A DNA stretch of 64,000 nucleotides from Leucoraja ocellata (Eukaryota). Within the stretch, counting starts at the first letter, position 1. Every line of letters starts with the position of its first letter. Location: assembly GCA_036785375.1 (NCBI GenBank), contig JAWMAR010000201.1:1-64000 (forward strand), in the 5' to 3' direction. This document shows positions 1 to 64,000 of the stretch, piece by piece. Under the pieces are notes generated by a model. It had not been told where the DNA came from. It did no database searches and saw nothing but the letters and a program-made list of their open reading frames with translations. Made by a program: the position numbers and the translations under genes.

Positions 1-440
1 GTGATGAACCTTGAAGTAGGTAAGCACTTACCATTGTTTCCAGCGTAGTGGGCCCGTTAAACCTCCCTATTCTCCTGCCTCAATCCATCCATTCTGCAAC
101 GATTGCCTTCTCAATATTTTCAATTCCGATATCTGCACAGCCAATGTTTACCAAGCACTTTAGCTGCTGTTGTCCCTTCAGCTCTCGCTTCTCTTTACCT
201 TAATTTCGTTTCACATTTGGAATTCTGAGGTTGGGTACATGTCTCTCACACTTACCCCGACTTCCACAATTTTTTTCAGCGCAAAGATTCAACATTTTGG
301 CAGTTTTTAACAGGTAGGAATGTACGCGTTTTATAACATTAATGACATATACCGGAAGTTACGGATGTCCTCCAGGTGGATTGAGTGGCTCCGTGCTTCA
401 AGCCCTATGACCCAGTGACCTTACGTGCAACCCCCCTATT
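1..440 (-). mobile_element. Possible DNA transposon end with degenerate THAP-like coding remnant
   Basis: Minus-strand RIPNVKR...KCLVNIGCADI resembles a decayed THAP; terminal-like cgtgcaacccccctatt. Confidence 0.25.
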
Positions 441-479
441 AGTGTGTGTTGGTTGAATAGGTAAAAATGTGAGGGGAGA

Positions 480-950
480 GTGCGGGGATGTCAGTGGGGG
501 AGTACGGGATAAATGGAGGTAATCAGTACAGGATGGATGGGGGGGGGGGGGGGGGGGTCCGTGCAGGATGAATGGGGGGCTCAGTACAGGATGAATGGGG
601 GTGGGTCAGTACAGTGTGGATCGGGGGATCTGTGCAGGATGAATGGAGAAGACAGTGCAGGATGGATGGGAAGGGGGTCAATACAGGATGAATTGGGGGA
701 CCAGTGTAGGATGGATGGGGGGGGGGGGGGGGGTGGAGCAGGAGAATCAATGCGAGGTGGATAGGGAGATCAGTGCAGGATGAATAGATGGGGGGGGGGG
801 GGCGGTAGTTGGGGAGGGAAGCACGGGGTGGCAGTGAGGACTGAATAGATGTGGAATTGGGATCAGTGTGGGGTGGATAGGATGAGTCCCAGGATAAGGG
901 GGGGGGGGGGTCGTACAAGAGAGAGAAGATGCATAGGAGTTGGCGAGGAG
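480..950. repeat. G-rich degenerate minisatellite (~22 bp unit, cagtRcaggatgaatggggg)
   Basis: Repeated units with poly-G runs. Confidence 0.75.
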
Positions 951-1217
951 GAAGGAAGGTCAGCGCTCCTCGGCCAACACCGGCATCATCGCCCCGCAGC
1001 CCGTCCCTGCCCACCGCCTAAAGGGGAGGCAGCTGGGACTTCTTTTTTTTTTAACTCTGGAAAAAAAGGGGGGTGCGGTCGCTCTCCTTTTCGCACCCCC
1101 GCTCTCCGTCACTCTCAGCACCGACCAATTCAAATGCGCCCAGGCCAGGATGCGTGCGAACTCGTTGAATGATGCCGTGGGTCACTAGTCTGGCGGCTGC
1201 GAGAAGAGACGTGGCGG

Positions 1218-1395
1218 AAGGAACTGTAGATTTACTGGTTTATACCGAAGATAGAATCAAAATGCTGGAGTAATTCAGCGGGACAGGTAGCGTCTCTGGA
1301 TAGAAGGAATGGGTGACGTTTCAGAAGGGTCTCCACTCGAAACATCACCCATTCCTTCTATCCCGCTGAGTTACTCCAGTATTTTATGTCCATCT
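1218..1395. mobile_element. Penelope-derived palindromic (inverted pLTR) short element
   Basis: aaaatgctggagtaa...gggtgacgtttc / gaaacatcacccattccttc...gagttactccag inverted arms matching the Penelope 3' end at 29725-29820. Confidence 0.65.
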
Positions 1396-2509
1396 GCGGG
1401 AAAAAATACATTTGGTAACTGACCCTTGACGCTAACGCGAGGCATGGACCAAATATGCTGAAACATCTCCTTCTGCAGATGCTGCTCAACCCGCTGTTTT
1501 CCAGCAGGTTGTTCTTTGCATGACATCGTCAATGTTCTCTCTTGTCTCTGTGTAGACGAATCCCCCATCTAATTCCCACCCACAGCAGGATATTAGAGAC
1601 CATGTGGCCATGGCCCGAACAAAAAGCTTAGGACAGAGTATGATGGGGGGGAGGGGATGCTTGATGTGAAGGAGATGGCGTGAGGCTGGCAGGAGTAGAG
1701 AACTCTGGATAACAAGAGATATACACATAAAATTTTGGAGTAAGGCCTGACCCACTGAGTTACTCCAGTGTTTTGGTATAAGCCAGCATCTGCAGTTCCT
1801 TTTTATTATAAAGATCGAGAAACTGGTCCAAATGTGCACTGTGAAAAAGAGGAACAAATGAGAGAATACCGAAGACCAAACTGGACATTTAAGTTTGGAG
1901 GAAGAAGAGATGGATGAGGTCCTCAATTAATATTTATCCTCTCGTTCTTACAAATAGAGAAAGACATGAAGCCGAATTAACTTCGAAAATGCGGATGTCT
2001 TGGTAATTACAGAAGGTGCTTGACATGTAAAATGTATTTTAAATTTTTTATTTCTGTATATTTTTGTTAGAATTAAGTACAATACTGTGGTACCTCAGTA
2101 CCTAATACTTGTTGACATATTACATTTCATATACATGTTCACATGTTAAAATGTATGATGGTAAATAAATCTTCAGGGCCTGATCAGGTAGATCCAAGAA
2201 CACTAGTAAGCTAGAGAAGAAATTGCAGGAGCCCTGGGTGAGATGTATGCATCATTGTTAGGCACGGGTGAGGTGCCGGAAAACTGGAGGGTTCTCTGTA
2301 ATTTCTTGCCATCCTGGATGAAGATGTTTCCAAACTGTGCTGTGATGCCTCCTGATAAAATGCTCCCTACGGCGCATCAGTGGAGATTGGTGAGCTTTGT
2401 TGGGAACATGCCGAACTTCCGAAGCCTTCAAAGGAAGTAGAGGTGTTGGTGTGTTTTCTTGGCCATTGTTTTTATATCGCTAGTCCTGTCACCCCTTTGT
2501 GGCTTCTAT

Positions 2510-2754
2510 TGTGAACTCGCCTCCTCCCACACTGACTTCCTGTCCATCTCTCTCGACTGTTTCAGTTGCACAGAAGCAGCGGGATAGGAAGGGCGCTGAG
2601 ACTGAGGGAAGTCGCCCTCTGTCCTCTCTCACATTGCTCCACTGCACCAATCCCATCCTTGAGTGAGTTCAGGAGTTTGACATCTTTCCTGAAGAGAAAA
2701 GGTGTCCATCGGGACAGATCAGGTGTCCACTTCACACTGGTTGCTGAGAAAAAG
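2510..2754 (+). promoter_or_regulatory. Putative proximal promoter/5' UTR of SLAM-like gene A, with ETS-type motif
   Basis: Non-coding block alignable by eye with ~15030-15225 upstream of gene B (cctcctcccaca..cttcctgtccatctctc...ctctgtcctctctc...caggtgt..cacactggtt); contains ACTTCCTG (ETS core); no TATA box seen. Confidence 0.5.
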
Positions 2755-2809
2755 ATGGATGTTTGGTGCCTGCTCATCTGCTTCTGGCTGTCTCTCCCCA
2801 GCACAATCC
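2755..2809 (+). CDS. SLAM/CD2-like gene A exon 1, signal peptide MDVWCLLICFWLSLPSTI
   Basis: ATG at 2755, hydrophobic 18-codon leader, phase-1 donor C|GTGAGT; paralogous to the gene B leader. Confidence 0.85.
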
Positions 2810-3089
2810 GTGAGTTTCATTCTGAGCGAGTCATTTTATTTCATTTCCCCCTCTCTGAGCGGATTTCTTTCATTTTTCCAGAACAGGAACTAAACTCTTC
2901 AAGCGTGATGGGGAAGGAGGACTTAAAAGAGGAGCACATATTGCAATATTAGTTCAGGGGTCCACTGAGGGAGCATACCATAGAATGCTCTTTGAATGAA
3001 TCCAAGTGGGCTTTTCTTCTTAATAGACCTTTCGGGGATCTTCTACATAGTTTTAAAATTGGCATCCCTATAGTCAGCAGGAGATAGAG

Positions 3090-3322
3090 AAGCACGGATG
3101 CAGACAAATTATAGAATTATGTTGGAGTAACTAAGCAGGCGAGGCAGCATCTCTGGGGAGAAGGAATGGGCGATGTTTTGGGTTGAGACCCTTTTTCTTC
3201 TGAAACCTGAGGCCCAGTCGCCCATTCCTTCTCTCCAGAGATGCTGCCTCACCCACTGAGTTACTCCAGCATTTTGTGTCCCCCTTCCTTTTAAACCAGC
3301 ATCTGCAGTTCTTTCTTACACA
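3090..3322. mobile_element. Penelope-derived palindromic short element
   Basis: Inverted arms ggagtaact..ggcagcatctctggggagaaggaatgggcga / tcgcccattccttctctccagagatgctgcc..agttactcc. Confidence 0.7.
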
Positions 3323-3789
3323 GAATGGACCCTTTGGCCCAACTTGTCCATGCTGGTCATGCTTTAGTTCATTAAAACTGATCTAGTCCCATTTGGCTGG
3401 ATTGGCCCATGTCCCTGTAAACCGTTCCTAACTATGTACTTGTCTAAATGTTTTTTTTAATAGTCTCCATTATACCTTCCTCTGCAGCTTCTTCTGGCAG
3501 CTTGTACCACACATACACCACTCTCTACAAGAAAACATTGCTCGACAGGTGTTCTAAATCTTTCTCTTCTCATCTTAAACCCATGCCTCCTGTTCTCGAC
3601 TCCTCTATCCTCTAAGGAAAAAACTGTGACCATTCACCTAATTTATGCCTCTAATGATTTTGTATACTTCTGTAAGGCCATCCTGCAAATCTCTTACATT
3701 CCAGGGTAAAAAGTCCCAGCTCACCAGCCTCTCATAACTCAAACCATCATGTCCTGATAACATTCTAATTAATCTTTTTTTCACCTTAG

Positions 3790-4076
3790 ATTAAAGGGGA
3801 GGCCATTTAAGACTGAGGTGAGAAAAAAACTTTTTCACCCAGAGAGTTGTGAATTTGTGGAATTCCCTGCCACAGAGGGCAATGGAAGCCAAATCACTGG
3901 ATGGTTTTAAGTGAGTTAGATAGAGCTCTAGGGGCTGGTGGAATCAAGGCATATGGGGAGAAGGCAGGCACGGGTTATTGATTGGGGACGATCAGCCATG
4001 ATCACAATGAATGGCGGTGCTGGCTTGAAGGGCCGAATTGCCTCCTCCTTCTCCTATTTTCTATGTTTCTATGTTT
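3790..4076 (+). mobile_element. CR1-type LINE 3' end nested in an older minus-strand CR1 fragment (~3323-4520)
   Basis: FFTQRVVNLWNSLP-like coding, conserved 3' UTR, (CTATGTTT)n tail. Confidence 0.8.
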
Positions 4077-5309
4077 CACCCTTCACAGCTCAATGGCATC
4101 CTTCCTACCACAGGGCAACCAGAACTGAACATAGTACTCCAAATGTGGTATTGACAGCTGTAATATGATGCCCCGATACCTGTCTGTCTACCTGTGTTGT
4201 CATTTTCAAGGGAACTGCGAACATGTATTCCAAGTTCTGTCTGCTCTTCAACAAACTCCAGGGCTCCACACTTCCTGTGTAATTCCTGCCACAAGTTGGA
4301 CTTAACAAAACGCATCACCTACAATTGTCCAAGTTAAATTCCATCTGCCATTCCCTGGTGCAATTCCATAGTTAATCAAGATCCTTTTGTAAATTTAGAT
4401 ATCATTTCTCATAGCCAGTATACATTCAATTTTGCTATTATTTGCAAATTTATAAACCACATTAACTACATCCAATTCATTAATATGGGCTACAGAAAAT
4501 AGTGATGTTGCAGGTAGATAGGCTGGTAAAGAATGCTTCTGGTACACTGGCCTTCATGTGTACCGAGATGCAGTAAAAAGCTTTTGTTTGCATGCTATCC
4601 GGTTAAATTAAATAATACTTTACTTGTATATAATCAAACAATACCCAAGGACAGCAAAGAGGAAAATGTTAGTGGGCTGAATATAGTTTTTAGCTTTATA
4701 GCATTACAGTTTCAGAGAAAATGTCCAATGTCCACAATAAGATAAACTGAAGGCATGGGACTACACCCTAGTTTATGAGAGAATTATTCCAATGTTAGAT
4801 CACAGAGGGGAAGAAGCTGTACAGGGTACTACCTGAGTCCGGTAGTACCCTGTACATGCTTTCAACCTTTATAAATCAACTGCCAGATGGATGTGGGGAG
4901 AAGAGGTAATCACAGAAAATTACACATAAACATTGGGGGTTATGTTACAGCTGTACACAATCTTTATGAGGCTCCACTTGGAATATTGTGTTCAGATTTG
5001 ATCACCCTGCTATAGCAAAGATGTAGGGTGTAGGTTTAACGTGATAGAGGAAAGATTTAATAGGAACCTGAGGGGCAATTATTTTCACACAAGGTGGTGG
5101 ATAAATAAAACGAGCTGCCCGATGAAGTAGTTGAGGGAAGTACAATAACAATATTGAAAATACATTTGGATATGTATGTGGATAGGAAATGTTTAGTGAG
5201 GTAATGGCAAGTCACGGGCAAATGGGACTAGATTGGATGACACATCATGGTCAGCATTGACGAGTTTGACCGAAAGGGCCTGTTTTCATGCTGTATGATT
5301 ATGACACGA

Positions 5310-6180
5310 GTGGACCCAGCCTTAATTCCTGTGGGTACACAGCTGGTCACAAACCTCCAATCTGAAAAACAGCTCTTTGCTACCACCAGCTAAATCCTTT
5401 TTGCATAACAACTAGAAATTCATTTGGTTAGCTGACCTTGGCTTCCATGTGATCTAAACTTCCGGACTTACCTACTATACAAGGCCATGTGAAAGGCCTT
5501 GTTAAAGTCCATTCAGACAACGGTCACTGCCCTGTCCTCATTTTGGTGACCTCTTAAAACAATATTTGAGAGATGTGATTTCCCCCACACACAGCCAGGG
5601 TGACCCTCTTCAATCCTTCTCTATTCAAATGCAAGTAGATCACTTGGAATCCTCTCTAATAACTTACCCACTACTGATGTCAGGCTCACTGGCCTGTAGC
5701 TCCCTGTCCTTGCAGCCTTTCTACAACATTAGCCATCCTCCAGTCTTCTGGTAACTGGCTGAACAGGATCAGGGGTCTTGCAATTTCTACCCTAACTTCT
5801 TACAATGTCAAAGAATACACTTAGTCAGGCCATGGGGACTTATCTAACTTAATACCTTTAAGAAGCTAGTACCTCCTCTTTTGTAATTTAGATGTTGTCC
5901 AACATATCACGACTCACTTCCCTTAAGTCCATTGCATCCGTCCTTCTCCATGGAAACAAAACTGAGAAGTATTCATTAGTGACTCGACACATAGACGACC
6001 ATGTTGACCTCTATGGAGGTATATTCTCTCACTTGTTGCCTTTGTACTCTTAATATAGCTCCAGAATCTCTTAGCCATTTCCATTATTGTCTGCCAGAGC
6101 TTCCTCATGTCCTCTTTTTGCCCCCTGATTTCCCGCTTCAGTGTACTCTAATACATCTGAGGGATTTGCTTGATCCCAGT
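5310..6180 (-). mobile_element. Degenerate CR1 RT fragment
   Basis: Minus-strand remnants such as KRFWSYIKS and gactttaacaaggcctttcacatgg (DFNKAF). Confidence 0.55.
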
Positions 6181-6986
6181 TGCCATAGGCCTCCTTGTCA
6201 GATGGGATTTCATCTTCTCCAGCATTGTTGGGATCTTATTGGTGTGAAAGGCAAAGAGGTGGGTAGCTTTTAAAGTGAGCCCAGGGGAGCTTTAACAGTC
6301 ACCAAAAGTCTTACGGACTTTTTTGATGGTTATGGTAAGGAATACAGATTGGGGGAAGTGATTTCAATATCATGAGATTGGATCTGGCAAAACTACACTG
6401 GGAGCAACTTGTGTGGTGTCACAAGTGGGAATCATTCAAAAGTGAAATAATGAGAGTTCAGGTCTAACTTGTTCCCATTGGGTGAAAGGCAATGAACTCT
6501 GGGTGTCAAAAAATATCAAAGGCTGGATAAAGAAAGTCAAGTGACAGCTACAGATAATTGAAAGCAGGTGAGGGCTTCAGAGGTATAGCAAATATAGAGG
6601 ATATTTAAAATAGAAATCAGTGAAGTGGCAGAGGGGTGAGTAAGAAAGGTCATGAGATATTATTAGTGGACAAGCTTCATACCACCCATATCTTTCCATT
6701 TACCACGTTTTCTCGTAATGTTCAACTCCCCCAATGCAACGACTATTTTCCGAACTGAGTCCCATCCATGGGTATCTGGCTGTAGGCTGTAACTTCCTTC
6801 CTCAGGCCAGAGTGGAGAGAGTCTTCACTCTATTCCTCCCTTTGGCTCATTGTGTGACATAAGAACCGTGGGCCGGTCTCTCACAGAGCCGGGAGCCAGG
6901 CGCCGGGCCGCATGGCCTGCTCCTGTGCTCATTGACTCTCCTAGCTCCTCCTCCTCTTCTGCTGACTGCCTCTCTTGTTTCCTTAG

Positions 6987-7307
6987 CTGGGCCGGAGGCT
7001 CTCCCTCCCACTGTGAACGGAGCACTGGGGCACTCGATCTCCTTATCTCCTGAGATTGCAGGTGGACTGGACATTGGCAAGATTGAGTGGAGGAAAACAT
7101 CGCTCAGAAGCAAAATAATAGAATTCTCAAAGGGGAATATTTCATACTTCGGAATTGAGGAGTACGGGCGACGGATCACTTTTCATCCCAAGAGTTTAAG
7201 TCTGGAAATCCGTGATCTACGGAGAGAGGATGCTGGTGATTATGAGGTGACAGTTATTACACGTTCAGGAACTGAAATTCTGTCAAGAATCCGACTGGAG
7301 GTGTACG
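6987..7307 (+). CDS. SLAM/CD2-like gene A exon 2, IgV domain without the canonical disulfide (GPEALPPTVNGALGHSISL...IEW...SLEIRDLRREDAGDYEV...RLEVY)
   Basis: Acceptor tctcttgtttccttag; 321-nt phase 1-1 open exon; donor G|GTGAGT; V-set motifs (C-strand W, L-x-I-x-x-L-x-x-x-D-x-G-x-Y) with no Cys, typical of CD2/SLAM N-domains. Confidence 0.88.
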
Positions 7308-8709
7308 GTGAGTGAGACTGTTGTGGAGGGGTCCGAGTTTCACTGGCTCCTGAAACAGTGTTAATTAATGGGTGGGGCAGATCCCGTACCTTCCCGTGGT
7401 AGAGTGTTGGAGTAACTCAGCAGGTCAGGCAGCATCTCCGGAGAAAAAAGGTTGAGTAACATTTCGGGTCGGGACCCTTCCTCAGACTGAGATGTGGATG
7501 TGGGGGAATAAGATCAGGCCTCTTCTAAGGACAGAGGGTTCTGCATTGGCGATGGGGAGAGGGGAGCTCTTGGTAAAACGCAACAATGAGAGATTGGATA
7601 GGCTAGATTATCCTTGGAATAGTGGAGGAGAAGTGCAAAGCTTTCAAAATTATCAGACATATCTGGTAGGTAGTGGGAAACGTTGCCTGTGGAGAAGATA
7701 GGGGTAAGAGATTTAGATGGGATCGTCAAGGCTTCGATAGACGATAACTAAGTCCAGGTCGTTGGGATTAGTATAGATAGCTACCCATGACAAGAATGGA
7801 CATAGTGGGTGGAGTGGCCTGTTTCTGTGCTGTGTGATCCAATGAACGGAAATGTGCCTGTTGCTTCCAATGTAGTCTAACCCAGTATGGTCTAACCCAG
7901 GATTCCAGACTCTTGGTAGATCAGTGACATGCTGGAGGAGATAAAACCTATTGTTTGAGCACCGTGCACCCCTTTTCCCTAATCTATCTGAGGCCCAATG
8001 AAAAAATCTGGCCAGTGAACTGGTAGGGCTTGTAGATGAAAGTCATTGCCTGGCTAGCATGCAGATCCAGGCTACTCTAATTATCTACCTACCCAGACAT
8101 ACACCAGTTGGTGACCTTCATGTTGTGGTGCCGATTGGTCATTTTAACCCTGACTTTTGCCTTTGCTGCCAAGAACGAGAGGAAGTTGGTGGATTTCTTC
8201 AGGGTCAACAGGAAAGACTGTTTCTCTGCTGCGGCTCTGAGTCTCCTCTTTAGAAGTTAGTCAGTGGTGTGTGACTGTACCCACGTGGTGACTCTAGCTC
8301 TTTGCACCTGCAGAAGTACCTTCACTTTGCGCATCCTCCCAGATGGTGGGTGCTGTTAACACATATGATCGGCCAGGAACACTGTCTTCAGGAGGACTGT
8401 AGATCCCAGTGGTGAGCAGCAGCCAAGTCACTCTGTGGACTTGCTTGGTTCTTCTTACCTATTAAGAGTTTGGAAAATTGTTGCCTTCAGCCAGAGCATT
8501 CTTGCACCAGCAGGAGAAGGCACTTCAGCTGTGAGAGTTGCCAGATGAAGAGACAGACAGGACAGTGGCAGAGTAAGCACTTGGAACTCTTAGCTAAAGC
8601 CTCTAGACATTCTGTCACAAAGAACATCCAGGGACCTAACAGATGTGGAGCAATGCTGACTGCGCTGATCCCTGCTTGGCCAGATTAGTCTGTGGAATTC
8701 TCTGTCTCT

Positions 8710-8922
8710 ATGTGGTGGAGGCAGGTTCTCTGGATGCTTTCAAGAGAGAGCTAGATAGGGCTCTTAAAAATAGCGAAGTCAGGGGATATGGGTAGAAGGC
8801 AGGAACGGGGTACTGATTGGCGATGATCAGCCATGATCACATTGAATGGCGGTGCTGGCTCGAAGGGCTGAATGGCCTATTCCTGCACCTATTGTCTATT
8901 GTCTATCGTCTAATGTCTATTA
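8710..8922 (+). mobile_element. CR1 3' end with (CTATTGT)n tail
   Basis: Same 3' UTR as the other CR1 copies. Confidence 0.75.
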
Positions 8923-9154
8923 GCACATTGTATCCAACTCCTGGATCCTTTCTCAGGAGTCAGACCCACACAATATGAATTGTTTCTGAGAAGTACTGTT
9001 CCCTGTACAGGTTGCTCCTGCATGCTCTATTTCCTTGCCCTCATCTGCCATTTGGATATGTTATGGTGGTCTGTTCTGCCATCCAATAGAGAGAATGGGT
9101 TCCCAAGTGGAGGATTGGCGACCTGGGCTGGAGAATTGCACAGAGCTTTTTTCT

Positions 9155-9442
9155 GATGCGGGCGCTGAACGCCTCGATACAGAGGGCCCGGGAGTCAAGA
9201 TCATCCCGTCAATGGAGGGCTCGAGGCCCACGACTGAGGAAGGACAAAAGGGAGGGACTTGAACTTTATTTTGACTTCCATCACAGTGAGGAATGTGTAG
9301 GAGTCACTGTGGTGGATGTTCATGTTAAAATGTGTTCTTGAGTCTGTTGCTTTTAATTGTATGACTGAACTGGCCAGTGAAATTCCTCATACGATTCAAA
9401 ACATACTTGGCGAATAATATCTGATTCTGATTCTGATTCTGA
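9155..9442 (+). mobile_element. Non-autonomous retroposon 3' end with (ATTCTG)n tail
   Basis: aataatatctgattctgattctgattctga tail after a T-rich 3' UTR. Confidence 0.5.
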
Positions 9443-9444
9443 TA

Positions 9445-9545
9445 TGGATTTCCTCTTGTGGTTCTGGTTTATCCTAACATCCCAAAGATGTGCTGGTTGG
9501 TAGATTAGTTTGTCACTGTAAATTGTCCCTGGTATATGGGTGGCT
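9445..9545 (+). mobile_element. V-SINE/HE1-like fragment
   Basis: ggtttatcctaacatcccaaagatgtgctggttgg...tgtaaattgtccct resembles the V-SINE central domain. Confidence 0.45.
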
Positions 9546-10169
9546 GGGACTGGATAGCACGCAACAAAAAGCTTTTCACTGTACCTCAGCACACATGAGA
9601 ATAATAAACTAAACTAAACTAATGGCTACTAACAATTAATAGACATTGGAACAGGTGCATGGATAGGAACAGTTTAGAGGGATTGGGCCAAGTGGGACTG
9701 GTTTAGATTGGGCATCTTGGACGAATGCTATAACTTTGATCCCACCCGTAACCCACTAGTCAACACCTGTCTCCTGGTCAAAGACTATTCATTCCACCTG
9801 TTTTCTGCCTATTGTGCAGTTTTTAACCTATGCCAGTATATTACCCAATCCATGGATTTGAATTTTACATACTAACATTTTTATGGGTCTCAAGATCTAA
9901 ACACACCACATTTAATGGTTCTCTCTTACCTATTTGACCCGCAAAACTCCAATAGATTTCTTACAAATTATTTCCTTTGCTTAAACATGTGATGAGTTGT
10001 CCAATCCCATTGATGATTTCCAAGTGTCCAGTCATTGCACCTTTTATCATCGATTTTAGCATTTGCCCCACTATTGTTGTAAGTCTCACTGGTCTGCAAT
10101 CCCATAATAACTTCCCAGCACTATTTCTCTGCTCATACTGATTTCACTAAGTTCTCATTCGCCACTTGG

Positions 10170-10288
10170 TTACTTCCGTGGGAGTACGTGCAAAGCGCCG
10201 CCCAGAACAATTGGATGGTCTCAAGATGCTTGCCCCACCCCCCACCAATGGACAGGCTGATGATAGTTCCTCAGGGGTTTCAGGACAC
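10170..10288 (-). pseudogene. Possible degenerate transmembrane exon following the inverted C2 pseudo-exon
   Basis: Acceptor gcatctccag ~100 nt after the C2 end; hydrophobic fragments GTIISLSIGGG and IVLGGALHVL in different frames. Confidence 0.25.
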
Positions 10289-10390
10289 CTGGAGATGCAA
10301 GCCTGATGAAAAGTCACACAGAAAACTATTTCTCTCACCACAGAAGCTGCCCTATCTGCTGAGTTGCATTTTCTGTATTATTTCATCCAC

Positions 10391-10686
10391 CTGGGAATCA
10401 ACCCGAGCCACAGACTGGCTGGAGCTGGAGGTGGAAATTACCAACATCGGCCAAGTGTTGGTTCCTGGCCTCGCACCTGTACGCAATGTCCCCGACCTCT
10501 GCTGTGTGATGACCCTCTGCCATCACTCCATGTCCACGGGGGTGATGGGTGCTGTCATTTTCCAGAGCTTCTCCTCTCCTCACCACCTGATGCTGGTGGG
10601 GTTGCCGGAGGTCATGCAGCAGGTCAGGGTGAAGTTGCAAATTTCGGCGATGTTCTGAGGCCTGGTCTGTGTTCCTGCCATGGGCT
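10391..10686 (-). pseudogene. Inverted, disrupted SLAM-type IgC2 exon (EPMAGTQ...EICNFTLTC...RW* / frameshift /...HHTAEVGDIAYRCEARN...C)
   Basis: Clear paralog of the C2 exons at 24672 and 44839, with the same acceptor ctgccccaacctcag; in-frame TGA and frameshift after RW; upstream intron homology continues on the - strand to ~11700. Confidence 0.85.
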
Positions 10687-11129
10687 CTGAGGTTGGGGCA
10701 GAGAGAAAAAAGATGAGTAAAGGAGATCTTTATGGACCCCTTGATACCTACAACCCGTCTCCAACAGCGATGAGTGAATGTTAGGCCGATCCCAGCTCAT
10801 TTCCACCCACCAGTTTAACTCATCCATCCACCTTCAGTTCAGCCAGTTGAAAGAAATCCACACGTGTGCTGCGTGCGCCCCCTTCCCGACCACTGCCCCC
10901 CCCCCCACTCATCCACAAACTCTCCACTGTGTCCTGCTTGTGGACCTGTACCCTGGGAATTCTCTCCAGTTCCATGTCTTTAATCATCCTATCATTGGCC
11001 CCGTGTCCCTTATGCACCTGAGCATGACCCAGCCCAGAACTGCCCTGAACCTGCCAACAGCAGCAGCCCTAGGACTGTGATGGGCACAGACCCAGACTGG
11101 GATAGTGTTCATGAGTTCATAGTTCTTTA

Positions 11130-11660
11130 GTGATAGGAACAGAATTAGGCCCTTAGGCCCATCGTCTACTCTGCCATTCAATCATGACTGATATAACCAT
11201 TGTCCTGCATTCTTCCCATAACCCCATGACACCCGTACTAATCAAGAATCTATCAATCTGTGCCTTAAATATCTCAATTGACAGCCTCCTCAGCCTTCTG
11301 GGGAATTAATTCCACAGATTCACCACCCTCTGACTAAAGAAATTCCTCCTCATCTCCTTCCTAAAGGTACGTCCTATTCTGAGGCAATGGCCTCTGGTCC
11401 TATATTCATCCACGAGTGGATATATAATCTCTCCACATTCTCTCTATCCGGGGTTATCATGAGTCGGTAAGTTTCAATGAGGTCCCCCCTCACCCTTCTA
11501 AACTCCAGCAAGTACAGGTCCATCAAACGCTCATCATATGCTAATCCAATCATTCCTGGGATCATTCTCATAAACCTCCTCTGGACCCTCTCCAAAGCCA
11601 GCACATACTTCCTCAGATTTGGGGCCCAAAACTGCTCACAATACTCCAAATGCGGTCTGG
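11130..11660 (-). mobile_element. CR1 LINE 3' fragment inserted in the inverted pre-C2 intron
   Basis: RPHLEYCEQFWAPNLRK...RGDLIETY. Confidence 0.85.
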
Positions 11661-12290
11661 TGTTCCAGTGAATTTGGGCATCGTGCAGATCCAGGTTCAT
11701 ACAACCTCTCCCCCACAGAGATTTAATTAGCTCACAGATCAGGGATGTATTCAAGAAGTTCAGTCCAGTCTGGTGCGACGTTATATGCAGTTCCTGATAT
11801 TGACCGCAAGAGCATAGTCCCCTTTCTTTTATATTATTTTCCTCATCTGATAAGGAATATCCCTTGTGCCTATTTAATCCCCTAATGACCTGGCCTAGAC
11901 TTGGCAGATCTTCACCTCTGCTCTCTGAGTGAAGATGTTAATACTGCACCATCTTGAGCATTTTTCTTTGCCCCGAGAGTGATTTACTCTACGTTTATTG
12001 GTTCACTTTTGCTGACTTATTTTGAATTAGTAAAATTGTCCTGACTCCATTTTTGAATCTTTAATTTTAGTTTTGTTCTTTTCTGTCACAAAATCAAATT
12101 GAATTGTGATCACTTTTACAAAAATGCTAACCTCCACCCCCTAATTTCCTGATTTTTCTTTCAGAATTGTTTTGCATCAATATAATTTTTAACTGTATGT
12201 ATCCCAGTTAATAATAAGATATTTGTTATTAATACTCGCTTTTACAGACCTCTTTATAACAGATTTCAGTTATAGCTTTCTGTCCTGTAG

Positions 12291-12469
12291 TCCTGATGCC
12301 TGTGTCCCCACTCCAATCGCTCCTCCCACTGCACCCACTCCCAGGCCATGCCTGCCGCTGCAGTGGCCATGACCGACTCCGCTGCCACTACCATCACCGT
12401 CACCGCAACCACCACCAACATCATCACAGTCGCAACCACCGACGCCGGCCAGATCTAGAGAAGGACTGA
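12291..12469 (+). CDS. Candidate terminal exon for gene A, Pro/His/Arg-rich (VLMPVSPLQ...CHYHHRHRNHHQHHHSRNHRRRPDLEKD*)
   Basis: Acceptor tttctgtcctgtag; phase-1 reading compatible with the V exon, open for ~59 codons to TGA; low-complexity, so may be fortuitous. Confidence 0.25.
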
Positions 12470-12615
12470 GAGACAAGTCAGTGTACAGATATCTCCCCCG
12501 AGAGAGAAGGATTGTGATACACTAGTCAGTGTACAGATATCCCTCTGAGCAAGAGGGACTGCGATACTCCAGTCAGTAAAGTTATCTCCCTTGAGAGAGA
12601 GGGACAGAGATATAT
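12455..12615 (+). repeat. Degenerate ~50 bp tandem repeat (gagagggactgagacac..agtcagtgtacagatat), resuming at ~14680-14830
   Basis: Three to four visible units here and similar units at 14680-14830. Confidence 0.55.
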
Positions 12616-12930
12616 CATAGTGTCATCAGGTCATAGACACGTACAGCAGAGGAACAGGCCTTCTTAATGCTGACATGCCTCAGAATGATGAAGACCCGCA
12701 TGCCAAAAGCCCTCTCACCACCCCGCAAACTGTGGTGCTACTTTGTACCACTAGGTTCCTCATTCTACAGTGCCTCCTAGAGCCCTTCTTTTTACTGTGA
12801 ATGTCCTACAGTACTTGATGTTACAAATGCAAAACCTTCCACTTAACTGAATTAAATTCCATTTGCCATTTTCAGCCCACCTACCCAGCTGTGCAGGATC
12901 AAATGTTGTTGATAACTTCTTCAATGTCCA

Positions 12931-13593
12931 TGATGCGAATGGTATGTTAGCTTTCATTGCAAAAGGATTTGAGTATAGGAGCAGGGAGGTTCTACTGCAG
13001 TTGTACAGGGTCTTGATGAGACCACACCTGGAGTATTGCGTACAGTTTTGGTCTCCTAATCTGAGGAAGGACATTATTGCCATAGAGGGAGTGCAGAGAA
13101 GGTTCACCAGATTGATTCCTGGATGTCAGGACTGTCTTATGAAGAAAGACTGGATAGACTTGGTTTATACTCTCTAGAATTTAGGAGATTGAGAGGGGAT
13201 CTTATAGAAACTTACAAAATTCTTAAGGGGTCGGACAGGCTAGATGCAGGAAGATTGTTCCCGATGTTGGGGAAGTCCAGGACAAGGGGTCACAGCTTAA
13301 GGATAAGGGGGAAATCCTTTAAAACCGAGATGAGAAGAACTTTTTTCACACAGAGAGTGGTGAATCTCTGGAACTCTCTGCCACAGAGGGTAGTTGAGGC
13401 CAGTTCATTGGCTATATTTAAGAGGGAGTTAGATGTGGCCCTTGTGGCTAAGGGGATCAGGGGGTATGGAGAGAAGGCAGGTACGGGATACTGAGTTGGA
13501 TGATCAGCCATGATCATATTGAATGGCGGTGCAGGCTCGAAGGGCCGAATGGCCTACTCCTGCACCTAATTTCTATGTTTCTATGTTTCTATG
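12931..13593 (+). mobile_element. Young CR1 LINE 3' fragment nested in an older minus-strand CR1 (~12660-14350)
   Basis: ANGMLAFIAKGFEYRS...RPHLEYCVQFW...GYGEKAGTGY*, (CTATGTTT)n tail. Confidence 0.9.
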
Positions 13594-15029
13594 CCACTAT
13601 TTTAGTATCATCTGCAAACTTACTAACTGTGCCTTGACCATTCTCATCCAAATCCTTGATAGACACCAACGGACCCAGCATCGACCCTTAAGGCACACCA
13701 CTAGTCACGGGCCTCCAGTCTGAAACAAACTTCCACCATCGTTGTTTCCTACCGTAAAGCCAATTAGTTATCCAAATAGCTCCCTGGATTCCATGCGATT
13801 TAACCTTCCTGAGATGTGGAACCTGATCAAAGCCTTGCTGAAATCCATAAAAACCCCATCTATCATCCTGCCCTAATTTACCGTTATGTCCTCCAAAATC
13901 AATTAAATTCACGAGACACACGATTTCCCATTCAAATAGACATGCTGACAATCACTAATCAACCCATCTTTCCAAATAAATATATGTCTTAATCCTCTGA
14001 ATCCCCTCCAGTATCTTACCAGTAACTAGATGTAAGGCTTACTATATACGTCCCAGCATTTTCTTAAAGAAAGGCACAACATCAACCACTATTCGATCTT
14101 CTGGTACCTCACCCATGTATCTCAGCCAGGGATCCCATAAATTCTTCTCTCACTTCCTGTAGTGTTCTTGGGTAAACCTGATCAGACCATGGAACTTTAT
14201 CTACCTTCATATGATATAGCATGTTCAGCACCTCCTCTACTGTAAGCGGACTATCCCCAAGACATCTCCATTAACCTTTACAAATAACCTAGTCTTTACA
14301 TCTTGTAAAAAAATAGGAGAAATATTCATGGAGGACCTTTCTCATCTCCTGTGGCTCCAGAGACAGACATGAGGCAGTGTACAGATACAGGTGCTAGACC
14401 TCCTTGCGTTTCAAATGCCCAACAAAGACAGCCCATTAGTGAGACCGCCGGGGTAGATGAAGATGGATTTGTCGGCTACTGCAGGCATCTTCTGCCGGGT
14501 GGGCATAGGACATCCCCACATTCCCTCTGAAGGAAACTAGTGGCCATTCATCCCATGCCTTCTAGCTCTCCAGTCACAGCTGTTTCTCTTCCACACACCA
14601 TTGATGATAATTGCCAACCTACAGAGTTCTGAGGAACGGAATCTGTGGTAACCTGGGGACTCGTGTAGATGCTCCTGGAGAGAGGGATTGAGGGACACCC
14701 ATCAGTGTTCATATATCACCTTGAGAGAGAGGGACTGAGACACAACAGTCAGTGTACAGATATTCCCTGAGTGAAAGGGACTAAGAGACAGTGCACAAAT
14801 ATCATCCAAAAGGAGAGAGAGGGACAATAGTCTTACTCCTTTTAAGGTGGTTGTGATAATGAGCAGCAATTGGGCTGTGTTCGAAGTGGGAAGAGAGATG
14901 ATGAGAGCAACTAGACCAAGGAGAAACTCATTGGTGCCCCTGAAGTGGGAGCCTCAGGACTGTTTTCTTGCTGCCTGTCCTTCCTCCAGCCATTCTGCTG
15001 CACTCTGCTTTTCTTTGTGGCTTCTCATA

Positions 15030-15225
15030 TGAACCTGCCTCCTCCCACAGTGGCTTCCTGTCCATCTCTCGATTGCCTACTTACTTACACGGAACAAGCA
15101 GAGTAGGAAGGGCGTTGAAAGTCTCCCTCTGTCCTCTCTCCCAATGCTTAACTGAACCCCATCCCTTCCTCATTGTGTCTGTCGTGGAAGGTCAGGTGTG
15201 CCCTCACACTGGTTCCTAGATACTG
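15030..15225 (+). promoter_or_regulatory. Putative promoter/5' UTR of gene B, paralogous to that of gene A
   Basis: Aligns with 2510-2754; GCTTCCTG ETS-like core retained. Confidence 0.5.
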
Positions 15226-15280
15226 ATGGATATCAGGTGCCTGCTCAGCTGCTTCTGGCTGTCTCTCCCCGTCTCAATCC
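15226..15280 (+). CDS. SLAM-like gene B exon 1, signal peptide MDIRCLLSCFWLSLPVSI
   Basis: ATG 15226, 55 nt, phase-1 donor C|GTGAGT, in frame with the V exon at 20913. Confidence 0.85.
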
Positions 15281-15974
15281 GTGAGTTTATTCTGAATTAC
15301 TTATTGTGGTTCACTTCCCCCTCTGGGGACTGCTTTTGGTTTTGCAGACTGGAAACTCGAAACTTCTCGGCAAGTCAAGCCCGGTTTATTGTCATAGGTA
15401 TGGGCAGGTATGGTACGTGGTGCGAAAGATTGGGGTGGGAGAATTGGGTTTCACTGGCATCAGTATTGGGGAAGGAGGGAGCTGTTCCCATGGGACGGAA
15501 TCCACGTGAACTATGATGAGACCAGGATCCTGTGGAACTGCTTAAACAGGGCTGTAGAGAGGGCTTTAAACTAAACTGGGGGAGTGGGCTCAACAAATTT
15601 GAAATGTATAAATGAAGTTGCCCAGGAGGGCCCAAGAGAGGCTACTCAGAGGACGTCCAGAACAAGTAACAGGACAGAAAGTTTATAAAGGGATAAGAGT
15701 CCATGTTCAGGTAAAATGAGGACCAATGTGAGAATAGGGGTGGTGACCACAGAACCAAAGGTCTTAAATTTGAATGCATGCAGTAAATATAAGATCGATG
15801 AGCAGGCAGCATAATTAGAAATTGGTATTTATGACATTGTGGGCATCACAGACATGTGGTTGAAAGAGGGTCAGAGCTGGGAGCTAAACATCCAAGGATC
15901 CACACCCTATTGAAAAGACAGGCAGGTGGGCAGAATTGGTAGCTCACTATGTTGTCTTCGAAAGCTGGCATCAG

Positions 15975-16231
15975 TCTCATTTAGACCCATATATCGCCCG
16001 GCGTGACCTTAAATGGCCGTGGGACTTACCGTCGCCCGCCTGGGGCCTCAACATCGGGAGAAAAATGGTGCACAGGAGAGAAAAGACCTTGATGGATGTT
16101 TGTGTGAATTGAATTGTTTGTGTGTCTTGTAGGAATTGTTTTGTTGGTATGGCTGTAGAAACGCAGTTTCGTTTGAGCCTCACTGAGGTTCAAATGAGAT
16201 GGAATAAATATTGAATTGAATTGAATTGAAA
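15975..16231 (+). mobile_element. Short retroposon 3' end with (ATTGA)n tail
   Basis: aataaatattgaattgaattgaattgaa tail. Confidence 0.5.
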
Positions 16232-18034
16232 TGGATGCTTACAGTTTCTGAACCCTTCCATAAGCTAGGGAACTCTCTTTTCACCTCTACCACATGGCCG
16301 TGATTGGACTTTGTATATGGAACTGGTGTGCTACAATGCTGAGAAATATATTCTGCACTTTGTTTCTGTCGCTTTGTTCGACCTATTGTACTTGTGTTTG
16401 GCTTTGTTGTATTTCTGTATAGTTTGTATATCAAACAAAGCTTTTCATTGTACTAGGTACACATGACAATAATAAACCTAAACCGAAACCAAAAGTCTGC
16501 CCATTACCTTTCCATCCCTCTACTAGGAGAAGGTGTTTGACAGAATAGATCACAGCTAACTTCTTGGAACCCTGCACGCCATTGGGCTTAGGCGACATTG
16601 TGTGGCCAGACTCCTCGGTCTTTAGTACATAGCCACAGGATGCCTGGTGAAGGTATACGTATTTGTCCTTGACGGTGTACCTTCACTTTGGAGTGAAGTA
16701 CATTGAGGATGCTCCAGTAATTACAACCCTAACATCAGAGGTAGGGGAGTTATTGGAAGAAAATAAGACATGATTAATCACTTTGAAAGGCAAAGATTAG
16801 CCAAAGATTGTCAGCTTGGTTTTATTCCACTGTGACCTATTAGGAAGTGGTGACAATATGTATTAATTAGGGCATATAATCCACCTGCATACCTATAAGA
16901 TCTTTGACATTGGAGACTAGACAAAAGGTAAAGATCCACAGGACCCAGAGCAAGTTGACATTGGCTCGATAATAGGAAGCAGAATGATGGTGGAAGGTTG
17001 CTTCAGTGATCGACAGATTACAACCAACGATGTCCCATAGAGATCTGTGCTGTGACCCATAAAGTTTATTGACACAGATAACACAAACATTGGCTATTTT
17101 GTTGACATAAAGGACAACAGTTATAGACTACAGGATGATATTGATGAGCTATTAAAATGGACAGAACAATGACAGATGGAATGTATACGGATAAAGATGA
17201 CCCGAAACATCATCCATTCCTTCTAACCAGAGATGCTGCCTGTCCCGCTGTTACTCCAGCATTTTGTGTCTATCTTATAGGGAAACACAACTCTGGGTTC
17301 ACACCTTCCATCCTCCCCCCTCTAAACCTTCCCAGTGCCAGTAAATGTCTGGCCTTGTTCTCCGCTTCTGATATGCGAAATGCACCATCCCATTTACTCT
17401 GTTCAGGTCCCTCATCACTTCATACCCCCTCGATCGTCCCCCTCAGCAACCTCTGTTCCACGGCAAACAACCTCAGTCTCTAGTTTTTCCTCACAGCGAC
17501 AGTTCCAGTCCCAGCAACGTCCTGGTAAATCTCCCTGCAGTTTCTCTAGTGTGACCTGTCTCTCCTGGGTGGTGGTGCCCAGAACTGTCTGCAGGGTCAG
17601 GCTGGGTCTAACTACTGTTGGGCACAGTTACACCATCTCCAGTTCTTACATGGTCTCTGAGCCTCGACTAAAGGAAAGCAGCCCGTCTGCCTATTGGCCT
17701 GTACCTCGATCTTCATGGATCTTTACACACCAAGTGCCCGCTCCCAGTTCCTTCTGCTCCCCACACCGCCCACCCCCTTTCTTTTACTCTGTATTCACCA
17801 CGTGCACCCTTCTCCGGACTGGGTCCCATTTGCCGTGTCTGTGTCTCGTTACCCATGCATCGAAATCGGGCTGCAGGCTGTAACTTCCTTCCTCAGCCCT
17901 GGGTGCAGAGTCTTCACTCTGTTTTCATCGTGGGCTCACTGTCTCAATTTATCACATTTGAGCATTGAAGAATACATGGAGCAGAATTCCTGCTGGCGAG
18001 CACATATTTCACAGGGCAACAGGAGGAACGCACC

Positions 18035-19181
18035 CAGGGCCGGATTTAGATGAAGAGAGGCCCTAAGCTATTTCACTTGTGAGTCCCCTCCCAATCCCCC
18101 ACCCCCATGACTAGAGGACCATGACTACCCGACAGTGACAGTGACACTTTTAGATCCTACTGTATGCTGTCATTAAACAGTTGGTTTTAAAATACATATT
18201 GGATTCACCACAGAGCGAGCGATGCGTTACCTGGATCGCCGTTTGAAGCTCTGGAGTGTTGGGCCTGCTGCTTCAACATCATGGAGCTGTGGTTTGCAGA
18301 GCTCCCAGCCTCGGGCTGCACTGATTTTAATATCACGGAGCCCTGGGAACCCTTTGCCGAGGGCCACCAGCGTAAATCTCCACCCAGCTCAGCCTGTAGA
18401 CTTCGGTCTCTAGTAGGAAGTGGCCCATTCCGAAATCCAAGCCACTGTGAATGGTCTCCCGTTCCGACGTCGGATGTTGACCCCCAAATTTCATTTTAGC
18501 AATCGCGATGAGGAGGGTCCAAGAGGAGGAGATCCGTTGGAGACGGGAAAAGGGATCGTCAATGGGGGGGCTCCAATGCTACAAATCGCGGTGGGCGCGG
18601 AACTCATTGAGGTGGGGATGGAGGGGTACAAAGGTGAGACCTCTGCTGAGGACAGACCGTTCAGTATCAGAGAGGGGGAGGTCAGGGGGATGGTGAACAC
18701 ACGGCAGGGATGGGGGTTGGGGCCGGAAGGCAGGTGAGTGGACTGAGGCCGAGGCGATGTCTGGTGGGGGGGTGGTCAGGGGCTAGGGGGGAACGAGGAA
18801 TGCAGTGTGGGTGGGGAAGAGCTGGGATCACATGGTTTGAGGGGAATGGGGAAGACCCAGTGGAACAGCCACTGAGGTTACCAGGGTTGGGGGGACTAGC
18901 ACTAGGATCCAGCGCAGTCAAACCCAGGGTAGTGGGAGTCTGCAGCGTGGTACCTCAGGCCTGGCACTGAGTCCAGGCTGCAGGTAAGGCGACGGCTGCG
19001 GGCTGCTGGAGGGCGGTGGAGTGGCCAGGGTCAGCGGGCAAAGAGTACGAGGTTCCGGGGGGCGGATGGTCAGTGAGGCGGCGAGGTTCGACTGGTCCGG
19101 TGAGGCAGTGAGGTGAATAGGCCCCCTAGTTCTCGAGGCCCTAAGTTTAAGCTTGTCTAGCTTATACGTAATCAGGCCCTG
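18035..19181. mobile_element. Non-autonomous hAT-like DNA transposon, 1147 bp
   Basis: TIRs CAGGGCCGGATT / AATCAGGCCCTG; 8-bp TSD AACGCACC/AACGCATC; empty site visible in paralogous copies at ~20346 and ~50305. Confidence 0.85.
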
Positions 19182-19397
19182 AACGCATCAATAGCATTAC
19201 ATGGCAGAATGACACCTATGCCCAGCCCATGCAGAAGTAAATATGACAACCTTTCCCTCTGCTGATACAAGAATGGCTCCAGGCAAAGGGAATGCAGCTG
19301 GTAGGACGTAGGCATCCTTGATGTATTCCTGTCTGAAAGTGAAGCGCGCTGTCCATCCACATCCTGAAGGTGTGCAGATTTGTACGTTCATTGGCCT

Positions 19398-21343
19398 CGG
19401 TCGATGATGGCACCGACTGACCTATGAGGACAGACACGTGGAAGTGTGGACGTCACTGCCGAGGGAATTAACAAAGAACGACCTGGCATGAGGGGACCTC
19501 CATGAGGGAGGGGGAAGAACAATGGGACCCGGCGTTGGGGGAAAGGGCTTGGCATGAGGGACAGGGCAGAACGATGGATATTGCAGAACCTGCCGTGAGG
19601 GGGGAGAAAAACGGGAACCTGGTGAGGGAGAACTTTGTAACTTTGTAAGCACCTTTTAGTGGCGACTATTTGCATACCTTGGTTGGGCAAGCAAACAATT
19701 TCACTGTGACTCGTCACGTCTGACAATAAAGTGTTCAATTCAATTCAATTCACAATATTCCAAATGTGGCCGGACCAACGCCTTGTAGAGCCTCAGCAGT
19801 CCATCCCTGTTTATGTGTACGACCCCTCATGAAATAAATACTAGCATTGCATTTGAATTCTTTACTGCCGATTCAACTTGCAGATTAACTTTTTGGGAAT
19901 ATTTCACCAGCACTCCAAAGTCCCTTTGCACCTCCGATTTCTGGATTCTCTCCACATTTAGAAAATAGTCTACACCTTAATTACACTATATTCCATCTTC
20001 CACTTCTCTGCCCACTCTCCCTACCTTTCCTAATCCTTCTGCAGAGTCCCAGCTTTCTCTACATTACCGGCCCCTCCACCTATTTTTCACATCCACAAAC
20101 TTGGCCACAAAGCCTTCAATCCCTACATCCAAATCATAGCTGAATGGTAACTGTCACCTCCAGTTGCTGCCAATTTGTTGGCAGCCTTCCAATTACTAGA
20201 GGAGGTGGGTGTTGCTTTATGTTTTCTCTGCCAGATACTTGACCACTCACTGACTTGCTTGGATCCCATAACATTTCTCACATTTGCGCATTGAGTAATA
20301 CATGGAGCAGAATACCTGCTGGCAAGCACATAGGTCAACAGGAGGAACGCATCAATAGCATTACATGGTAGAATGACACCTATGCCTGGCCCATACAGAA
20401 CCAAATATGACAACCTTTCCCTCTGATGACACACGAATGGCTGCGGGCAAAGGGAATGCAACGGGCTGACATGGGGCATCCATGATGCATTCCTGTTTCA
20501 AAGTGAAGCACGCTGTCCATCCACATCCTGAAGGTGTGCAGATTTGTACGTTCATTGGCCTCCGTAAAATTGCTCCTAATGTTCAGGCAGTGGATGGGCA
20601 AGTGAGATTGTATAGAACTCGTGTGAATGACTGATCGATGGACGGCATTAACTCGATGGGCCAAAGGGTCTGTTTCCATGGTGTAAAAAAGTAAAGGGTG
20701 CTTTCAGGAGCCCGTTTACAATCACCAACAGAATATGCACCCTGTTCCCTCCGTGGGCTCACTGATGCAGGGACTGTGGGCTGGGTATCTCACGGAGCCG
20801 GGAGCCAGACGATGGGCCGCATGGCCTGCTCATGTGCTCTGTGATTCTCCCAGCTCCGTTTCCTCCTCCAGTCACTGAGCTCTCCTACTGACTGCCTCTC
20901 TTGTCTCCACAGCTGGGACTGGGGCCGCCGCTGGCACCGTGACCGGAGCTCGGGGACACTCCGTCTCCTTACCTGCTGGGATCACAGTCGCACCGGACAT
21001 TACGGATGTGGTGTGGAAGCGGAAATCGCCCAGATTCAGGATAGCGGTATACGCGAATGAGAAGATGAATTACTTTAACACTAATTACACGGGACGGGTA
21101 ACTCTTCACCGCAGGAACTTCAGTTTGGAAATCCGTGATCTACGGGGAGAGGACGCGGGTGAATATGAGGTGACTTTTGTAATGAGTTCAGGAGATGAAA
21201 CTCACGCAAGAGTCCGACTGGAGGTGTACGGTGAGTGAGACTGCCACAAAGGTCCCGGGTTTCACCAGCTCCTGAACCCATCTAATTAACAGGCGGGGCA
21301 GATCCTGTGCATTCCCCAATTTACTGAACCCCACTGACTGCCA
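19398..21343. repeat. Inverted segmental duplication copy 1 (intron + V exon), partner ~49311-51260
   Basis: ~2 kb colinear reverse-complement match, including shared TE insertions. Confidence 0.92.
20913..21230 (+). CDS. Gene B exon 2, Cys-less IgV domain (GTGAAAGTVTGARGHSVSL...VVWKRK...SLEIRDLRGEDAGEYEV...RLEVY)
   Basis: Acceptor tcttgtctccacag, 318 nt phase 1-1, donor G|GTGAGT. Confidence 0.92.
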
Positions 21344-22039
21344 TCAATCTCCCATGTGCTCTGCTCTCCAGCAAGTGATGTCTTGTCTGTGCTGCTTACG
21401 GTGGCTCAGCTACGCGAATGTGACTGCAATTTTACCCACTCCTGTCCCCGACACCTTTCATGATGTTAACTTGTAGGAATGGTTTGAAGAGTATGTACAT
21501 CCCGACATGAATAAATAGAGATAACTGTGTGATGGCTGGGGTTGTTGGCCCTTCAGCCATTGTCGCGGCCTCCAAGATATCAGGAAAGCCTGTGTTCCCC
21601 CTGAAGATCGTGCCTGGCCCCGAATGAGGAGGTCGCGAATGGTGAAGTTTTCCTGCCACTGGGCTTACAATGTTCCAACGGGATTTAGGGGGAGAATGCA
21701 GAAGAATGGCGTTAAAAGGGAAATATAGATTAGCCATGTTTGAATGGTGGAATAGACGATGGGCCGAATGGCCTAAGTCTGCTCCTATCGCTTATGAACT
21801 TCTGAACATATATATATGATGGTTAATAATTTTACAACGTCCTGCTCTTCATACCTGATGAGCTCCACCTCCCCACCTGCGCCCTCTAGTGGAGGTGTGG
21901 TCAGATATCAACCCCTACCCCCCCCCCCCCCCCCCTCTATCTTTTGGAGAACATGTTGTCATGTCTTTACGACTTGGCATCAGCTGATCATGTTCATAAC
22001 TTCTAGGAGTAGGTAGGCCATTTGGCCATTCAAGTATTC

Positions 22040-23980
22040 AGGGGTGTACGTCCTATCGGAAAGACAGAAAGGTGGGCAGAGGGGGTGGGGTAGCTCTGTT
22101 AGTTAGTTATTTACAGGACCCCAAACATTAGCCAGGATATAGGGTACAAGTTACATCAAGAGATAAAATTGGCATGCAAAAATAGACAATGCAACGGTGG
22201 TCATGGGAGATTTCAATATGCAGATAGACTGTAAAAATCAGGTTGGTACTGGACCCAAGAAAGGGAATTTGTAGAGTTCCTCCGAGATGGATTCTTGGAG
22301 CAGCTTGTACTGGAGCCTAATAGGGAAAAGGCAATTCTGGATTTAGTGTTATGTAATGAACCGGATTTGATAAGGGAACGCAAGGTATAGGAATCATTAG
22401 GAGGTAACAATCACATCATGATAAGTTTCAATTTGCAATTTGAGAGGGAGAATCGTATGTGTCAGTATTGCAGCTGAGTAACGGGGACTACAGAGGCATG
22501 AGGAAGGAGCTGGCCAAAGTTCACTGGAAAGAAACCCCAGCAGGGGTGACAGTGGAACACCAATGGCAGGAATTTCTGGGCATAATCCGGAAGATGTGGG
22601 ATCTTTTCATTCCAAAGAGGAAGAAAGGTTCTTGGGGGAGAAAGAGGTGACTGTGGCTGACAAGGGAAATCAAGGACAGTATAAAACTAAGAGAGAAGGG
22701 ATATAACATAGCAAATATTAGTGGGGGGATTGGGAAGCTTTTAAAGAACAACAGAAGAACTAAAGAGGCAATATGGGGAGAAACGATGAAATACAAAGAT
22801 AAGCTAGCCAATAATATAAAAGAGGAGAGCAAACGTTTCTTCAGTTATATAAAGAGTAAGAAATAGGCAAGAGTGGAAGTTGGGCCACTGGAGAATGATG
22901 CAGGAGTGATAATGGGGAATAAAGAAATGGCAGGGGAGTTGAATAACTTTTTTGTGTCAGTCTACACAGTGGAAGACACCAGCAACGTGCCTGAAATCAA
23001 GAGAGTCAAGGGGTAGAAGTTAGTGGAGTGGTTATTACTAGGGAGAAGGTGCTTGGGAAGCTGAAAGGGCTGAAGGTGGTTAAATCATCTGGACCAGATG
23101 GACTGTATCCTAGGCTTCTGAAAGAGGTGGCTTTAGAGATTGTGGAGGCAATGACAGTGATATTTCAAGAATCACTCGAGACAGGAGATGATTGGAAAAA
23201 TGCTCCACTGCACAAGAAGGGAGCAAATATGGAATAATAGGATCTGTAGGCTGGTTAGTCTGACCGGTGGTTGGTAAGATTTTAGTGTCTATTATAAATG
23301 ATGAGGTTCGGAGTACTTAGTTCACGATAAAATAAGCCGAAGTCAGCATGGCTTTGTAAAGGGGAGGTCTTGCTTGACAAATTTGCTGGAATTCTTTGAA
23401 GAAATAAATAGCAGGACAGACAAAGGAGAGTCAGTAGATGTTGTGTACCTAGATGTTCAGAAAGCCTTTAATAAGGTGCCACACGTGAGGCCGATAAGAA
23501 AGATGAGAGCCCATTGTATCAAAGTCCAGATACTAGCATGGATAGCAGGCTGGATGGATGGCAGAAGACAAAGAGCGGCAATAAAGGGGGCTTTTTCTAG
23601 TTGCCTGCCAGTGACTGGTGGAGTTCCACAGGGGTTGGTGCTGGGGCTGCTACTCTTCTAGTTGTATATATATAAATGATTTGGATGAGAGGATTGAAGG
23701 GTTTGTGGCCAAGTTTGCGGATGGTACGAAAATAGGTGGAAGGGCAGGTAGTGCAGAGAAAACAAGCAGACTGCAGAAGGACTTAGGATTGTGGGCAGAC
23801 AAGTGGCAGATGGAATATAGTGTCGCAAAGTGTGGAATCAAGTATTTTGGTAGTAGGAATAAAGGTGCAGACTATTTTCTAAATAGGGAGAGAATTGAGA
23901 AATCGGAGGTGCATGATGGTCGGTGTGGACTCGGTGGGCTGAAGGGCCTGTTTCTACACTGTATCTCTAAACTAAACTTC
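22040..23980 (+). mobile_element. CR1 LINE ORF2 fragment (endonuclease to RT), frameshifted
   Basis: MGDFN, LDLVL, KSSGPDGLYPRLLKE, DVVYLDVQKAF, GVPQG, AKFADGTK motifs. Confidence 0.9.
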
Positions 23981-24671
23981 TATAAGATGTATATTATACA
24001 GATCATATTCCTGCTCCAATTAATAAAGTCTTGCCTGCCCAAACTCTCCCTATAGCGTTGGCCCTCACGTCCTGGCCACATTCTTGTAAATCTTCCCTGT
24101 ACTCTTTCCAGCCGAACAGCATCCTTCCTGTAGCAGGGTGACCAAACCTGAACTCCATTAACCATTCGTCAGCTCACCTGCCCAACTAATCAAGATCCTA
24201 CTACAATAGGTGACCCAGGATCTGCACGTGCTGGATTCACTCTGGAACACAGCACGCTACCCAGTCTGGGTCTGTGTCCGTCACAGTCCCAGGGCTGCCA
24301 CTGTTGGCCAGGTTCTGGGCCGGTCTGAGTTGGGTCACACTCGAGTTTTTAAGGAACACTGGGACCACTCACAAATGACAAAAGATATGGAACTGGAGAG
24401 ATTCCCAGGGAACAGAGCCATAAACAGGACACAGTGGAGAGTTTGTGGATGAGTGCGGGTAGTGTTCGGGAAGGGGGCACATCACACGTGTGGATTTCCT
24501 CCAGCAACAACTGGCTGAACTGAATGGGGAGGGAAGAGTTAAACTGGTGGGTGGAAATGAGCTGGAATCGGCTCATTCGTGGGTCGTGGCTGTTGGAGAC
24601 GGGTTATGGGGTATCGAGGGGTTTACAAGTATCTCCTTTACTCATCTTTCTTCTCTCTGCCCCAACCTCAG

Positions 24672-24953
24672 AGCCCGTGGCAGGAACACAGATCAAGGCT
24701 AAGAACATCACTGAGATCTGCAACTTCACCCTGACCTGCTTCGTGACCTCTGGTGGCCCCATCAACTTCACGTGGTGGAGGGAAGCTGTGGGAAACGACA
24801 ACACCCATCACCTCGTGGGACATGAAAAGACAATACAGGTTCATCACACAGCAGAGGTCGGGGACGTTGTGTACAGGTGTGAGGCCACGAACCCGGTCAG
24901 TGAAGGCACGGCACAAATCCGGCTGAAGAACATCTGCAAACAGACCACATCTG
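24672..24953 (+). CDS. Gene B exon 3, SLAM-type IgC2 domain with four Cys (EPV...ICNFTLTC...W...YRCEATNPVS...IC)
   Basis: Acceptor ccaacctcag, 282 nt phase 1-1, donor G|GTGAGT; CxxxLxC...YxCxxxNPVS...C pattern of CD2/SLAM second domains. Confidence 0.92.
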
Positions 24954-25032
24954 GTGAGTGTCAGAGGGCGAATCAGGTTTGAAGAATGTGGTGGTTTAAT
25001 TGTTCATTGAGACAGTGCAGAGGGAGCTTCAC

Positions 25033-28000
25033 GTTTTTTTTTCCCTTCCAAATACTTTATTCAATAATTGCATATTACAGTGTACCAGAAAGTACAAAAA
25101 CGTTCAATAGTCACATTGCATCAGGCAATCATCATAAAACACTAATGGCATCTTTACAATGCATTCATTGTAAAGATGCGGAAGGTCATTGTTCATGGAA
25201 GGCCACCAGAGTCCCCGTGGACACCACATGTTCCCTCTCCTGGGACATGCGAGCACAGACATAGGCCTGGAAAAGGGGCAGGCAGCCGACTTTAGTGTGG
25301 CCATTGACTGGACCTGGAGCAAACCGACAGAGAGATCCTACCCTCCTGATCGACAATCCCCACTCCCTGCCTTGTGCCCAAATACCAGAATCATGGGACT
25401 AAAATGCAACCAGAACCAGAGGAACAGCCCCTTCAGATACTCATACAGGGGCTGCAACCTCTCAAGCTCCATATACACGTGGTACACGGTCTCGTTCTTG
25501 CCACAGAAGTTACAGACAGTTGCCTAGTCTGTGAATCGAATTAAACATTTGTTACACACCACGTCTCTGTGCAACACTCTGCACCCCAGGTCTCCGATGT
25601 AAAGGAGGAGACCTCCACTGGGGACCTCTCCCGCCGTCAGGTGATAACTCAGACCGCCAGGGCGTGTCCGGATGGAAGACGAGGGTGAGGAAATGGTGAG
25701 TGTGCAGGAGCAATCTGCACGGAATGGCACGCTGGGCATCTTGGAAAGGCGGCTCGTGTTGTGTAGGGCCGGCTCCCAGGAAAGATTCCGGGACCTGGTC
25801 TCAATGGGCAATTCTGACAAGTGTGACAAAAGATATGGAACTGGAGAGATTCCCAGGATACAGAGCCATAAACAGGACACAGTGGAGAGTTTGTGGAATA
25901 GTGCGGGCAGTGTTCGGGAAGGGGGCACATGACACGTGTGAACTTCCTCCAGCAACTACTGGCTGAACTGAATGAGGAGGGAAGAGTTAAACTGGTGGGT
26001 GGAAATGAGCTGGGATCGGCTCATTCGTGGGTCGTGGCTGTTGAAGACGAGTTATGGGGTATCGCGGTGGTCAGCTCGGTCGGAATCATTCCGAGCACTC
26101 GCCTCTTCTCAACGCCCACCATGACAGGGTGAGGACTGGCCACCCTCGCAGTTACAACACCCTCCTCCCCCTGAGGAGCAGCACACTGGCTGAAGGTGAC
26201 CAGATTCATAATTCTCAAGGCATCACGGTAGAAACTGTGCAGATTCCATGTGGTGGGTCGACTGATGCCCGCCACCGGGATCTGCAAACCCCCCTCTAGG
26301 CAACGGCCTTGGCGGAAAATATACGTGGTCAGAGTGTGCCATCTTGGAGGATGTTCTGCATACACGTACCTCCGCAGGGTCCTGAGACGGAGGGCCCCCA
26401 CCTGAGTACGCACGCATAGCAAGGATTGGCCACCCTCCTCTAACGGGAGACTCAGGCCCGCTACGGAAACCCAGTGCTTCTTGTCCCCCCAGAGGAAACT
26501 CACTAACCTCTTCTGTATCAAAGGCAGATGGCGGGAGAAGAGTGGCCAGCTGGTACCATAACATGCAGGCCACCAGCACTCTACCTTCAAAGGTCAAGCC
26601 CTCTGAGCAAGACTGACCAGCGTCCCAGCCAGGCGACGACTTTCGTCTCCAACTTCTGCCAGTTTGTTGGCCAAGCATCCTCAGTGGGATTTGGGTAGAT
26701 GCCCAGGTAGAGGAGGTGTGTAGTGCTCAACGCATAAGATGTCATCTCCTCCGGTAGAGAGTCCACCTGCCACTGACTCACCAAAAGTCTGGAACACTTA
26801 CTCCAGTCGATCCTGGTGGAGGATGCGGCCGAGAAAACATGCTGGCACTCGCGTCTCCTCCGCAGGGCAACAGGGTCAGTGAACATAAGGAGCACATCGT
26901 CGGCGTGGGCCGAGAGAACAACCCCCAACTCCCGGTCCTGGCAAAGTCAGGCCTGTCAACCGCATCCGAAGAAGACACATGAACGGCTCCACACACACTG
27001 AGTACAACTGACCAGACATGGGACACCCCTGGCGTACCCCCCTCCCAAAGTGAATGGGTGCCAACAACGAACCATTTAACTTTACGTGGCACTCCGCTGG
27101 GGCGTACAAAAGCCGGACCCGGGCCACAATATGCGGTCCAAATCCAAACGCCTGCAATGTCCCAAAAAGGTAGTGATGATCTACCCTGTCAAATGCCTTC
27201 TCCTGATCAAGGGATAGAGAAGCAACTGACTGACCAGCCCCCTGGGACAATTGGATCAGGTCCCTAACCAGGTAGATGTTTTCTTGAATGGACGAGCCAG
27301 GGACTGTGTAGGACTGGTCCAGGTGGATCAGTCAGGACAGCATGAAACCCAGGCGATTTGCCATTGATGGGGCAAAAACATTATACTCTGTACTGAGGAG
27401 AGAGACCGGGCACCAGTTCTTCAACAGGTGAAGATTACCCTTCTTGGTTAGCAGGACAACGACTGCCTGCACCACAATAGGGGCATCTCCCCGGTCACCA
27501 GGCTCTCCCCTAGGACCTTTGTGTAATCCCCCTTGGACATCCCAGAAGGCTCTAACAAACTCTATGGTCAGCCCATCTAGCCCTGGTGCCTTACCCCTCC
27601 TGTGCAAGGCACCAGTCAACTCCTCCAATGATATTAGGTCATCAAAGAGTTCAACCTCCTCTATAACTTCCGGAGCCGGGCCGCCCTCACGGGAGTGCCT
27701 TCCAGTTTGTACCTGGGGTACAAACCAGAACCGGAAACAACAGCAGTTTGAGCTTAAAAGCGGTCTCGGAGTCTTTTAGACTGACTCTGAGACCGCTTTT
27801 AAGCTCAAACTGCTGTTGTTACTGGTTCTTTTAGAGCAGCAGAAGCAGTTCTCTCCAGCCAAGCAAGGAAAACGCCCACGCTTATCTTCTCTGCTGGGGG
27901 CAGCTTTAGGAGGCTTTTACCAGGTCTTCCGAGCCTCCAGAAACTGCCGGATTCAAAAAGTACCTTCTCTTTGTTTATGCCCAGGCAACCTGGTCTGGGC

Positions 28001-28303
28001 AAAATGGTATGGGAGCAGAGTTATGATGCTCGAAACCACAAACACCGCTTTTGTCCGACTCCCAGTCTCCAGGTACAGTTGGTAATTCACCAGCCACTGC
28101 CGCTCCTACGGAACTCCAGAAAAGCGCTGGAATTCCTCACTAAATGGAGAAATCCTTTGAAAAGAGAAGTCCCTGCAGTCCGACGTTATGTCTAACCTTG
28201 AAATCTCACTATTTCTGTCCCTCTTCCTTCAACGAAAACCTTTCAAGGGTTACTTATAAACTTATCAGCTGTCGGAGCAGTGCCACTCTGTATCCGACCT
28301 TGA
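25033..28303 (-). mobile_element. Tx1-clade (L1 group) LINE insertion, degenerate, with rearranged 5' part
   Basis: Minus-strand AATAAA plus poly-A at 25034-25062; RT motifs GKAPGLDG, SLDQEKAFDRV, GVRQGCP, ADDV; flanked by direct repeat GAGCTTCAC (25024-25032, 28304-28312). Confidence 0.8.
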
Positions 28304-28466
28304 GAGCTTCACTCTGTGTCTATCCATGTTCTGGGAGTGTGTGAATGGACAGCGCTGTCGCAGTTATTTGAAGTCAGTCTACGATGTGGGCCCCAAGTTC
28401 TTGCTGAGTTTGTGAACAAGGCCCAATGCAGTCTCTCTGATGAGTGATCCCCTCTTCTTTCACCAG

Positions 28467-28565
28467 GGTTGAGTAGCTGTCTCCGTGGATGTTGGTTGAG
28501 GGCCACGGTCGCAGCCGTCCTGCTTCTGATTCTCATCTCAGTCACTGTCGCCACCCACATCATCA
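28467..28565 (+). CDS. Gene B exon 4, stalk plus Arg-containing transmembrane helix (GLSSCLRGCWLRATVAAVLLLILISVTVATHII)
   Basis: Acceptor cctcttctttcaccag, 99 nt phase 1-1, donor A|GTGAGT, in frame with exon 3; not listed in the ORF track. Confidence 0.85.
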
Positions 28566-28689
28566 GTGAGTGCTGTTTTTAAGTGTTTGCAGCTAAAATG
28601 TAGAAACAATGAACTGCAGCCATTGTTTAATTCAGAAAAGGTCACAAAGTGCTGGAGTAGCTGCAGCAAGGAACCAGGTTCGCTTGGAC

Positions 28690-29820
28690 CTTCTCCGAAC
28701 TCTCCCTACCGTTTCTGAATATCACCGTCTCCATCACAGGAGACAGACTATTGACCGACATCTACTACTAACCTACTGACTCCCATAGATATCTAGACTA
28801 CACTTCTTCCCACCCTGCTTCCTGTAAAGACTGTCATCAACTCCCAATTCCTTCATCTATGCTGTATCTGCACCCAGGACGAGGCTTTCCATGATCATCG
28901 GAGATGTCCTCATTCTTTAGGAAATGGAATTTCGACTCTTCCATTATAGATGATGCTCCCACTAGGGTCTCCTCGATATCCCGCAGCTCTGCTCTTGCTC
29001 CCCATTCGCAACAAGGAAAGAGTCCCACTTGGCCTCACCTTCCACCCCACCAGCCGTTGCATACAACATATAATCCTTTCACCACCTCCAACGGGATCCC
29101 ACTACTGGCAACATCTTCCCATCTCCACCCCTTTCTGCTTTCTGCAGACACCCTTTCCTCCGTAACTCCCTAGTCAACTCGGCCCTTCCCACTCAAACCA
29201 CCTTCTCCCCAGGTACTTTGACCTGAAACTGCAGGAGATGCAACACCTGTCCCTATACCTCCCCCTTCGACTCCATCCAAGGACCCCAACAGTCTTTTCA
29301 GGTGAGGCAGAGGTTCACTTGCACCTCCTCCAACCTCATCTATGGTATCCGCTGTTCCAGGTATCAACTTCTGTACATCGGTGAGACCAAGCGCAGGCTC
29401 AGCGATCGTTTCGCTGAACACCTCCGTTCAGTTGCCTTAACCTACCTGATCTCCCGGTTGCTCAGCAGTTTAACTCACCCTCCCATTCCTAATCTGACCT
29501 TTCGGTCCTGGGCCTCCTCCATTCTTAGGGTGAGTCCAAGCGCAAATTGGAGGAACAGCACCTCATATTTTGCTTGGGTAGCTTACACCCCAGCGGTATG
29601 AATATTGACATCAAATAGCACTTGCTTTCCCGATCTTTTTATCCCCGCTCCCTTCCCAGTTCTCCCATCTCTTACTGTCTCCGACTACATTCTATCCCTG
29701 TCCCGCCCACTGCCCTGCCAGCAATCTGAAGAAGAGTCTCGACCGGAAACATCACCCATTCCTTCTCTCCAGAGATGCTGCCTGTCCCGCTGAGTTACTC
29801 CAGCATTTTGTGTCTACCTT
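28690..29820 (+). mobile_element. Penelope-like element: RT C-terminus, GIY-YIG endonuclease and 3' pLTR
   Basis: FTCTSSNLIYGIRCSR..LYIGETKRRLSDRFAEH; 3' end ctgaagaagagtctcgaccggaaac...gagttactccagcattttgtgtc. Confidence 0.88.
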
Positions 29821-31460
29821 AGGCTCAAGGATCCGACTAGTAGAACAGAAAAAGGCTCACTCATCTGTTTAGTTACAAATTTGTTTTTTTGGCAAGAGAG
29901 AACAAAAAGAACACTTGTCTCGGTATGCCCAGGGTCCAGTTTTACAGCAGCACACATCTCTCTCTCTCTCTGCCTCCATCTGCGGCGCTGATCGCGTCTC
30001 AGCCCGTCAGAGAACCCCGCTCGTACATGAACTTGAAAATTTCTCATATAACATTCCACCCCTTGAACAATCTGGTTACCGTCACATCCGGCCCACAGGC
30101 TTTACCTCGTCACATCCGGCCCACAGGCTTTAGTAAAGTCCACACGGCCGCACATAGAAGGCTGTAATATTATGGCCAACAAGATTGTCCCAATGGTCAG
30201 TTCCCAGTGCACTACTGTTGTCCACCAGCCTCCAAACATCCCGAAAGGCCACCATCCTCCCGGGAGATTGTAGTCATGGTACTGTTCTCCGACCCTTCCC
30301 CATGGCTTCCAGGATGTGGTCAGCGAGGATGGTGATGTTCTCTTTTACCTCACTCCGTGTCAAACCAGTCACTGAGTCTGTATGACCACGCATGGTATAA
30401 ATTAACCTGTTTTGTCAGAGGTCCCAAACTTTAATGTCATCAATACCATCAGAGATTATCTGATCGCTGTGTCATTAAACGTTGCTGCCAGTACCTGGCA
30501 TGTGTTTTGAAACATATGGATTGCAGCCTTCTTCCGAATGTCCTATAGTTTAATTGTCTCATCATTGCTTCCTGTACAGCCGTTGTGCTGGATAACATGA
30601 ATTCAGAAAGGATGTGTGACCTTTAAGACCCTTGATTCGTTCACCCGTTTCATTATCTCACCTTCACATTGACCACTCCGAGCTCACTGAGTCCACACCG
30701 TCACACTGACCACTCAGCCACAGCGCCATGGGTCACAGACTGTTCAGGGAAATTCTCGTATAACAGTAGCTCAGCAGTTCAGGAAGCATCTCTGGGGAAC
30801 ATGGATAGGCGCGTTTCTGCTCGATATCCTTGATTGTAGGGGCAGGAGAAAAAGGGTGGAAACGGGAATGGCAGGACAAAGCATGGCAGGTAAAAGATTG
30901 ACAAATGCGGGAGAGGGTGGTTGTTGATAGGCAGAGGCCAGAGATAAGAAAGGAAGGTGAGAGACAGGTTTAAGAGCTCCAGATTGTGAAGCCAGATGGG
31001 GATAATTAGTAAGTGGTGACCTAAAATTGGAGAATTTAATATTTATTTTGCTGGGTTTTTTGAGCTATCCACATGGAATACGAGGTGGTCCTCCATTTAG
31101 TGTATGGCCTCACTCTGACAATGGACGAGGCCTAGGACAGAAAAGTAAGTGTGGGAATGGGGAGGGGAGTTAAAACGATAGCAAATGGGAAATATAGTTG
31201 GCATTGGCGGACCAACCGTAACTGTTCATTGAAACAGACAACAAGTCCATGCTTGCCCTGCCCAGTGTACAGGAGGCCATGTTGGGAAAACTGGATGTAG
31301 TAATTGAGGTTAGAGGAGGTGCATGTGAACGTCTTTCTCAGCTGGAAGGAACGCTAGGGTCACTGGATAGAGGCGAGGGTGAAGGTAAACGGACAGGTGT
31401 TTCATCTCATGTGGACTCTCGTAGGGTGCACTGACTTCTCTCCTATCTCTCTCCCCACAG

Positions 31461-31510
31461 GCGCCCGCCCTGTCAGTGGAACTGCAGACAGGCCTCACAA
31501 GACTGAATGA
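31461..31510 (+). CDS. Gene B exon 5, short tyrosine-free cytoplasmic tail SARPVSGTADRPHKTE*
   Basis: Strong acceptor tcctatctctctccccacag, phase-1 continuation, TGA at 31508-31510; total CDS 804 nt = 267 aa. Confidence 0.7.
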
Positions 31511-32443
31511 CTTCCCCTCACCTCTTTCCTTCTCCACATCTGCTTTTCCACCTCCCTCTGCCACTGCTCCTCACTCACTTCCCTTCCTCTCCTCTTCCCC
31601 ATTTTCTCTTTCCTGTCCCTCTCCTTCCCGGCACTCCTCCCCGTACTTCCCCTCTCGCACTCCCTACTCTACAAAGGGAAGTCAGCAGTAAGGTCGGGAG
31701 GGTGAGAAGAGTTATGGCAGCCAGGGGTGGGGAGGGTGAGGGACGGATAGGGAGGAGAGATAGAGAGAAGTGACAAAGGATAAGAGGAAATGAAGGTAGA
31801 GGGTTCGGGTGGGAGGGAGTGGGTGGGTGGGTGGGCAGAGGTCTCAGGAATAAGAAGGGAGATGGAGGGGTTAGAAGGAAGATGGTTGGCATGGGGAAGG
31901 ACAGATGAATGAGGGAGGATCATAGGGACAGAGAGTGGGGGAAGGGCAGAGCAGAAGGAGGTCTGGAGGTGTAAAGAGTAGAGTGAGGATGGCTGGGTGG
32001 GGCTGTGGATTGGGTGAGCATGGGAATGGAGGCTGCCTGATGGGGAGAGAGGAAGAGAATGTTGATTGGGAATGGCAGGTGACAGAGTGATCAGGGGTCC
32101 GGAAGCCGTGAGGAGGTCGAAGGACTGAGGTTGGAGTGAGAGAGAGTCTGGGAAGGAGAAGAGGGTTTGAGGAGGTGAGGTGTTGTAACTGCGAGTCGAG
32201 CAGGTGAGACCGGGAAGGGAGAGCGCCGTGGACACAGAATCAGAAGAGAGCCTGTGCCCAACCAATGATCCCAAGAAACAGCGGACAGTTCCTGGAACCA
32301 AAGGCGGCTGCAAAGGTTTCCACTTGTGTTTGTTCTGTGATGAAATTGCCAGTTTGTCTGTAATGACCGGACATCCCCTCCTCCCCTCCTTCCTCCCCAT
32401 TTCCTTCACTCTCCCCCTCCCCCCCTCCCCCTTCCCACCTGTA

Positions 32444-34190
32444 AAGGGCCTGTCCAACTTTGCGATTTGTTCAGCGACTGCGAGCGTCAGTTACTGACAC
32501 CCGTAGTCGCCCTAACAAAACGTCAAGTTGTACGTCAATCTATGACAGGCTACGACATAGAAACATTGAAATTAGGTGCAGGAGTAGGCTATTCAGCCCT
32601 TCGAGCCTGCACCGCCATTCAATATGATCATGGCTGATCATCCAACTCAGTTTCCTGTACCTGCCTCTCTCCATACCCCCTAATCCCTTTAACCACAAGG
32701 GCCACATCTAACTCCCTCTTAAATATAGCCAATGAACTGGCCTCAACTACCTTCTGTGGCAGAGAGTTCCAGAGATTCACCACTCTCTGTGTGAAAAATG
32801 TTTTTCTCATCTCGGTCCTAAAGGATTTCCCCTTTATCCTTAAACTGCGACCCCTTGTCCTGGACTTCCCCAACATCGGGAACAATCTTGCTGCATCTAG
32901 CCTGTCCAACCCCTTAATAATTTTGTGAGTTTCTATAAGATCCCCCCTCAATCTTCTAAATTCTAGCGAGTACAAGCCAAGTCTATCTAATCTTTCTTCA
33001 TATGAAAGTCCTGACATCCCAGGAATCAGTCTGGTGAACCTTGTCTATGGCAAGAATGTCTTTCCTCAGATTAGGAGACCAAAATTGTACTCAATACTCC
33101 AGGTGTGGCCTCACCAAGACCCTGAACAACTAGAGTAGAACCTCCTTGCTCCTATACTCAAATCCTTTTGCTATGAATGCTAACATACCATTCGCTTTCT
33201 TCACTGCCTGCTGCACCAGCATGCCTACTTTCAATGACTGGTGTACCATGACACCCAGGACTCGTTACATCTCCCCTTTTCCTAATCGGCCACCATTTAG
33301 ATATAGTCTACTTTCCTGTTTTTGCCACCAAAGTGGATAACCTCACAATTATCCACATTATAATGCATCTGCCATGCATTTGCCCACTCACCCAGCCTGT
33401 CCAAGTCACCTTGCAGCCTCCTAGCATCCTCCTCACAGCTAACACTGCCCCACAGCTTCGTGTCATCCGCAAACTTGGAGATGTTGCATTCAATTCTGCG
33501 TCACCCACCTTCACAACACAAGAAGGTTACACTGAAGTATAATAATCACATTGGAAATGAACTTATCTACAATAAATTTGAGGACCAATGACTTTTTAAG
33601 AAATAAATTGTTTATTTAATAGCTCAAAAATAACATCATATTGAAAAACAGCAATTTGTTTAACAAGAAAGGTTTAACGTCAACAAAAATAACATATATT
33701 TAACGCCATATTTCAAAGAACACCATACTTATACAAAGATTTTATTCAAGAACAATAGTCAGATCTGACAATGACGTTACAATTTACATCAACTCCAATG
33801 AACTTCAAGAAGACAAAAAGATCTTTATTTGTTCACCACATTAGAATGAACATCATTTCAGATGTTCTTAATAATGTACTTTGTACATTTATGTACTTTT
33901 GTACTTTTTATTCTTTATGGGCACTTTGGCCCTGGCTATCTTCAGCCAAATAATCTAAAAAGCTTTGAAAGTCGGCGCGTTACATACCCGCGTCACTGGG
34001 CATCACCCGCAGGACAGCGTACGTCAGCGTGTGACAGGACGCACGACATGACAAGACACCCAGTTGTCGCTTGAAGATTTTGAACATTCCAAAATCCAGG
34101 GGCGGCAGGGAGACACCGCGCGTCTCCACATGCGCCACCCCGCGACAACCTCTTTTCAGTCTGTCGCCGAAAATGTCGCCCAACTGGGGC
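32444..34190. mobile_element. Probable PIF/Harbinger-like non-autonomous element interrupted by a CR1
   Basis: Left end taaagggcctgtccaactttgcgattt, right end aaaatgtcgcccaactggg; right TIR incomplete. Confidence 0.45.
32557..33498 (-). mobile_element. Young CR1 LINE 3' fragment
   Basis: GLSYEERLDRLGLYSLEFRRLRGDLIET...; near-identical to 12931-13593. Confidence 0.9.
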
Positions 34191-34759
34191 TCCGATGTTA
34201 AAGCCCCCGGTGGACGATGGTAAGTCCTGTGGCCATTAAGCCGCGCCGGGCGATGTTAGGCCCCTGCTCCTTGTCCTTTAAACCCCACGATTCCAGCCGT
34301 AGAAGTTGCTGTTGCGGGAGCTCCAAAAAGCCGTCCCCCCCCCCACTAGGGACCTGGAGCTCCCGATGTTCCTGTCCACCGGGCCTGCGGCCGGAGCCTC
34401 CGAATCTCCGAAGTCGGGCCGCAGCTGCCAGCCACCACAAATCCTCCCGTTCCGAAGTCGGCCAGATCCGCGATGTCAGGTCTGCAGGCTCCGCAACTAG
34501 AGCCCTCAGGCTGATCCCGGCCGGAGGCTGCCGCCGGCTCCACGATGCTGGGCTCAACGACACCGGAGACCCGACAGGGAAAATGTAGCGTCCCCGTTAA
34601 GGGAAGAGATTAACGGTTTACCCCACATCCTCCCCCCCCACATATACAGAGATAAAAAAATAATAAAAACTAGGATCAAGGCATACATTTAACAAGACAA
34701 AAATAATTTTTAAAATACGACTGTAGTCGAGCCGCTGCCGTTAGGCACCGCCACACCCA

Positions 34760-36250
34760 CCTAAGATTAAAGAGATTTAAAAAAAGGACTAAAACTGATG
34801 AGCTGCACTGCTGGGAACTATATTCTGCTCGCTATATATTCACCTTTGCTCTATCTACTGTACTTTAGTTTGAAGTTATTGTCTGTGTATGGACTATCTA
34901 ATCTGTTTGAGTAGCATGCAAAATAAAGCTTTCCACTGTACCTCAGCACACGTGACAATAATAAACACAAACTTAAAATGTTACCAAAGTTTGTAGCATT
35001 TGTACCCACGGTTTGTAAAATGTTTCACAGTTGAGAAAAGGATCAAGTCATTGGCAAAGAAAGGGGCAGAATAAAAGAGCAAGAAAACATAACAAATGTT
35101 TACAAACATCTGTGGATCTGTAGAGTGGCAATGATTGGCTAATGTTGATATGGAACCATCACGACTCAGACAGGAGAAACTATATTTTAATTTAGGTAGG
35201 AAATGCAGTGTGGAACAGGCCCTTCAGCCCTCCCAGTCCATGCAGACCTTCGATTACCTATTCACACTATAGGGCATTTGTTACAGTACATGTAAATACC
35301 GAGGGAGGGGATGGAAAATGTGAGAAGGGATGAATGAAACATGGAGGTGGAGTGGCTGCGAGTGGAGCAGGTGAGACCGGGAGAGGGATAACGCCGTGGG
35401 CACAGGATCAGAACAGAGCCTGTGCCAGATCAATGGTCCCGAGAAACAATGGACTGTTCCTGGAACCAACGGCAGGTGCAAAGGTTTCCAATTGTGTTTG
35501 TTCAGTGATGAAATTGCTAGTTTGTCTGTAACGACGGACATCGCCTCCCCCCCCCGCAACTACAGTGTGAATATATCTGAATAAAGCAAACTGAGAGCAG
35601 ACACTGCGATGACTGTTTGACTGAGATTCTACCTTCAAAAACATGGTAGGAGCCAGTAATGGCACCCTTTAACTAGACTGAGCCAGTAGTTAGAAATATT
35701 TCCACACCGGAACACAAACATAAGTACGACATCTGTGGTTAATAAGATTAAAGAGATTAGATCAACGGAAATGTTGAAAACTGGTGCCACAATGATGGGA
35801 ACTATATTCGACACTCTATCTTTGTCTTTGCTCCATCTACTGTACTCAGTTTGAAATTATTGTGCTTGGGCATGGACTATCTGATCTGTTTGGGTGGCAT
35901 GCAAAATAAAGATTTACACTGTACCTCACACACATGACAATAATAAACTCAAACTTAAAATGTTACCAATGAATGTTGGACCCAAGGACTGCAAAACATT
36001 TCACAGTTGAGCAAAGGATCAAGGTGTTGACAAAGAAAGGGGAAGTAGAATATTAGAGCTAGAAAAACAGCAAATGGTTACAATATTTTAATATATTTAA
36101 CTATATTTAAGCTTAGGTAGGAGATACAGATTGGAACAGGCCCTTTGGCCCATCTAATTCTGGCCGACCATTCACATTATAGGGCAGGTGTCACATGTAA
36201 GTAACAAAGGAAGGGGTGGAAAATGTGGGAAGAGATGAATGAAACCAGGT
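34760..36250. repeat. Local tandem duplication (~34760-35350 vs ~35745-36250); 35350-35545 also repeats 32190-32375
   Basis: Colinear blocks (taagattaaagagatt...gggaactatattc...aaacttaaaatgttacca...tttcacagttgag...ggaacaggccctt). Confidence 0.75.
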
Positions 36251-36910
36251 TGTGAAGGGAGTTGTCTCTGCAGAAGGTGGAAACAGGTGGGGATGGGGAG
36301 ATGAGACTGGTGGTGGGATCACATTGAAGATGGCAGAAATGTTGGAGAATTGTGCAACTGCCAATCAAATCCCACCTCACCTACATCAACCTATCACTTC
36401 CCAAAGTTTGTCCTGCCCCCACCTCTCTTCCAACTATCTATATCTCCATCCAACTGCCTAACCCCCCCCCCCCCCAATTCACTATTACAATCAATCTGAA
36501 GAAAGGTGTTAACCTGAAATATCACTTGTCCAGACATTCATCCGGGCCCTTTGCCACTTTGCACTGTACGTCTTTATAATAAACCAGATTCAGCAGTTCC
36601 TTGGGTCTCCAAGAAGATAGGCTCTTCGGCCCAACTCATCCTTCCTAACTTAGCTGTTACCATTTGCCAAAATTTGAATTATCCCTCTAAACCATTCCAC
36701 GTACCTGTCCAAAAGTCTTAAATGTTACGAAATACCTACCCCTGGCAGCATTCCATATACAGTATTATATATATATTCCACCCCCTCCTTCTATGTGAAA
36801 AATATGCCCCCCAGGTTCCTATTCAATCTTTCCACTCTCATCTTAGAGCTCTGCCCTCAAGTTCTTAATTCCCCAACACCAGGAAAAAGACTGTGCAATC
36901 ATCCTATCTA

Positions 36911-37384
36911 TTTTTTTTTTGTTTTTTATGTTTTTGTTTTTTTTTGTTTTGTTTATTTTATTAGAAGTTAATACAGTACAAAACAACAGTGGGACCTAAA
37001 TTTAGGTGCCAACCATGTCATACCGTAATCCATTCTATGTACAACCTCTAGTTTTATGTTTTGAAAAGGAAGTAAGCAAGACAACAAAAAGAAAACAATG
37101 GAAACGGGAAAAAGAGGAAAAATAGATGGTAGAGAATAGAAAAACGTGAAGTGTGTATATAAAAAAAGCAAAAGTGGAAAGTAGAAATAGGAGAGAAGGC
37201 CCCTTAAAAGAGAGATTTTCAAATCTTTATTCGGAGATGTAGATCTATCCACGGCATAAACTGAAATCAGCAATCTTTACGGTACCGCTGCATCACATGA
37301 TTCCAAAAAGTCGATGAAAGGAGACCAACTCCTTAAGAATTGGTCATATTTATCTATTAGTCGGAGTCTCATTTCTTCAATGCG
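36911..37384 (-). mobile_element. 5'-truncated L1 LINE with poly-A tail and TSD
   Basis: Poly-T on +, ORF2 C-terminus EEMRLRLIDKYDQFLRSWSPFIDFLES..*, TSD ATCCTATCTA at 36901-36910 and 37385-37394. Confidence 0.85.
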
Positions 37385-38595
37385 ATCCTATCTATGTTAT
37401 TCATGATTTTAGATACCTCGATAAGATTAGTCTTGTCCGTTCAATGAATAAAGTCCTAGCCTGGCCAACCTTTCCCTGTAACTCAGTCCGCATTATCTTG
37501 GCAACATCCTAGTAAATCTTTTCTGGTCCACAGGATCTCAGCGTTTTTCTTCCTGTCAACAACTTCAGGCCACTCACCACTGACCCCCACCCCACCCCTC
37601 ACCTTGTGAATGTTCTGTTGCATTCAGACACATCCCCAACTCTGGCACCAGGGAGGCACACCATCCTGTGTGTGGGTTCATCAGCTGGGACATTTAATAC
37701 AGAACAGAGAGGTTATGGTACAACTTTGTAACACATTGATTAGAATTCAGCGAGCGTATTATATACAGTTCGGGTCACCGCACTAAAGGAGGGATTTCAT
37801 TGCACTGGTGAGAGTGCAGAGGAGATTCATCAGTATGTTCCCTAACCCCACAATAGATGTGTTCACAGTAAGGGGGCATAAGGTTAGGGTGAGGAATAAG
37901 AGCGATCTGAGGAAAAGATTGTTTCACCCAAAGAGTGGTTGGAGACTGGACCACACTGCATGAGAGGGTGGTGGACAAAGATACCAGAGAAAAGCCGTAG
38001 TAGCGGATGGGTAATCTTCAGTGCCATTTCCGTAACCGGCTACCGTCATCTACAAGCGCAGCGTATTGCTCGAATCGCCATGGTATGCGACCCGACCAAT
38101 CTTTCTTCAGGTTCCCCACGAAAAACTAAAGGTGAGAAAAAATGTATTACTTTCTGTCGTGTAATGAAAATATTATTTAGCCTGCCTGCTCTCTCCCTAC
38201 AGCTCAGATAGTCGAGTCGTTGCCATGACTCGTCTATCTGAGCTATCAAGTGGGAGAGATCGGGCAGGCTAAATAATGCAATTTCTTTCTGCCTCTCGTA
38301 CAAATTCAACTGAACATCTAGACTAAAGATCGTGGAAAGGACTATGATCTAGACTCTGTTGCACGTGTGCAGCTCCCATACCAAGGGAACAACGACATGC
38401 CACGAGGAGTACACATTAAAGCCTTAATTTCCTTCCTAATGTATGATGACTGTAACCATATACATGTAACATACAACCATATACAATTCTATTCTTATGA
38501 TCCCAACAATGTATTATATTATGTGGCATAATTGTTATATTAATGTCTCTGTTAATGTCCAGCATCCTATTTGCTTTATTAATTGCTCTGTCAAC

Positions 38596-39324
38596 CTGCC
38601 CCACCTGGTGGCCGATTAGGAAAAGGGGAGATGCAACGAGACCTGGGTGTCATGGTACACCAGTCATTGAAAGTAGGCATGCAGGTGCAGCAGGAAGTGA
38701 AGAAAGCAAATGGTATGTTGGCATTCATAGCAAAAGGATTTGAGTATAGGAGCAGGGAGGTTCTACTGCAGTTGTACAGGGCCTTGATGAGACCACACCT
38801 GGAGTATTGTGTACAGTTTTGGTCTCCTAATCTGAGGAAAGACATTCTTTCCATAGAGGGAGTGCAGAGAAGGTTCACCAGACTGATCCCTGGGATGGAA
38901 GGACTTTCATATGAAGAAAGACTGGATAGACTCGGCTTCTACTCGCTCGAATTGAGGGGGGATCTTATAGAAACTTACAAAATTCTTAAGGGTAGATGTA
39001 GGAAGATTGGTCCTGATGTTGGGGAAGTCCAGAACAAGGGGTCACAGTTTAAGGATAAGGGGGAAGTCTTTTAGGACCGAGATAAGAAAAACATTTTTCA
39101 CACAGAGAGTGGTGAATCTGTGGAGTTCTCTGCTGCGGAAGGTAGTTGAGGCCAGTTCATTGGCTATATTTAAGAGGGAGTTAGATGTGGCGATTGTGGC
39201 TAAAGGGATCAGGGGGTATGGGGAGAAGGCAGGTACAGGATACTGAGTTGGATGATCAGCCATGATCATATTGAAGGGTCAAATGGCCTACTCCTGCACC
39301 TATTTTCTATGTTTCTGTGTTTCT
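38596..39324 (+). mobile_element. Young CR1 LINE 3' fragment
   Basis: RDLGVMVHQSLK...RPHLEYCVQFW...GYGEKAGTGY*. Confidence 0.9.
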
Positions 39325-40429
39325 ACTTCCTACAAGGATTTATGCACCTATTGTACATTTTTGGTTTTGATCTTGTTGCAAGGCATGCATGCTAATGTAA
39401 GAAGATTTTAATAAGCTCTGCTACATTTAAGATAAATTGACATATTAGAGGAAAAATGCATCTTCAATATACATGTCTCGCCCCACCCCTGAAAACTAAT
39501 TTTGCATTTAAGTGACTGTCTGCAGGTATGTAGTTATAATCCAATTAGTTCTCACAAATTAATCCTATAAGATATTCCTATAAATTAATCTTAATCATAT
39601 TAAGATTGTTCTTATATTAATCCTATATATTTTCTGTGATTTCAGATGTCGGCAGTGGGTCCAGAATACTCGTCAACAAGATCTCCGACACAGAACTATG
39701 GAGTACTTGTCAAAGAACTGCCATCATTGGTTAGCTGATATTCAAAACACTGCAACCCCGTATATCTCGCACACAAAACAATGTCAACTATTTAAATCTT
39801 ACCATGAATGACAGAAATAAAAAGTGTTATCCTTGTTTATGAATTTCGATGTTGAATTATCTCAAATTGAGTGGGTTGGTGCATAATCCAAAAATCACAA
39901 TAAAAAGCCCAAATCTGCCTATGTTCCTTCCACAGCGTGTGGGGAATTTGGCCAGGGTCAGCAGGGTTGGGCCACCTGGGGTAAAGCTGCAGGGAGGGCA
40001 GGAGTGTTGAGAAGTTGGGGGTCGGGGGATCATGCCAGCAACTCACTCATTAGCTTGGGTGGCTGCGAGTGGCCGCTGGGACCGGACAGCAGAACTGCAG
40101 CTGGACCAGGGGCTCGCATGCAACCTGGGAGCTGCAGCTAGTCCCGGAGGGTCCTGGCCCCTATGCAAAAAAGGTTGCCGACCCCTGGAGTAAACCAGAC
40201 CCTTGATCCTGTCCCGCCAGCCTTTGTGTTCATTGATATTTTATTCACAATATTAGGATTTCATAGAGGGAGAGAGAGAGGTTGAATGAATGAAAGAAAA
40301 AAAGAAAGAAAGAAAAAGGTTGCTCAACAAATAATTAGAGATCACAAGAAAGAAACAAGAGAATATATATATGTGTGTGTTATATATTTATGTACGTATG
40401 TCACACATATATATACACCATTGGGCATC

Positions 40430-40430
<1 letters not shown>

Positions 40431-40515
<85 letters not shown>
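40431..40515. repeat. (TA)n microsatellite, ~42 units
   Basis: Direct observation. Confidence 0.98.
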
Positions 40516-40521
<6 letters not shown>

Positions 40522-41004
40522 GAGAAATATATATGTGTGTTATATAATTATATGCATCTCTATCACATTTATATATGTTTAATACAAAAATCGATTCAAA
40601 CACAGGAGCCATTTAAAAAGAACATTTAAAAAAAACATTTAAAACATTTAAACACACACTCTTCCCCCGCAACGCTGATTACACTGCGAAAGGCATAGCT
40701 GAAGACGGGTCGGGTTTACTGAAATGGCGGAAGTTACGCTCCGTAGCGTACTACACGTCAGTCCGTTGGATTTTGCCGAAGTGGTCTATCTTGCTCTGCT
40801 CTAGTATCTTTGGTGGTGGAGGCAGAGACTCTCACACTGTTTATGGAGCACTTGAATAACCAAGGCACAGACGGCCCCAGAGCAAGTGTATTAAATGGAT
40901 AGTCAGCATGCGCATGGTGTGTTGAAGGGCCTTCTTCTGTGCTGTAGGATCGCTGCCCTGGCCTGGGATCAGTGGGCCCCGGGCTGGGGTGGAGGATGGA
41001 CGTC

Positions 41005-41127
41005 TCATGGCTCACAGTGCTGGGACTTTCCAGGGGCGTCCGGTGATCCAATGCCTGAGGTCCCAGGAAGGTTGATAGTATCATACACGGAGGCAATGAT
41101 CCCCATTCTCTCCTCCTCACTCTGAAC
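41005..41127 (-). CDS. Gene C exon 6, distal cytoplasmic tail with ITIM-like SVYDTI and stop
   Basis: Acceptor ctctgctttctctacag, phase 0, VQSEEERMGIIASVYDTINLPG...HCEP*. Confidence 0.82.
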   Translation of the reverse strand, partial: VQSEEERMGIIASVYDTINLPGTSGIGSPDAPGKSQHCEP

Positions 41128-41214
41128 CTGTAGAGAAAGCAGAGAGTGTTCACAGCAAAGGGACATTGTGCTCTGGATGCACTCAACTGTGTAAAGAGAA
41201 GGAGGCATAGCACA

Positions 41215-41410
41215 GTGACTAGGTGTGTGGGGACAGGGTACCCTCGTAACTGGTGTGTGGGGACAGTGAACCCCAGTAACTGGGTAGATGGAGGAGAGTG
41301 TACTCCAGTAACTGGCGGTGTGGGGACAGTGTACTCCAGTAACTGGGTAGATGGAGGAGAATGTACTCCAGTAACTGGCGGTGTGGGGACAGTGTACTCC
41401 AGTAACTGGG
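41215..41410. repeat. Minisatellite in the last intron of gene C (gtgtggggacagtgtactccagtaactgg, ~63 bp higher-order unit)
   Basis: Direct observation of tandem units. Confidence 0.85.
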
Positions 41411-41521
41411 TGTATGCCCATTTTTAACCCTGGCCTGGCTGGGGATAGTGAGCGTGGTCTCTAGGATGAGGGTTCAGTCCCACTGACCCCCTCTCCCATG
41501 GGTCAGAACATGTCCCGTTAC

Positions 41522-41610
41522 CGTTTTGTTTCCCTCCGGAGGCTGCTGTTTGTCAGGACGTCTCTGTGGTTGCTCGACCTGAGCGTAGACAGTCTCCGTG
41601 GGCCCTGGGT
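41522..41610 (-). CDS. Gene C exon 5, cytoplasmic segment with ITSM TVYAQV
   Basis: Acceptor ctctctctctgccccacag, 89 nt phase 1-0, donor ACG|GTAACG; DPGPTETVYAQVEQPQRR... Confidence 0.85.
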
Positions 41611-42156
41611 CTGTGGGGCAGAGAGAGAGTGATGAGGACCTGCCCCTGCACCATGCAACAACTCCTTCGCACTCCAGTCGCACCAAGACGCTTCCCGATC
41701 ACCCCTCTCTCTCCCTCCCTCCGTGCCAACTGCACGTACCATCTGCTATTTCTACCCTCCCAGCCTCTTCCTCCAACCGTCTCCTCTCCCTCCCACACCC
41801 TTTCTTGGATCTTTTCCCTTTTTCCTGTCATCCCGGCCCCTCACCCTGACCCCAGCCCCCTTTTCTATATCCTGTTCAGAGCTGTGACCTCTAAAACTGA
41901 GACTTTCTTGAATCTTGAACCCCACCCTTCCTAACCTCCTCCCCTGGGCTGCAACCCTTGGTCCAGAGGGTGCGTGGGTGGGACACTTTCCTGTACCTTG
42001 CACCACCAACCCCACCTCAACCTTTTCCCTTGGACTGAGTCCCCTGGTTTAGAGAGCGTGTTGAGATTTTTCTGTACCCTGAACACCGCCCCCCCTCCCT
42101 CGCCCCATATTCTCCCCTGGGCTGTGACCTTTGGCCCTCGGGGGTCAGACACTTGC

Positions 42157-42279
42157 CTGCTGGCCCGTCCCTTGTTGAATAGCGTTTGAAGAAAATCACA
42201 ATGGCAAAGACCACAATGGCAACTGCCACAATGACAAGGACCGATATCAATGGAATTATCCATGCTCTATTCCCTGGAT
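42157..42279 (-). CDS. Gene C exon 4, neutral transmembrane helix (DPGNRAWIIPLISVLVIVAVAIVVFAIVIFFKRYSTRDGPA)
   Basis: Acceptor ttttctcctctccag, 123 nt phase 1-1, non-canonical GC donor CAG|GCAAGT; KR stop-transfer. Confidence 0.85.
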
Positions 42280-42989
42280 CTGGAGAGGAGAAAAGATTCC
42301 GTGATTACTCCATCCTCGCGCTCCGAGGGACACGGGATCAACGCCATCCCACCTCAGGCTGGGGAAAGTCCCCATCACCCCAACACCCTGCCTCAGCTTC
42401 CCCAACCACCCCTCACATCACACCCCTGTATCCCTCCCCATGGCAAATTCTGCCTCTCTGAACATTGCCCCTCAGTAGCCCGTCTCCTCCTCATCCTCTG
42501 ATACTGACTATTTTTCTTCGGATTCAAAATCAGATCTCAATATTTCAGTCGCCATCTCCTCCTCCCGCAGTACTGGGCAGTTAACCGTATGCCCAGATAT
42601 AAACCCTCACTCCCAGGGCACTGGTCATATACGGAATGAAGCACACTGTCCTGGATCTGGTCTCCCAACCTATGGAAGGATATTTGTGGATTTGTGGGCA
42701 ATGGCCCAAAGGTTCAGCAGAATGATTCTTGTGATGGTGGGCATGTCCCATGAGGAGAGATGAAGCAGACCTGTCAAATGTAGCAGAAGCATGAGAAGCA
42801 ATTGCTTTGAGGTCTTTAAATTTAACAGGGATTGACAGACTAGACCCAGGAAGGATGTTTTCCTTGGCTGATGTCTCTGTACCCATGGGACACCATCTTA
42901 GGTTAGAGAATAAATGTATTCACCCAGAGGGGTAAATGTTTGTAATTTACAGCCCCTGAGGATGTCGCTGACAATAGTCAAGACTACTA

Positions 42990-43212
42990 TAAATAGACAA
43001 TAGGCGCAGGAGTAGGCCATTCGGCCCTTCGAGCCAGCACCGCCATTCAATGTGATCATGGCTGATCATCCCCAATCAATACCCCGTTCCTGCCTTCTCC
43101 CCATATCCACTGACTCCGCTATTTTTAAGAGCCCTATCTAGCTCTCTTGAGAGTATCCAGAGAACCGGCCTCCACCGCCCTCTGAGGCAGGGAATTCCAC
43201 AGACTCACAACA
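42990..43212 (-). mobile_element. CR1 3' end
   Basis: Reverse complement of the CR1 3' UTR. Confidence 0.8.
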
Positions 43213-44344
43213 GTCTGTGAGAACCTATCAACTCCCACAGTTATCTGGACAATACTTCTTCCCACCTTGCCTCAATCAGTCTAAAGAAGTATCCCAACCA
43301 AAGCCTCACCTATACATGTTCTTCAGGGATGCTGCCTCATCCACTGAGTTACTGAGCGTCCAGGAGCGGAAAAGGCTGCAAAACATTGTATCCATTGCCC
43401 AGTCCATCATCGGCTCTGACCTCTCTACCATCAAGGGGATCTATCGCAGTCGCTGCCTCAAAAAAGTTGCCAGCATCATCAAGGACCCACATCATCCTGG
43501 CCACACACTCATCTCCCCGCTGCCATCAAGTAGAAAGTACAGGAGCCTGAAATCTACAACATCTAGGTTCAGGAACAGCTTTTCCCCACCGCTATCAGAC
43601 TATTAAACACAACTTCAAACAAACTCTGACCTATAACAGCCCATTGCACTTTATCAGTTTATTGATGTGTGTATATCAAGAACCAGAACAAGGGGCCGCA
43701 ATCTTAGAATAAAGGAGAGGACATTTAAGACTGAGGTTGATCATATGCTGAACAATCCAACCACATCTTTGTTTGGAAGTGGAAAGAAATAATAGAAATT
43801 GCATTCATTGCAATGTGTAAAACGAGTTGAGATACTGTATTATAATTTTGCTGCATGTCATCATGGCTTAATTTGTGAATATGTTTAGTTTGTGACTTTA
43901 TTTGAAGCAGAAATAATATGTGAATGCTTCATTGAGCATAATTCCGACTGGTAACTACGCACTTCGTTCGAGCACATTATCGCATGCGTCATGCAAGCCG
44001 CCTTAAATGACCACCTAAACTGTCATTTGGCAACTTAAAAAGCTGCCAAGGTTGCCCGGCTGAAACCAGAGAAAAAAAATGAAGTGAGTGCCCTGCAAGG
44101 TGTATAATATTTTTGACACTGTCATAGGCCTTTCTTACACATGCTGTCACAACGCACCGTAGTCTCTAAACAACCCTTCAGTAATTTTCCTTGCCCTCCA
44201 TTTCAGAATAATAGTGTTTTAAGCCAATAACTCGACACTAGCACTGGCAATAAATAAATGAACAAATAAGCGCCATTTTCCAGCCCCTTATCTCATTGGC
44301 CATGCTCGGCTGCAAATCGGTGTCAATCTGGTGGACCATCTTCC

Positions 44345-44425
44345 TCTTGTCGTGGAGGTGGGGGATTGGGAGGGGCCCCACAAGTGGAACAGCTTAGGGC
44401 CTCTCTTCATCTAAATCCGGCCCTG
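44345..44425 (-). mobile_element. Terminal fragment of the same hAT-like family as 18035-19181
   Basis: Reverse complement reads CAGGGCCGGATTTAGATGAAGAGAGGCCCTAAGCT. Confidence 0.7.
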
Positions 44426-44557
44426 CCTGAGGCATGGATTAGATATAGAGTGAAGTTACCTCCACATTGTCCCATCACACTCTCCCAATACACTGTCCCA
44501 ATGAACAAATAAATTACTGTCCTCCCAATAACCTGGGATCCTCACTTTGACACTCAC

Positions 44558-44839
44558 CAGATGTGGTCTGTTTACAGATATCCCTCAGCCGGATCTGTGC
44601 TGTGCCCTCACTAACCGGGTTCGTGGTGTCACACCTGTACACAACGTCCCCGACCTCTGCTGTGTGATGAACCTGTATTGTCTTTCCATGTCCCTCGAGG
44701 TGATGGGTGTTGTCGTTTCCCGAAGCTTCCTTCCACCACGTGAAGTTGATGGGGCCACCAGAGGTCACGAAGCAGGTCAGGGTGAAGTTGCAGATCTCGG
44801 TGGTGTTCTCAGCCTTGATCTGTGTTCCTGCCACGGGCT
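44558..44839 (-). CDS. Gene C exon 3, SLAM-type IgC2 domain
   Basis: 282 nt phase 1-1 exon with canonical splice sites; 10 aa differences from the gene B C2 exon. Confidence 0.92.
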
Positions 44840-45974
44840 CTGAAGTTGGGGCAGAGGGAAGAAAGATGAGTAAAGGAGATCCTTGTAAACCCCTCGATAC
44901 CCAACAACCCGTCTCCAACAGCGATGAGTGAATGTTAGGCTGATCCCAGCTCATTTCCACCCACCAGTTTATCTATTCCCTCCCCCTTCAGTTCAGACAG
45001 TTGTTGTTGGAGGAAGTCCACACATGCTGCGCCCCCTTCCCGACCACTGCCCGCACTCATCCACAAACTCTCCACTGTGTCCTGTTTACAGCCAAGAGTC
45101 AAAAGTGTGATATTATCATATGCCCCATATAGAACAATGAAATTCTTACATTCAGGAGCACAACAGAATATGTAAACATAGTAATCTGTAAATAATATAA
45201 TAAACATGAAAAATTTGCAGTTCGCATATTGTAATGGGTTGAGGTTCTTGTTGAGGTAGGAGTTGATATGCACCGTAACCAATCTCTCAAAGCACTTCAT
45301 CACCACGGATGTTAGTGCCACAGATCGATAGTCATTGAGGCATATTGCCTTACTCTTTTGGAAGAGTATGTCGCCTTACTAGAATTTTTATTATTGATGC
45401 CCTCTTAAAGCAGGTGGGAACTTCAGACTTCAGTAATGAGAGGTTGAAGATGTCTATAAAATCTCCAGTCTGCACAGGTTTCATGGCTCTGTATGTTGGG
45501 AATTCTCCTCAGTTCCATGTATTTTGTCACTCCTGTGAGTGAGTGGTCCCCATGTCTCTTTCACACCTGATGGACATTTTTAACGTATTGATCGGTATGG
45601 GCAGAGGGGACTGAGAGAAACGACCCCCAGTGGGGGGAAGACAAGAAACAGAGACAGGAGGAGTGGGATCGTGGATTAGAGATTCAGGATAAGGGGCTGT
45701 CCTTGTCAGATGGAGAAATTGAGAAATTCCTTCTCTCTGAGGGTTGGAAATCAGTGGAATTCTCCCTTGGAGAGCTGTGGAGGCCAAGTCGGTAAAAGTA
45801 TTTAAGGCCAAGACAGATAGAACTTTGTTCTGGAGGGAAGGCGGGAATGTGTACAATGGATTCAGATTCCGAATCTGATTCCGAACAAAGAGGGATCCGG
45901 CATGGGGGGGTGGGTGAGTGTGGGGGCCCCAAGAGCAACGAGGGACCATCAGGACTATATTGATAACGTATAAC

Positions 45975-47230
45975 ATCCTCCATGCTGCACTGTCTCACCT
46001 GGAGCAGCGGGGGAGCTACGTGCGGATGCTCTTTGTGGACTACAGCTCTGCTTTTAATACCATCCTTCCCCACAAACTGGTGGACAAACTGGGGGACTTG
46101 GGACTTCCACACTCCACCTGTACGTGGATAAATAGCTTCCTGTCGGGTCGCAGCCAGAGAGTCAGAGTGGGCCATCACACATCCACGGCCCTCAGCCTCA
46201 GTACCGGCTCTCCACAGGGCTGCGTACTGAGCCCCCTGCTCTACACCATCTACACACATGACTGCGCCCCCGCCCACCACAGCAACACCATTGTCAAATT
46301 TGCGGATGACACTACAGTGGTGGGACTCATCTCCGGGGGGGACGAGTATGCCTACCGGGATGAGGTGGAGCAGCTGACAGTGTGGTGCGAAGAAAATAAC
46401 CTGCTCCTCAACACCTCAAAGACAAAGGAAGTAATAATAGACTTCAGGAAGAACAAAACGGACATGGTACCACTGACTATCAGAGGGGACTGTGTAGAGA
46501 GGGTGGCGGATTTCCGCTTCCTGGGAATCCATATTGAGGAGGACCTGACGTGGAGCGTGAACACCACTGCGCTGCTGAAAAAGGTCCAGCAGAGACTGCA
46601 CTTCCTGAGGGTGCTCAGGAAGAACAACATCACTCAGAGACTGCTGCTGTCCTTTTATCGGTGCTCCATTGAGAGCATACTAACATACTGTGTATGCGTG
46701 TGGTACACCAGCTGCACAGCGGCTCAGAGGAAAGCGCTCCAGAGGGCCATTGACAATGCCCAGAGGATTGTCGGCTGCCCTCTCCTTACCTTGGAGGACT
46801 TACACAGTTCCCGCTGCACCAAAAAAACCCAGAATATAATAAAGGACATTTCCCACCCCGGACACTCCCTGTTTGAACTGTTGCCGTCAGGCAGACGGTA
46901 CAGATCCACAAGGACAAGGACAAATAGACTAAAAAACTGTTTTTACCCCACTGCTATAAAAGCACTAAATGTAGCCACCAAGGAACGGAGGGGCGACACA
47001 GACTAAGGGACTGTGGTAACTGTGAAATCGACAGAAGGATGGAGGGTTGGGTGTGTATGCTTGCTTTGTCCGTGATATTTATTTATTTGTTTATCTTTAT
47101 TATTTTACCGTGGATGTAGCGTTAGCTTTAGAAATGTTTGAATGCTGCACTGACTGGCTGACATTTTAAATTTCGTTGTACATGGCCCATGTTACAATGA
47201 CAATAAATAAACTATTCTATTCTATTCTAT
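45975..47230 (+). mobile_element. Rex1/Babar-type LINE, 5'-truncated, with uninterrupted RT C-terminal ORF (to 47006)
   Basis: MLFVDYSSAFNTI, GSPQGCVLSPLLY, KFADDTT, SGRRYRS..TRTNRLKN; AATAAA plus (CTATT)n tail; lies in gene C intron 2. Confidence 0.9.
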
Positions 47231-47744
47231 GTAACCTTGTCGGCACCCTATATGTGGAGACTCTTTGCGTATGTGTGTATTATATGCAAAACAAAGAATT
47301 TCTCTGTACCAAGTGTATGTAACAAGAAATCATCAACCAATCAATCAATCGCCAGATTCAGATTAATATATTATCATCTGGTCAAGATGCAATGAAATTC
47401 CTTGCTTACATGACATGGAGTAAGCAGTGTGTTTAGTAACAATAAGAGAATAATAAATACGACTGGCACAATACAGTGGAATGGTGCAAGAGAAAGTCCC
47501 CAATAATACTGGAATAGCGCAGAAATATTGAGGTGCAATAATAAGCAGGAAAGTTGAGCTGAGGCCAAGGTCAGACCAGTGCTGATCTCAATGAGGTTTG
47601 AAGGGCCAAATAGCCTCTTCCTGCTCATGTTCCATGCTCTGATGTTCTCCTCCCAACCATGGGAACTGGTTAACCCTGGGATGAAGGAGGGAAGATTTCC
47701 CAGCCAGACGCTACTGGGTGAGATTATTGTGAACGTTATACAGA

Positions 47745-48800
47745 GTCGGAGTCATAGAGTGATACAGTGTGGAAACAGGCCCTTCGGCCCAACTTGCCCA
47801 CACCGGCCAACATGTCCCGGCTACACTAGTCCCACTTGCCTGCGCTTGGTCCATATCCCTCCAAACCTGTCCTATCCATGTACCTGTCTAACTGTTTCTT
47901 AAACAATGGGATAGTCCCAGCCTCAACTACCTCCTCTGGCAGCTTGTTCCATACACCCACCACCCTTTGGGTTAAAATGTTACCCCTCAGATTATTTTCC
48001 CCTTCACCGTGAACCTATGTCCTCTGGTCCTCGATTCCCCTACTCTGGGTAAGAGACTCTGTGCATCTCCCCGATCTATTCCTCTCATGATTTTGTACAC
48101 CTCTATAAGATCTCCCCTCATCCTCCTGTGCTCCATGGAATAGAGACCCAGCCTACTCAACCTCTCCCAACAGCTCACACCCTCTAGTTCTGGCAGCGTC
48201 ATCGTAAATCTTTTCTGAACCCTTTCAAGCTTGACAATATCTTTCCTGTAACATGGTGCCCAGAACTGAAAACAATATGCGGTCTCACCAACGTCTTATA
48301 CAACTGCAACATGACCTCCCAACTTCTATACTCAATACTCTGACTGATGAAGGCCAATGTGCCAAATGTCTCTTTGACCACCTTAACTACCTGTGACTCG
48401 ACCTTCAAAGAACCATGCACCTGCACTCCTAGATCCCTCTGCTTTACAACACTCCCCAGAGGCCTACCATTTACTGGGTAGATCCTGCCCTTGTTCGATG
48501 TCCCAAAATGCAACACCTCACAATTCTCTGTATTAAATTCCATCTTCACCATCTGCAAAACCATTCACTTTTGTATCAGCAAACTTGTAATCTTGCCCTG
48601 TATGTTCTAATCCAAATCATTGATGTAGATGACAAACTGTAACGGGCCCAGCACAGAGCTGTGAGGCACACCACTAGTCACAGGCCTCCAGTCCGAGAAG
48701 CAACCTTCCACCATCACCCTCTGCTTCCTTCCATGGAGCCAATTTGCTATCCATTCAGCTATCTCTCCTTGGATCCCATGCGATCTAACCTTCCAGAACA
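47745..48800 (-). mobile_element. CR1 LINE RT/3' fragment
   Basis: [29 protein letters not shown]. Confidence 0.85.
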
Positions 48801-49310
48801 CATATTATTGTAAGAGTGAGATAGGAACAATATTGCTGGGTGTGAGTGTGCTGTTGTGTACGTGTACTGCCTCACTCATTGGGACAGTATGTTCTGTGGA
48901 ATAAATACACAGGACAATGCTCAGCAAAGCAGAGCATGGAGTTGAGGAATAAGAACCTTGCTGAACTCACTCCCCAGTCTTGGGAATGAACAGGCAGAGC
49001 TGTGGGAGACAGATGGAACAACTGGGATCCCTGAACATAACATACAAGGCATTTGACCTGTGGATACAGTGGGGTCTGTTTAACTAGGTCTCAGAGATAC
49101 AGACTGTTCGGCTCAACTAAACTACCCCTCCCACCCTATCAATTCCTGCCTCCCCGTGTGCTCAGCTCCGCCAGCCTCCGAGCTAAGCGGTTCCCCGCTG
49201 ACGGTTTGTTCCGTGGCGGCCCCTGGCCCAGCCTCCGGGAATATGATGGGTCTGTCCCCCAGCCTGGCACTGCCCCAGTCGCACTACGGCCGTGACCCCC
49301 ACTCCGCACA

Positions 49311-51260
49311 CTGGCAGTCAGTGGGGTTCAGTAAACTGGGGAATGCACAGAGTCTGTCCTCACCCATTAATTAGACGGGTTGAGCAGCCAGTGAAACACG
49401 GGACCTCTGTGGCAGTCTCACTCACCGTACACCTCCAGTCGGACTCTTGCTAGAGTTTCATCTCCTGAACTCATTACAAAAGTCACCTCATATTCACCCG
49501 CGTCCTCTCCCCGTAGATCACGGATTTCCAAACTGAAGTTCCTGCGGTGAAGAGTTACCCGTGCCGTGTAACTGGTGTTAAAGTAATTCATCTTCTCATT
49601 CGAGTATACCGCTATCCTGAATCTGGGCGATTTCCGCTTCCACGCCACTTCCGTAATGTCCGGTGTGACTGTGATCCCAGCAGGTAAGGAGACCGAGTGT
49701 CCCCGAGCTCCGGTCATGGTGTCAGCGGCGGCCCAAGTCCCAGCTGTGGAGGCAAGAGAGGCAGTCAGTAGGACAGCTCAGTGACTGGAGGAGGAATCGG
49801 AACTGGGAGAATCACAGAGCACAGGAGCAGGCCATGCGGCCCATCGTCTGGCTCCCGGCTCCGTGAGATACCCAGCCCACAGTCCCTGCATCAGTGAGCC
49901 CACGGAGGGAACAGGGTGCAGATTCTGTTGGTGATTGTAAACGGGCTCCTGAAAGCACCCTTCACTTTTTTACAGCAAGGAAACAGACCCTTTGGCCCAA
50001 CGAGTTCATGCCGTCCATCGATCAGTCATTCACACGAGTTCTATAAAATCTCACTTGCTCATCCACTCCCCGAACATTAGGAGCAATTTTACAGAGGCCA
50101 ATGAACGTACAAATCTGCACACCTTCAGGATGTGGAAGGACAATGCGCTTCACTTTGAAACATGAATGCATCATGGATGCCCCATGTCAGCCCGTTGCAT
50201 TCCCTTTGCCCGCAGCCATTCTTGTGTCATCAGAGGGAAAGGTTGTCATATTTGGTTCTGTATGGGCCAGGCATAGGTGTCATTCTGCCATGTAATGTTA
50301 TTGATGCGTTCCTCCTGTTGACCTATGAAAGATGTGCTTGGCAGCAGGTATTCTGCTCCATGTATTCCTCAATGCGTAAATGTGAGAAATGTTATGGGAT
50401 CCAAGCAAGTCAGTGAGTGGTCAAGTATCTGGCAGAGAAAACATAAAGCAACACCCACCTCCTCTAGTAATTGGAAGGCTGCCAACAAACTGGCAGCAAC
50501 TGGGGGTGACAGTTACCATTCAGCTATGATTTGGATGTAGGGATTGAAGGCTTTGTGGCCAAGTTTGTGGATGTGAAAAATAGGTGGAGGGGCCGGTAAT
50601 GTAGAGAAAGCTGGGATTCTGCAGAAGGATTAGGAAAGGTAGGGAGAGCGGGCAGAGAAGTGGAAGATGGAATATAGTGTAATTAAGGTGTAGACTATTT
50701 TCTAAATGTGGAGAGAATCCAAAAATCGGAGGTGCAAAGGGACTTTGGAGTGCTGGTGCAATATTCCCAAAAAGTTAATCTGCAAGTTGAATCGGCAGTA
50801 AAGAATTCGAATGCAATGCTGGTATTTATTTCATGAGGGGTCGTACACATAAACAGGGATGGACTGCTGAGGCTCAACAAGGCGTTGGTCCGGTCACATT
50901 TGGAATATTGTGAATTGAATTGAACACTTTATTGTCAGACGTGACGAGTCACAGTGAAATTGTTTGCTTGCCCATCCAAGGTATGCAAATAGTTGCCACT
51001 AAAAGGTGCTTACAAAGTTACAAAGTACTCCCTCACCAGGTCCCCGTTTTTCTCCCCCCTCACGGCAGGTTCTGCAATATCCATTGTTCTGCCCTGTCCC
51101 TCATGCCAAGCCCTTTCCCCCCACGCCGGGTCCCATTGTTCTTCCCCCTCCCTCATGGAGGTCCCCTCATGCCAGGTCATTCTTTGTTAATTCCCTCGGC
51201 AGTGGCGTCCACACTTCCGCGTGTCTGTCCTCATAGGTCAGTCGGTGCCATCATCGACCG
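49311..51260. repeat. Inverted segmental duplication copy 2 (partner 19398-21343)
   Basis: Reverse-complement match. Confidence 0.92.
49426..49743 (-). CDS. Gene C exon 2, Cys-less IgV domain
   Basis: 318 nt phase 1-1 exon, acceptor cctccacag, donor G|GTGAGT; 10 aa differences from the gene B V exon. Confidence 0.92.
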
Positions 51261-51970
51261 CCGCTCCGACCTGTCCATTATCACCACCGGGTCCTCTCTT
51301 GAGGCCTCCGTGGCACCGACCCAGGTCCCAACCGCGGGCTCCTCTGACCCAGGTCCCAACCGCGGGCTCCTCTGACCCAGGTACCATTGTCCGCGTGGCT
51401 TCATCGACACGCGAGGCTCCACCTCTGACCCGCGAGACTCCGCCCCGTGAGATTCTGACCTGCGAGGCTCAGACTCCAACCCTTGAGACTCTACCTCCGA
51501 CCCGCGAGGCTCCAACTTTGACCCGCAAGGTTCCGGTTCGCGCTCCAGCCGGCGAGACACCGGCCCACGAGGCCCAGCCCATGAGGGTCCGGCCTCGGCT
51601 TCTCATGGGCACCTCTGGAAGGCGTCAGCTGCAGCAGCACCTCTGGAGCTATATCTGAGGAAGGATGTTCTGGCTCTGGAGAGGGTCGAGAGGAGGTTTA
51701 CAAGATTGATCCCAGGAATTAATAGGTTAACATATAATGATCGTTTGACGGCACTGGGCCTATACTCACTGGACTTTAGAAGAATGAGGGGGGACTTCAT
51801 TGAGGGAAAGTCAGTGGATATATTTAAGGCAGAGATAGATAGAATCTTGATTAGTACGGGTGTCAGAGGTTATGGGGAAAATGGGGTTATGAGGTAGAGA
51901 TGGATCAGCCATGATCGAATGGCAGAGTAGACTTGATGGGCCAAATGGCCTAATTCTGCTCTTATCACTT
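50540..51970 (+). mobile_element. CR1 fragment split by a minus-strand retroposon (~50912-51640) with 21-bp internal repeats
   Basis: CR1 coding resumes at ~51645 (YLRKDVLALERV); inserted element has tandem-repeat tail aattgaattgaa. Confidence 0.75.
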
Positions 51971-52068
51971 GTCATTATTGTCAGGATTCCTCTGTGTGCT
52001 GGTCATAAATCACTGGTGACCTCCATGTCTGGTATCATTGGTCACTATAGGAAGTGACCCCTTGTTCT

Positions 52069-52384
52069 GGAAGTCCAGAAGAAGGGGTCACATTTTAAGG
52101 ATAAGGGGGAAATCTTTTAGGACTGAGATGAGGAAAACATTTTTCACACAGGGAGTGGTGAATCTCTTGAATTCTCTGCCACAGAAGGTAGTTGAGGCCA
52201 GTTCATTGGCTATATTTAAGAGGGAGTTAGATGTGGCCCTTGTGGCTAAAGGGATCAGGGGGTATGGAGAGAAGTCAGGTACAGGATACCGAGTTGGATG
52301 ATCAGCCATGATCATATTGAATGGCGGTGCAGGCTCGAAGGGCCGAATGGCCTACACCTGCACCTATTTTCTATGTTTCTATGT
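52069..52384 (+). mobile_element. Young CR1 3' end
   Basis: FFTQGVVNLLNSLPQKVVEASSLAIFKRELD; near-identical to the other young copies. Confidence 0.88.
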
Positions 52385-53387
52385 GTAGTGCAACTCCCAC
52401 CTTGCAGCTGACAACCAGAAGTGATGGATTTTTCTGAGGCAAGAGAAATGCGGTCAACTGTGACCCTGAACCCAGGCAGTAACTCACTGCCTTTGAAACC
52501 TCAGATTCAGATTAGTTTATGCCATATACACCAGGGGCAATGAAGTTTCAAGTTCGCATGAAGCTCACAGAGTAAACGATAAAGAGAATAACCACAAACC
52601 AAATACAATAATGTATGCAAATCCGCACATTTGTGCAAAGATTTTTGTGTAAACTGAAGACGTACGAAAAATACTAAAATGCAATAACAAAATAACCAAT
52701 TGAGGTAGAATTACGTACAAGAGTACATGACAGCAGCTCAGGGAAGGGCATGTGAAAGACATTAAAGGTTCAGGAAATTGAGAGCCATGGGGAAGAAGTC
52801 GTACTTAAGTCTGTAAAGATACCTCCATGTAGACGCCACATTAAAGGTCTGTCAGGATATGATAAGCAAACTCGAGTCATGCACTCTATCAAATGGTGGC
52901 AGGAAGTGGTAAGGTGATCAGAACTAATGAACAGAATTATGTGAAGCATAAAATGGTGCTGAACTTCCGATACGTATACAGAGGGAGACCATGAGGGAGA
53001 GAGAGGAATAAAAGGAGGGAGAGAGAATGAGAGAGAGGGGGCAACAAAGGGAAAGACAGTCTGTCCTACAGAGATGATTGAGGTGTTGAGGAACCAACAA
53101 ACATGGTCAAAGTGGCGAACAAAGATATAGAACGTCTGTGGATTAAGTGAGATATAGAGAGACTAAGTGAGATGGAATGAGATCAAGACCTAGAGAGGGA
53201 CAGAGGAAAAAGTGTGAAAGAATGGGAGAGACAAAGAGCAAGTAAGCAATTTACATGCAAAGGTGTGAACAAGCAAAGGGAGGATGTCACCATGATGAAT
53301 GGCCCCTGCAAGCACTATAAACCTCACATCGCTCACACATATTTCACCGCTCTATAATCAGAATCAAACTCTAAAACTTGACATTAC

Positions 53388-53454
53388 CCAAACATCTGGC
53401 AAAAAGGTAGGCACAGAACAGGCAGACAACACTTCTTGAGGAGAGCCCCCACAT
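53388..53454 (-). CDS. Gene C exon 1, putative signal peptide MWGLSSRSVVCLFCAYLFARCL
   Basis: ATG in aagATGt context, 67 nt, phase-1 donor G|GTAATG in frame with the V exon; ETS/PU.1 motifs immediately upstream; total CDS 1002 nt = 333 aa. Confidence 0.7.
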
Positions 53455-53487
53455 CTTGAGGTTTGAGTTCTAAGGTCCGGATATCTT

Positions 53488-53542
53488 CTGAAAAAGGAAG
53501 TAAAGAAACAGGAACTGATCTCACCATGAGCAGAGGAAGCAC
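53488..53542 (-). promoter_or_regulatory. Cluster of ETS/PU.1-type sites upstream of gene C
   Basis: AAAAAGGAAGTAAA, CAGGAACTG and AGAGGAAGC (written on +) within ~90 bp of the ATG; no TATA box seen. Confidence 0.45.
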
Positions 53543-53794
53543 AACTAACCGACTGCTCTCACCCTGACTATTTCATTCAATCTCTTGATATTGAGGAATA
53601 TAAAGCAAGTAGGAATGAACTCAAGTAGGTGATTAGAACTGACGTAAGTTGGGTTGAAGAAAATCGTAATGCTTTTTATATGTATATTAAATCAACAAGG
53701 TAACCAGGAAGAAGGTAGGACCACTCAAGAATACAGAAGGACATGTGTTCTTGGCATCAGAGGATGTAGGTGAAGTACTAACTAAGTACTTTGC

Positions 53795-55290
53795 CTAAGA
53801 AAGAACTGCAGATGCTGGATAAATCAGTAGACAAATATGCTGGAGAAACTCAGCGGGTGAGACAGCATCTATGGAGAGAAGGAATAGGCAATGTTTTGGG
53901 TCCAGACCCTTCTTCAAACTGATGTCGGGGGGTGCGGGGAAATGGAAAGGAAGAGGCGGAGACAGTAGTCTTGGGAGAGAGCCGGGAAGGGCGGGAAGGA
54001 GGGAGAAATCAAGGACTACCTGAAATTGGAGAAGTCAATGTTCACACCACTGGCATGTAAACTACCCAAGCGAAATATGAGGTGCTGTTCCTCTGGCAAT
54101 GGCGGAGGCCCAGGCCAGAAAGGTCAAATTCGGAACGGGAGGGGGAGTTGAAGTGCTGAGCCACCAGGAGATCAGGTTGATTATTGCAAACTGAGCGGAG
54201 GTGTTGGGCAAAGCAATCGCCAAGTCTGTGCTTGGTCTCACCAATGTAGAGAAGTTGACACCTGGAGCAACGGATGCAGTTGATGAGGTTGGAGGAGGTT
54301 CAGGTGAACCTCTGCCTCATCTGGAAAGACTGCTTGGTCACTTGGATGGAGTTGAAGGGGGAGGTAAAGTGACAAGTGTAGTATTTCCTGCGTTTGCAAG
54401 GGAAAGTATCAGGGGAGGGGGTGGTTTAGGTGGGAAGGGACAAATTGACCAGGGAGTTACGGAGGGAATGGTCTCTGCAGAAAGCAGAAAAGGGAGGAGA
54501 TGACATGATGTGGCCAGTGGTGGGATCCCGTTGGAGGTGGCGAAAATGTCGGAGGATTATATGTTGAATGCGATGGATGGTAGGGTGGAAGGTGAGGACA
54601 AGGGGGACTCTGTCCTTGCTATGGGTAGGGAATGTGGAGTGAGAGCGGAGCTGCGGGATATAGAGGAGACCCTGGTGAGAGCCTCATCTATAGTCTGAGG
54701 GGAACCCCCGTTCCCTAAAGAATGAGGACATCTTCGATGCCCTGGTCTGGAACACCTCATTCTGGATGCAGATGCGGTGTAGATGGAGGAATTGGGAGTA
54801 GGGGATAGAGTTCTTATGGGAAGCAGGGTGGGAGGAACTATAATCCAGAGAATCATGGGAGTCGGTGGGTTTGTAGTAGAAACCCATTGACTTCCATGGC
54901 TGTCTGGACTACAAACCCATTGACTCCCACGGCTCTCTGGACGACACTTCTTCCCATCCTGCTCCCTGTAAGGACTCTATCCTCGACTCCCAATTTGACT
55001 CCCAATTCCTCCGTCTATGCCGCATCTGCACCCAGAATGAGGTGTTCCAGTCTAGGGAGATTATATGTTGTATATGCCGGCTGGTAGGGTAGAAGGTGAG
55101 GACAAGGGGGGTCTCTGTCCTTGTTATGAGTAGGGGAATGGGGAGTGAGAGCAGAGCTGCGGGATATAGAGGAGACCCTGGTGGGAGCCTCATCTATAAT
55201 AGCAGAGGGGAACACCTGTTCCGAAAAGAATGGGGACTTCTCCGATGCCCTGGTCTGGAATACCTCATTCTGGGTGCAGATGCAGACCCG
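53795..55290 (-). mobile_element. Penelope-like element, rearranged with internal strand switches
   Basis: FYYKPTDSH..LDYSSSHP..IPYSQFL; GIY-YIG region antisense; pLTR at 53795-53925; plus-strand segment ~54885-55050. Confidence 0.8.
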
Positions 55291-55379
55291 GTTTCCTTCC
55301 CCCCCCCCCCCCCCCCACCATAGTACTTTACCTATGTATTCATAAACAAGAAGAATACGGAGCGCAGTGAGAATAGTGT

Positions 55380-56300
55380 GGAGAATACTAATATATAAGG
55401 GCAGTTTGAGGAAGTGGCGTTAGGACTCTCGAAGGGCATTCAGATGGTTAAATTCCAATAGCTATCCTATGTTATTAAAAAAAAAGCAAGAGAGAAGATT
55501 GAATAGACCTTGACAAAGCTTTTTGCAACCTCTCGATCCACGGAGGACTGGACAGTAGCCAATGTTGTTCCTTAGGCTAAGGAGGGAGGTAGAGTCAGTC
55601 CAGGGAATTATAGGCTGCTGAGCCTCACATCAGTGGCAAGGAATCTATTGGAGAAGGAATGGATTTATCCCATGGAAGGGAATTGGTTATTTGGGGAAAG
55701 TCGGAATGACTTTGTCTGCAACCGGTCAAGGAAGTCATGTCTCAGCTTTATACAACTTTGGTGAGGTTGTATTTTGAGTATGCAGTTCTGGTCGCCCCAT
55801 TACAAGAAAGATGCGGGGTCTTGAAAATGGTGCAGAAGAGATTTACCAGAATGATGTCTGAATTAGGTGGTATTAGCAATAAAGAGAGGTTGGACAAACT
55901 TGAATTGTTTTCTCTGAAATATCAGAGGCTGAGGAATGATCTGATAGAATTATATAGGATTATAAGAGGCATTGATAAGGTAGACAGTTAGAACCTTTTT
56001 TTGCAAGGTGGCATTGTCAAAGACTAGAAGTCATAGCTTTAAAATGAGAAGGTCAAAGTTTTAAGGAGATATGCATGACAATTTTGTTACACAGAGGGTG
56101 GTGAGTATCAGAAATATTCTGGCAGAAATAGTGATGGACGCATGCAGCATTTAAGAGGCTTTTAGATAGCCATTTGGATCTGCACGGATTGAGAGGAGCG
56201 CTATCATGTGCAGGTAGATGGAATTAGTTTATCTTGGTTGCATGCTAGGTACAGACACTATTGGCCAATGGGGATATTCTTATGCTGTACCTTTTCTGTA
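55380..56300 (+). mobile_element. Old CR1 fragment
   Basis: VQKRFTRMMSELGGISNKERLDKLELFSL. Confidence 0.7.
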
Positions 56301-57339
56301 TGTTTTCTACTTTTTTCACAAACTATCTTTCCTCTTATTAAACTTGCAGCATTCAACTCACAAATTAACCAATCCTAGTATTATTATGAAACATACTCAC
56401 AACAGTGGTTCCTTTGTGGTCTGGTAAACTGATCTCTGTGGTGCAGAAGCCTAGATTCAGCTCTCAGACACCTGATACCTCCTCTGGGACACAACCATTC
56501 CATCAAATCCACAGAGTCACAGAGCTCTCTTCAGAACCCCTTCCCTCCACAGCTTCCAATCTTGGTGCCATAGCCTGCACAACCCATTTCTACTTTGCTG
56601 CGAAGATCTATAGCTGGACTGCACAGGCAGGCCCATTGTTTCAGCCTGTTCTTGCCCAGCTAAACTTACCTCTTCCCACCTTGACTCAACCCTTTCATTG
56701 CTGTCGAGTCCCTTCAAATTGAACCTTTCCATTCACTTTATCCAAGTCAAAATTGTAGCGATGTGCGCTGGTAGAGGCCAAAATAGGCAAGTTTTTCTGT
56801 GAAATATACATGAGAACACTGAAGAAAATGGCCTCTCAAGCCTACCCTGCAATTCAATACATTTATGACTGACCTAATACAGGACTCAACTCCTATTCTA
56901 TGTAATTTCTCAATGAAGCTCAATTCCCTGATCTTTCAGACAATTATGTCTCAAATTTGAATACTTTAAATGATCTCCCTAACTCTCTGAGGTAGAGATT
57001 CCAGCAATCTTCTGTGAGAAGATATTTCTATGCACACTTTTTAATTGACCAAGCCAAAGCTTCAAGTTCCTAAGAGTAAATATCATCAACAACTTGTCCT
57101 GGACCAGCCATATCGAAGCAATGGACAAGAAAGCACGCCAACGAATCTACATCCTTCGAAGGCGAAGGAGGATTGGCATGTCCCCAACAACCTTCACCAG
57201 ATTATACAGGTGCGCTGTTGAAAGCATTTTATCAGGAAGGATCACAGCATGGTTTGGGAACAGCTCCATGCAAGACCGCAAGAAATTGCAGAGAATTGTA
57301 GATGCAGCCCAGACCATCGCACAAACCAACCCAATTCTT

Positions 57340-60300
57340 GAAATCACTGTCTCCTCTTCTCTGTTCTTTCCTGCACATCTCATCTCTCCCACTTTCCTCT
57401 GGACTCTGTAGAACCACCGTCCTTTCCGCTCTTCCTCCCATTGCTTTTGCCATCTTTCCTTCAGTCTTTGCTTAATAATGTCTTTAATTTCAGTTTAACT
57501 ATGTTAATACTTAAATCAATCTTACTTCTTTTTGTTACCTCTTTTGCTACCTTATCTGTCATTTCGTTTCCTCTAATGTCAATGTGTGCTGGTACCCATA
57601 AAAATATGACTGTAAGCCCCATCATTTGAATTCTGAATAGTGTTTGGTGTATTTCTATCAAAATGTCTGGTCTATTGTCTGAATGACTGTGCTGTAAACT
57701 CTTTATTGCTAAACTTGAATCTGAACAAATAACTGTCCTTAAAGGCCTAGTATCCTCGACCCACTGTACCGCTAACAATATTGCAATCATTTCACCTGTG
57801 TATATTGAGATCTCATTATTGATCCTCTTCCCTACTTTGATGTGAAATTCTGGTACAATAAATGCTACTCCTACTTTATCTACTGAATCTTTTGATGCAT
57901 CTGTATAAATTTGGACAAAACTGTAGTATCTGTCAATATATTCCTGTATGATGACTGAATTATACATATGCTGTTTATCCTTGTTTTTCTGTTCTAATAT
58001 TGTAAAGTCTACTGTTGCATCTGGAAGTATCCAAGGTGGAATTGAAGGTAATGGAACCGTTGGAACCACATTTAATTGGGCTATGCTAATTTGTATTGCT
58101 CTCTGGGTCACTGTCCATCCAAAACTTTTTGTTTACCTTCTCTCCTTTTCCCAGCATGGTTTGACAGTAACTTGTACTGGGTGTTCTTGACTGTGGCCCT
58201 GTAGGTTAATCCAGTAATTCAATGAAAGCTGTATCCTTCTCATCTCTAGAGGCATCTCCCCCATTTCAACCTGTAATGCTGCTGTTGGAGTTGTTTTTAT
58301 TGCACCTGTACATATTCTCAATGCCTGGTATTGAATGTTGTCTATTTTCTTAAGAGAAGTACTTGATGCGAACCCATACACCACACAACCATAATCTAAC
58401 ACAGATCTAATTAACCCAGTGTATATAGCCTTCAAAGCTGTTCTATCTGCCCCCCAATCACATCCAACTAAACATCTCATTACATTAAGTATCTTCTTAC
58501 ATTTGTCCACTACTTTCTGAATTTTAAAAGCTTTATTTCGACACTTAATTGCATCCATGCAATCCTCTCATCAAACCATAAACCTAAAAATTTATAGTAT
58601 TTTACTCTCTCCAATTCCTGGTTATATAATTTTAGTTTTACCTCACTATCAATTTTCTTCCTAGTAAAAAACATTATCTTTGTCTTTTCCACAGAAAATT
58701 TGAATCCCCATTTATATGACCACTCTTGTACTTTTATTATAGCCCTCTGTAGTTTCTGCACAATAAACTTCACATTTCTCCCCCTTTTCCAGATTGCCCC
58801 ATCATCCGCAAACAGTGAAACTCCCATTTCATTTACAATTTCTTCATATACATCATTTATCATTACTAAAAATAGTAAAGGACTTATTATGCTCCCTTGA
58901 GGTGTTCCATTTTCAATATGTAATATTCCTGAGTATTGATTTCCAACTCATACTTGTATTGACCTCCCAAATAAAAAATCCTTAATCCATTTAAATATAC
59001 GACCTTTAATCCCCAATTTACCTAGTTTCACTAATAACCCTTCTCCCCACATCATATCATATGCTTTCTCAATATCAAAAAATACAGCTACTACACTTTC
59101 TCTGTTAATTTGTGCTCTCCTAATTTCATGTTCTAAACATATAGCTGGATCCATGGTGTTTCTCCCCTTCCTGAAACCACTCTGGTAAATGGATAAATAT
59201 CCTTTATTTTCTACATAATATGTTAACCTTTCATTTACCATTTTTTCCATTACTTTACATATGGTGGATGTTAACGCAATAGGCCTATAATTCCCTGGGT
59301 TTGTCAGATCTTTACCTGGTTTTCCTATTGGGAGTACTACTGCCTCCTTCCAGCTTTGCGGTAATTTCCCACCCTCCCACATTTTATTATAAAATTCTAA
59401 CAAAAAATCCTTGGATGTTTCACTGAGATGGTTTAACATGGTGTAACAAATCTGATCTTTACCTGGTGCTGACATCTTGGTTTTTCTAAGAGCTCGATTG
59501 AATTCTGTCTTTGTGAATGGTTTGTTAAAAACATCGTTAGTGTCTTCCTCATATCGCATTAACTGTATATTCCCTGCTATAGTATTTTCTTTTCCTTTTC
59601 TTCCTTCTTCACTAACATTGTCTGAACTGTGAATTTTAGCAAAAGATTTTGCCAACATCTCTGCTTTCTCTTCATCTTTCACTGCTGTAATTTCAACGTC
59701 AGTTAGGATTGGATATTTGTATTCTTTTTTAATTCCTTTCATTCTCCTTATCATTCCCCAAACTTGACCTACTTTTGTCTCCCTTCCCACTGAGTTACAA
59801 AATGTCCTCCAAAATTCCCTCTTTGCATTTTTTATTACTCTTCTTACACTTGCTTGCAACCTTTTGTATTCAATAAGATTCTGAAAATTGTGATTTCTTT
59901 TCAAAATTTTAAAAGCTTTATTTCAACACTTAATTGCTTTGTCACACTCCTTAGTCCACCATGGTACACTCTTCTTGTTGTGCTTACCTCCTTTCTTTTT
60001 AATGGACTTCGTTGCTGACTCTAAAATGGCTTCACAAACAGAAATATTTAAATTATCCACATCTTCATAAATATCAATTTTCTCCATTTCTTGATCACTA
60101 ACAATCTTAAACTTCTCCCAATCAGCACCACTAAAAGACCACTTCTGTATTCTCTCTGTATTATACTCCTCTAAACTCACTCCTGCTACTATTTCTATCG
60201 GGTAGTGGCCACTTCCTACCGTTGTTCTTCGAATTACTTCCCATGAACAAACACCCGCCAATGAGTCTGACACTAGTGTGAGGTCTATGGCTGATTCTGA

Positions 60301-61980
60301 CCCTGTTCTGATGTTGATTCTTGTCCCACTTCCATCATTAAGACACACAAGGTTTTTATTCTCCATTAAATCCTCAATCACCATCCCATTTTCATCATTA
60401 GAATCATCCCACAACGTGCTATGGGCATTAAAATCTCCTCAACATATAACTTTCCCCCCTAAATATCCAGCAAGTTCATCCATCAACTCCATTGAAAGCC
60501 TTTTACACGGATTATAAAAATTAACAATTTTAACCTTAGCTTCTCTTGTCCAAATTTCAACCACTAAATGTTTTAATTCTGTTCCTTTCACCAACAATCT
60601 ATAATGTATTCCTTGCCTTATAAATATTACACACCCCCCTCCACTCCCCTACCCCCCCCCCCCCCCCATCTCTACAGATACTATCATAACCTTTGATGAC
60701 AAAGTCTAATGAAAGCTTAAGCCAGGTTTCTTGAATACATACGACTTCTGGTTTCTTCTTTAACGAATCCTTTAAACTCTTGTCCATTTGCTATTAGGCT
60801 CCTTGCGTTCCATTGTAATATAATCAATTTGACCTATCACCAGAACCTTCCTGCCTTCCATCTGCTTCAAGCTTTTTATTGATACTCTCCCATGATACTT
60901 CTTTTAAACCCAAAAACTTCTCTGCTCCCTTAACAATGATTTTTTTTCTTCTGTTTTGTGTTTAACCTGATCAGTACAGTTGATTACATATGCAATGAAA
61001 ACAATAAGCTTATCAGCTGTCAGTTCTGTGTGAGTTTTGACTGCTTGACTTTCCTCTAATCTCAAAACCGGATGATTCTCTCGCCCAATTATATCCACTC
61101 TTCCCCTTTGTTCTTGCACCTTCTTCACTGCCTCTGAGTAGCTTATGTTACTTACTGTTTTCACTTGCTGAATCTCCACAGCCCTCTTCCTGACTTCACA
61201 TCCCCCATACGTTACCCTGTGTGGTCCTCCGCAATTGCAGCATTTATCCTGCATATTTTCTCTGCACTCTTCAAATCTATGCTCTCCTCCACACTTGGGA
61301 CACCTCTGCTTCCCCTTACACACTGCTGCTATATGTCCATACCTCTGGCATTTATAACATCGGAGCGGTGGAGGGATATAAGGCCTCACTGGAAAACTCA
61401 TGCATCCGATTCTCACTTTTTCTGGTAGTTCAGACTGCTGAAACTCCAGAAGCACAGACAAGCTCTCTACCCTCTTACCCTCCACTGTCCTTAACAATCT
61501 CTTAGCTACACTCACCTGGCCACCAAAAATACTCCGTTTGAGTTTCTCCAGGTCTTCATCTACAGGAATATCTGTTATTACTCCCCTTGTCACTCTACTC
61601 TCACCCAGAGTCTTTCTTTCACTCACCATCTTCTTGCAAACACTTTCAATCTTCAGAGCCTTATTTTTCTGCTCCTCCATCTTACATATTATTAACAAGT
61701 TCCCGTCTCTCAAAATCTTAGCTGTTTCCACCTCTCCTACCTTCTTCTTTAGCTCCCTGGATAAAGCTATCGGACTTAAATTGACATGCTCATCTTCCTT
61801 TCTGAATTTCAGTATTATTTTAACCTCCTTCCTTTCAACCTTTTTCCGAACCGTTCTCCTATCCTCCTCTGAACTGTTCCCTTCAAAATTCCTTTTGCTG
61901 CTTTGGCTGAGCTCGTTTTGCCTGACTCCTCCTTCTCCTTGATTCCTTCCTGATCTCTGACTAGATAGCTGATTTCCTCA
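57340..61980 (-). mobile_element. Near full-length I-group (Nimb/Ingi-like) LINE: ORF1 gag with 3 CCHC knuckles; ORF2 APE-RT-RNase H, frameshifted
   Basis: CYKCQRYGH..C, CPKCGGEH..C, CCNCGGPH..C; ILQWNARS, CIQETW, SAIDLT; SAPGKD, DIEKAYD, SLFADD; IYTDASK, SDS, WVPAH. Confidence 0.9.
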
Positions 61981-62869
61981 CTTTTGTTGTTTTTCAACAG
62001 ACAAATGTGCTTTCTTGCTATAAACATGGAGTACGTGACCAAATGACCAATATTCCTGTTTTCTACTGAAACGTGTGTTACGCACGGTACACAGTGTCCA
62101 AGAGTGGACACCAAAATGAAAGTAGCTCCTGTTTCACCCAGTATTTATTTTTTGTAATATCTTTCTCATGTTTTGAATACATTTTATGGAACTAATTGTC
62201 CATAAATAATAAGAGACTGCAGGTACATAATTTGATCGAAATATAGCTACTGCAAAATGCTGGTGTTACGCGTGTGATGGTGGACACCAAAAATATTCAC
62301 TAATTTTGGCATGCAGCAGCTTTTACAGAATCTTGACATTAAGGTTACTTTCTTCTCATAATTTCAAACATGAAAATGTTCAATCTCCTTGGGAAGTTCT
62401 TTGGTCTTAATTTACCATTGTGGTGTAACGGTGATTACTCTAAAATAGGGTGGACACCAAGAGTAACCACCAACACAGTCTTTAAAATATGGGCACTCAG
62501 AGCACTTAATGCCAAATTCATCAACATTTTTGCTGATTACTGTGAAACATGCATCTCTGCAAATCAACAAACTTGAAAATGTTTTGAATTATAATGTAAT
62601 TAATGCAGAAATTGCCACTTTATTTCATAATGTCAAAGCATGTTATTTTTGGTGTCCTAAAAATTGATATTTTTGAGATATAAACGGGTTGTTTCGGGGA
62701 ATTAATTTAATTCCTAACTTGATTTTATCTCTACTATCTCTTGCACATTTGAGTCACAATCCCTGAAAAAATTAACACCATACTACTTAGCGGCGATATG
62801 ACATTTTTAATGCTCTGTGATAAAATCTTTCAAGTATTGTAAAAATACACATATACAGCATCCACCAGC

Positions 62870-63780
62870 ATGCCCTCATACCCGATGGCGTCCGGAAGGC
62901 ACGTGCAAGCCAGCTAGCGGGGGTGTTCATTGACATTTTTCAACCTCTCGCTTTCCCTAAGATCCGTTCCAGCCTGGCTGAAAACCACCACCATCATCCC
63001 CATACCCAATCACAACAAACTCACCACCCTCAACGACTGGGGACCGATGGCATTGACACCCATCAGCAGCAAATGCTTTGAGAAGTTAGTCAAGGATATA
63101 ATCTGCTCCTCACTACCCAACAACCTGGACCACTGCCAATTTGCCTACCACCCCAACAGATCAACAGACGACCCCATCGCCCACACCCTTCACACCGCCC
63201 TCACCCACCTGGACAAGAGGGACATTTTTTTTTAGGATGCTGTTCATGGACTCATCGGTAAGCTCATGGACCTGGGGCTTAACCCCCCCCCCCCCCCCAT
63301 CAACATCAAACGGTGCAGCGGTGGAGAGGGTGGAGAGCTTCAACTTCCTCGGTCTCCACATCACGGAGGGCCTGCCCTGGACCACCCACATATCCACCAT
63401 CAGCAAAAAGGTGTAACAGCACCTCTAAAACCTCAGGCGACTGAAGAAATTTCGCCTGAACCCCCAGGTCCTCAGGGATTTCTACAGAGGCACCGTGGAG
63501 AGCACCTGGTAGGCTGTATCTCCACCTGGCATAGCAGCTGCAGCTGCACCAGCCACACATGAAGGGCCATGCAGAGAGTTGTGCGGAAGGCCCAGCTCAT
63601 CGTCGGGTGCGAGCTGTCCTCCCTCCAGGACATCTACTCCAGGCGGCTGAAAAGCCCGGGGGATCAACAAACACCCCAGCCACCCGGGACCATGGTCTAT
63701 TCTGCCTGCTGCCCTCATGCATAAGGTACCGGAGCATCAGCCCCCGTACCACCAGACCTCTCTCTGGCAGGTATCTCTCG
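62870..63780 (+). mobile_element. Degenerate Rex1/Babar LINE fragment
   Basis: KTTTIIPIP, KCFEKLV, QFAYHPNRSTDD, VERVESFNFLG. Confidence 0.8.
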
Positions 63781-64000
63781 CTCAAGGATGTCTGTACAGG
63801 CACCAGTGACCCTCCTCCCTCTCCTTCAGAGATTATCTTTTCCCTGTCTTGTGTCTCTAAGTAACTCTCTCACATGAGATATCCATGTGTCGGTGTTCAC
63901 GGTTGCTCTCTCTCAGTGGATAGCCATCCACTAGCCAGTATCTCCAGCTACTCTCACTTGGGGATTTCTCCAGATTGACTCCAACGTAGTTACAAACCTC

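Follow-up and report, generated by a model that had tools for sequence, protein, structure and literature searches.

Two linked CD2/SLAM-family genes, both intact and here called B and C, lie convergently in a 38-kb part of the window, the 64,000-nucleotide stretch of skate DNA that was analysed (zero N). We give a probability of about 60% to the reading that they form a paired receptor in this skate. Gene B is on the + strand and has five coding exons, whose lengths total 804 nt, or 267 codons and a stop; gene C is on the - strand and has six, totalling 1002 nt, or 333 codons and a stop. All five exons of gene B are open with consensus splice sites, and every intron of the two genes is GT-AG except for a GC-AG intron after the TM exon of gene C. 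The leader exon of gene B supplies 18 codons and 1 nt (phase 1). The exons are as follows.

15226 to 15280, + strand: gene B leader exon, coding part, starting with ATG and ending in C before the donor GTGAGT
20913 to 21230, + strand: gene B IgV exon, 318 nt, no Cys, Pfam V-set 6e-11
24672 to 24953, + strand: gene B IgC2 exon, 282 nt, four Cys
28467 to 28565, + strand: gene B stalk/TM exon, 99 nt
31461 to 31510, + strand: gene B tail exon, coding part with stop, a split-codon Ser and 15 residues
53454 to 53388, - strand: gene C leader exon, coding part, 21/22 identical to P0168
49743 to 49426, - strand: gene C IgV exon, no Cys, Pfam V-set 1.5e-11
44839 to 44558, - strand: gene C IgC2 exon, four Cys, 91/94 identical to P0168
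42279 to 42157, - strand: gene C TM exon, uncharged helix, GC donor
41610 to 41522, - strand: gene C cyt1 exon, ITSM TVYAQV, 97% identical to P0168
41127 to 41005, - strand: gene C cyt2 exon, SVYDTI and stop, 97.5% identical to P0168

The gene models, coordinates and difference counts of the initial annotation all held, with every feature found where it had been placed, and the cartilaginous-fish setting it proposed agrees with the nearest proteins, which come from Amblyraja radiata and Rhinoraja longicauda. A spliced transcript of the C type is known: P0168, a public protein of 333 residues, derives from a 1361-nt spliced Logan contig and is near-identical to gene C outside the IgV domain, where identity is 80%. 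P0168 and R. longicauda XP_078276543 reproduce the splice structure of gene C, including the GC donor. The junctions of gene B are all reproduced in Gnomon models, that from leader to V in P0175 and those from C2 to TM and from TM to tail in A. radiata XP_032898070. The leader of gene B is identical to that of R. longicauda P0175 at 15/18 residues, its stalk/TM exon to A. radiata P0167 and P0176 at 31/32 and 30/32, and its tail to that of A. radiata P0176 at 15/15 (14-15/15 across A. radiata proteins).

Two remnants lie on the 5′ side of gene B.

2755 to 7306, + strand: gene A remnant, with a B-type leader at 2755-2809 and an IgV at ~6980-7306
10410 to 10705, - strand: inverted IgC2-like pseudo-exon, in two matching pieces with an 11-nt gap between them

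The leader regions of genes A and B are ~70% identical in DNA, and neither a + strand IgC2 exon nor a TM exon belonging to gene A was found within the window. The inverted IgC2 remnant near gene A is frameshifted.

The ectodomain of both genes is of the CD2/SLAM type, and this earlier assignment of the domains is borne out by the Cys pattern and the Foldseek ranks. The V domains contain no Cys in their 105-residue in-frame translation and thus no canonical disulfide. The C2 domains have four Cys each; across an alignment of 48 proteins C151 never varies, and conservation reaches 90% or more at C145, C198 and C217. The same order of a disulfide-less V and then a C2 with two disulfides is found in mammalian SLAMF1, SLAMF5/CD84, SLAMF6/NTB-A, 2B4 and CD2/CD48/CD58, and mammalian SLAM/CD2 receptors likewise give each domain an exon of its own, in phase 1. 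The Pfam model Receptor_2B4 scores 21.6 bits on the IgV of gene C (cut-off 21) and 18.5 bits on that of gene B, below the cut-off, and the Pfam SLAM model reaches 18 bits on the V domain of gene A against a cut-off of 25. With phmmer against the PDB, the best single-domain matches are SLAMF5 (2.5e-5), CD2 (1.6e-4) and CD48 (2e-3), and multi-domain pIgR scores above these overall. For the fold comparison, the AlphaFold model of P0168 (pLDDT 76) was used as a stand-in for gene C, the IgV domains being 80% alike. With this model Foldseek placed CD2, CD48, NTB-A and CD58 at ranks 1-7 and 9 (TM-score to target 0.77-0.83) and CEACAM1 only at rank 13; sequence identity to the matched solved structures is just 20-24%.

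Genes B and C combine similar ectodomains with unrelated ends, so the paired-receptor sequence anatomy first described for them stands. The IgV exons differ at 13/318 nt (10 of 105 in-frame codons non-synonymously and 2 synonymously, with 95/105 residues identical), and the IgC2 exons at 18/282 nt (10 of 93 codons non-synonymously and 6 synonymously, with 83/93 residues identical). Leaders, TM exons and tails show no relationship, and outside two homology blocks the loci have only transposon pieces in common. Near-identical ectodomain exons in inverted orientation could also arise if B and C were mis-assembled haplotypes or another assembly artefact of a single gene. However, such an artefact would not be expected to leave nearly all intron sequence unrelated along with the leaders, TM exons and tails, to yield two types that each have orthologues in other species, or to produce sharp block edges with an old duplicate at one joint. 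Short contigs from two DNA samples also carry the TM exon of gene B with its flanks (contigs of runs X1 and X3 span 28467-28565 with both flanks, and one of run X1 covers 24817-25083 in the IgC2 region), and B-type and C-type IgC2 letters occur separately in short contigs. We consider an artefact of this kind scarcely credible.

The stalk/TM exon of gene B encodes two stalk Cys, an Arg near the outer end of the TM helix and a His near its inner end, and a Cys three places before the Arg gives C-x-x-R. The 16-residue tail is Tyr-free and free of known motifs. Gene C encodes a neutral TM and, in its tail, two Tyr motifs: the ITSM TVYAQV, and SVYDTI, which is the S variant of the ITSM form T-x-Y-x-x-V/I of mammalian SLAM receptors. 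Exon reading thus agrees with the earlier description of both TMs and both tails, but the label 'inhibitory' for C is too simple, as TVYAQV is the classical SLAM switch motif. C is a canonical SLAM-type receptor, and its tail may recruit SAP/EAT-2-type or SHP/SHIP-type SH2 proteins.

In the trees, the IgV domains group by lineage and not by TM type, which indicates repeated homogenisation of the ectodomain exons across the two gene types. The 13 activating-type rows need 12 state changes in the IgV tree of 50 typed rows and 10 in the IgC2 tree. Type labels in both trees carry some error, as Gnomon models may be chimeras: in P0167 and P0171, exons of adjacent genes are joined. Forcing the activating-type rows into one clade of the IgV tree, a test run after a quick tree had been inspected, costs 571.7 lnL (AU p 6e-13). 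The two types stand as sisters within Pristis (100), Hemitrygon (97) and Cetorhinus (99), all three starred, and in the window (94). Between B and C there are two homology blocks, and B also holds an older footprint.

B 19398 to 21343, C partner 51260 to 49312: young homology block, 95.6% over 1954 columns
B 24421 to 25026, C partner 45088 to 44482: older homology block round IgC2, 88.4% over 612 columns
19181 to 19401, + strand: old footprint in B, an older copy of a segment inside the young block

The young block has sharp edges in B and contains 1.5 kb of intron and the V exon. The old footprint adjoins its 5′ joint, and exactly there the sequence switches to the start of C's block; it matches the young-block segments 20345-20565 and 50311-50091 at 194/221 and 192/221 positions, and these two match each other at 212/221. 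Non-coding divergence is 60/1623 in the young block and 29/249 and 22/73 in the IgC2 flanks. Copying from C to B probably took place long after the two genes separated, given ~3.7% divergence in the block versus ~11-12% elsewhere. What B received was a 1.95-kb piece of C made up of the V exon and 1.5 kb of intron 1. Repeated non-reciprocal transfer between the gene types, mostly of the V exon, keeps the ectodomains alike and would hold B in tune with C or the ligand of C.

Since the transfer, the V exon has a pN/pS of 1.37 (from 10.5 and 2.5 changes) and a divergence no different from that of the non-coding part of the block (4.1% vs 3.7%, Fisher p 0.75); by neither measure is purifying selection on the exon seen. 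This neutral rate, the clearly broken state of the neighbouring gene A and the absence of RNA support would suit a gene B that is a recent mosaic, a non-functional or unexpressed by-product of exon transfer, with the pair merely apparent. In two possible RNA runs the depth is zero on the IgC2 exon of B and close to zero on the TM exon, but these runs (18 and 14 million letters) are too small for zero depth to mean absence. The five open exons with their consensus splice sites, the near-identity of TM and tail to A. radiata proteins and the same architecture modelled in seven other species all argue against decay, and we find it quite improbable.

Gene B instead belongs to an elasmobranch-wide class in which leader, stalk/TM exon and 16-residue tail are conserved; for all three parts there are orthologues in batoids and in sharks. 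A basic TM residue is present at the same column in 13/13 aligned public elasmobranch proteins of the B type (Arg in 8 batoid and Lys in 5 shark proteins), and a Cys stands three places before it in all 13 and in gene B of the window. The module thus comprises a stalk Cys, C-x-x-[R/K] and an inner His, and its conservation with the tail across elasmobranchs is new here, as are the grouping of the IgV domains by lineage and the copying of the young block from C into B. The novelty that the initial annotation suspected in the chondrichthyan occurrence is reduced on two counts: the orthologues are already annotated, under automatic NCBI names of the SLAM, CD48 and Ly-9-like kind, and Xenopus has CD2/SLAM members with an NxxR TM, as described in PMC4536121 and PMC6557307, which cite Guselnikov et al. 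2011, Immunogenetics 63:679.

The basic residue of B, in the outer third of the helix, would couple the protein to an acidic-TM signalling adaptor, and B might then deliver an activating signal upon seeing what C sees. The initial annotation's idea of B as a counter-receptor for pathogen ligands that exploit C stays conjectural. Alternatively, B may be a short-tailed non-signalling, decoy or soluble member similar to CD48, SLAMF8 or SLAMF9, in which the TM Arg serves dimerisation, retention or shedding. Its tail has no known motif, automatic orthologue names include 'SLAM family member 8-like/9-like' and 'CD48 antigen-like', and secreted forms would result from the TM-skipped models P0158 and P0159 and from the read-through models P0171, P0175 and P0028. 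In the same direction, FcR-gamma is described as absent from the cartilaginous fish genomes available to a 2014 survey (PMC4016189). However, a passive anchor would hardly account for a basic residue kept at one TM column from sharks to skates, or for the conserved flanking Cys and His, and the design of B matches that of the adaptor-coupled partners of paired receptors. A passive role for B therefore seems unlikely to us.

The reading of B and C as a paired receptor resembles the KIR, LILR/PIR, Ly49, SIRP, PILR and Siglec pairs, in which linked genes have near-identical ectodomains, one with a Tyr-motif tail and the other with a basic TM and a short tail, and in which gene conversion or exon exchange homogenises the ectodomains. 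It differs from them in its CD2/SLAM scaffold, in the ITSM switch motif of the 'inhibitory' partner C, and in a ligand logic that is likely homophilic. Mammalian SLAM receptors are typically homophilic, and we know of no charged-TM, adaptor-type partner in the mammalian SLAM family. As presented in the sources above, Xenopus CD2F is similar in being an expanded multigene family that joins a SLAM/CD2 ectodomain either to ITSM tails or to an Arg TM implying an ITAM adaptor, and is dissimilar in having NxxR where skate B has C-x-x-[R/K] and a conserved inner His. Also unlike Xenopus CD2F, the B module is elasmobranch and kept from sharks to skates, and the skate pair is linked, its ectodomains being 90% identical and its exon-transfer joint visible. 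The FcR-gamma-coupled class with an NxxR TM (LRC, Xenopus FCRL/CD2F) was rejected as an assignment for B, which has Cys and not Asn three places before the basic residue. Tentatively, adaptor-coupled SLAM receptors could be an ancient branch, of at least crown-elasmobranch age, with a TM module of its own and a putative acidic-TM partner.

Pathogen pressure has been answered again and again by paired receptors, yet little is known of their deep history, and the SLAM family is usually presented as relying on ITSMs alone for its signalling. Elasmobranchs keep a charged-TM SLAM-like class alongside classical ITSM members, with V exons exchanged repeatedly between them, and automatic names such as 'SLAMF5-like' and 'CD48-like' mask two functionally different gene types. 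The B/C system lets one ask which adaptors early jawed vertebrates had, and offers a route to studying how a homophilic receptor gains an activating counterpart and a view of exon-level gene conversion holding pairs in register. If the ancient-branch reading is true, the ancestor of jawed vertebrates would already have had paired SLAM signalling, mammals would have lost it, and the B/C locus would display the transfer joint itself.

The two gene models were picked out from a six-frame ORF list and repeat scans of the window, which contains 0 N, and their sequence was then read exon by exon. B is an activating-type gene, with an Arg in its transmembrane (TM) segment and a Tyr-free tail of 16 residues, and C is an ITSM-type gene, with an uncharged TM and two Tyr motifs in its tail.

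Exons of B and C, each read in the sequence
15226-15280, + strand, B leader
20913-21230, + strand, B IgV
24672-24953, + strand, B IgC2
28467-28565, + strand, B stalk/TM
31461-31510, + strand, B tail
53454-53388, - strand, C leader
49743-49426, - strand, C IgV
44839-44558, - strand, C IgC2
42279-42157, - strand, C TM
41610-41522, - strand, C first cytoplasmic exon (cyt1)
41127-41005, - strand, C second cytoplasmic exon (cyt2)

Both models are complete, the exons adding up to 804 nt (267 codons and a stop) in B and 1002 nt (333 codons and a stop) in C. The domain exons are in phase 1 throughout, and the introns are GT-AG, with the GC-AG intron 3' of the C TM exon as the sole exception. B and C differ at 13/318 nt in IgV and 18/282 nt in IgC2, with 10 residues differing per domain; the recount reproduced exactly the numbers of the initial annotation. 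A short ORF runs through the B IgC2 donor (24954-24982, +) for 9 codons before a stop, and the ORF through this donor is retained in Gnomon models P0171 (A. radiata), P0175 (R. longicauda), and P0028 (L. erinacea; P-numbers denote public proteins). The TM exon is skipped in the ray models P0158 and P0159. Such read-through or exon skipping would yield secreted forms. The last intron of C contains a minisatellite (41213-41411; TRF period 31 at 41213-41410, and period 63 with 2.7 copies at 41246-41411), which on the C strand reads as repeated S-I-Y-P-V-T-like peptides and lies outside the transcript-supported C model. An Rfam scan of the window gave 0 matches.

The ectodomains had been described as SLAM-like, and this description is borne out by three lines of evidence. 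Searches used single exons, while full-length queries and the fold were taken from public proteins rather than from joined B or C models. First, the V exons of B and C encode 0 Cys and the C2 exons 4; a Cys-free V domain followed by a four-Cys C2 domain is a hallmark of the CD2/SLAM family. Second, the V exon has SLAMF5, CD2, and CD48 as its top single-domain matches among PDB sequences; the C2 exon matches generic Ig domains only. Third, a fold was modeled from a 48-protein alignment for P0168, a C-type protein of 333 aa that is near-identical to C except in IgV (pLDDT 76, ectodomain mostly >90), and CD2, CD48, NTB-A/SLAMF6, and CD58 take ranks 1-7 and 9 in Foldseek. Pfam gives V-set and Ig matches for the ectodomain exons, and its family-specific models are only marginal (Receptor_2B4: 21.6 bits for C at a cut-off of 21, 18.5 for B). 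Membership among CEACAM proteins was rejected because CEACAM1, at rank 13, falls below all CD2/SLAM structures, and membership of pIgR because its scores are the sum of several weak domains. The C tail carries TVYAQV, which has the classical ITSM form, together with SVYDTI.

A run search returned three runs of uncertain kind, presumably DNA, with 54-58% of words, and two tiny possible RNA runs; runs were compared with window positions 24600-30599. X1 and X3, two samples of one study and presumably genomic though uncertain in kind, cover all bins. They contain the B TM exon with its flanks, and the 3' part of B IgC2 with 2-4 other letters, and a C-type contig also aligns on B IgC2 at 90% likeness. 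Because B-type and C-type IgC2 letters are separate in X1 and X3, which also carry the B TM exon with its flanks, the possibility that B and C are mis-assembled haplotypes of one gene is excluded. The two tiny possible RNA runs cover only the high-copy repeat at 28600-29999 within this region; on the B exons their depth is 0 on IgC2 and 0.06 (X5) on the TM-exon bin, a result that speaks neither for nor against expression of B. The repeat occupies the last intron of B at very high copy number, with a peak at 29600-29799, and a related copy, 76% identical, lies at 53827-54880.

Relatives of both genes are found widely among elasmobranchs. When the B V exon was compared by HMMER with 1.84 billion representatives, 236 proteins were found at E <= 1e-3 (best 72% identical); these are NCBI models of skates, rays, sawfish, and sharks, named SLAMF5/8/9-like, CD48-like, or Ly-9-like. 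Three word-based searches with public proteins passed 14/171, 82/4644, and 67/2717 candidates. For C, R. longicauda XP_078276543 has the C leader type and both Tyr motifs. P0168, which comes from a spliced Logan contig of 1361 nt, recovers all C junctions including the GC donor, and matches C at 21/22 leader residues, 91/94 IgC2 residues, and ~97% of cyt1 and cyt2. Each exon is ~97% identical to C except IgV (80%; window 49426-49743), and P0168 may represent a C allele whose V belongs to a different lineage, the orthologue of a sister species, or a paralogue encoded in a separate cluster of this genome.

For B, the C2-to-TM and TM-to-tail junctions recur in A. radiata XP_032898070 (270 aa), which is identical to B at 30/32 residues of the TM exon and 15/15 of the tail. 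Models of 268-272 aa from Pristis, Hemitrygon, and two Mobula species share with B the type of leader, the Cys of the stalk, the Arg of the TM, and the tail, and shark proteins (Mustelus, Scyliorhinus torazame, Cetorhinus) have Lys at the position of the TM Arg. In the TM alignment, which left out P0246 as lacking the module, a basic residue occupies one column in 13/13 proteins; a Cys precedes it by 3 places, and a His lies close to the inner end of the helix. Coupling of the FcR-gamma type (NxxR) was rejected for B, as the defining motif is absent from this alignment. A protein atlas search with the TM-plus-tail of P0176, an A. radiata B-type protein, gave a single unnamed match at 0.83, which is chance level. 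The sharks also have long isoforms of the Lys-TM proteins (P0066, P0224, P0212) with a conserved C-terminal G-P-(V/A)-Y-E-L-D, a YxxL-type Tyr absent from batoid tails. Near-consecutive NCBI accessions in Pristis (XP_051890853/XP_051890855) and Rhinoraja (XP_078276540 to XP_078276543) do no more than hint at gene adjacency.

Upstream of B lies a gene remnant, A (+, 2755-7306), consisting of a leader of the B type (2755-2809) and an IgV exon (~6980-7306); no IgC2 or TM belonging to it was found on the + strand of the window. Over the V domain, A matches V1 of A. radiata XP_032898071 at 97% identity and R. longicauda XP_078276540 at 87%. The relatives of these genes identify the host as a skate closely related to Amblyraja. 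The XP_032898071 model combines an A-type V with V and C2 exons of the B type; since all exons are in phase 1, the A V exon might likewise be spliced into B. An inverted IgC2-like pseudo-exon is present at 10410-10705 (-), in two matching pieces with an 11-nt gap between them.

The B and C loci have two blocks in common and no more, one around IgC2 and one around IgV.

B 19398-21343, C 51260-49312, V block with sharp edges

Divergence in the V block is 60/1623 (3.7%) in non-coding sequence and 13/318 (4.1%) in the exon (Fisher p 0.75), and the flanks in the IgC2 block differ at 29/249 and 22/73 positions (pS 0.110). Judged by sequence, the IgC2 block is older than the V block. Directly 5' of the V block, B 19181-19401 is an older copy of a segment also found inside the block, matching the two young copies at 194/221 and 192/221 positions, while these match each other at 212/221. 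At the joint, 19398-19401, the end of the old copy meets the start of C's block. Old and new material are thus both in B and C has one copy only, which favors copying from C into B. As the B leader region resembles that of A (~70% alike), B is an activating-type gene with a replaced V exon. Between B and C, pN/pS comes to 1.37 in V and 0.47 in C2, with too few changes for a claim of selection; for the V exon, where exon divergence equals intron divergence, positive selection is unsupported. In B IgC2 (24672-24953), three short motifs match C and P0168 and three others match A. radiata B-type proteins, which suggests a mosaic formed through patchy conversion. Retroelement insertions with reverse-transcriptase-like ORFs (23374-24055, 26021-27628, 45918-47006) fill the V-to-C2 and C2-to-TM introns, so these introns of B and C can no longer be aligned.

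In an IgV tree of 136 domain rows, activating-type and ITSM-type V domains group by lineage, with mixed-type groupings for the window pair (support 94), Pristis XP_051890855 and XP_051890853 (100), Hemitrygon (97), Cetorhinus (99), and S. torazame (91). A more careful tree held 50 rows typed by regular expression, leaving out other or unknown tail types as well as P0167 (chimeric-looking), P0014 (isoform), and P0033 (long branch), and needed 12 state changes for 13 activating-type rows. Forcing these rows into a single clade cost 571.7 log-likelihood units (AU p 6e-13), in a test whose group was set by TM type after the first tree had been seen. The IgC2 tree is roughly the same (10 state changes, 13 activating-type among 45 rows). 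Among myliobatiform rays its grouping follows gene type, which argues that V exons were exchanged more often than C2.

Paired receptors in general are already a known kind, as are charged-TM SLAM members in Xenopus: passages in PMC4536121 and PMC6557307, crediting Guselnikov 2011, place NxxR-type TMs in its expanded CD2/SLAM family. The B TM is also basic but lacks NxxR. Passages in PMC4016189 state that FcR-gamma, FcRL, and LRC genes were not found in 2014 cartilaginous fish data. The literature searched gave no description of elasmobranch SLAM receptors, the sole mention being a figure legend in PMC10751288, which locates slamf within the MHC region of elasmobranchs. The initial annotation had proposed a paired SLAM-like receptor system; its structural features are confirmed, and a paired receptor is the best reading of B and C, though their function is inferred. 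New are the TM module of elasmobranchs, the finding that it is conserved all the way from sharks to skates, and a recurrent exchange of V exons with a joint still visible in the window.

Follow-up and report, generated by a model that had tools for sequence, protein, structure and literature searches.

Homogenisation of paired receptors is already well known in mammals and frogs. SIGLEC11/SIGLEC16 (PMC5701461) and SIGLEC5/SIGLEC14 (PMC4042635) are described as pairs of an inhibitory and an activating receptor whose V-set exons have undergone gene conversion. An expansion of the CD2/SLAM family in Xenopus, with members that carry an NxxR transmembrane motif, is mentioned in PMC4536121 (primary report Guselnikov 2011), and PMC5104497 describes long-tract conversions that terminate by end-joining, the joints showing microhomology or extra bases. 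No account of homogenisation among SLAM genes of cartilaginous fish was found in the open-access literature, and searches of the same literature for TE-polarised conversion, skate SLAM pairs and concerted evolution of SLAMF genes returned nothing. The direction of a transfer is usually hard to read; at the skate locus described here a cut nested transposon gives it for an intron.

A CD2/SLAM-family receptor pair in Leucoraja ocellata

The window analyzed, a stretch of 64,000 nucleotides from Leucoraja ocellata, contains a CD2/SLAM-family gene cluster. Typical of CD2/SLAM proteins are a V-set domain at the N-terminus that lacks the B-F disulfide and, after it, a C2-set domain whose cysteines are conserved. 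Gene B is located on the forward strand, with a leader exon (15226-15280), a V-set exon (20913-21230), a C2 exon (24672-24953), a stalk and transmembrane exon (28467-28565) and a last coding exon (31461-31511). Gene C is inverted relative to B and lies 30 kb away; its leader (53388-53454), V-set (49426-49743), C2 (44558-44839), transmembrane (42157-42279, with a GC splice donor) and cytoplasmic exons (within 41007-41610) are on the reverse strand. The V exons of both genes encode no cysteine and pass the Pfam V-set model, the C2 exons encode four cysteines and pass Pfam ig, and a predicted model of the V domain contains strands A', B, C, C', C'', D, E, F and G (pLDDT 90.6). The best PDB matches of the V domain of C are CD2 and CD84 (E 2e-5), and it scores 21.6 bits against Pfam Receptor_2B4 (cut-off 21). 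Matches of B's V domain are weaker, with pIgR chains ranking first by whole-sequence score and CD84 providing the best single stretch. Named batoid matches are mostly annotated as SLAM-, Ly-9- or CD48-like, names that were assigned automatically. Protein searches indicated at least 5-7 such receptor genes in skates and found no Amblyraja protein with a C-type tail. In the annotation for Amblyraja, the V exon of A is joined by splicing to that of B.

The ITSM, a cytoplasmic motif of the CD2/SLAM family, has the consensus TxYxx(V/I). It is present in the tail of C as TVYAQV (exon 41610-41522), and a second motif, SVYDTI (exon 41127-41007), corresponds to T(V/L)YDTV in most C-type relatives; the membrane span of C is uncharged. 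The tail of B is short and contains no tyrosine motif, and an Arg is found at the start of its membrane span (CWLRATV). All 8 B-tail proteins compared, which come from six batoid species, retain this Arg, and all three basking-shark counterparts, aligned by eye, have a Lys at a similar place. Judged from these sequence features, B would be an activating-type and C an inhibitory or switch-type receptor.

The V domains of these linked genes are identical at 95 of 105 residues, and the C2 exons are 93.6% identical with flanks that are 9-18% diverged. The leader of B is paralogous to that of A (87%) and unrelated to that of C, the transmembrane exons of B and C are likewise unrelated, and alignments of the B and C leaders, transmembrane exons and 5' flanks score no better than shuffles. 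This rules out a duplication of the whole gene as well as uniform B-C identity, an outcome that would have contradicted the initial annotation.

The shared block and the direction of the intron transfer

The block shared by the two genes extends from 19398 to 21343 in B and corresponds, inverted, to 51260-49312 in C (1954 columns, about 1.95 kb, 95.6% identity). As the initial annotation had noticed, the block has an abrupt start at 19398, which lies within a retroposon; one base is shared at the junction. Its young part ends at 21248 and not at 21343. The C-derived intron filler (19398-20499) is the youngest stratum with 26 differences in 1097 columns (2.4%), followed by a middle stratum that contains the V exon (20500-21248; 33 differences in 749 columns, 4.4%) and an old stratum to the right of V (21249-21343; 14 differences in 95 columns, 14.7%). 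The edge at 21248 is sharp (p 0.0003). The split at 20500 was significant (Fisher p 0.021; non-CpG p 0.038), and the best change point, 20492, lies at most 10 bp (p 0.008 for such closeness) from the boundary set independently by the private sites of the upstream intron copy described below. When the change point was left free, scanning the block gave no significant result (p 0.19; non-CpG 0.29), and splitting at 20563, the equivalent of the junction, gave a p of only 0.056-0.071. For the V exon alone, the non-CpG divergence of 7/267 (2.6%) is not clearly above the 19/1039 (1.8%) of the filler.

In B, the block opens with the 3' half of a retroposon-like repeat (19398-19752, forward strand) ending in AATAAA and then TTCAA repeats; contig depth suggests that it is a repeat and its tail points to a retroposon. 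It is followed by one half of a CR1 element (19753-20137, reverse strand). In intron 1 of C the nested structure (50913-51969, reverse strand) consists of the other CR1 half (51969-51645) and the whole retroposon (51644-50913). In line with the initial annotation, self-comparison of the window showed both continuations in C only: the retroposon's 5' portion (C 51261-51644) occurs only once within the window, and the CR1 half C 51645-51969 has no match between 15281 and 19397. Removal of the retroposon leaves the two CR1 halves of C collinear across the site, apart from a 10-base gap, with each of two other CR1 copies that occur independently in the window (57 and 62%).

The contig evidence comes from DNA-type sequencing runs and consists of the 32 pieces and 40 variant rows listed, a small part of the total; depths are not copy numbers. 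Among the data listed for this stretch there was no RNA source, which has no bearing on expression. In contigs from three other organisms (X4, X6 and X10), the fit to B begins at or near 19398 and is preceded by unlike letters, 6 in X4, 7 in X10 and 393 in X6, the last compared with about 391 expected for the remainder of C's retroposon. This X10 contig also spans the retroposon/CR1 joint at 19752. These three thus appear to carry the C-type continuation at 19398, as read without the letters themselves. Lack of cover at 19301 and 19307 in X1 and X10 was not counted as absence. Because the nested element is whole in C and cut in B, and because relatives appear C-like at 19398, the intron piece from 19398 to about 20500 moved from C to B, and the direction is fixed for that piece only. 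Since a transposon junction polarises only the DNA adjacent to it, the direction for the V exon is not given by this junction.

Two junctions in intron 1 of gene B

Gene A (leader 2755-2809, V exon 6987-7307, forward strand) served as outgroup for the native intron of B, whose end (17762-17942) is homologous to A intron 6678-6853 (66%, 187 columns) but has no more than 35 bp in common with C. At the older junction, J1 (17942-17947), the native intron stops at the equivalent of 20764 and, after four unaligned bases, continues at the equivalent of C 50390, a jump back of about 500 bp. The copy that follows, B1 (17947-19398), had been recognized in the initial annotation as a diverged intron copy with its own hAT insertion; it is 12-13% diverged both from the corresponding stretch within the block (B2) and from C. 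The insertion (18035-19181, 1147 bp) has terminal inverted repeats with 11 of 12 bases matching and an 8-bp target-site duplication (18027-18034 and 19182-19189, one mismatch), features that suggest a hAT-like element. At the younger junction, J2 (19398-19399), B1 stops at the equivalent of 20562 and jumps to C 51260. At both junctions B's own sequence stops and the upstream intron of C starts, about 12% diverged after J1 and about 2.4% after J2. J1 adds about 500 bp and J2 adds 1164 bp with 1-base microhomology.

Contigs bridge J1 in run X1 (17869-18032, 0 differences) and in run X10 (17402-18061), and bridging by X10 makes J1 the older of the two. Among the contigs listed for four runs none bridges 19398, and J2 is known from the assembly alone. 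No joint that skips 19399-20562, 17943-20764 or the hAT-like element is present among the 15 joints listed; the shared 43-63 bp would break contigs at these joints anyway.

In a three-way comparison over 290 ungapped columns, B1 has 30 private sites, B2 has 4 and C has 7, with 34 differences between B1 and B2, 37 between B1 and C, and 11 between B2 and C. B2 therefore groups with C, which bears out the earlier observation that B near 20280-20562 is closer to C; the B copies do not cluster together, and a tandem duplication within B is ruled out as the origin of B2. None of the 30 private sites of B1 falls in its final 63 bp (19336-19398; exact p 0.0004; p 0.013 for any gap that long), and this young tail is compatible as well with one event that involved a slip of the template. 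The initial annotation had left conversion and insertion as alternatives. Classical gene conversion, with both ends homologous and length unchanged, does not describe the J2 event, which is a net insertion of 1164 bp and the second of two such events.

Relationships of the V exons

The V domains of B and C group together in the V tree (100/95), and C groups with the C-type protein P0012, which may be an allele, an ortholog or a paralog, in the C2 tree (100/98). Topology tests on the V domain rejected grouping of B with its Amblyraja ortholog (p-AU 0.003) and of all C-tail V domains as one clade (p-AU 1e-57); grouping of C with P0012 was only marginally rejected (p-AU 0.049). The ectodomain homogenisation proposed initially by analogy with Siglecs is thus borne out, and its prediction that V exons cluster by species holds across tail types in several batoids and one shark, but not for the C-tail V domains of stingray and devil ray, which cluster by gene. 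Tails score by type across species.

Against both outsiders, B and C share seven residues (K35, R42, V45, E49, M51, V89 and M90). The C, C', C'' and F-G face is the ligand-binding face in CD2/SLAM proteins, and all seven are located on these elements (p 0.004 uniform, 0.026 among variable sites), a position that fits matched ligand recognition by B and C. At other sites gene-specific residues were kept: B agrees with the Amblyraja B ortholog at V33 and N57, and C agrees with P0012 at E31 and S57 and with both outsiders at T26 and S47. B could have regained N57 and V33, which are common in other paralogs, from a third gene. The dN/dS comparison of B and C gave no signal for V (11 non-synonymous, 2 synonymous, p 0.53) or C2 (12 and 6, p 0.26). 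V cannot be polarised with gene A, which is too far removed (71%); at the 18 B/C differences up to 21248, A agrees with B at 8, with C at 4 and with neither at 6.

Given the higher divergence to the right of 20500 and the gene-specific residues, the V exon would most likely be a patchwork of short conversions, whose direction is not given by the window; the clearest tracts are residues 35-51 and 89-90. For the central patch, the limited outside data tend to favour the direction from B to C. In one V contig of X4, positions 21012 and 21053 show the letters of B and positions 21039, 21048 and 21060 the derived ones, and among the contigs listed X4 has these B-type V letters without sign of the 19398 junction. 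Together with the 4.4% divergence of the V part versus 2.4% in the filler and the residues kept by each gene, this speaks against a replacement of B's V exon in the event that brought in the intron, a claim of the initial annotation that is probably wrong.

Discussion

We consider it probable that two one-ended repair events from C shaped intron 1 of B and that the V exons became alike through separate short conversions. The ectodomain exons of B and C would exchange DNA by ectopic recombination. A break would have fallen close to where the B/C homology ends on the left: at J1 it would lie 35 bp within the homology, and at J2 63 bp within the near-identical stretch. The end on the V side would then have invaded C, been extended leftwards beyond the homology by about 0.5 kb (J1) and later 1.16 kb (J2), and been joined to the other end without homology. 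With one-ended repair the filler would pass from C to B, and the V exon would be the anchor of the invasion rather than proven cargo.

Rather unlikely, in our view, is a single event from C to B that found homology in the last 63 bp of B1, slipped to C 51260 and copied through V to about 21248, the extra divergence to the right of 20500 being noise or the product of later small conversions and selection. The contiguous block with its sharp right edge, the young tail of B1, the non-significant inner scan and the B/C clade in the V tree all agree with it, and template switching at comparable breakpoints is described in PMC5104497 and PMC4888836. It has to contend with the divergence step at an independently set boundary, with the absence from B of the E31 and S57 that C and P0012 have in common, and with X4, where B-type V letters and the derived motif occur with a C-type run-on at 19398. 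A donor other than C as found in the window, namely another C allele or a C-like paralog outside it, seems improbable; B-C divergence would then overstate the age of the transfer and the strata would mirror the haplotype structure of the donor. An X1 contig (20105-20562) differs from B by 4 letters and a 7-bp gap, compared with 13 letters and the same gap for C of the window, X1 holds a third V type that matches the residues of P0012 at the places listed, and skates have several such genes. Contigs collapse variants, however, and that of X1 may follow the path of the majority. The window shows no third copy of the nested element, and a C allele as source would leave the direction of the filler unchanged.

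The opposite direction, in which B obtained the whole nested element by internal tandem duplication, passed it to C and then lost the left part, is very improbable. One base of microhomology suits a deletion as well as an insertion, but three events are required, relatives appear C-type and unbroken at 19398, X10 has J1 without sign of J2, and the native intron of B is A-like and not C-like. Scarcely credible is a chimera of haplotypes in the assembly, to which one could attribute the unbridged position 19398, the missing depth of X1 at 19301 and 19307, and the letters of B at 19573, 20369, 20434 and 20735 that are absent from the covering contigs listed (X6 is uncovered at 20434). Against this, differences from C run through the whole of B's block, X1 matches the B-specific flanking sequence to its left and right with no difference (17400-18032 and 21251-21566), the 3' part of B1 is present in X4 (19193-19385, 2 differences), and assemblers would be expected to join at long overlaps and not at one base.

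More tentatively, the intron of B may be a stack of one-ended captures, each of which lengthened the B/C homology and fed conversion, and the new ligand-face patch may have originated in the activating gene and then spread to the inhibitory one, which would be polymorphic for two V types in this species. If so, and together with the conserved Arg/Lys exon, adaptor-coupled SLAM pairs would be an old and independent system of cartilaginous fish under recurrent homogenisation, and transfers of known date and direction could show whether the decoys follow the inhibitory receptors or are followed by them.

The skate pair joins the known cases of paired-receptor homogenisation (Siglec-11/16, CEACAM), and by analogy conversion may keep the ligand faces of B and C matched while their tails would signal oppositely. 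The likeness to the Siglecs includes a converted region of about 2 kb with the V-set exon, an adjoining older and less alike stratum, and clustering by species inside the tract and by gene outside. The skate genes belong to another family (CD2/SLAM-like) and another lineage, and since their leaders are unrelated, conversion spares the 5' exon, unlike in the Siglecs. The boundary in B is a non-homologous insertion junction, twice, whereas the portion of PMC5701461 available reports no motif at tract boundaries; ligand binding has been tested in Siglecs, and the skate pair is known from sequence alone. The Xenopus CEACAM genes (PMC5112662) resemble B and C in their opposite orientation, patchy conversion of the N/V exon and a concentration of changes on the CC'C''FG face. 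There, conversion is confined to the exon, in contrast to the 1.5 kb of intron with TEs shared in the skate, where the activating-type member carries an Arg in its membrane span and lacks an ITAM. The Xenopus NxxR SLAM members likewise have a positive charge in the membrane span, through which they would pair with ITAM adaptors, although the motif of B is GCWLR and not NxxR.

The repair products described in the reporter-assay work share with J1 and J2 one homologous end, another end joined via microhomology or added bases, and a donor copied beyond the homology. Those assays used mouse cells and a sister-chromatid donor, whereas in the skate the events would be germline, from a paralog, and twice in one intron. 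The locus also shows the limit of the argument from nested transposons, with a junction that polarises the filler and not the neighbouring exon. With two junctions of the same shape in one intron, it would illustrate in nature a kind of repair product that is known mainly from reporter assays.

Genes of the Locus

The window contains three Ig-superfamily genes amid CR1, SINE and DNA-transposon fragments. Gene B (+) is composed of a leader exon (15226-15280), a V exon (20913-21230), a C2 exon (24672-24953), a transmembrane exon (28467-28565) and a short last exon starting at 31461, and its reading frame is open after splicing. Gene C (-) has a leader exon (53454-53388), a V exon (49743-49426), a C2 exon (44839-44558), a transmembrane exon (42279-42157) and two tail exons; its spliced frame is likewise open. 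A GC splice donor is present at the transmembrane exon of gene C (window 42156, -), and P0012, a C-type protein that may be an allele, ortholog or paralog, has an equal junction at the protein level. An Arg residue opens the membrane span of B, whose tail lacks tyrosine, and the tail of C carries the motifs TVYAQV and SVYDTI. The V exons of the window genes passed the Pfam V-set model, that of gene C also narrowly passed Receptor_2B4, and the solved structures closest to the C V domain are CD2 and CD84. The top named protein matches are skate proteins, with Amblyraja radiata first (80%), which makes a skate source very likely. Judged by sequence, B and C are members of the CD2/SLAM family and a paired-receptor couple of putative function. 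SLAM members with a charged transmembrane segment are reported from Xenopus (PMC4536121). The leader of B resembles that of gene A (87%), and the leaders, 5' flanks and transmembrane exons of B and C are no more similar to each other than shuffles.

Gene A (+) consists of a leader and a V exon alone, and a second transmembrane exon was not found anywhere in the window. Beyond its V exon lies a frameshifted, inverted C2 exon with upstream intron (10410-11118, -), 80% identical to that of B. In Rhinoraja, the gene A ortholog (P0041) is intact and its tail is of the Arg type, and the Amblyraja annotation P0004 joins the V of A to the V and C2 of B. Gene A is either a pseudogene or the lender of a second V to B. 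A long A-rich LINE-like element occupies approximately 57300-62000 (-), in which zinc-knuckle, endonuclease, reverse-transcriptase and RNase H parts are apparent by eye.

The Shared Block and the Source of the Intron Filler

The abrupt block shared by B and C, noticed in the initial annotation, is real, and all its described parts are present in the sequence. B 19398-21343 equals C 51260-49312 at 95.6%, with one shared base at the start, inside a repeat. The remaining 384 bp of the cut repeat were found only in C, where the insertion is flanked by CR1 halves that remain collinear; no match to the upstream half is present in the B intron. The older C-like intron copy upstream in B (B1, 17947-19398) is indeed more diverged than the copy within the block (B2), with 30 private sites in B1, four in B2 and seven in C over 290 columns, and its own element has inverted repeats together with a target duplication of 8 bp. 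A fragment of the hAT-like family of B1 (92% over 84 bp) is located in C just past the end of the C2 homology (44342-44425). GC-rich sequence that is single copy in the window begins exactly at the block end in C (49050-49312, -) and is probably a TE insertion capping the B/C homology.

When a nested insertion is intact in one copy but cut in its counterpart, transfer points from whole to cut, barring later deletion. Contigs from 4 of 24 runs, one for each of four organisms (X1, X4, X6, and X10), were aligned on 17400-21600. Three of the 32 pieces listed lie at the 19398 junction, and the left side fits B in none of them. Ahead of 19398, the X4 piece has six unlike letters and the X10 piece seven; the latter additionally spans the joint between retroposon and CR1 and can thereby be recognized as the same insertion. 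The X6 piece has 393 leftover letters vs. 391 needed for the continuation of C. From these letters, counted but not read, we infer that the relatives continue C-type left of 19398. None of the 32 pieces listed bridges 19398, so this junction is known from the assembly alone. The outside data favour the simple whole-to-cut reading, without later deletion. The proposed C-to-B transfer is thus well supported for the intron filler, by the nested TE and the outside contigs, and the filler very probably moved from C to B.

An Older Scar and Proposed One-Ended Repair

The native intron of B aligns with the gene A intron over 187 columns and ends at 17942, equivalent to 20764; past this point come four unaligned bases, after which the sequence resumes further back, at the position corresponding to C 50390. 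The 17942 junction is bridged in X1 (0 differences) and in X10 (23 other letters over 660 bp), and is therefore real and older than the X10 species split. At both junctions, B ends slightly inside the left homology edge and is followed by the upstream intron of C. Neither falls under the classical definition of conversion, since sequence was added. One-ended repair is proposed because it predicts exactly this shape: the V-side broken end would invade C, copying would run beyond the B/C homology into the upstream intron of C, and the copied strand would be end-joined to the other B end. We infer that this mechanism lies behind both junctions. Long-tract conversion in mouse cells is described with end-joined termination showing microhomology or added bases (PMC5104497). 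Within a reverse-oriented L1/Tx1-like element 3' of the C2 exon, a 244-bp copy (25824-26067; 94%) of B intron 24376-24619 is possibly a templated insertion.

Direction of Exchange in the V Exon

The initial annotation had one C-to-B copy that included the V exon, which we consider unlikely. The 19398 junction bears on V direction by contiguity only, three results oppose one whole-exon copy, and a C to B direction is not established for the V exon. B-C divergence is 26/1097 in 19398-20499 vs. 33/749 in 20500-21248 (p 0.021; non-CpG 0.038), with the boundary taken from the private sites of B1, none of whose 30 fall in its final 63 bp (p 0.0004; any such gap 0.013). The best B-C change point is at most 10 bp from this boundary (p 0.008). 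Speaking against the step, a free change-point scan of B-C divergence gave p 0.19, and a split placed at 20563 gave p 0.056-0.071. The young 63-bp tail of B1 speaks for a single event, as a template slip would also explain it, template switching being described in PMC4888836, but the divergence step at the B1-derived boundary argues against it.

So do the residues that each gene shares with its own relatives. P0004, the Amblyraja ortholog of the V and C2 of B, extends into the intron of B itself (91% over 103 residues). P0012 matches C at 95-98% in the leader, C2 and tail exons, against 80% for the V exon. Seven V residues are common to B and C against both proteins; B agrees with P0004 at V33 and N57, and C with P0012 at E31 and S57. 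Copying of the entire exon, whichever gene was the donor, would have wiped out one gene-specific residue set. Also opposing a single event, the only V contig of X4 carries B letters at both listed B/C-differing places and derived letters at three of four listed, yet X4 gives no indication of the 19398 junction. In X1 there is an additional V type with P0012-like letters; the V evidence from X1 and X4 comes from contigs with collapsed variants, among the variant rows listed. These contigs are therefore hints, and they lean towards B as donor of the central V patch.

Gene C may be dimorphic for V (49426-49743), considering the P0012 V at 80% and the X1 V contig with ancestral-type letters. The C2 exon (24672-24953 vs. 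44839-44558) is also mosaic: B, C and P0012 have seven residues in common against the Amblyraja ortholog, and six B gene-specific residues are kept.

Concerted Evolution of V Domains

Of 70 cartilaginous-fish proteins recovered, 31 entered the trees, hand-picked for V, C2 and a classifiable tail or clear orthology, with tail types assigned by us; left out were four non-fish matches and 39 proteins that were truncated or had several V domains or another tail. B and C form a clade in the V tree (100/95), and C groups with P0012 in the C2 tree (100/98). Constraining the V of B with its ortholog was rejected (p-AU 0.003), that of C with P0012 marginally (0.049), and uniting all C-tail V domains strongly (1e-57). 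V domains cluster by species across tail types in Rhinoraja (99/98), Pristis (100/99), Hemitrygon (100/97) and basking shark (100/100), but in stingrays and devil rays those with a C tail group by gene (100/99). The Arg-bearing tail is retained in all eight B-tail proteins, from six batoid species. In a predicted model (pLDDT 90.6), the seven residues common to B and C map to strands C, C', and C'' and the F-G turn; dN/dS between B and C gave no selection signal.

Comparison With Known Receptor Pairs

This analysis adds a second scar, a likely one-ended mechanism and a skate SLAM receptor pair. The suggested likeness of B/C to SIGLEC11/16 (PMC5701461) and SIGLEC5/14 (PMC4042635) holds, as far as those systems are described there, and Xenopus CEACAM pairs are reported to show inverted arrangement and patchy conversion (PMC5112662), as in B/C.

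Follow-up and report, generated by a model that had tools for sequence, protein, structure and literature searches.

A SLAM-like receptor gene of Leucoraja ocellata with a conserved Arg/Lys transmembrane exon and an ITSM-bearing neighbour

The SLAM-like genes of the window

The window, the whole 64,000-nucleotide stretch of a Leucoraja ocellata contig that was analysed, holds two intact SLAM-like genes that face each other: gene B on the plus strand and gene C on the minus strand (Table 1). Joining the five predicted exons of gene B yields an intact open reading frame of 804 nt (267 aa), in which every junction is GT-AG and in phase 1. The fourth exon encodes the stalk and the transmembrane (TM) segment. 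It measures 99 nt, with AG/GT borders and phase 1-1, and lies 3.5 kb 3' of the C2 exon and 2.9 kb 5' of the terminal exon. The acceptor before 28467 is pyrimidine-rich (ttctttcaccag) and the donor after 28565 reads TCA/GTGAGT. Translated in phase 1, from 28469, the exon gives LSSCLRGCWLRATVAAVLLLILISVTVATHII; the frame starting at 28467, as its coordinates imply, contains stops and is not the coding frame. Encoded within it are Cys (28478-80 and 28490-92), Arg (28499-501) and His (28556-58). In a scan of the window, this was the sole plus-strand hydrophobic exon that could be spliced between the C2 exon of gene B and gene C. The terminal exon completes a cytoplasmic tail of 16 aa, with no Tyr and no signalling motif.

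Table 1. Predicted exons of genes B and C and the tract that they have in common. Positions are those of the window.
Feature	Position	Strand	Basis or remark
Gene B leader exon, predicted	15226..15280	+	joined ORF
Gene B V-set exon without Cys, CD2/SLAM type	20913..21230	+	Pfam V-set E 1e-10, Receptor_2B4 E 0.003
Gene B C2-type Ig exon, 4 Cys	24672..24953	+	domain match and joined ORF
Gene B stalk and TM exon, motif C-x2-R-x18-H-I-I-S	28467..28565	+	splice scan and alignment
Gene B terminal exon: Tyr-free cytoplasmic tail ending R-x-H-K-x-E, stop	31461..31510	+	P0022 tail identical 15/15
Gene C leader exon	53388..53454	-	joined ORF
Gene C V exon	49426..49743	-	90% aa identity to gene B V
Gene C C2 exon	44558..44839	-	89% aa identity to gene B C2
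Gene C uncharged TM exon, GC-AG donor	42157..42279	-	no blastn match to gene B TM exon
Gene C cytoplasmic exon, ITSM TVYAQV	41522..41610	-	translation
Gene C last exon, SVYDTI motif and stop	41005..41127	-	translation
Tract common to B and C, V exon and upstream intron	19398..21343 vs 51260-49312	+, inverted	95.6% over 1954 bp

We regard the TM exon of gene B as confirmed at the sequence level; its fusion to the SLAM-like ectodomain is predicted from the gene structure and from homologous gene models. Four raw RNA runs, read across 24640-31800, were uninformative either way, the depth in the C2 exon bin being 0-0.67 and repeat reads being dominant. Among the 15 exon joints listed for these runs (587 more were recorded) none belonged to gene B, at a coverage too low to tell.

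The ectodomain is of the CD2/SLAM type, as the first-pass annotation had proposed. The V exon encodes no Cys and hence lacks the B-F disulfide, as expected of a CD2/SLAM V domain, and the C2 domain has the four Cys typical of the family, at positions 16, 22, 69 and 88. The Pfam matches (Table 1) and fold matches bear this out. Sequence matches in the PDB include SLAMF5, CD2 and CD48, with pIgR ranking above them through its repeated domains. As a structural stand-in we used the AlphaFold model of the homologue P0022, which is 73% (V) and 87% (C2) identical to gene B: in a Foldseek search of this model, ranks 1-7 and 10 were CD2, NTB-A, a CD48/CD2 chimera and CD58. A profile search also favoured CD2/SLAM folds for P0022, yet CEA and CEACAM1 ranked high too. 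The same model has a single helix across residues 221-256. The database proteins nearest to the window genes are skate proteins (against Amblyraja radiata, 84% for the V domain of gene B and 97% for that of gene A, described below). The ITSM (TxYxxV/I) of SLAM receptors proper is missing from gene B, and is carried by its neighbour gene C as TVYAQV. Gene B is thus a predicted type I CD2/SLAM receptor, composed of leader, V, C2, TM and a Tyr-free tail of 16 aa.

Parts of another SLAM-like gene, gene A, lie upstream of gene B. An intact leader (2755-2809, plus strand) and an intact V exon (6989-7307, plus strand) are present, the latter 89% identical to the Rhinoraja protein P0019, an R/K-type (Arg/Lys) receptor. 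The only C2 exon nearby (10687-10410, minus strand) is inverted, truncated at the 3' end and disrupted by a stop and a frameshift, and it is not followed by a TM exon. In an A. radiata model, P0002, the V domain of gene A is linked to V and C2 of gene B; gene A may thus be a remnant, or else supply an alternative front end to the membrane module of gene B. A stretch of the intron ahead of the gene B C2 exon recurs, without the exon itself, at 25824-26067 (plus strand), as a copy of 244 bp with 94% identity. Three retroelement-like segments were labelled by eye from their translations: an open frame with an RT-like product of 362 aa (45918-47003, plus strand), a LINE-like element (57464-61977, minus strand) whose ORF1-like and endonuclease/RT/RNase H-like frames are interrupted by stops and a decayed RT inside an intron of gene B (26024-27775, minus strand).

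The transmembrane module in sharks and rays

Of the 97 elasmobranch proteins obtained in two homologue searches, 79 have a hydrophobic window of TM strength. A gapless motif, C-x2-[RK]-x18-H-[IV]-I-S, occurs in 14 of these 79 SLAM-like proteins; the 14 come from nine species and join the module to a SLAM-like ectodomain as database gene models, not as experiments. The basic residue is Arg in all nine motif proteins from six skate and ray species and Lys in all five from three shark species. Besides this residue, the gapless alignment has invariant Cys at -3, Leu at +8 and +11, His at +19, Ile at +21 and Ser at +22. An Arg at the outer end of the helix and a His near its inner end had been noticed at first pass, and both observations extend to the homologues, where the basic residue and the His are each found in 14/14; within the best TM windows of the SLAM-like set, His occurs only in these 14 proteins. 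Two stalk Cys (CLRGC) had been noticed as well. They are present in gene B, but represent a derived state: CLRGC is a variant of CLCGC, the three-Cys form found in seven of the nine batoid proteins, and the sole invariant stalk Cys is the one three residues before the basic residue (14/14).

Batoid and shark TM segments align with a mean score of 62, whereas alignment to any window of 65 other receptors scores 10 +/- 8 on average and 32 at best. Because 62 is far above these values, we consider the shark and ray TM exons homologous; being common to both groups, the exon therefore predates the shark-batoid split, which took place roughly 250-300 million years ago. When gene B is aligned with its sawfish, stingray and manta homologues, the TM exon agrees at 75%, V at 49-55% and C2 at 60-70%, which makes the TM exon better conserved than the Ig domains. 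Six of the seven invariant positions fall inside a helical arc of 100 degrees. A permutation test for a conserved face, based on the helical conservation moment, was not significant, with p 0.10-0.15 when Arg and Cys were included and 0.4-0.5 without them.

The cytoplasmic tails differ between the two groups. All nine batoid tails are 16 aa long, contain no Tyr and have invariant P, R, H, K and E residues. Three shark models have tails of 43 residues, and two long tails carry one Tyr (VYELD), outside any ITSM or ITAM; two other shark models, P0072 and P0075, end 3-6 residues past the helix. The tail end R-x-H-K-x-E, invariant in 9/9 batoids, has a Lys at -3 as COPI retrieval signals do. We take this as no more than a lead, since HKxx is not among the proven variants given in PMC5798408 and sharks do not have it. 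In three gene models (P0037, P0039 and P0088) the TM exon is left out and C2 runs directly into the tail, and P0092 skips C2; these models suggest that soluble and short forms are made.

Two further groups of ray proteins turned up in the homologue set. P0047, P0073, P0093, P0050, P0051 and P0096, SLAM-like proteins of stingray and manta, are free of Tyr motifs and have an Arg well inside the helix, preceded by several hydrophobic residues (LIIRLIV, LLIRAVL, LVIRLFV); in P0050 and P0051 this Arg looks as if it had replaced the Gly of the uncharged VIGLSV type. By sequence, these inner-Arg receptors match the L-I-R geometry of CD89 better than gene B does, and suggest repeated origins of adaptor-type SLAM receptors in rays. 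P0001, P0003-P0009, P0068 and P0069 have tandem V domains, are in some cases named Ly9-like, lack an ITSM and carry Cys-Cys where the TM ends on its inner side.

Ectodomain sharing between genes B and C

Gene C encodes 333 aa, with an uncharged TM and two Tyr motifs, TVYAQV and SVYDTI. The donor of its TM exon, at 42157 on the minus strand, appears to be a non-canonical GC-AG donor; the Logan protein P0018 also spans this junction. Genes B and C are nearly identical over their V exons and the intron upstream (Table 1), and match at 88.4% over 612 bp around C2; pS is 0.03 in the V tract versus 0.11 in C2. A blastn comparison of the two TM exons gave no match. The common tract is likely the product of gene conversion or of a recent exchange.

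The same arrangement recurs in other species. We examined 12 R/K proteins, 11 with an ITSM paralogue in the same species and one without. The same-species ITSM paralogue was nearer than the R/K receptors of other species in 10 of the 11 for V and in 7 of the 11 for C2. In three rays, V sides with the ITSM paralogue (87-94%) and C2 with the R/K orthologues (88-94%), a split affinity that points to exchange of the V exon. On trees that leave out P0027 and P0082, and in which the 'neutral' label took in the inner-Arg receptors P0047 and P0073, the R/K label changes 11 times for V and 9 times for C2, the V count being no lower than with shuffled labels. Sparse sampling of species, or recent duplication combined with shuffling of exons, might produce much the same result; in any of these cases the receptors have ectodomains in common and keep their membrane modules.

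As in paired receptors, gene B combines an ectodomain near-identical to that of an ITSM-bearing partner with a short tail without Tyr motifs. The same pattern of V sharing is seen in CEACAM and Siglec pairs (PMC2832619). CEACAM1/CEACAM3 and Siglec-5/14 resemble genes B and C in having a V domain homogenised with that of the ITIM/ITSM partner, distinct membrane and tail modules and an inverted orientation (PMC2832619); they differ in that gene B belongs to another family and in that a signalling route for its short form is here a proposed one. V sharing is described for GPI-linked and soluble CEACAM decoys too (PMC2832619), so pairing by itself is no proof of activation. The pairing pattern is nonetheless the best evidence that gene B is the counterpart of gene C, and appears to be a stronger signal than the Arg.

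Proposed adaptor coupling and its alternatives

Our preferred explanation, which we hold tentatively and would stop just short of calling probable, is that gene B is the activating half of a pair with gene C, signalling through an ITAM adaptor of the zeta/FcR-gamma type. It builds on the gene structure, the family, the old and conserved TM module, the lack of a signalling motif in gene B itself and the repeated sharing of V with ITSM paralogues. Both receptors would see the same ligand or pathogen mimic. The V domain of gene B stays close to that of gene C, while its TM has a separate descent. In the helix, the face with Cys, Arg and His would pack against the adaptor, the stalk cysteines could make inter-chain disulfides and the TM-skipped forms may act as soluble decoys. 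A precedent exists in Xenopus, where CD2/SLAM members have NxxR TMs (PMC4536121, PMC6557307).

The first-pass annotation had gone further and read the exon as an FcR-gamma-type Arg TM. A conserved basic residue at the outer helix end does stand. The LRC receptors coupled to FcR-gamma (FcalphaRI/CD89, GPVI, LILRA, NKp46, OSCAR) likewise have a short tail, and an Arg near the N-terminus of the helix that the Arg of gene B may match, depending on its depth, but their TM type combines NxxR with a DYT motif and acidic residues at its C-end (PMC6557307, PMC2413239). The Asn of NxxR is found in none of the 14 motif proteins, Cys filling its position in all 14, and neither the DYT motif nor the acidic C-end occurs in any of them. 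In CD89, the Arg is at TM position 3, within QNLIR (PMC1440944, PMC13107469), and Arg-to-Lys replacement strongly reduces assembly with Fc-gamma (PMC1440944); Lys is what all five shark motif proteins carry. Whereas CD89 needs its Arg, the depth of the Arg in gene B is ambiguous, sharks use Lys, and the ectodomain is from a different family.

Several observations bear on this depth. Two positions ahead of the basic residue, the 14 motif proteins have W, R, L, T or P, so that this stretch is probably interfacial. The basic residue is followed by 22-23 uncharged residues in 12 of the 14 proteins and by 29 in the other two; since 22-23 such residues can span the membrane alone, the basic residue may lie at the interface. 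Its depth runs from -2 to +3 depending on helix placement, and from -2 to +2 by a rough insertion score. If the His is taken as the inner boundary, the helix would begin W-L-R and place the Arg at position 2-3, like that at position 3 of CD89. As a control, 28 of the 65 other SLAM-like TMs have Arg or Lys as the first charge within four positions of their best window; edge basic residues are thus common in such TMs and the Arg by itself proves little.

The adaptor can be considered as well. A 2014 survey reported FcR-gamma as absent from cartilaginous fish (PMC4016189), and a search of the literature, with a term search of the elephant-shark supplement of PMC3964593, found in the text available nothing on shark FcR-gamma beyond this negative. 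Since FcR-gamma is reported missing there, the adaptor of gene B may be zeta-like, and we consider a zeta-type partner as plausible as FcR-gamma. On its sequence, the gene B TM fits the FcR-gamma type only loosely. The further claim that gene B signals through an ITAM adaptor fares better in part: an activating role is backed by the pairing pattern and the Tyr-free tail, but specificity for FcR-gamma is weakened.

We think it unlikely, although it deserves serious weight, that gene B is instead a non-signalling TM decoy or an adhesion ligand, comparable to the TM form of CD58 or to SLAMF9. The V domain of gene C would then be shared to compete for, or to present, a ligand; the Arg/Lys would be an interfacial anchor, with Cys and His serving self-association or trafficking. 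The Arg/Lys swap between rays and sharks, the edge basic residues in other SLAM-like TMs, the complete uncharged span behind the basic residue and the TM-skipped models all agree with such a role. Moreover, short-tailed SLAMF9 may just be a ligand (PMC7078004), and shared ectodomains are also known in GPI-linked or soluble CEACAMs (PMC2832619). A passive anchor, however, is not expected to exceed the Ig domains in conservation, nor does it account for an invariant intramembrane His found, among SLAM-like TM windows, only in the 14 motif proteins.

Less probable still is that the exon encodes a GPI-attachment signal as in CD48, that is, small residues, a spacer reaching to the Arg/Lys, and a cleaved-off segment of moderate hydrophobicity. 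The omega site of such signals is a small residue 9-10 residues ahead of the hydrophobic segment, and an invariant Ser does stand nine residues before it here. A polybasic stop-transfer is lacking, with 2.1 basic residues in the first 10 versus 3.8 in other members, the Arg/Lys swap is tolerated, and P0072 and P0075 stop soon after the helix. Against this, the hydrophobic segment is not at the extreme C-terminus in batoids or in three shark models: the former have a separate tail exon with five residues invariant in 9/9, the latter the 43-residue tails. No small-residue triplet is common to all proteins, +2 being L in batoids and P in sharks, and a cleaved signal should not surpass the Ig domains in conservation. 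CD48 itself is a GPI-anchored SLAM member (PMC6963180).

Recruitment of the exon from another activating family, of the LRC/FCRL NxxR type, had also been proposed at first pass, and now looks very doubtful. What speaks for it is the Arg near the outer end together with the short tail, as well as the occurrence of NxxR TMs across the LRC, FCRL and SLAM families of Xenopus (PMC4536121, PMC6557307). The gene B TM lacks the NxxR hallmarks, the exon was already common to sharks and batoids, and the searches for a donor turned up none; as they are insensitive for a hydrophobic query of 32-55 residues, a very old recruitment could have escaped them. With the TM and tail region as query, nothing but SLAM-like proteins of skates came up (2 of 13 candidates). 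A profile run against 1.84 billion representatives, which missed even the shark orthologues, gave three matches: one family member and two repeat-rich proteins, P0125 and P0126, whose summed weak matches we discarded as repeat noise. The PDB search for a donor gave 0 matches, the Pfam search nothing relevant and the atlas search just an unnamed cluster below 0.9. Neither the TM exon nor the tail exon is repeated elsewhere in the 64-kb window. Finally, the decayed SLAM pieces nearby (10410-10687 and 25824-26067) might hint that gene B is silent or that its TM exon is not spliced to this ectodomain, which is highly improbable given the intact 804-nt frame with its canonical phase-1 junctions and the 14 annotated homologues (gene models) from nine species with the same TM on a SLAM-like ectodomain.

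With regard to gene B as the proposed activating partner of gene C, earlier work has described an adaptor-type TM in SLAM-like receptors of Xenopus (PMC4536121). The Xenopus CD2/SLAM and FCRL NxxR members (PMC4536121 and PMC6557307, both citing Guselnikov 2011) are alike in having a SLAM ectodomain, a short tail and an outer basic residue within an expanded family. In contrast, the skate TM has CxxR, or CxxK in sharks, in place of NxxR, no DYT and no acidic C-end, and adds an invariant inner His and a Cys-rich stalk. Mammalian SLAMF8/SLAMF9 and CD48 are also CD2/SLAM V-C2 receptors without ITSM; SLAMF9 has a Lys/Arg-rich tail (PMC7078004) and CD48 a GPI anchor (PMC6963180), whereas the gene B tail has few basic residues. 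Our search of the open-licence literature, with subscription papers outside its scope, found no description of elasmobranch SLAM TMs or of SLAM pairing in this group.

Altogether, the gene B TM is less specific for FcR-gamma than first held, but it is older and sits within a clearer paired system. A wider possibility, to which we give rather low credence, is that a non-NxxR module couples the R/K receptors to an ITAM adaptor through its inner His and outer basic residue, in a paired SLAM system kept since before the shark-ray split, with V continually rewritten from the ITSM partner. Mammalian SLAMs signal via ITSMs and SAP and are not known to have adaptor-coupled twins. Were gene B a decoy or a GPI-linked ligand, it would be an ordinary CD48/CD58/SLAMF9-like member. 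The NK-like activating receptors of cartilaginous fish and their adaptors are poorly defined, and the natural Arg/Lys series, together with the invariant His, offers a test of the rule that Fc-gamma/zeta dimers need Arg. Pairing conserved across elasmobranchs would move pathogen-driven SLAM receptor pairing back to cartilaginous fish. If the wider possibility holds true, activating/ITSM SLAM pairing would be as old as the deepest split among jawed vertebrates, at least two or three TM solutions would have arisen, and the pairing would have been lost in mammals.
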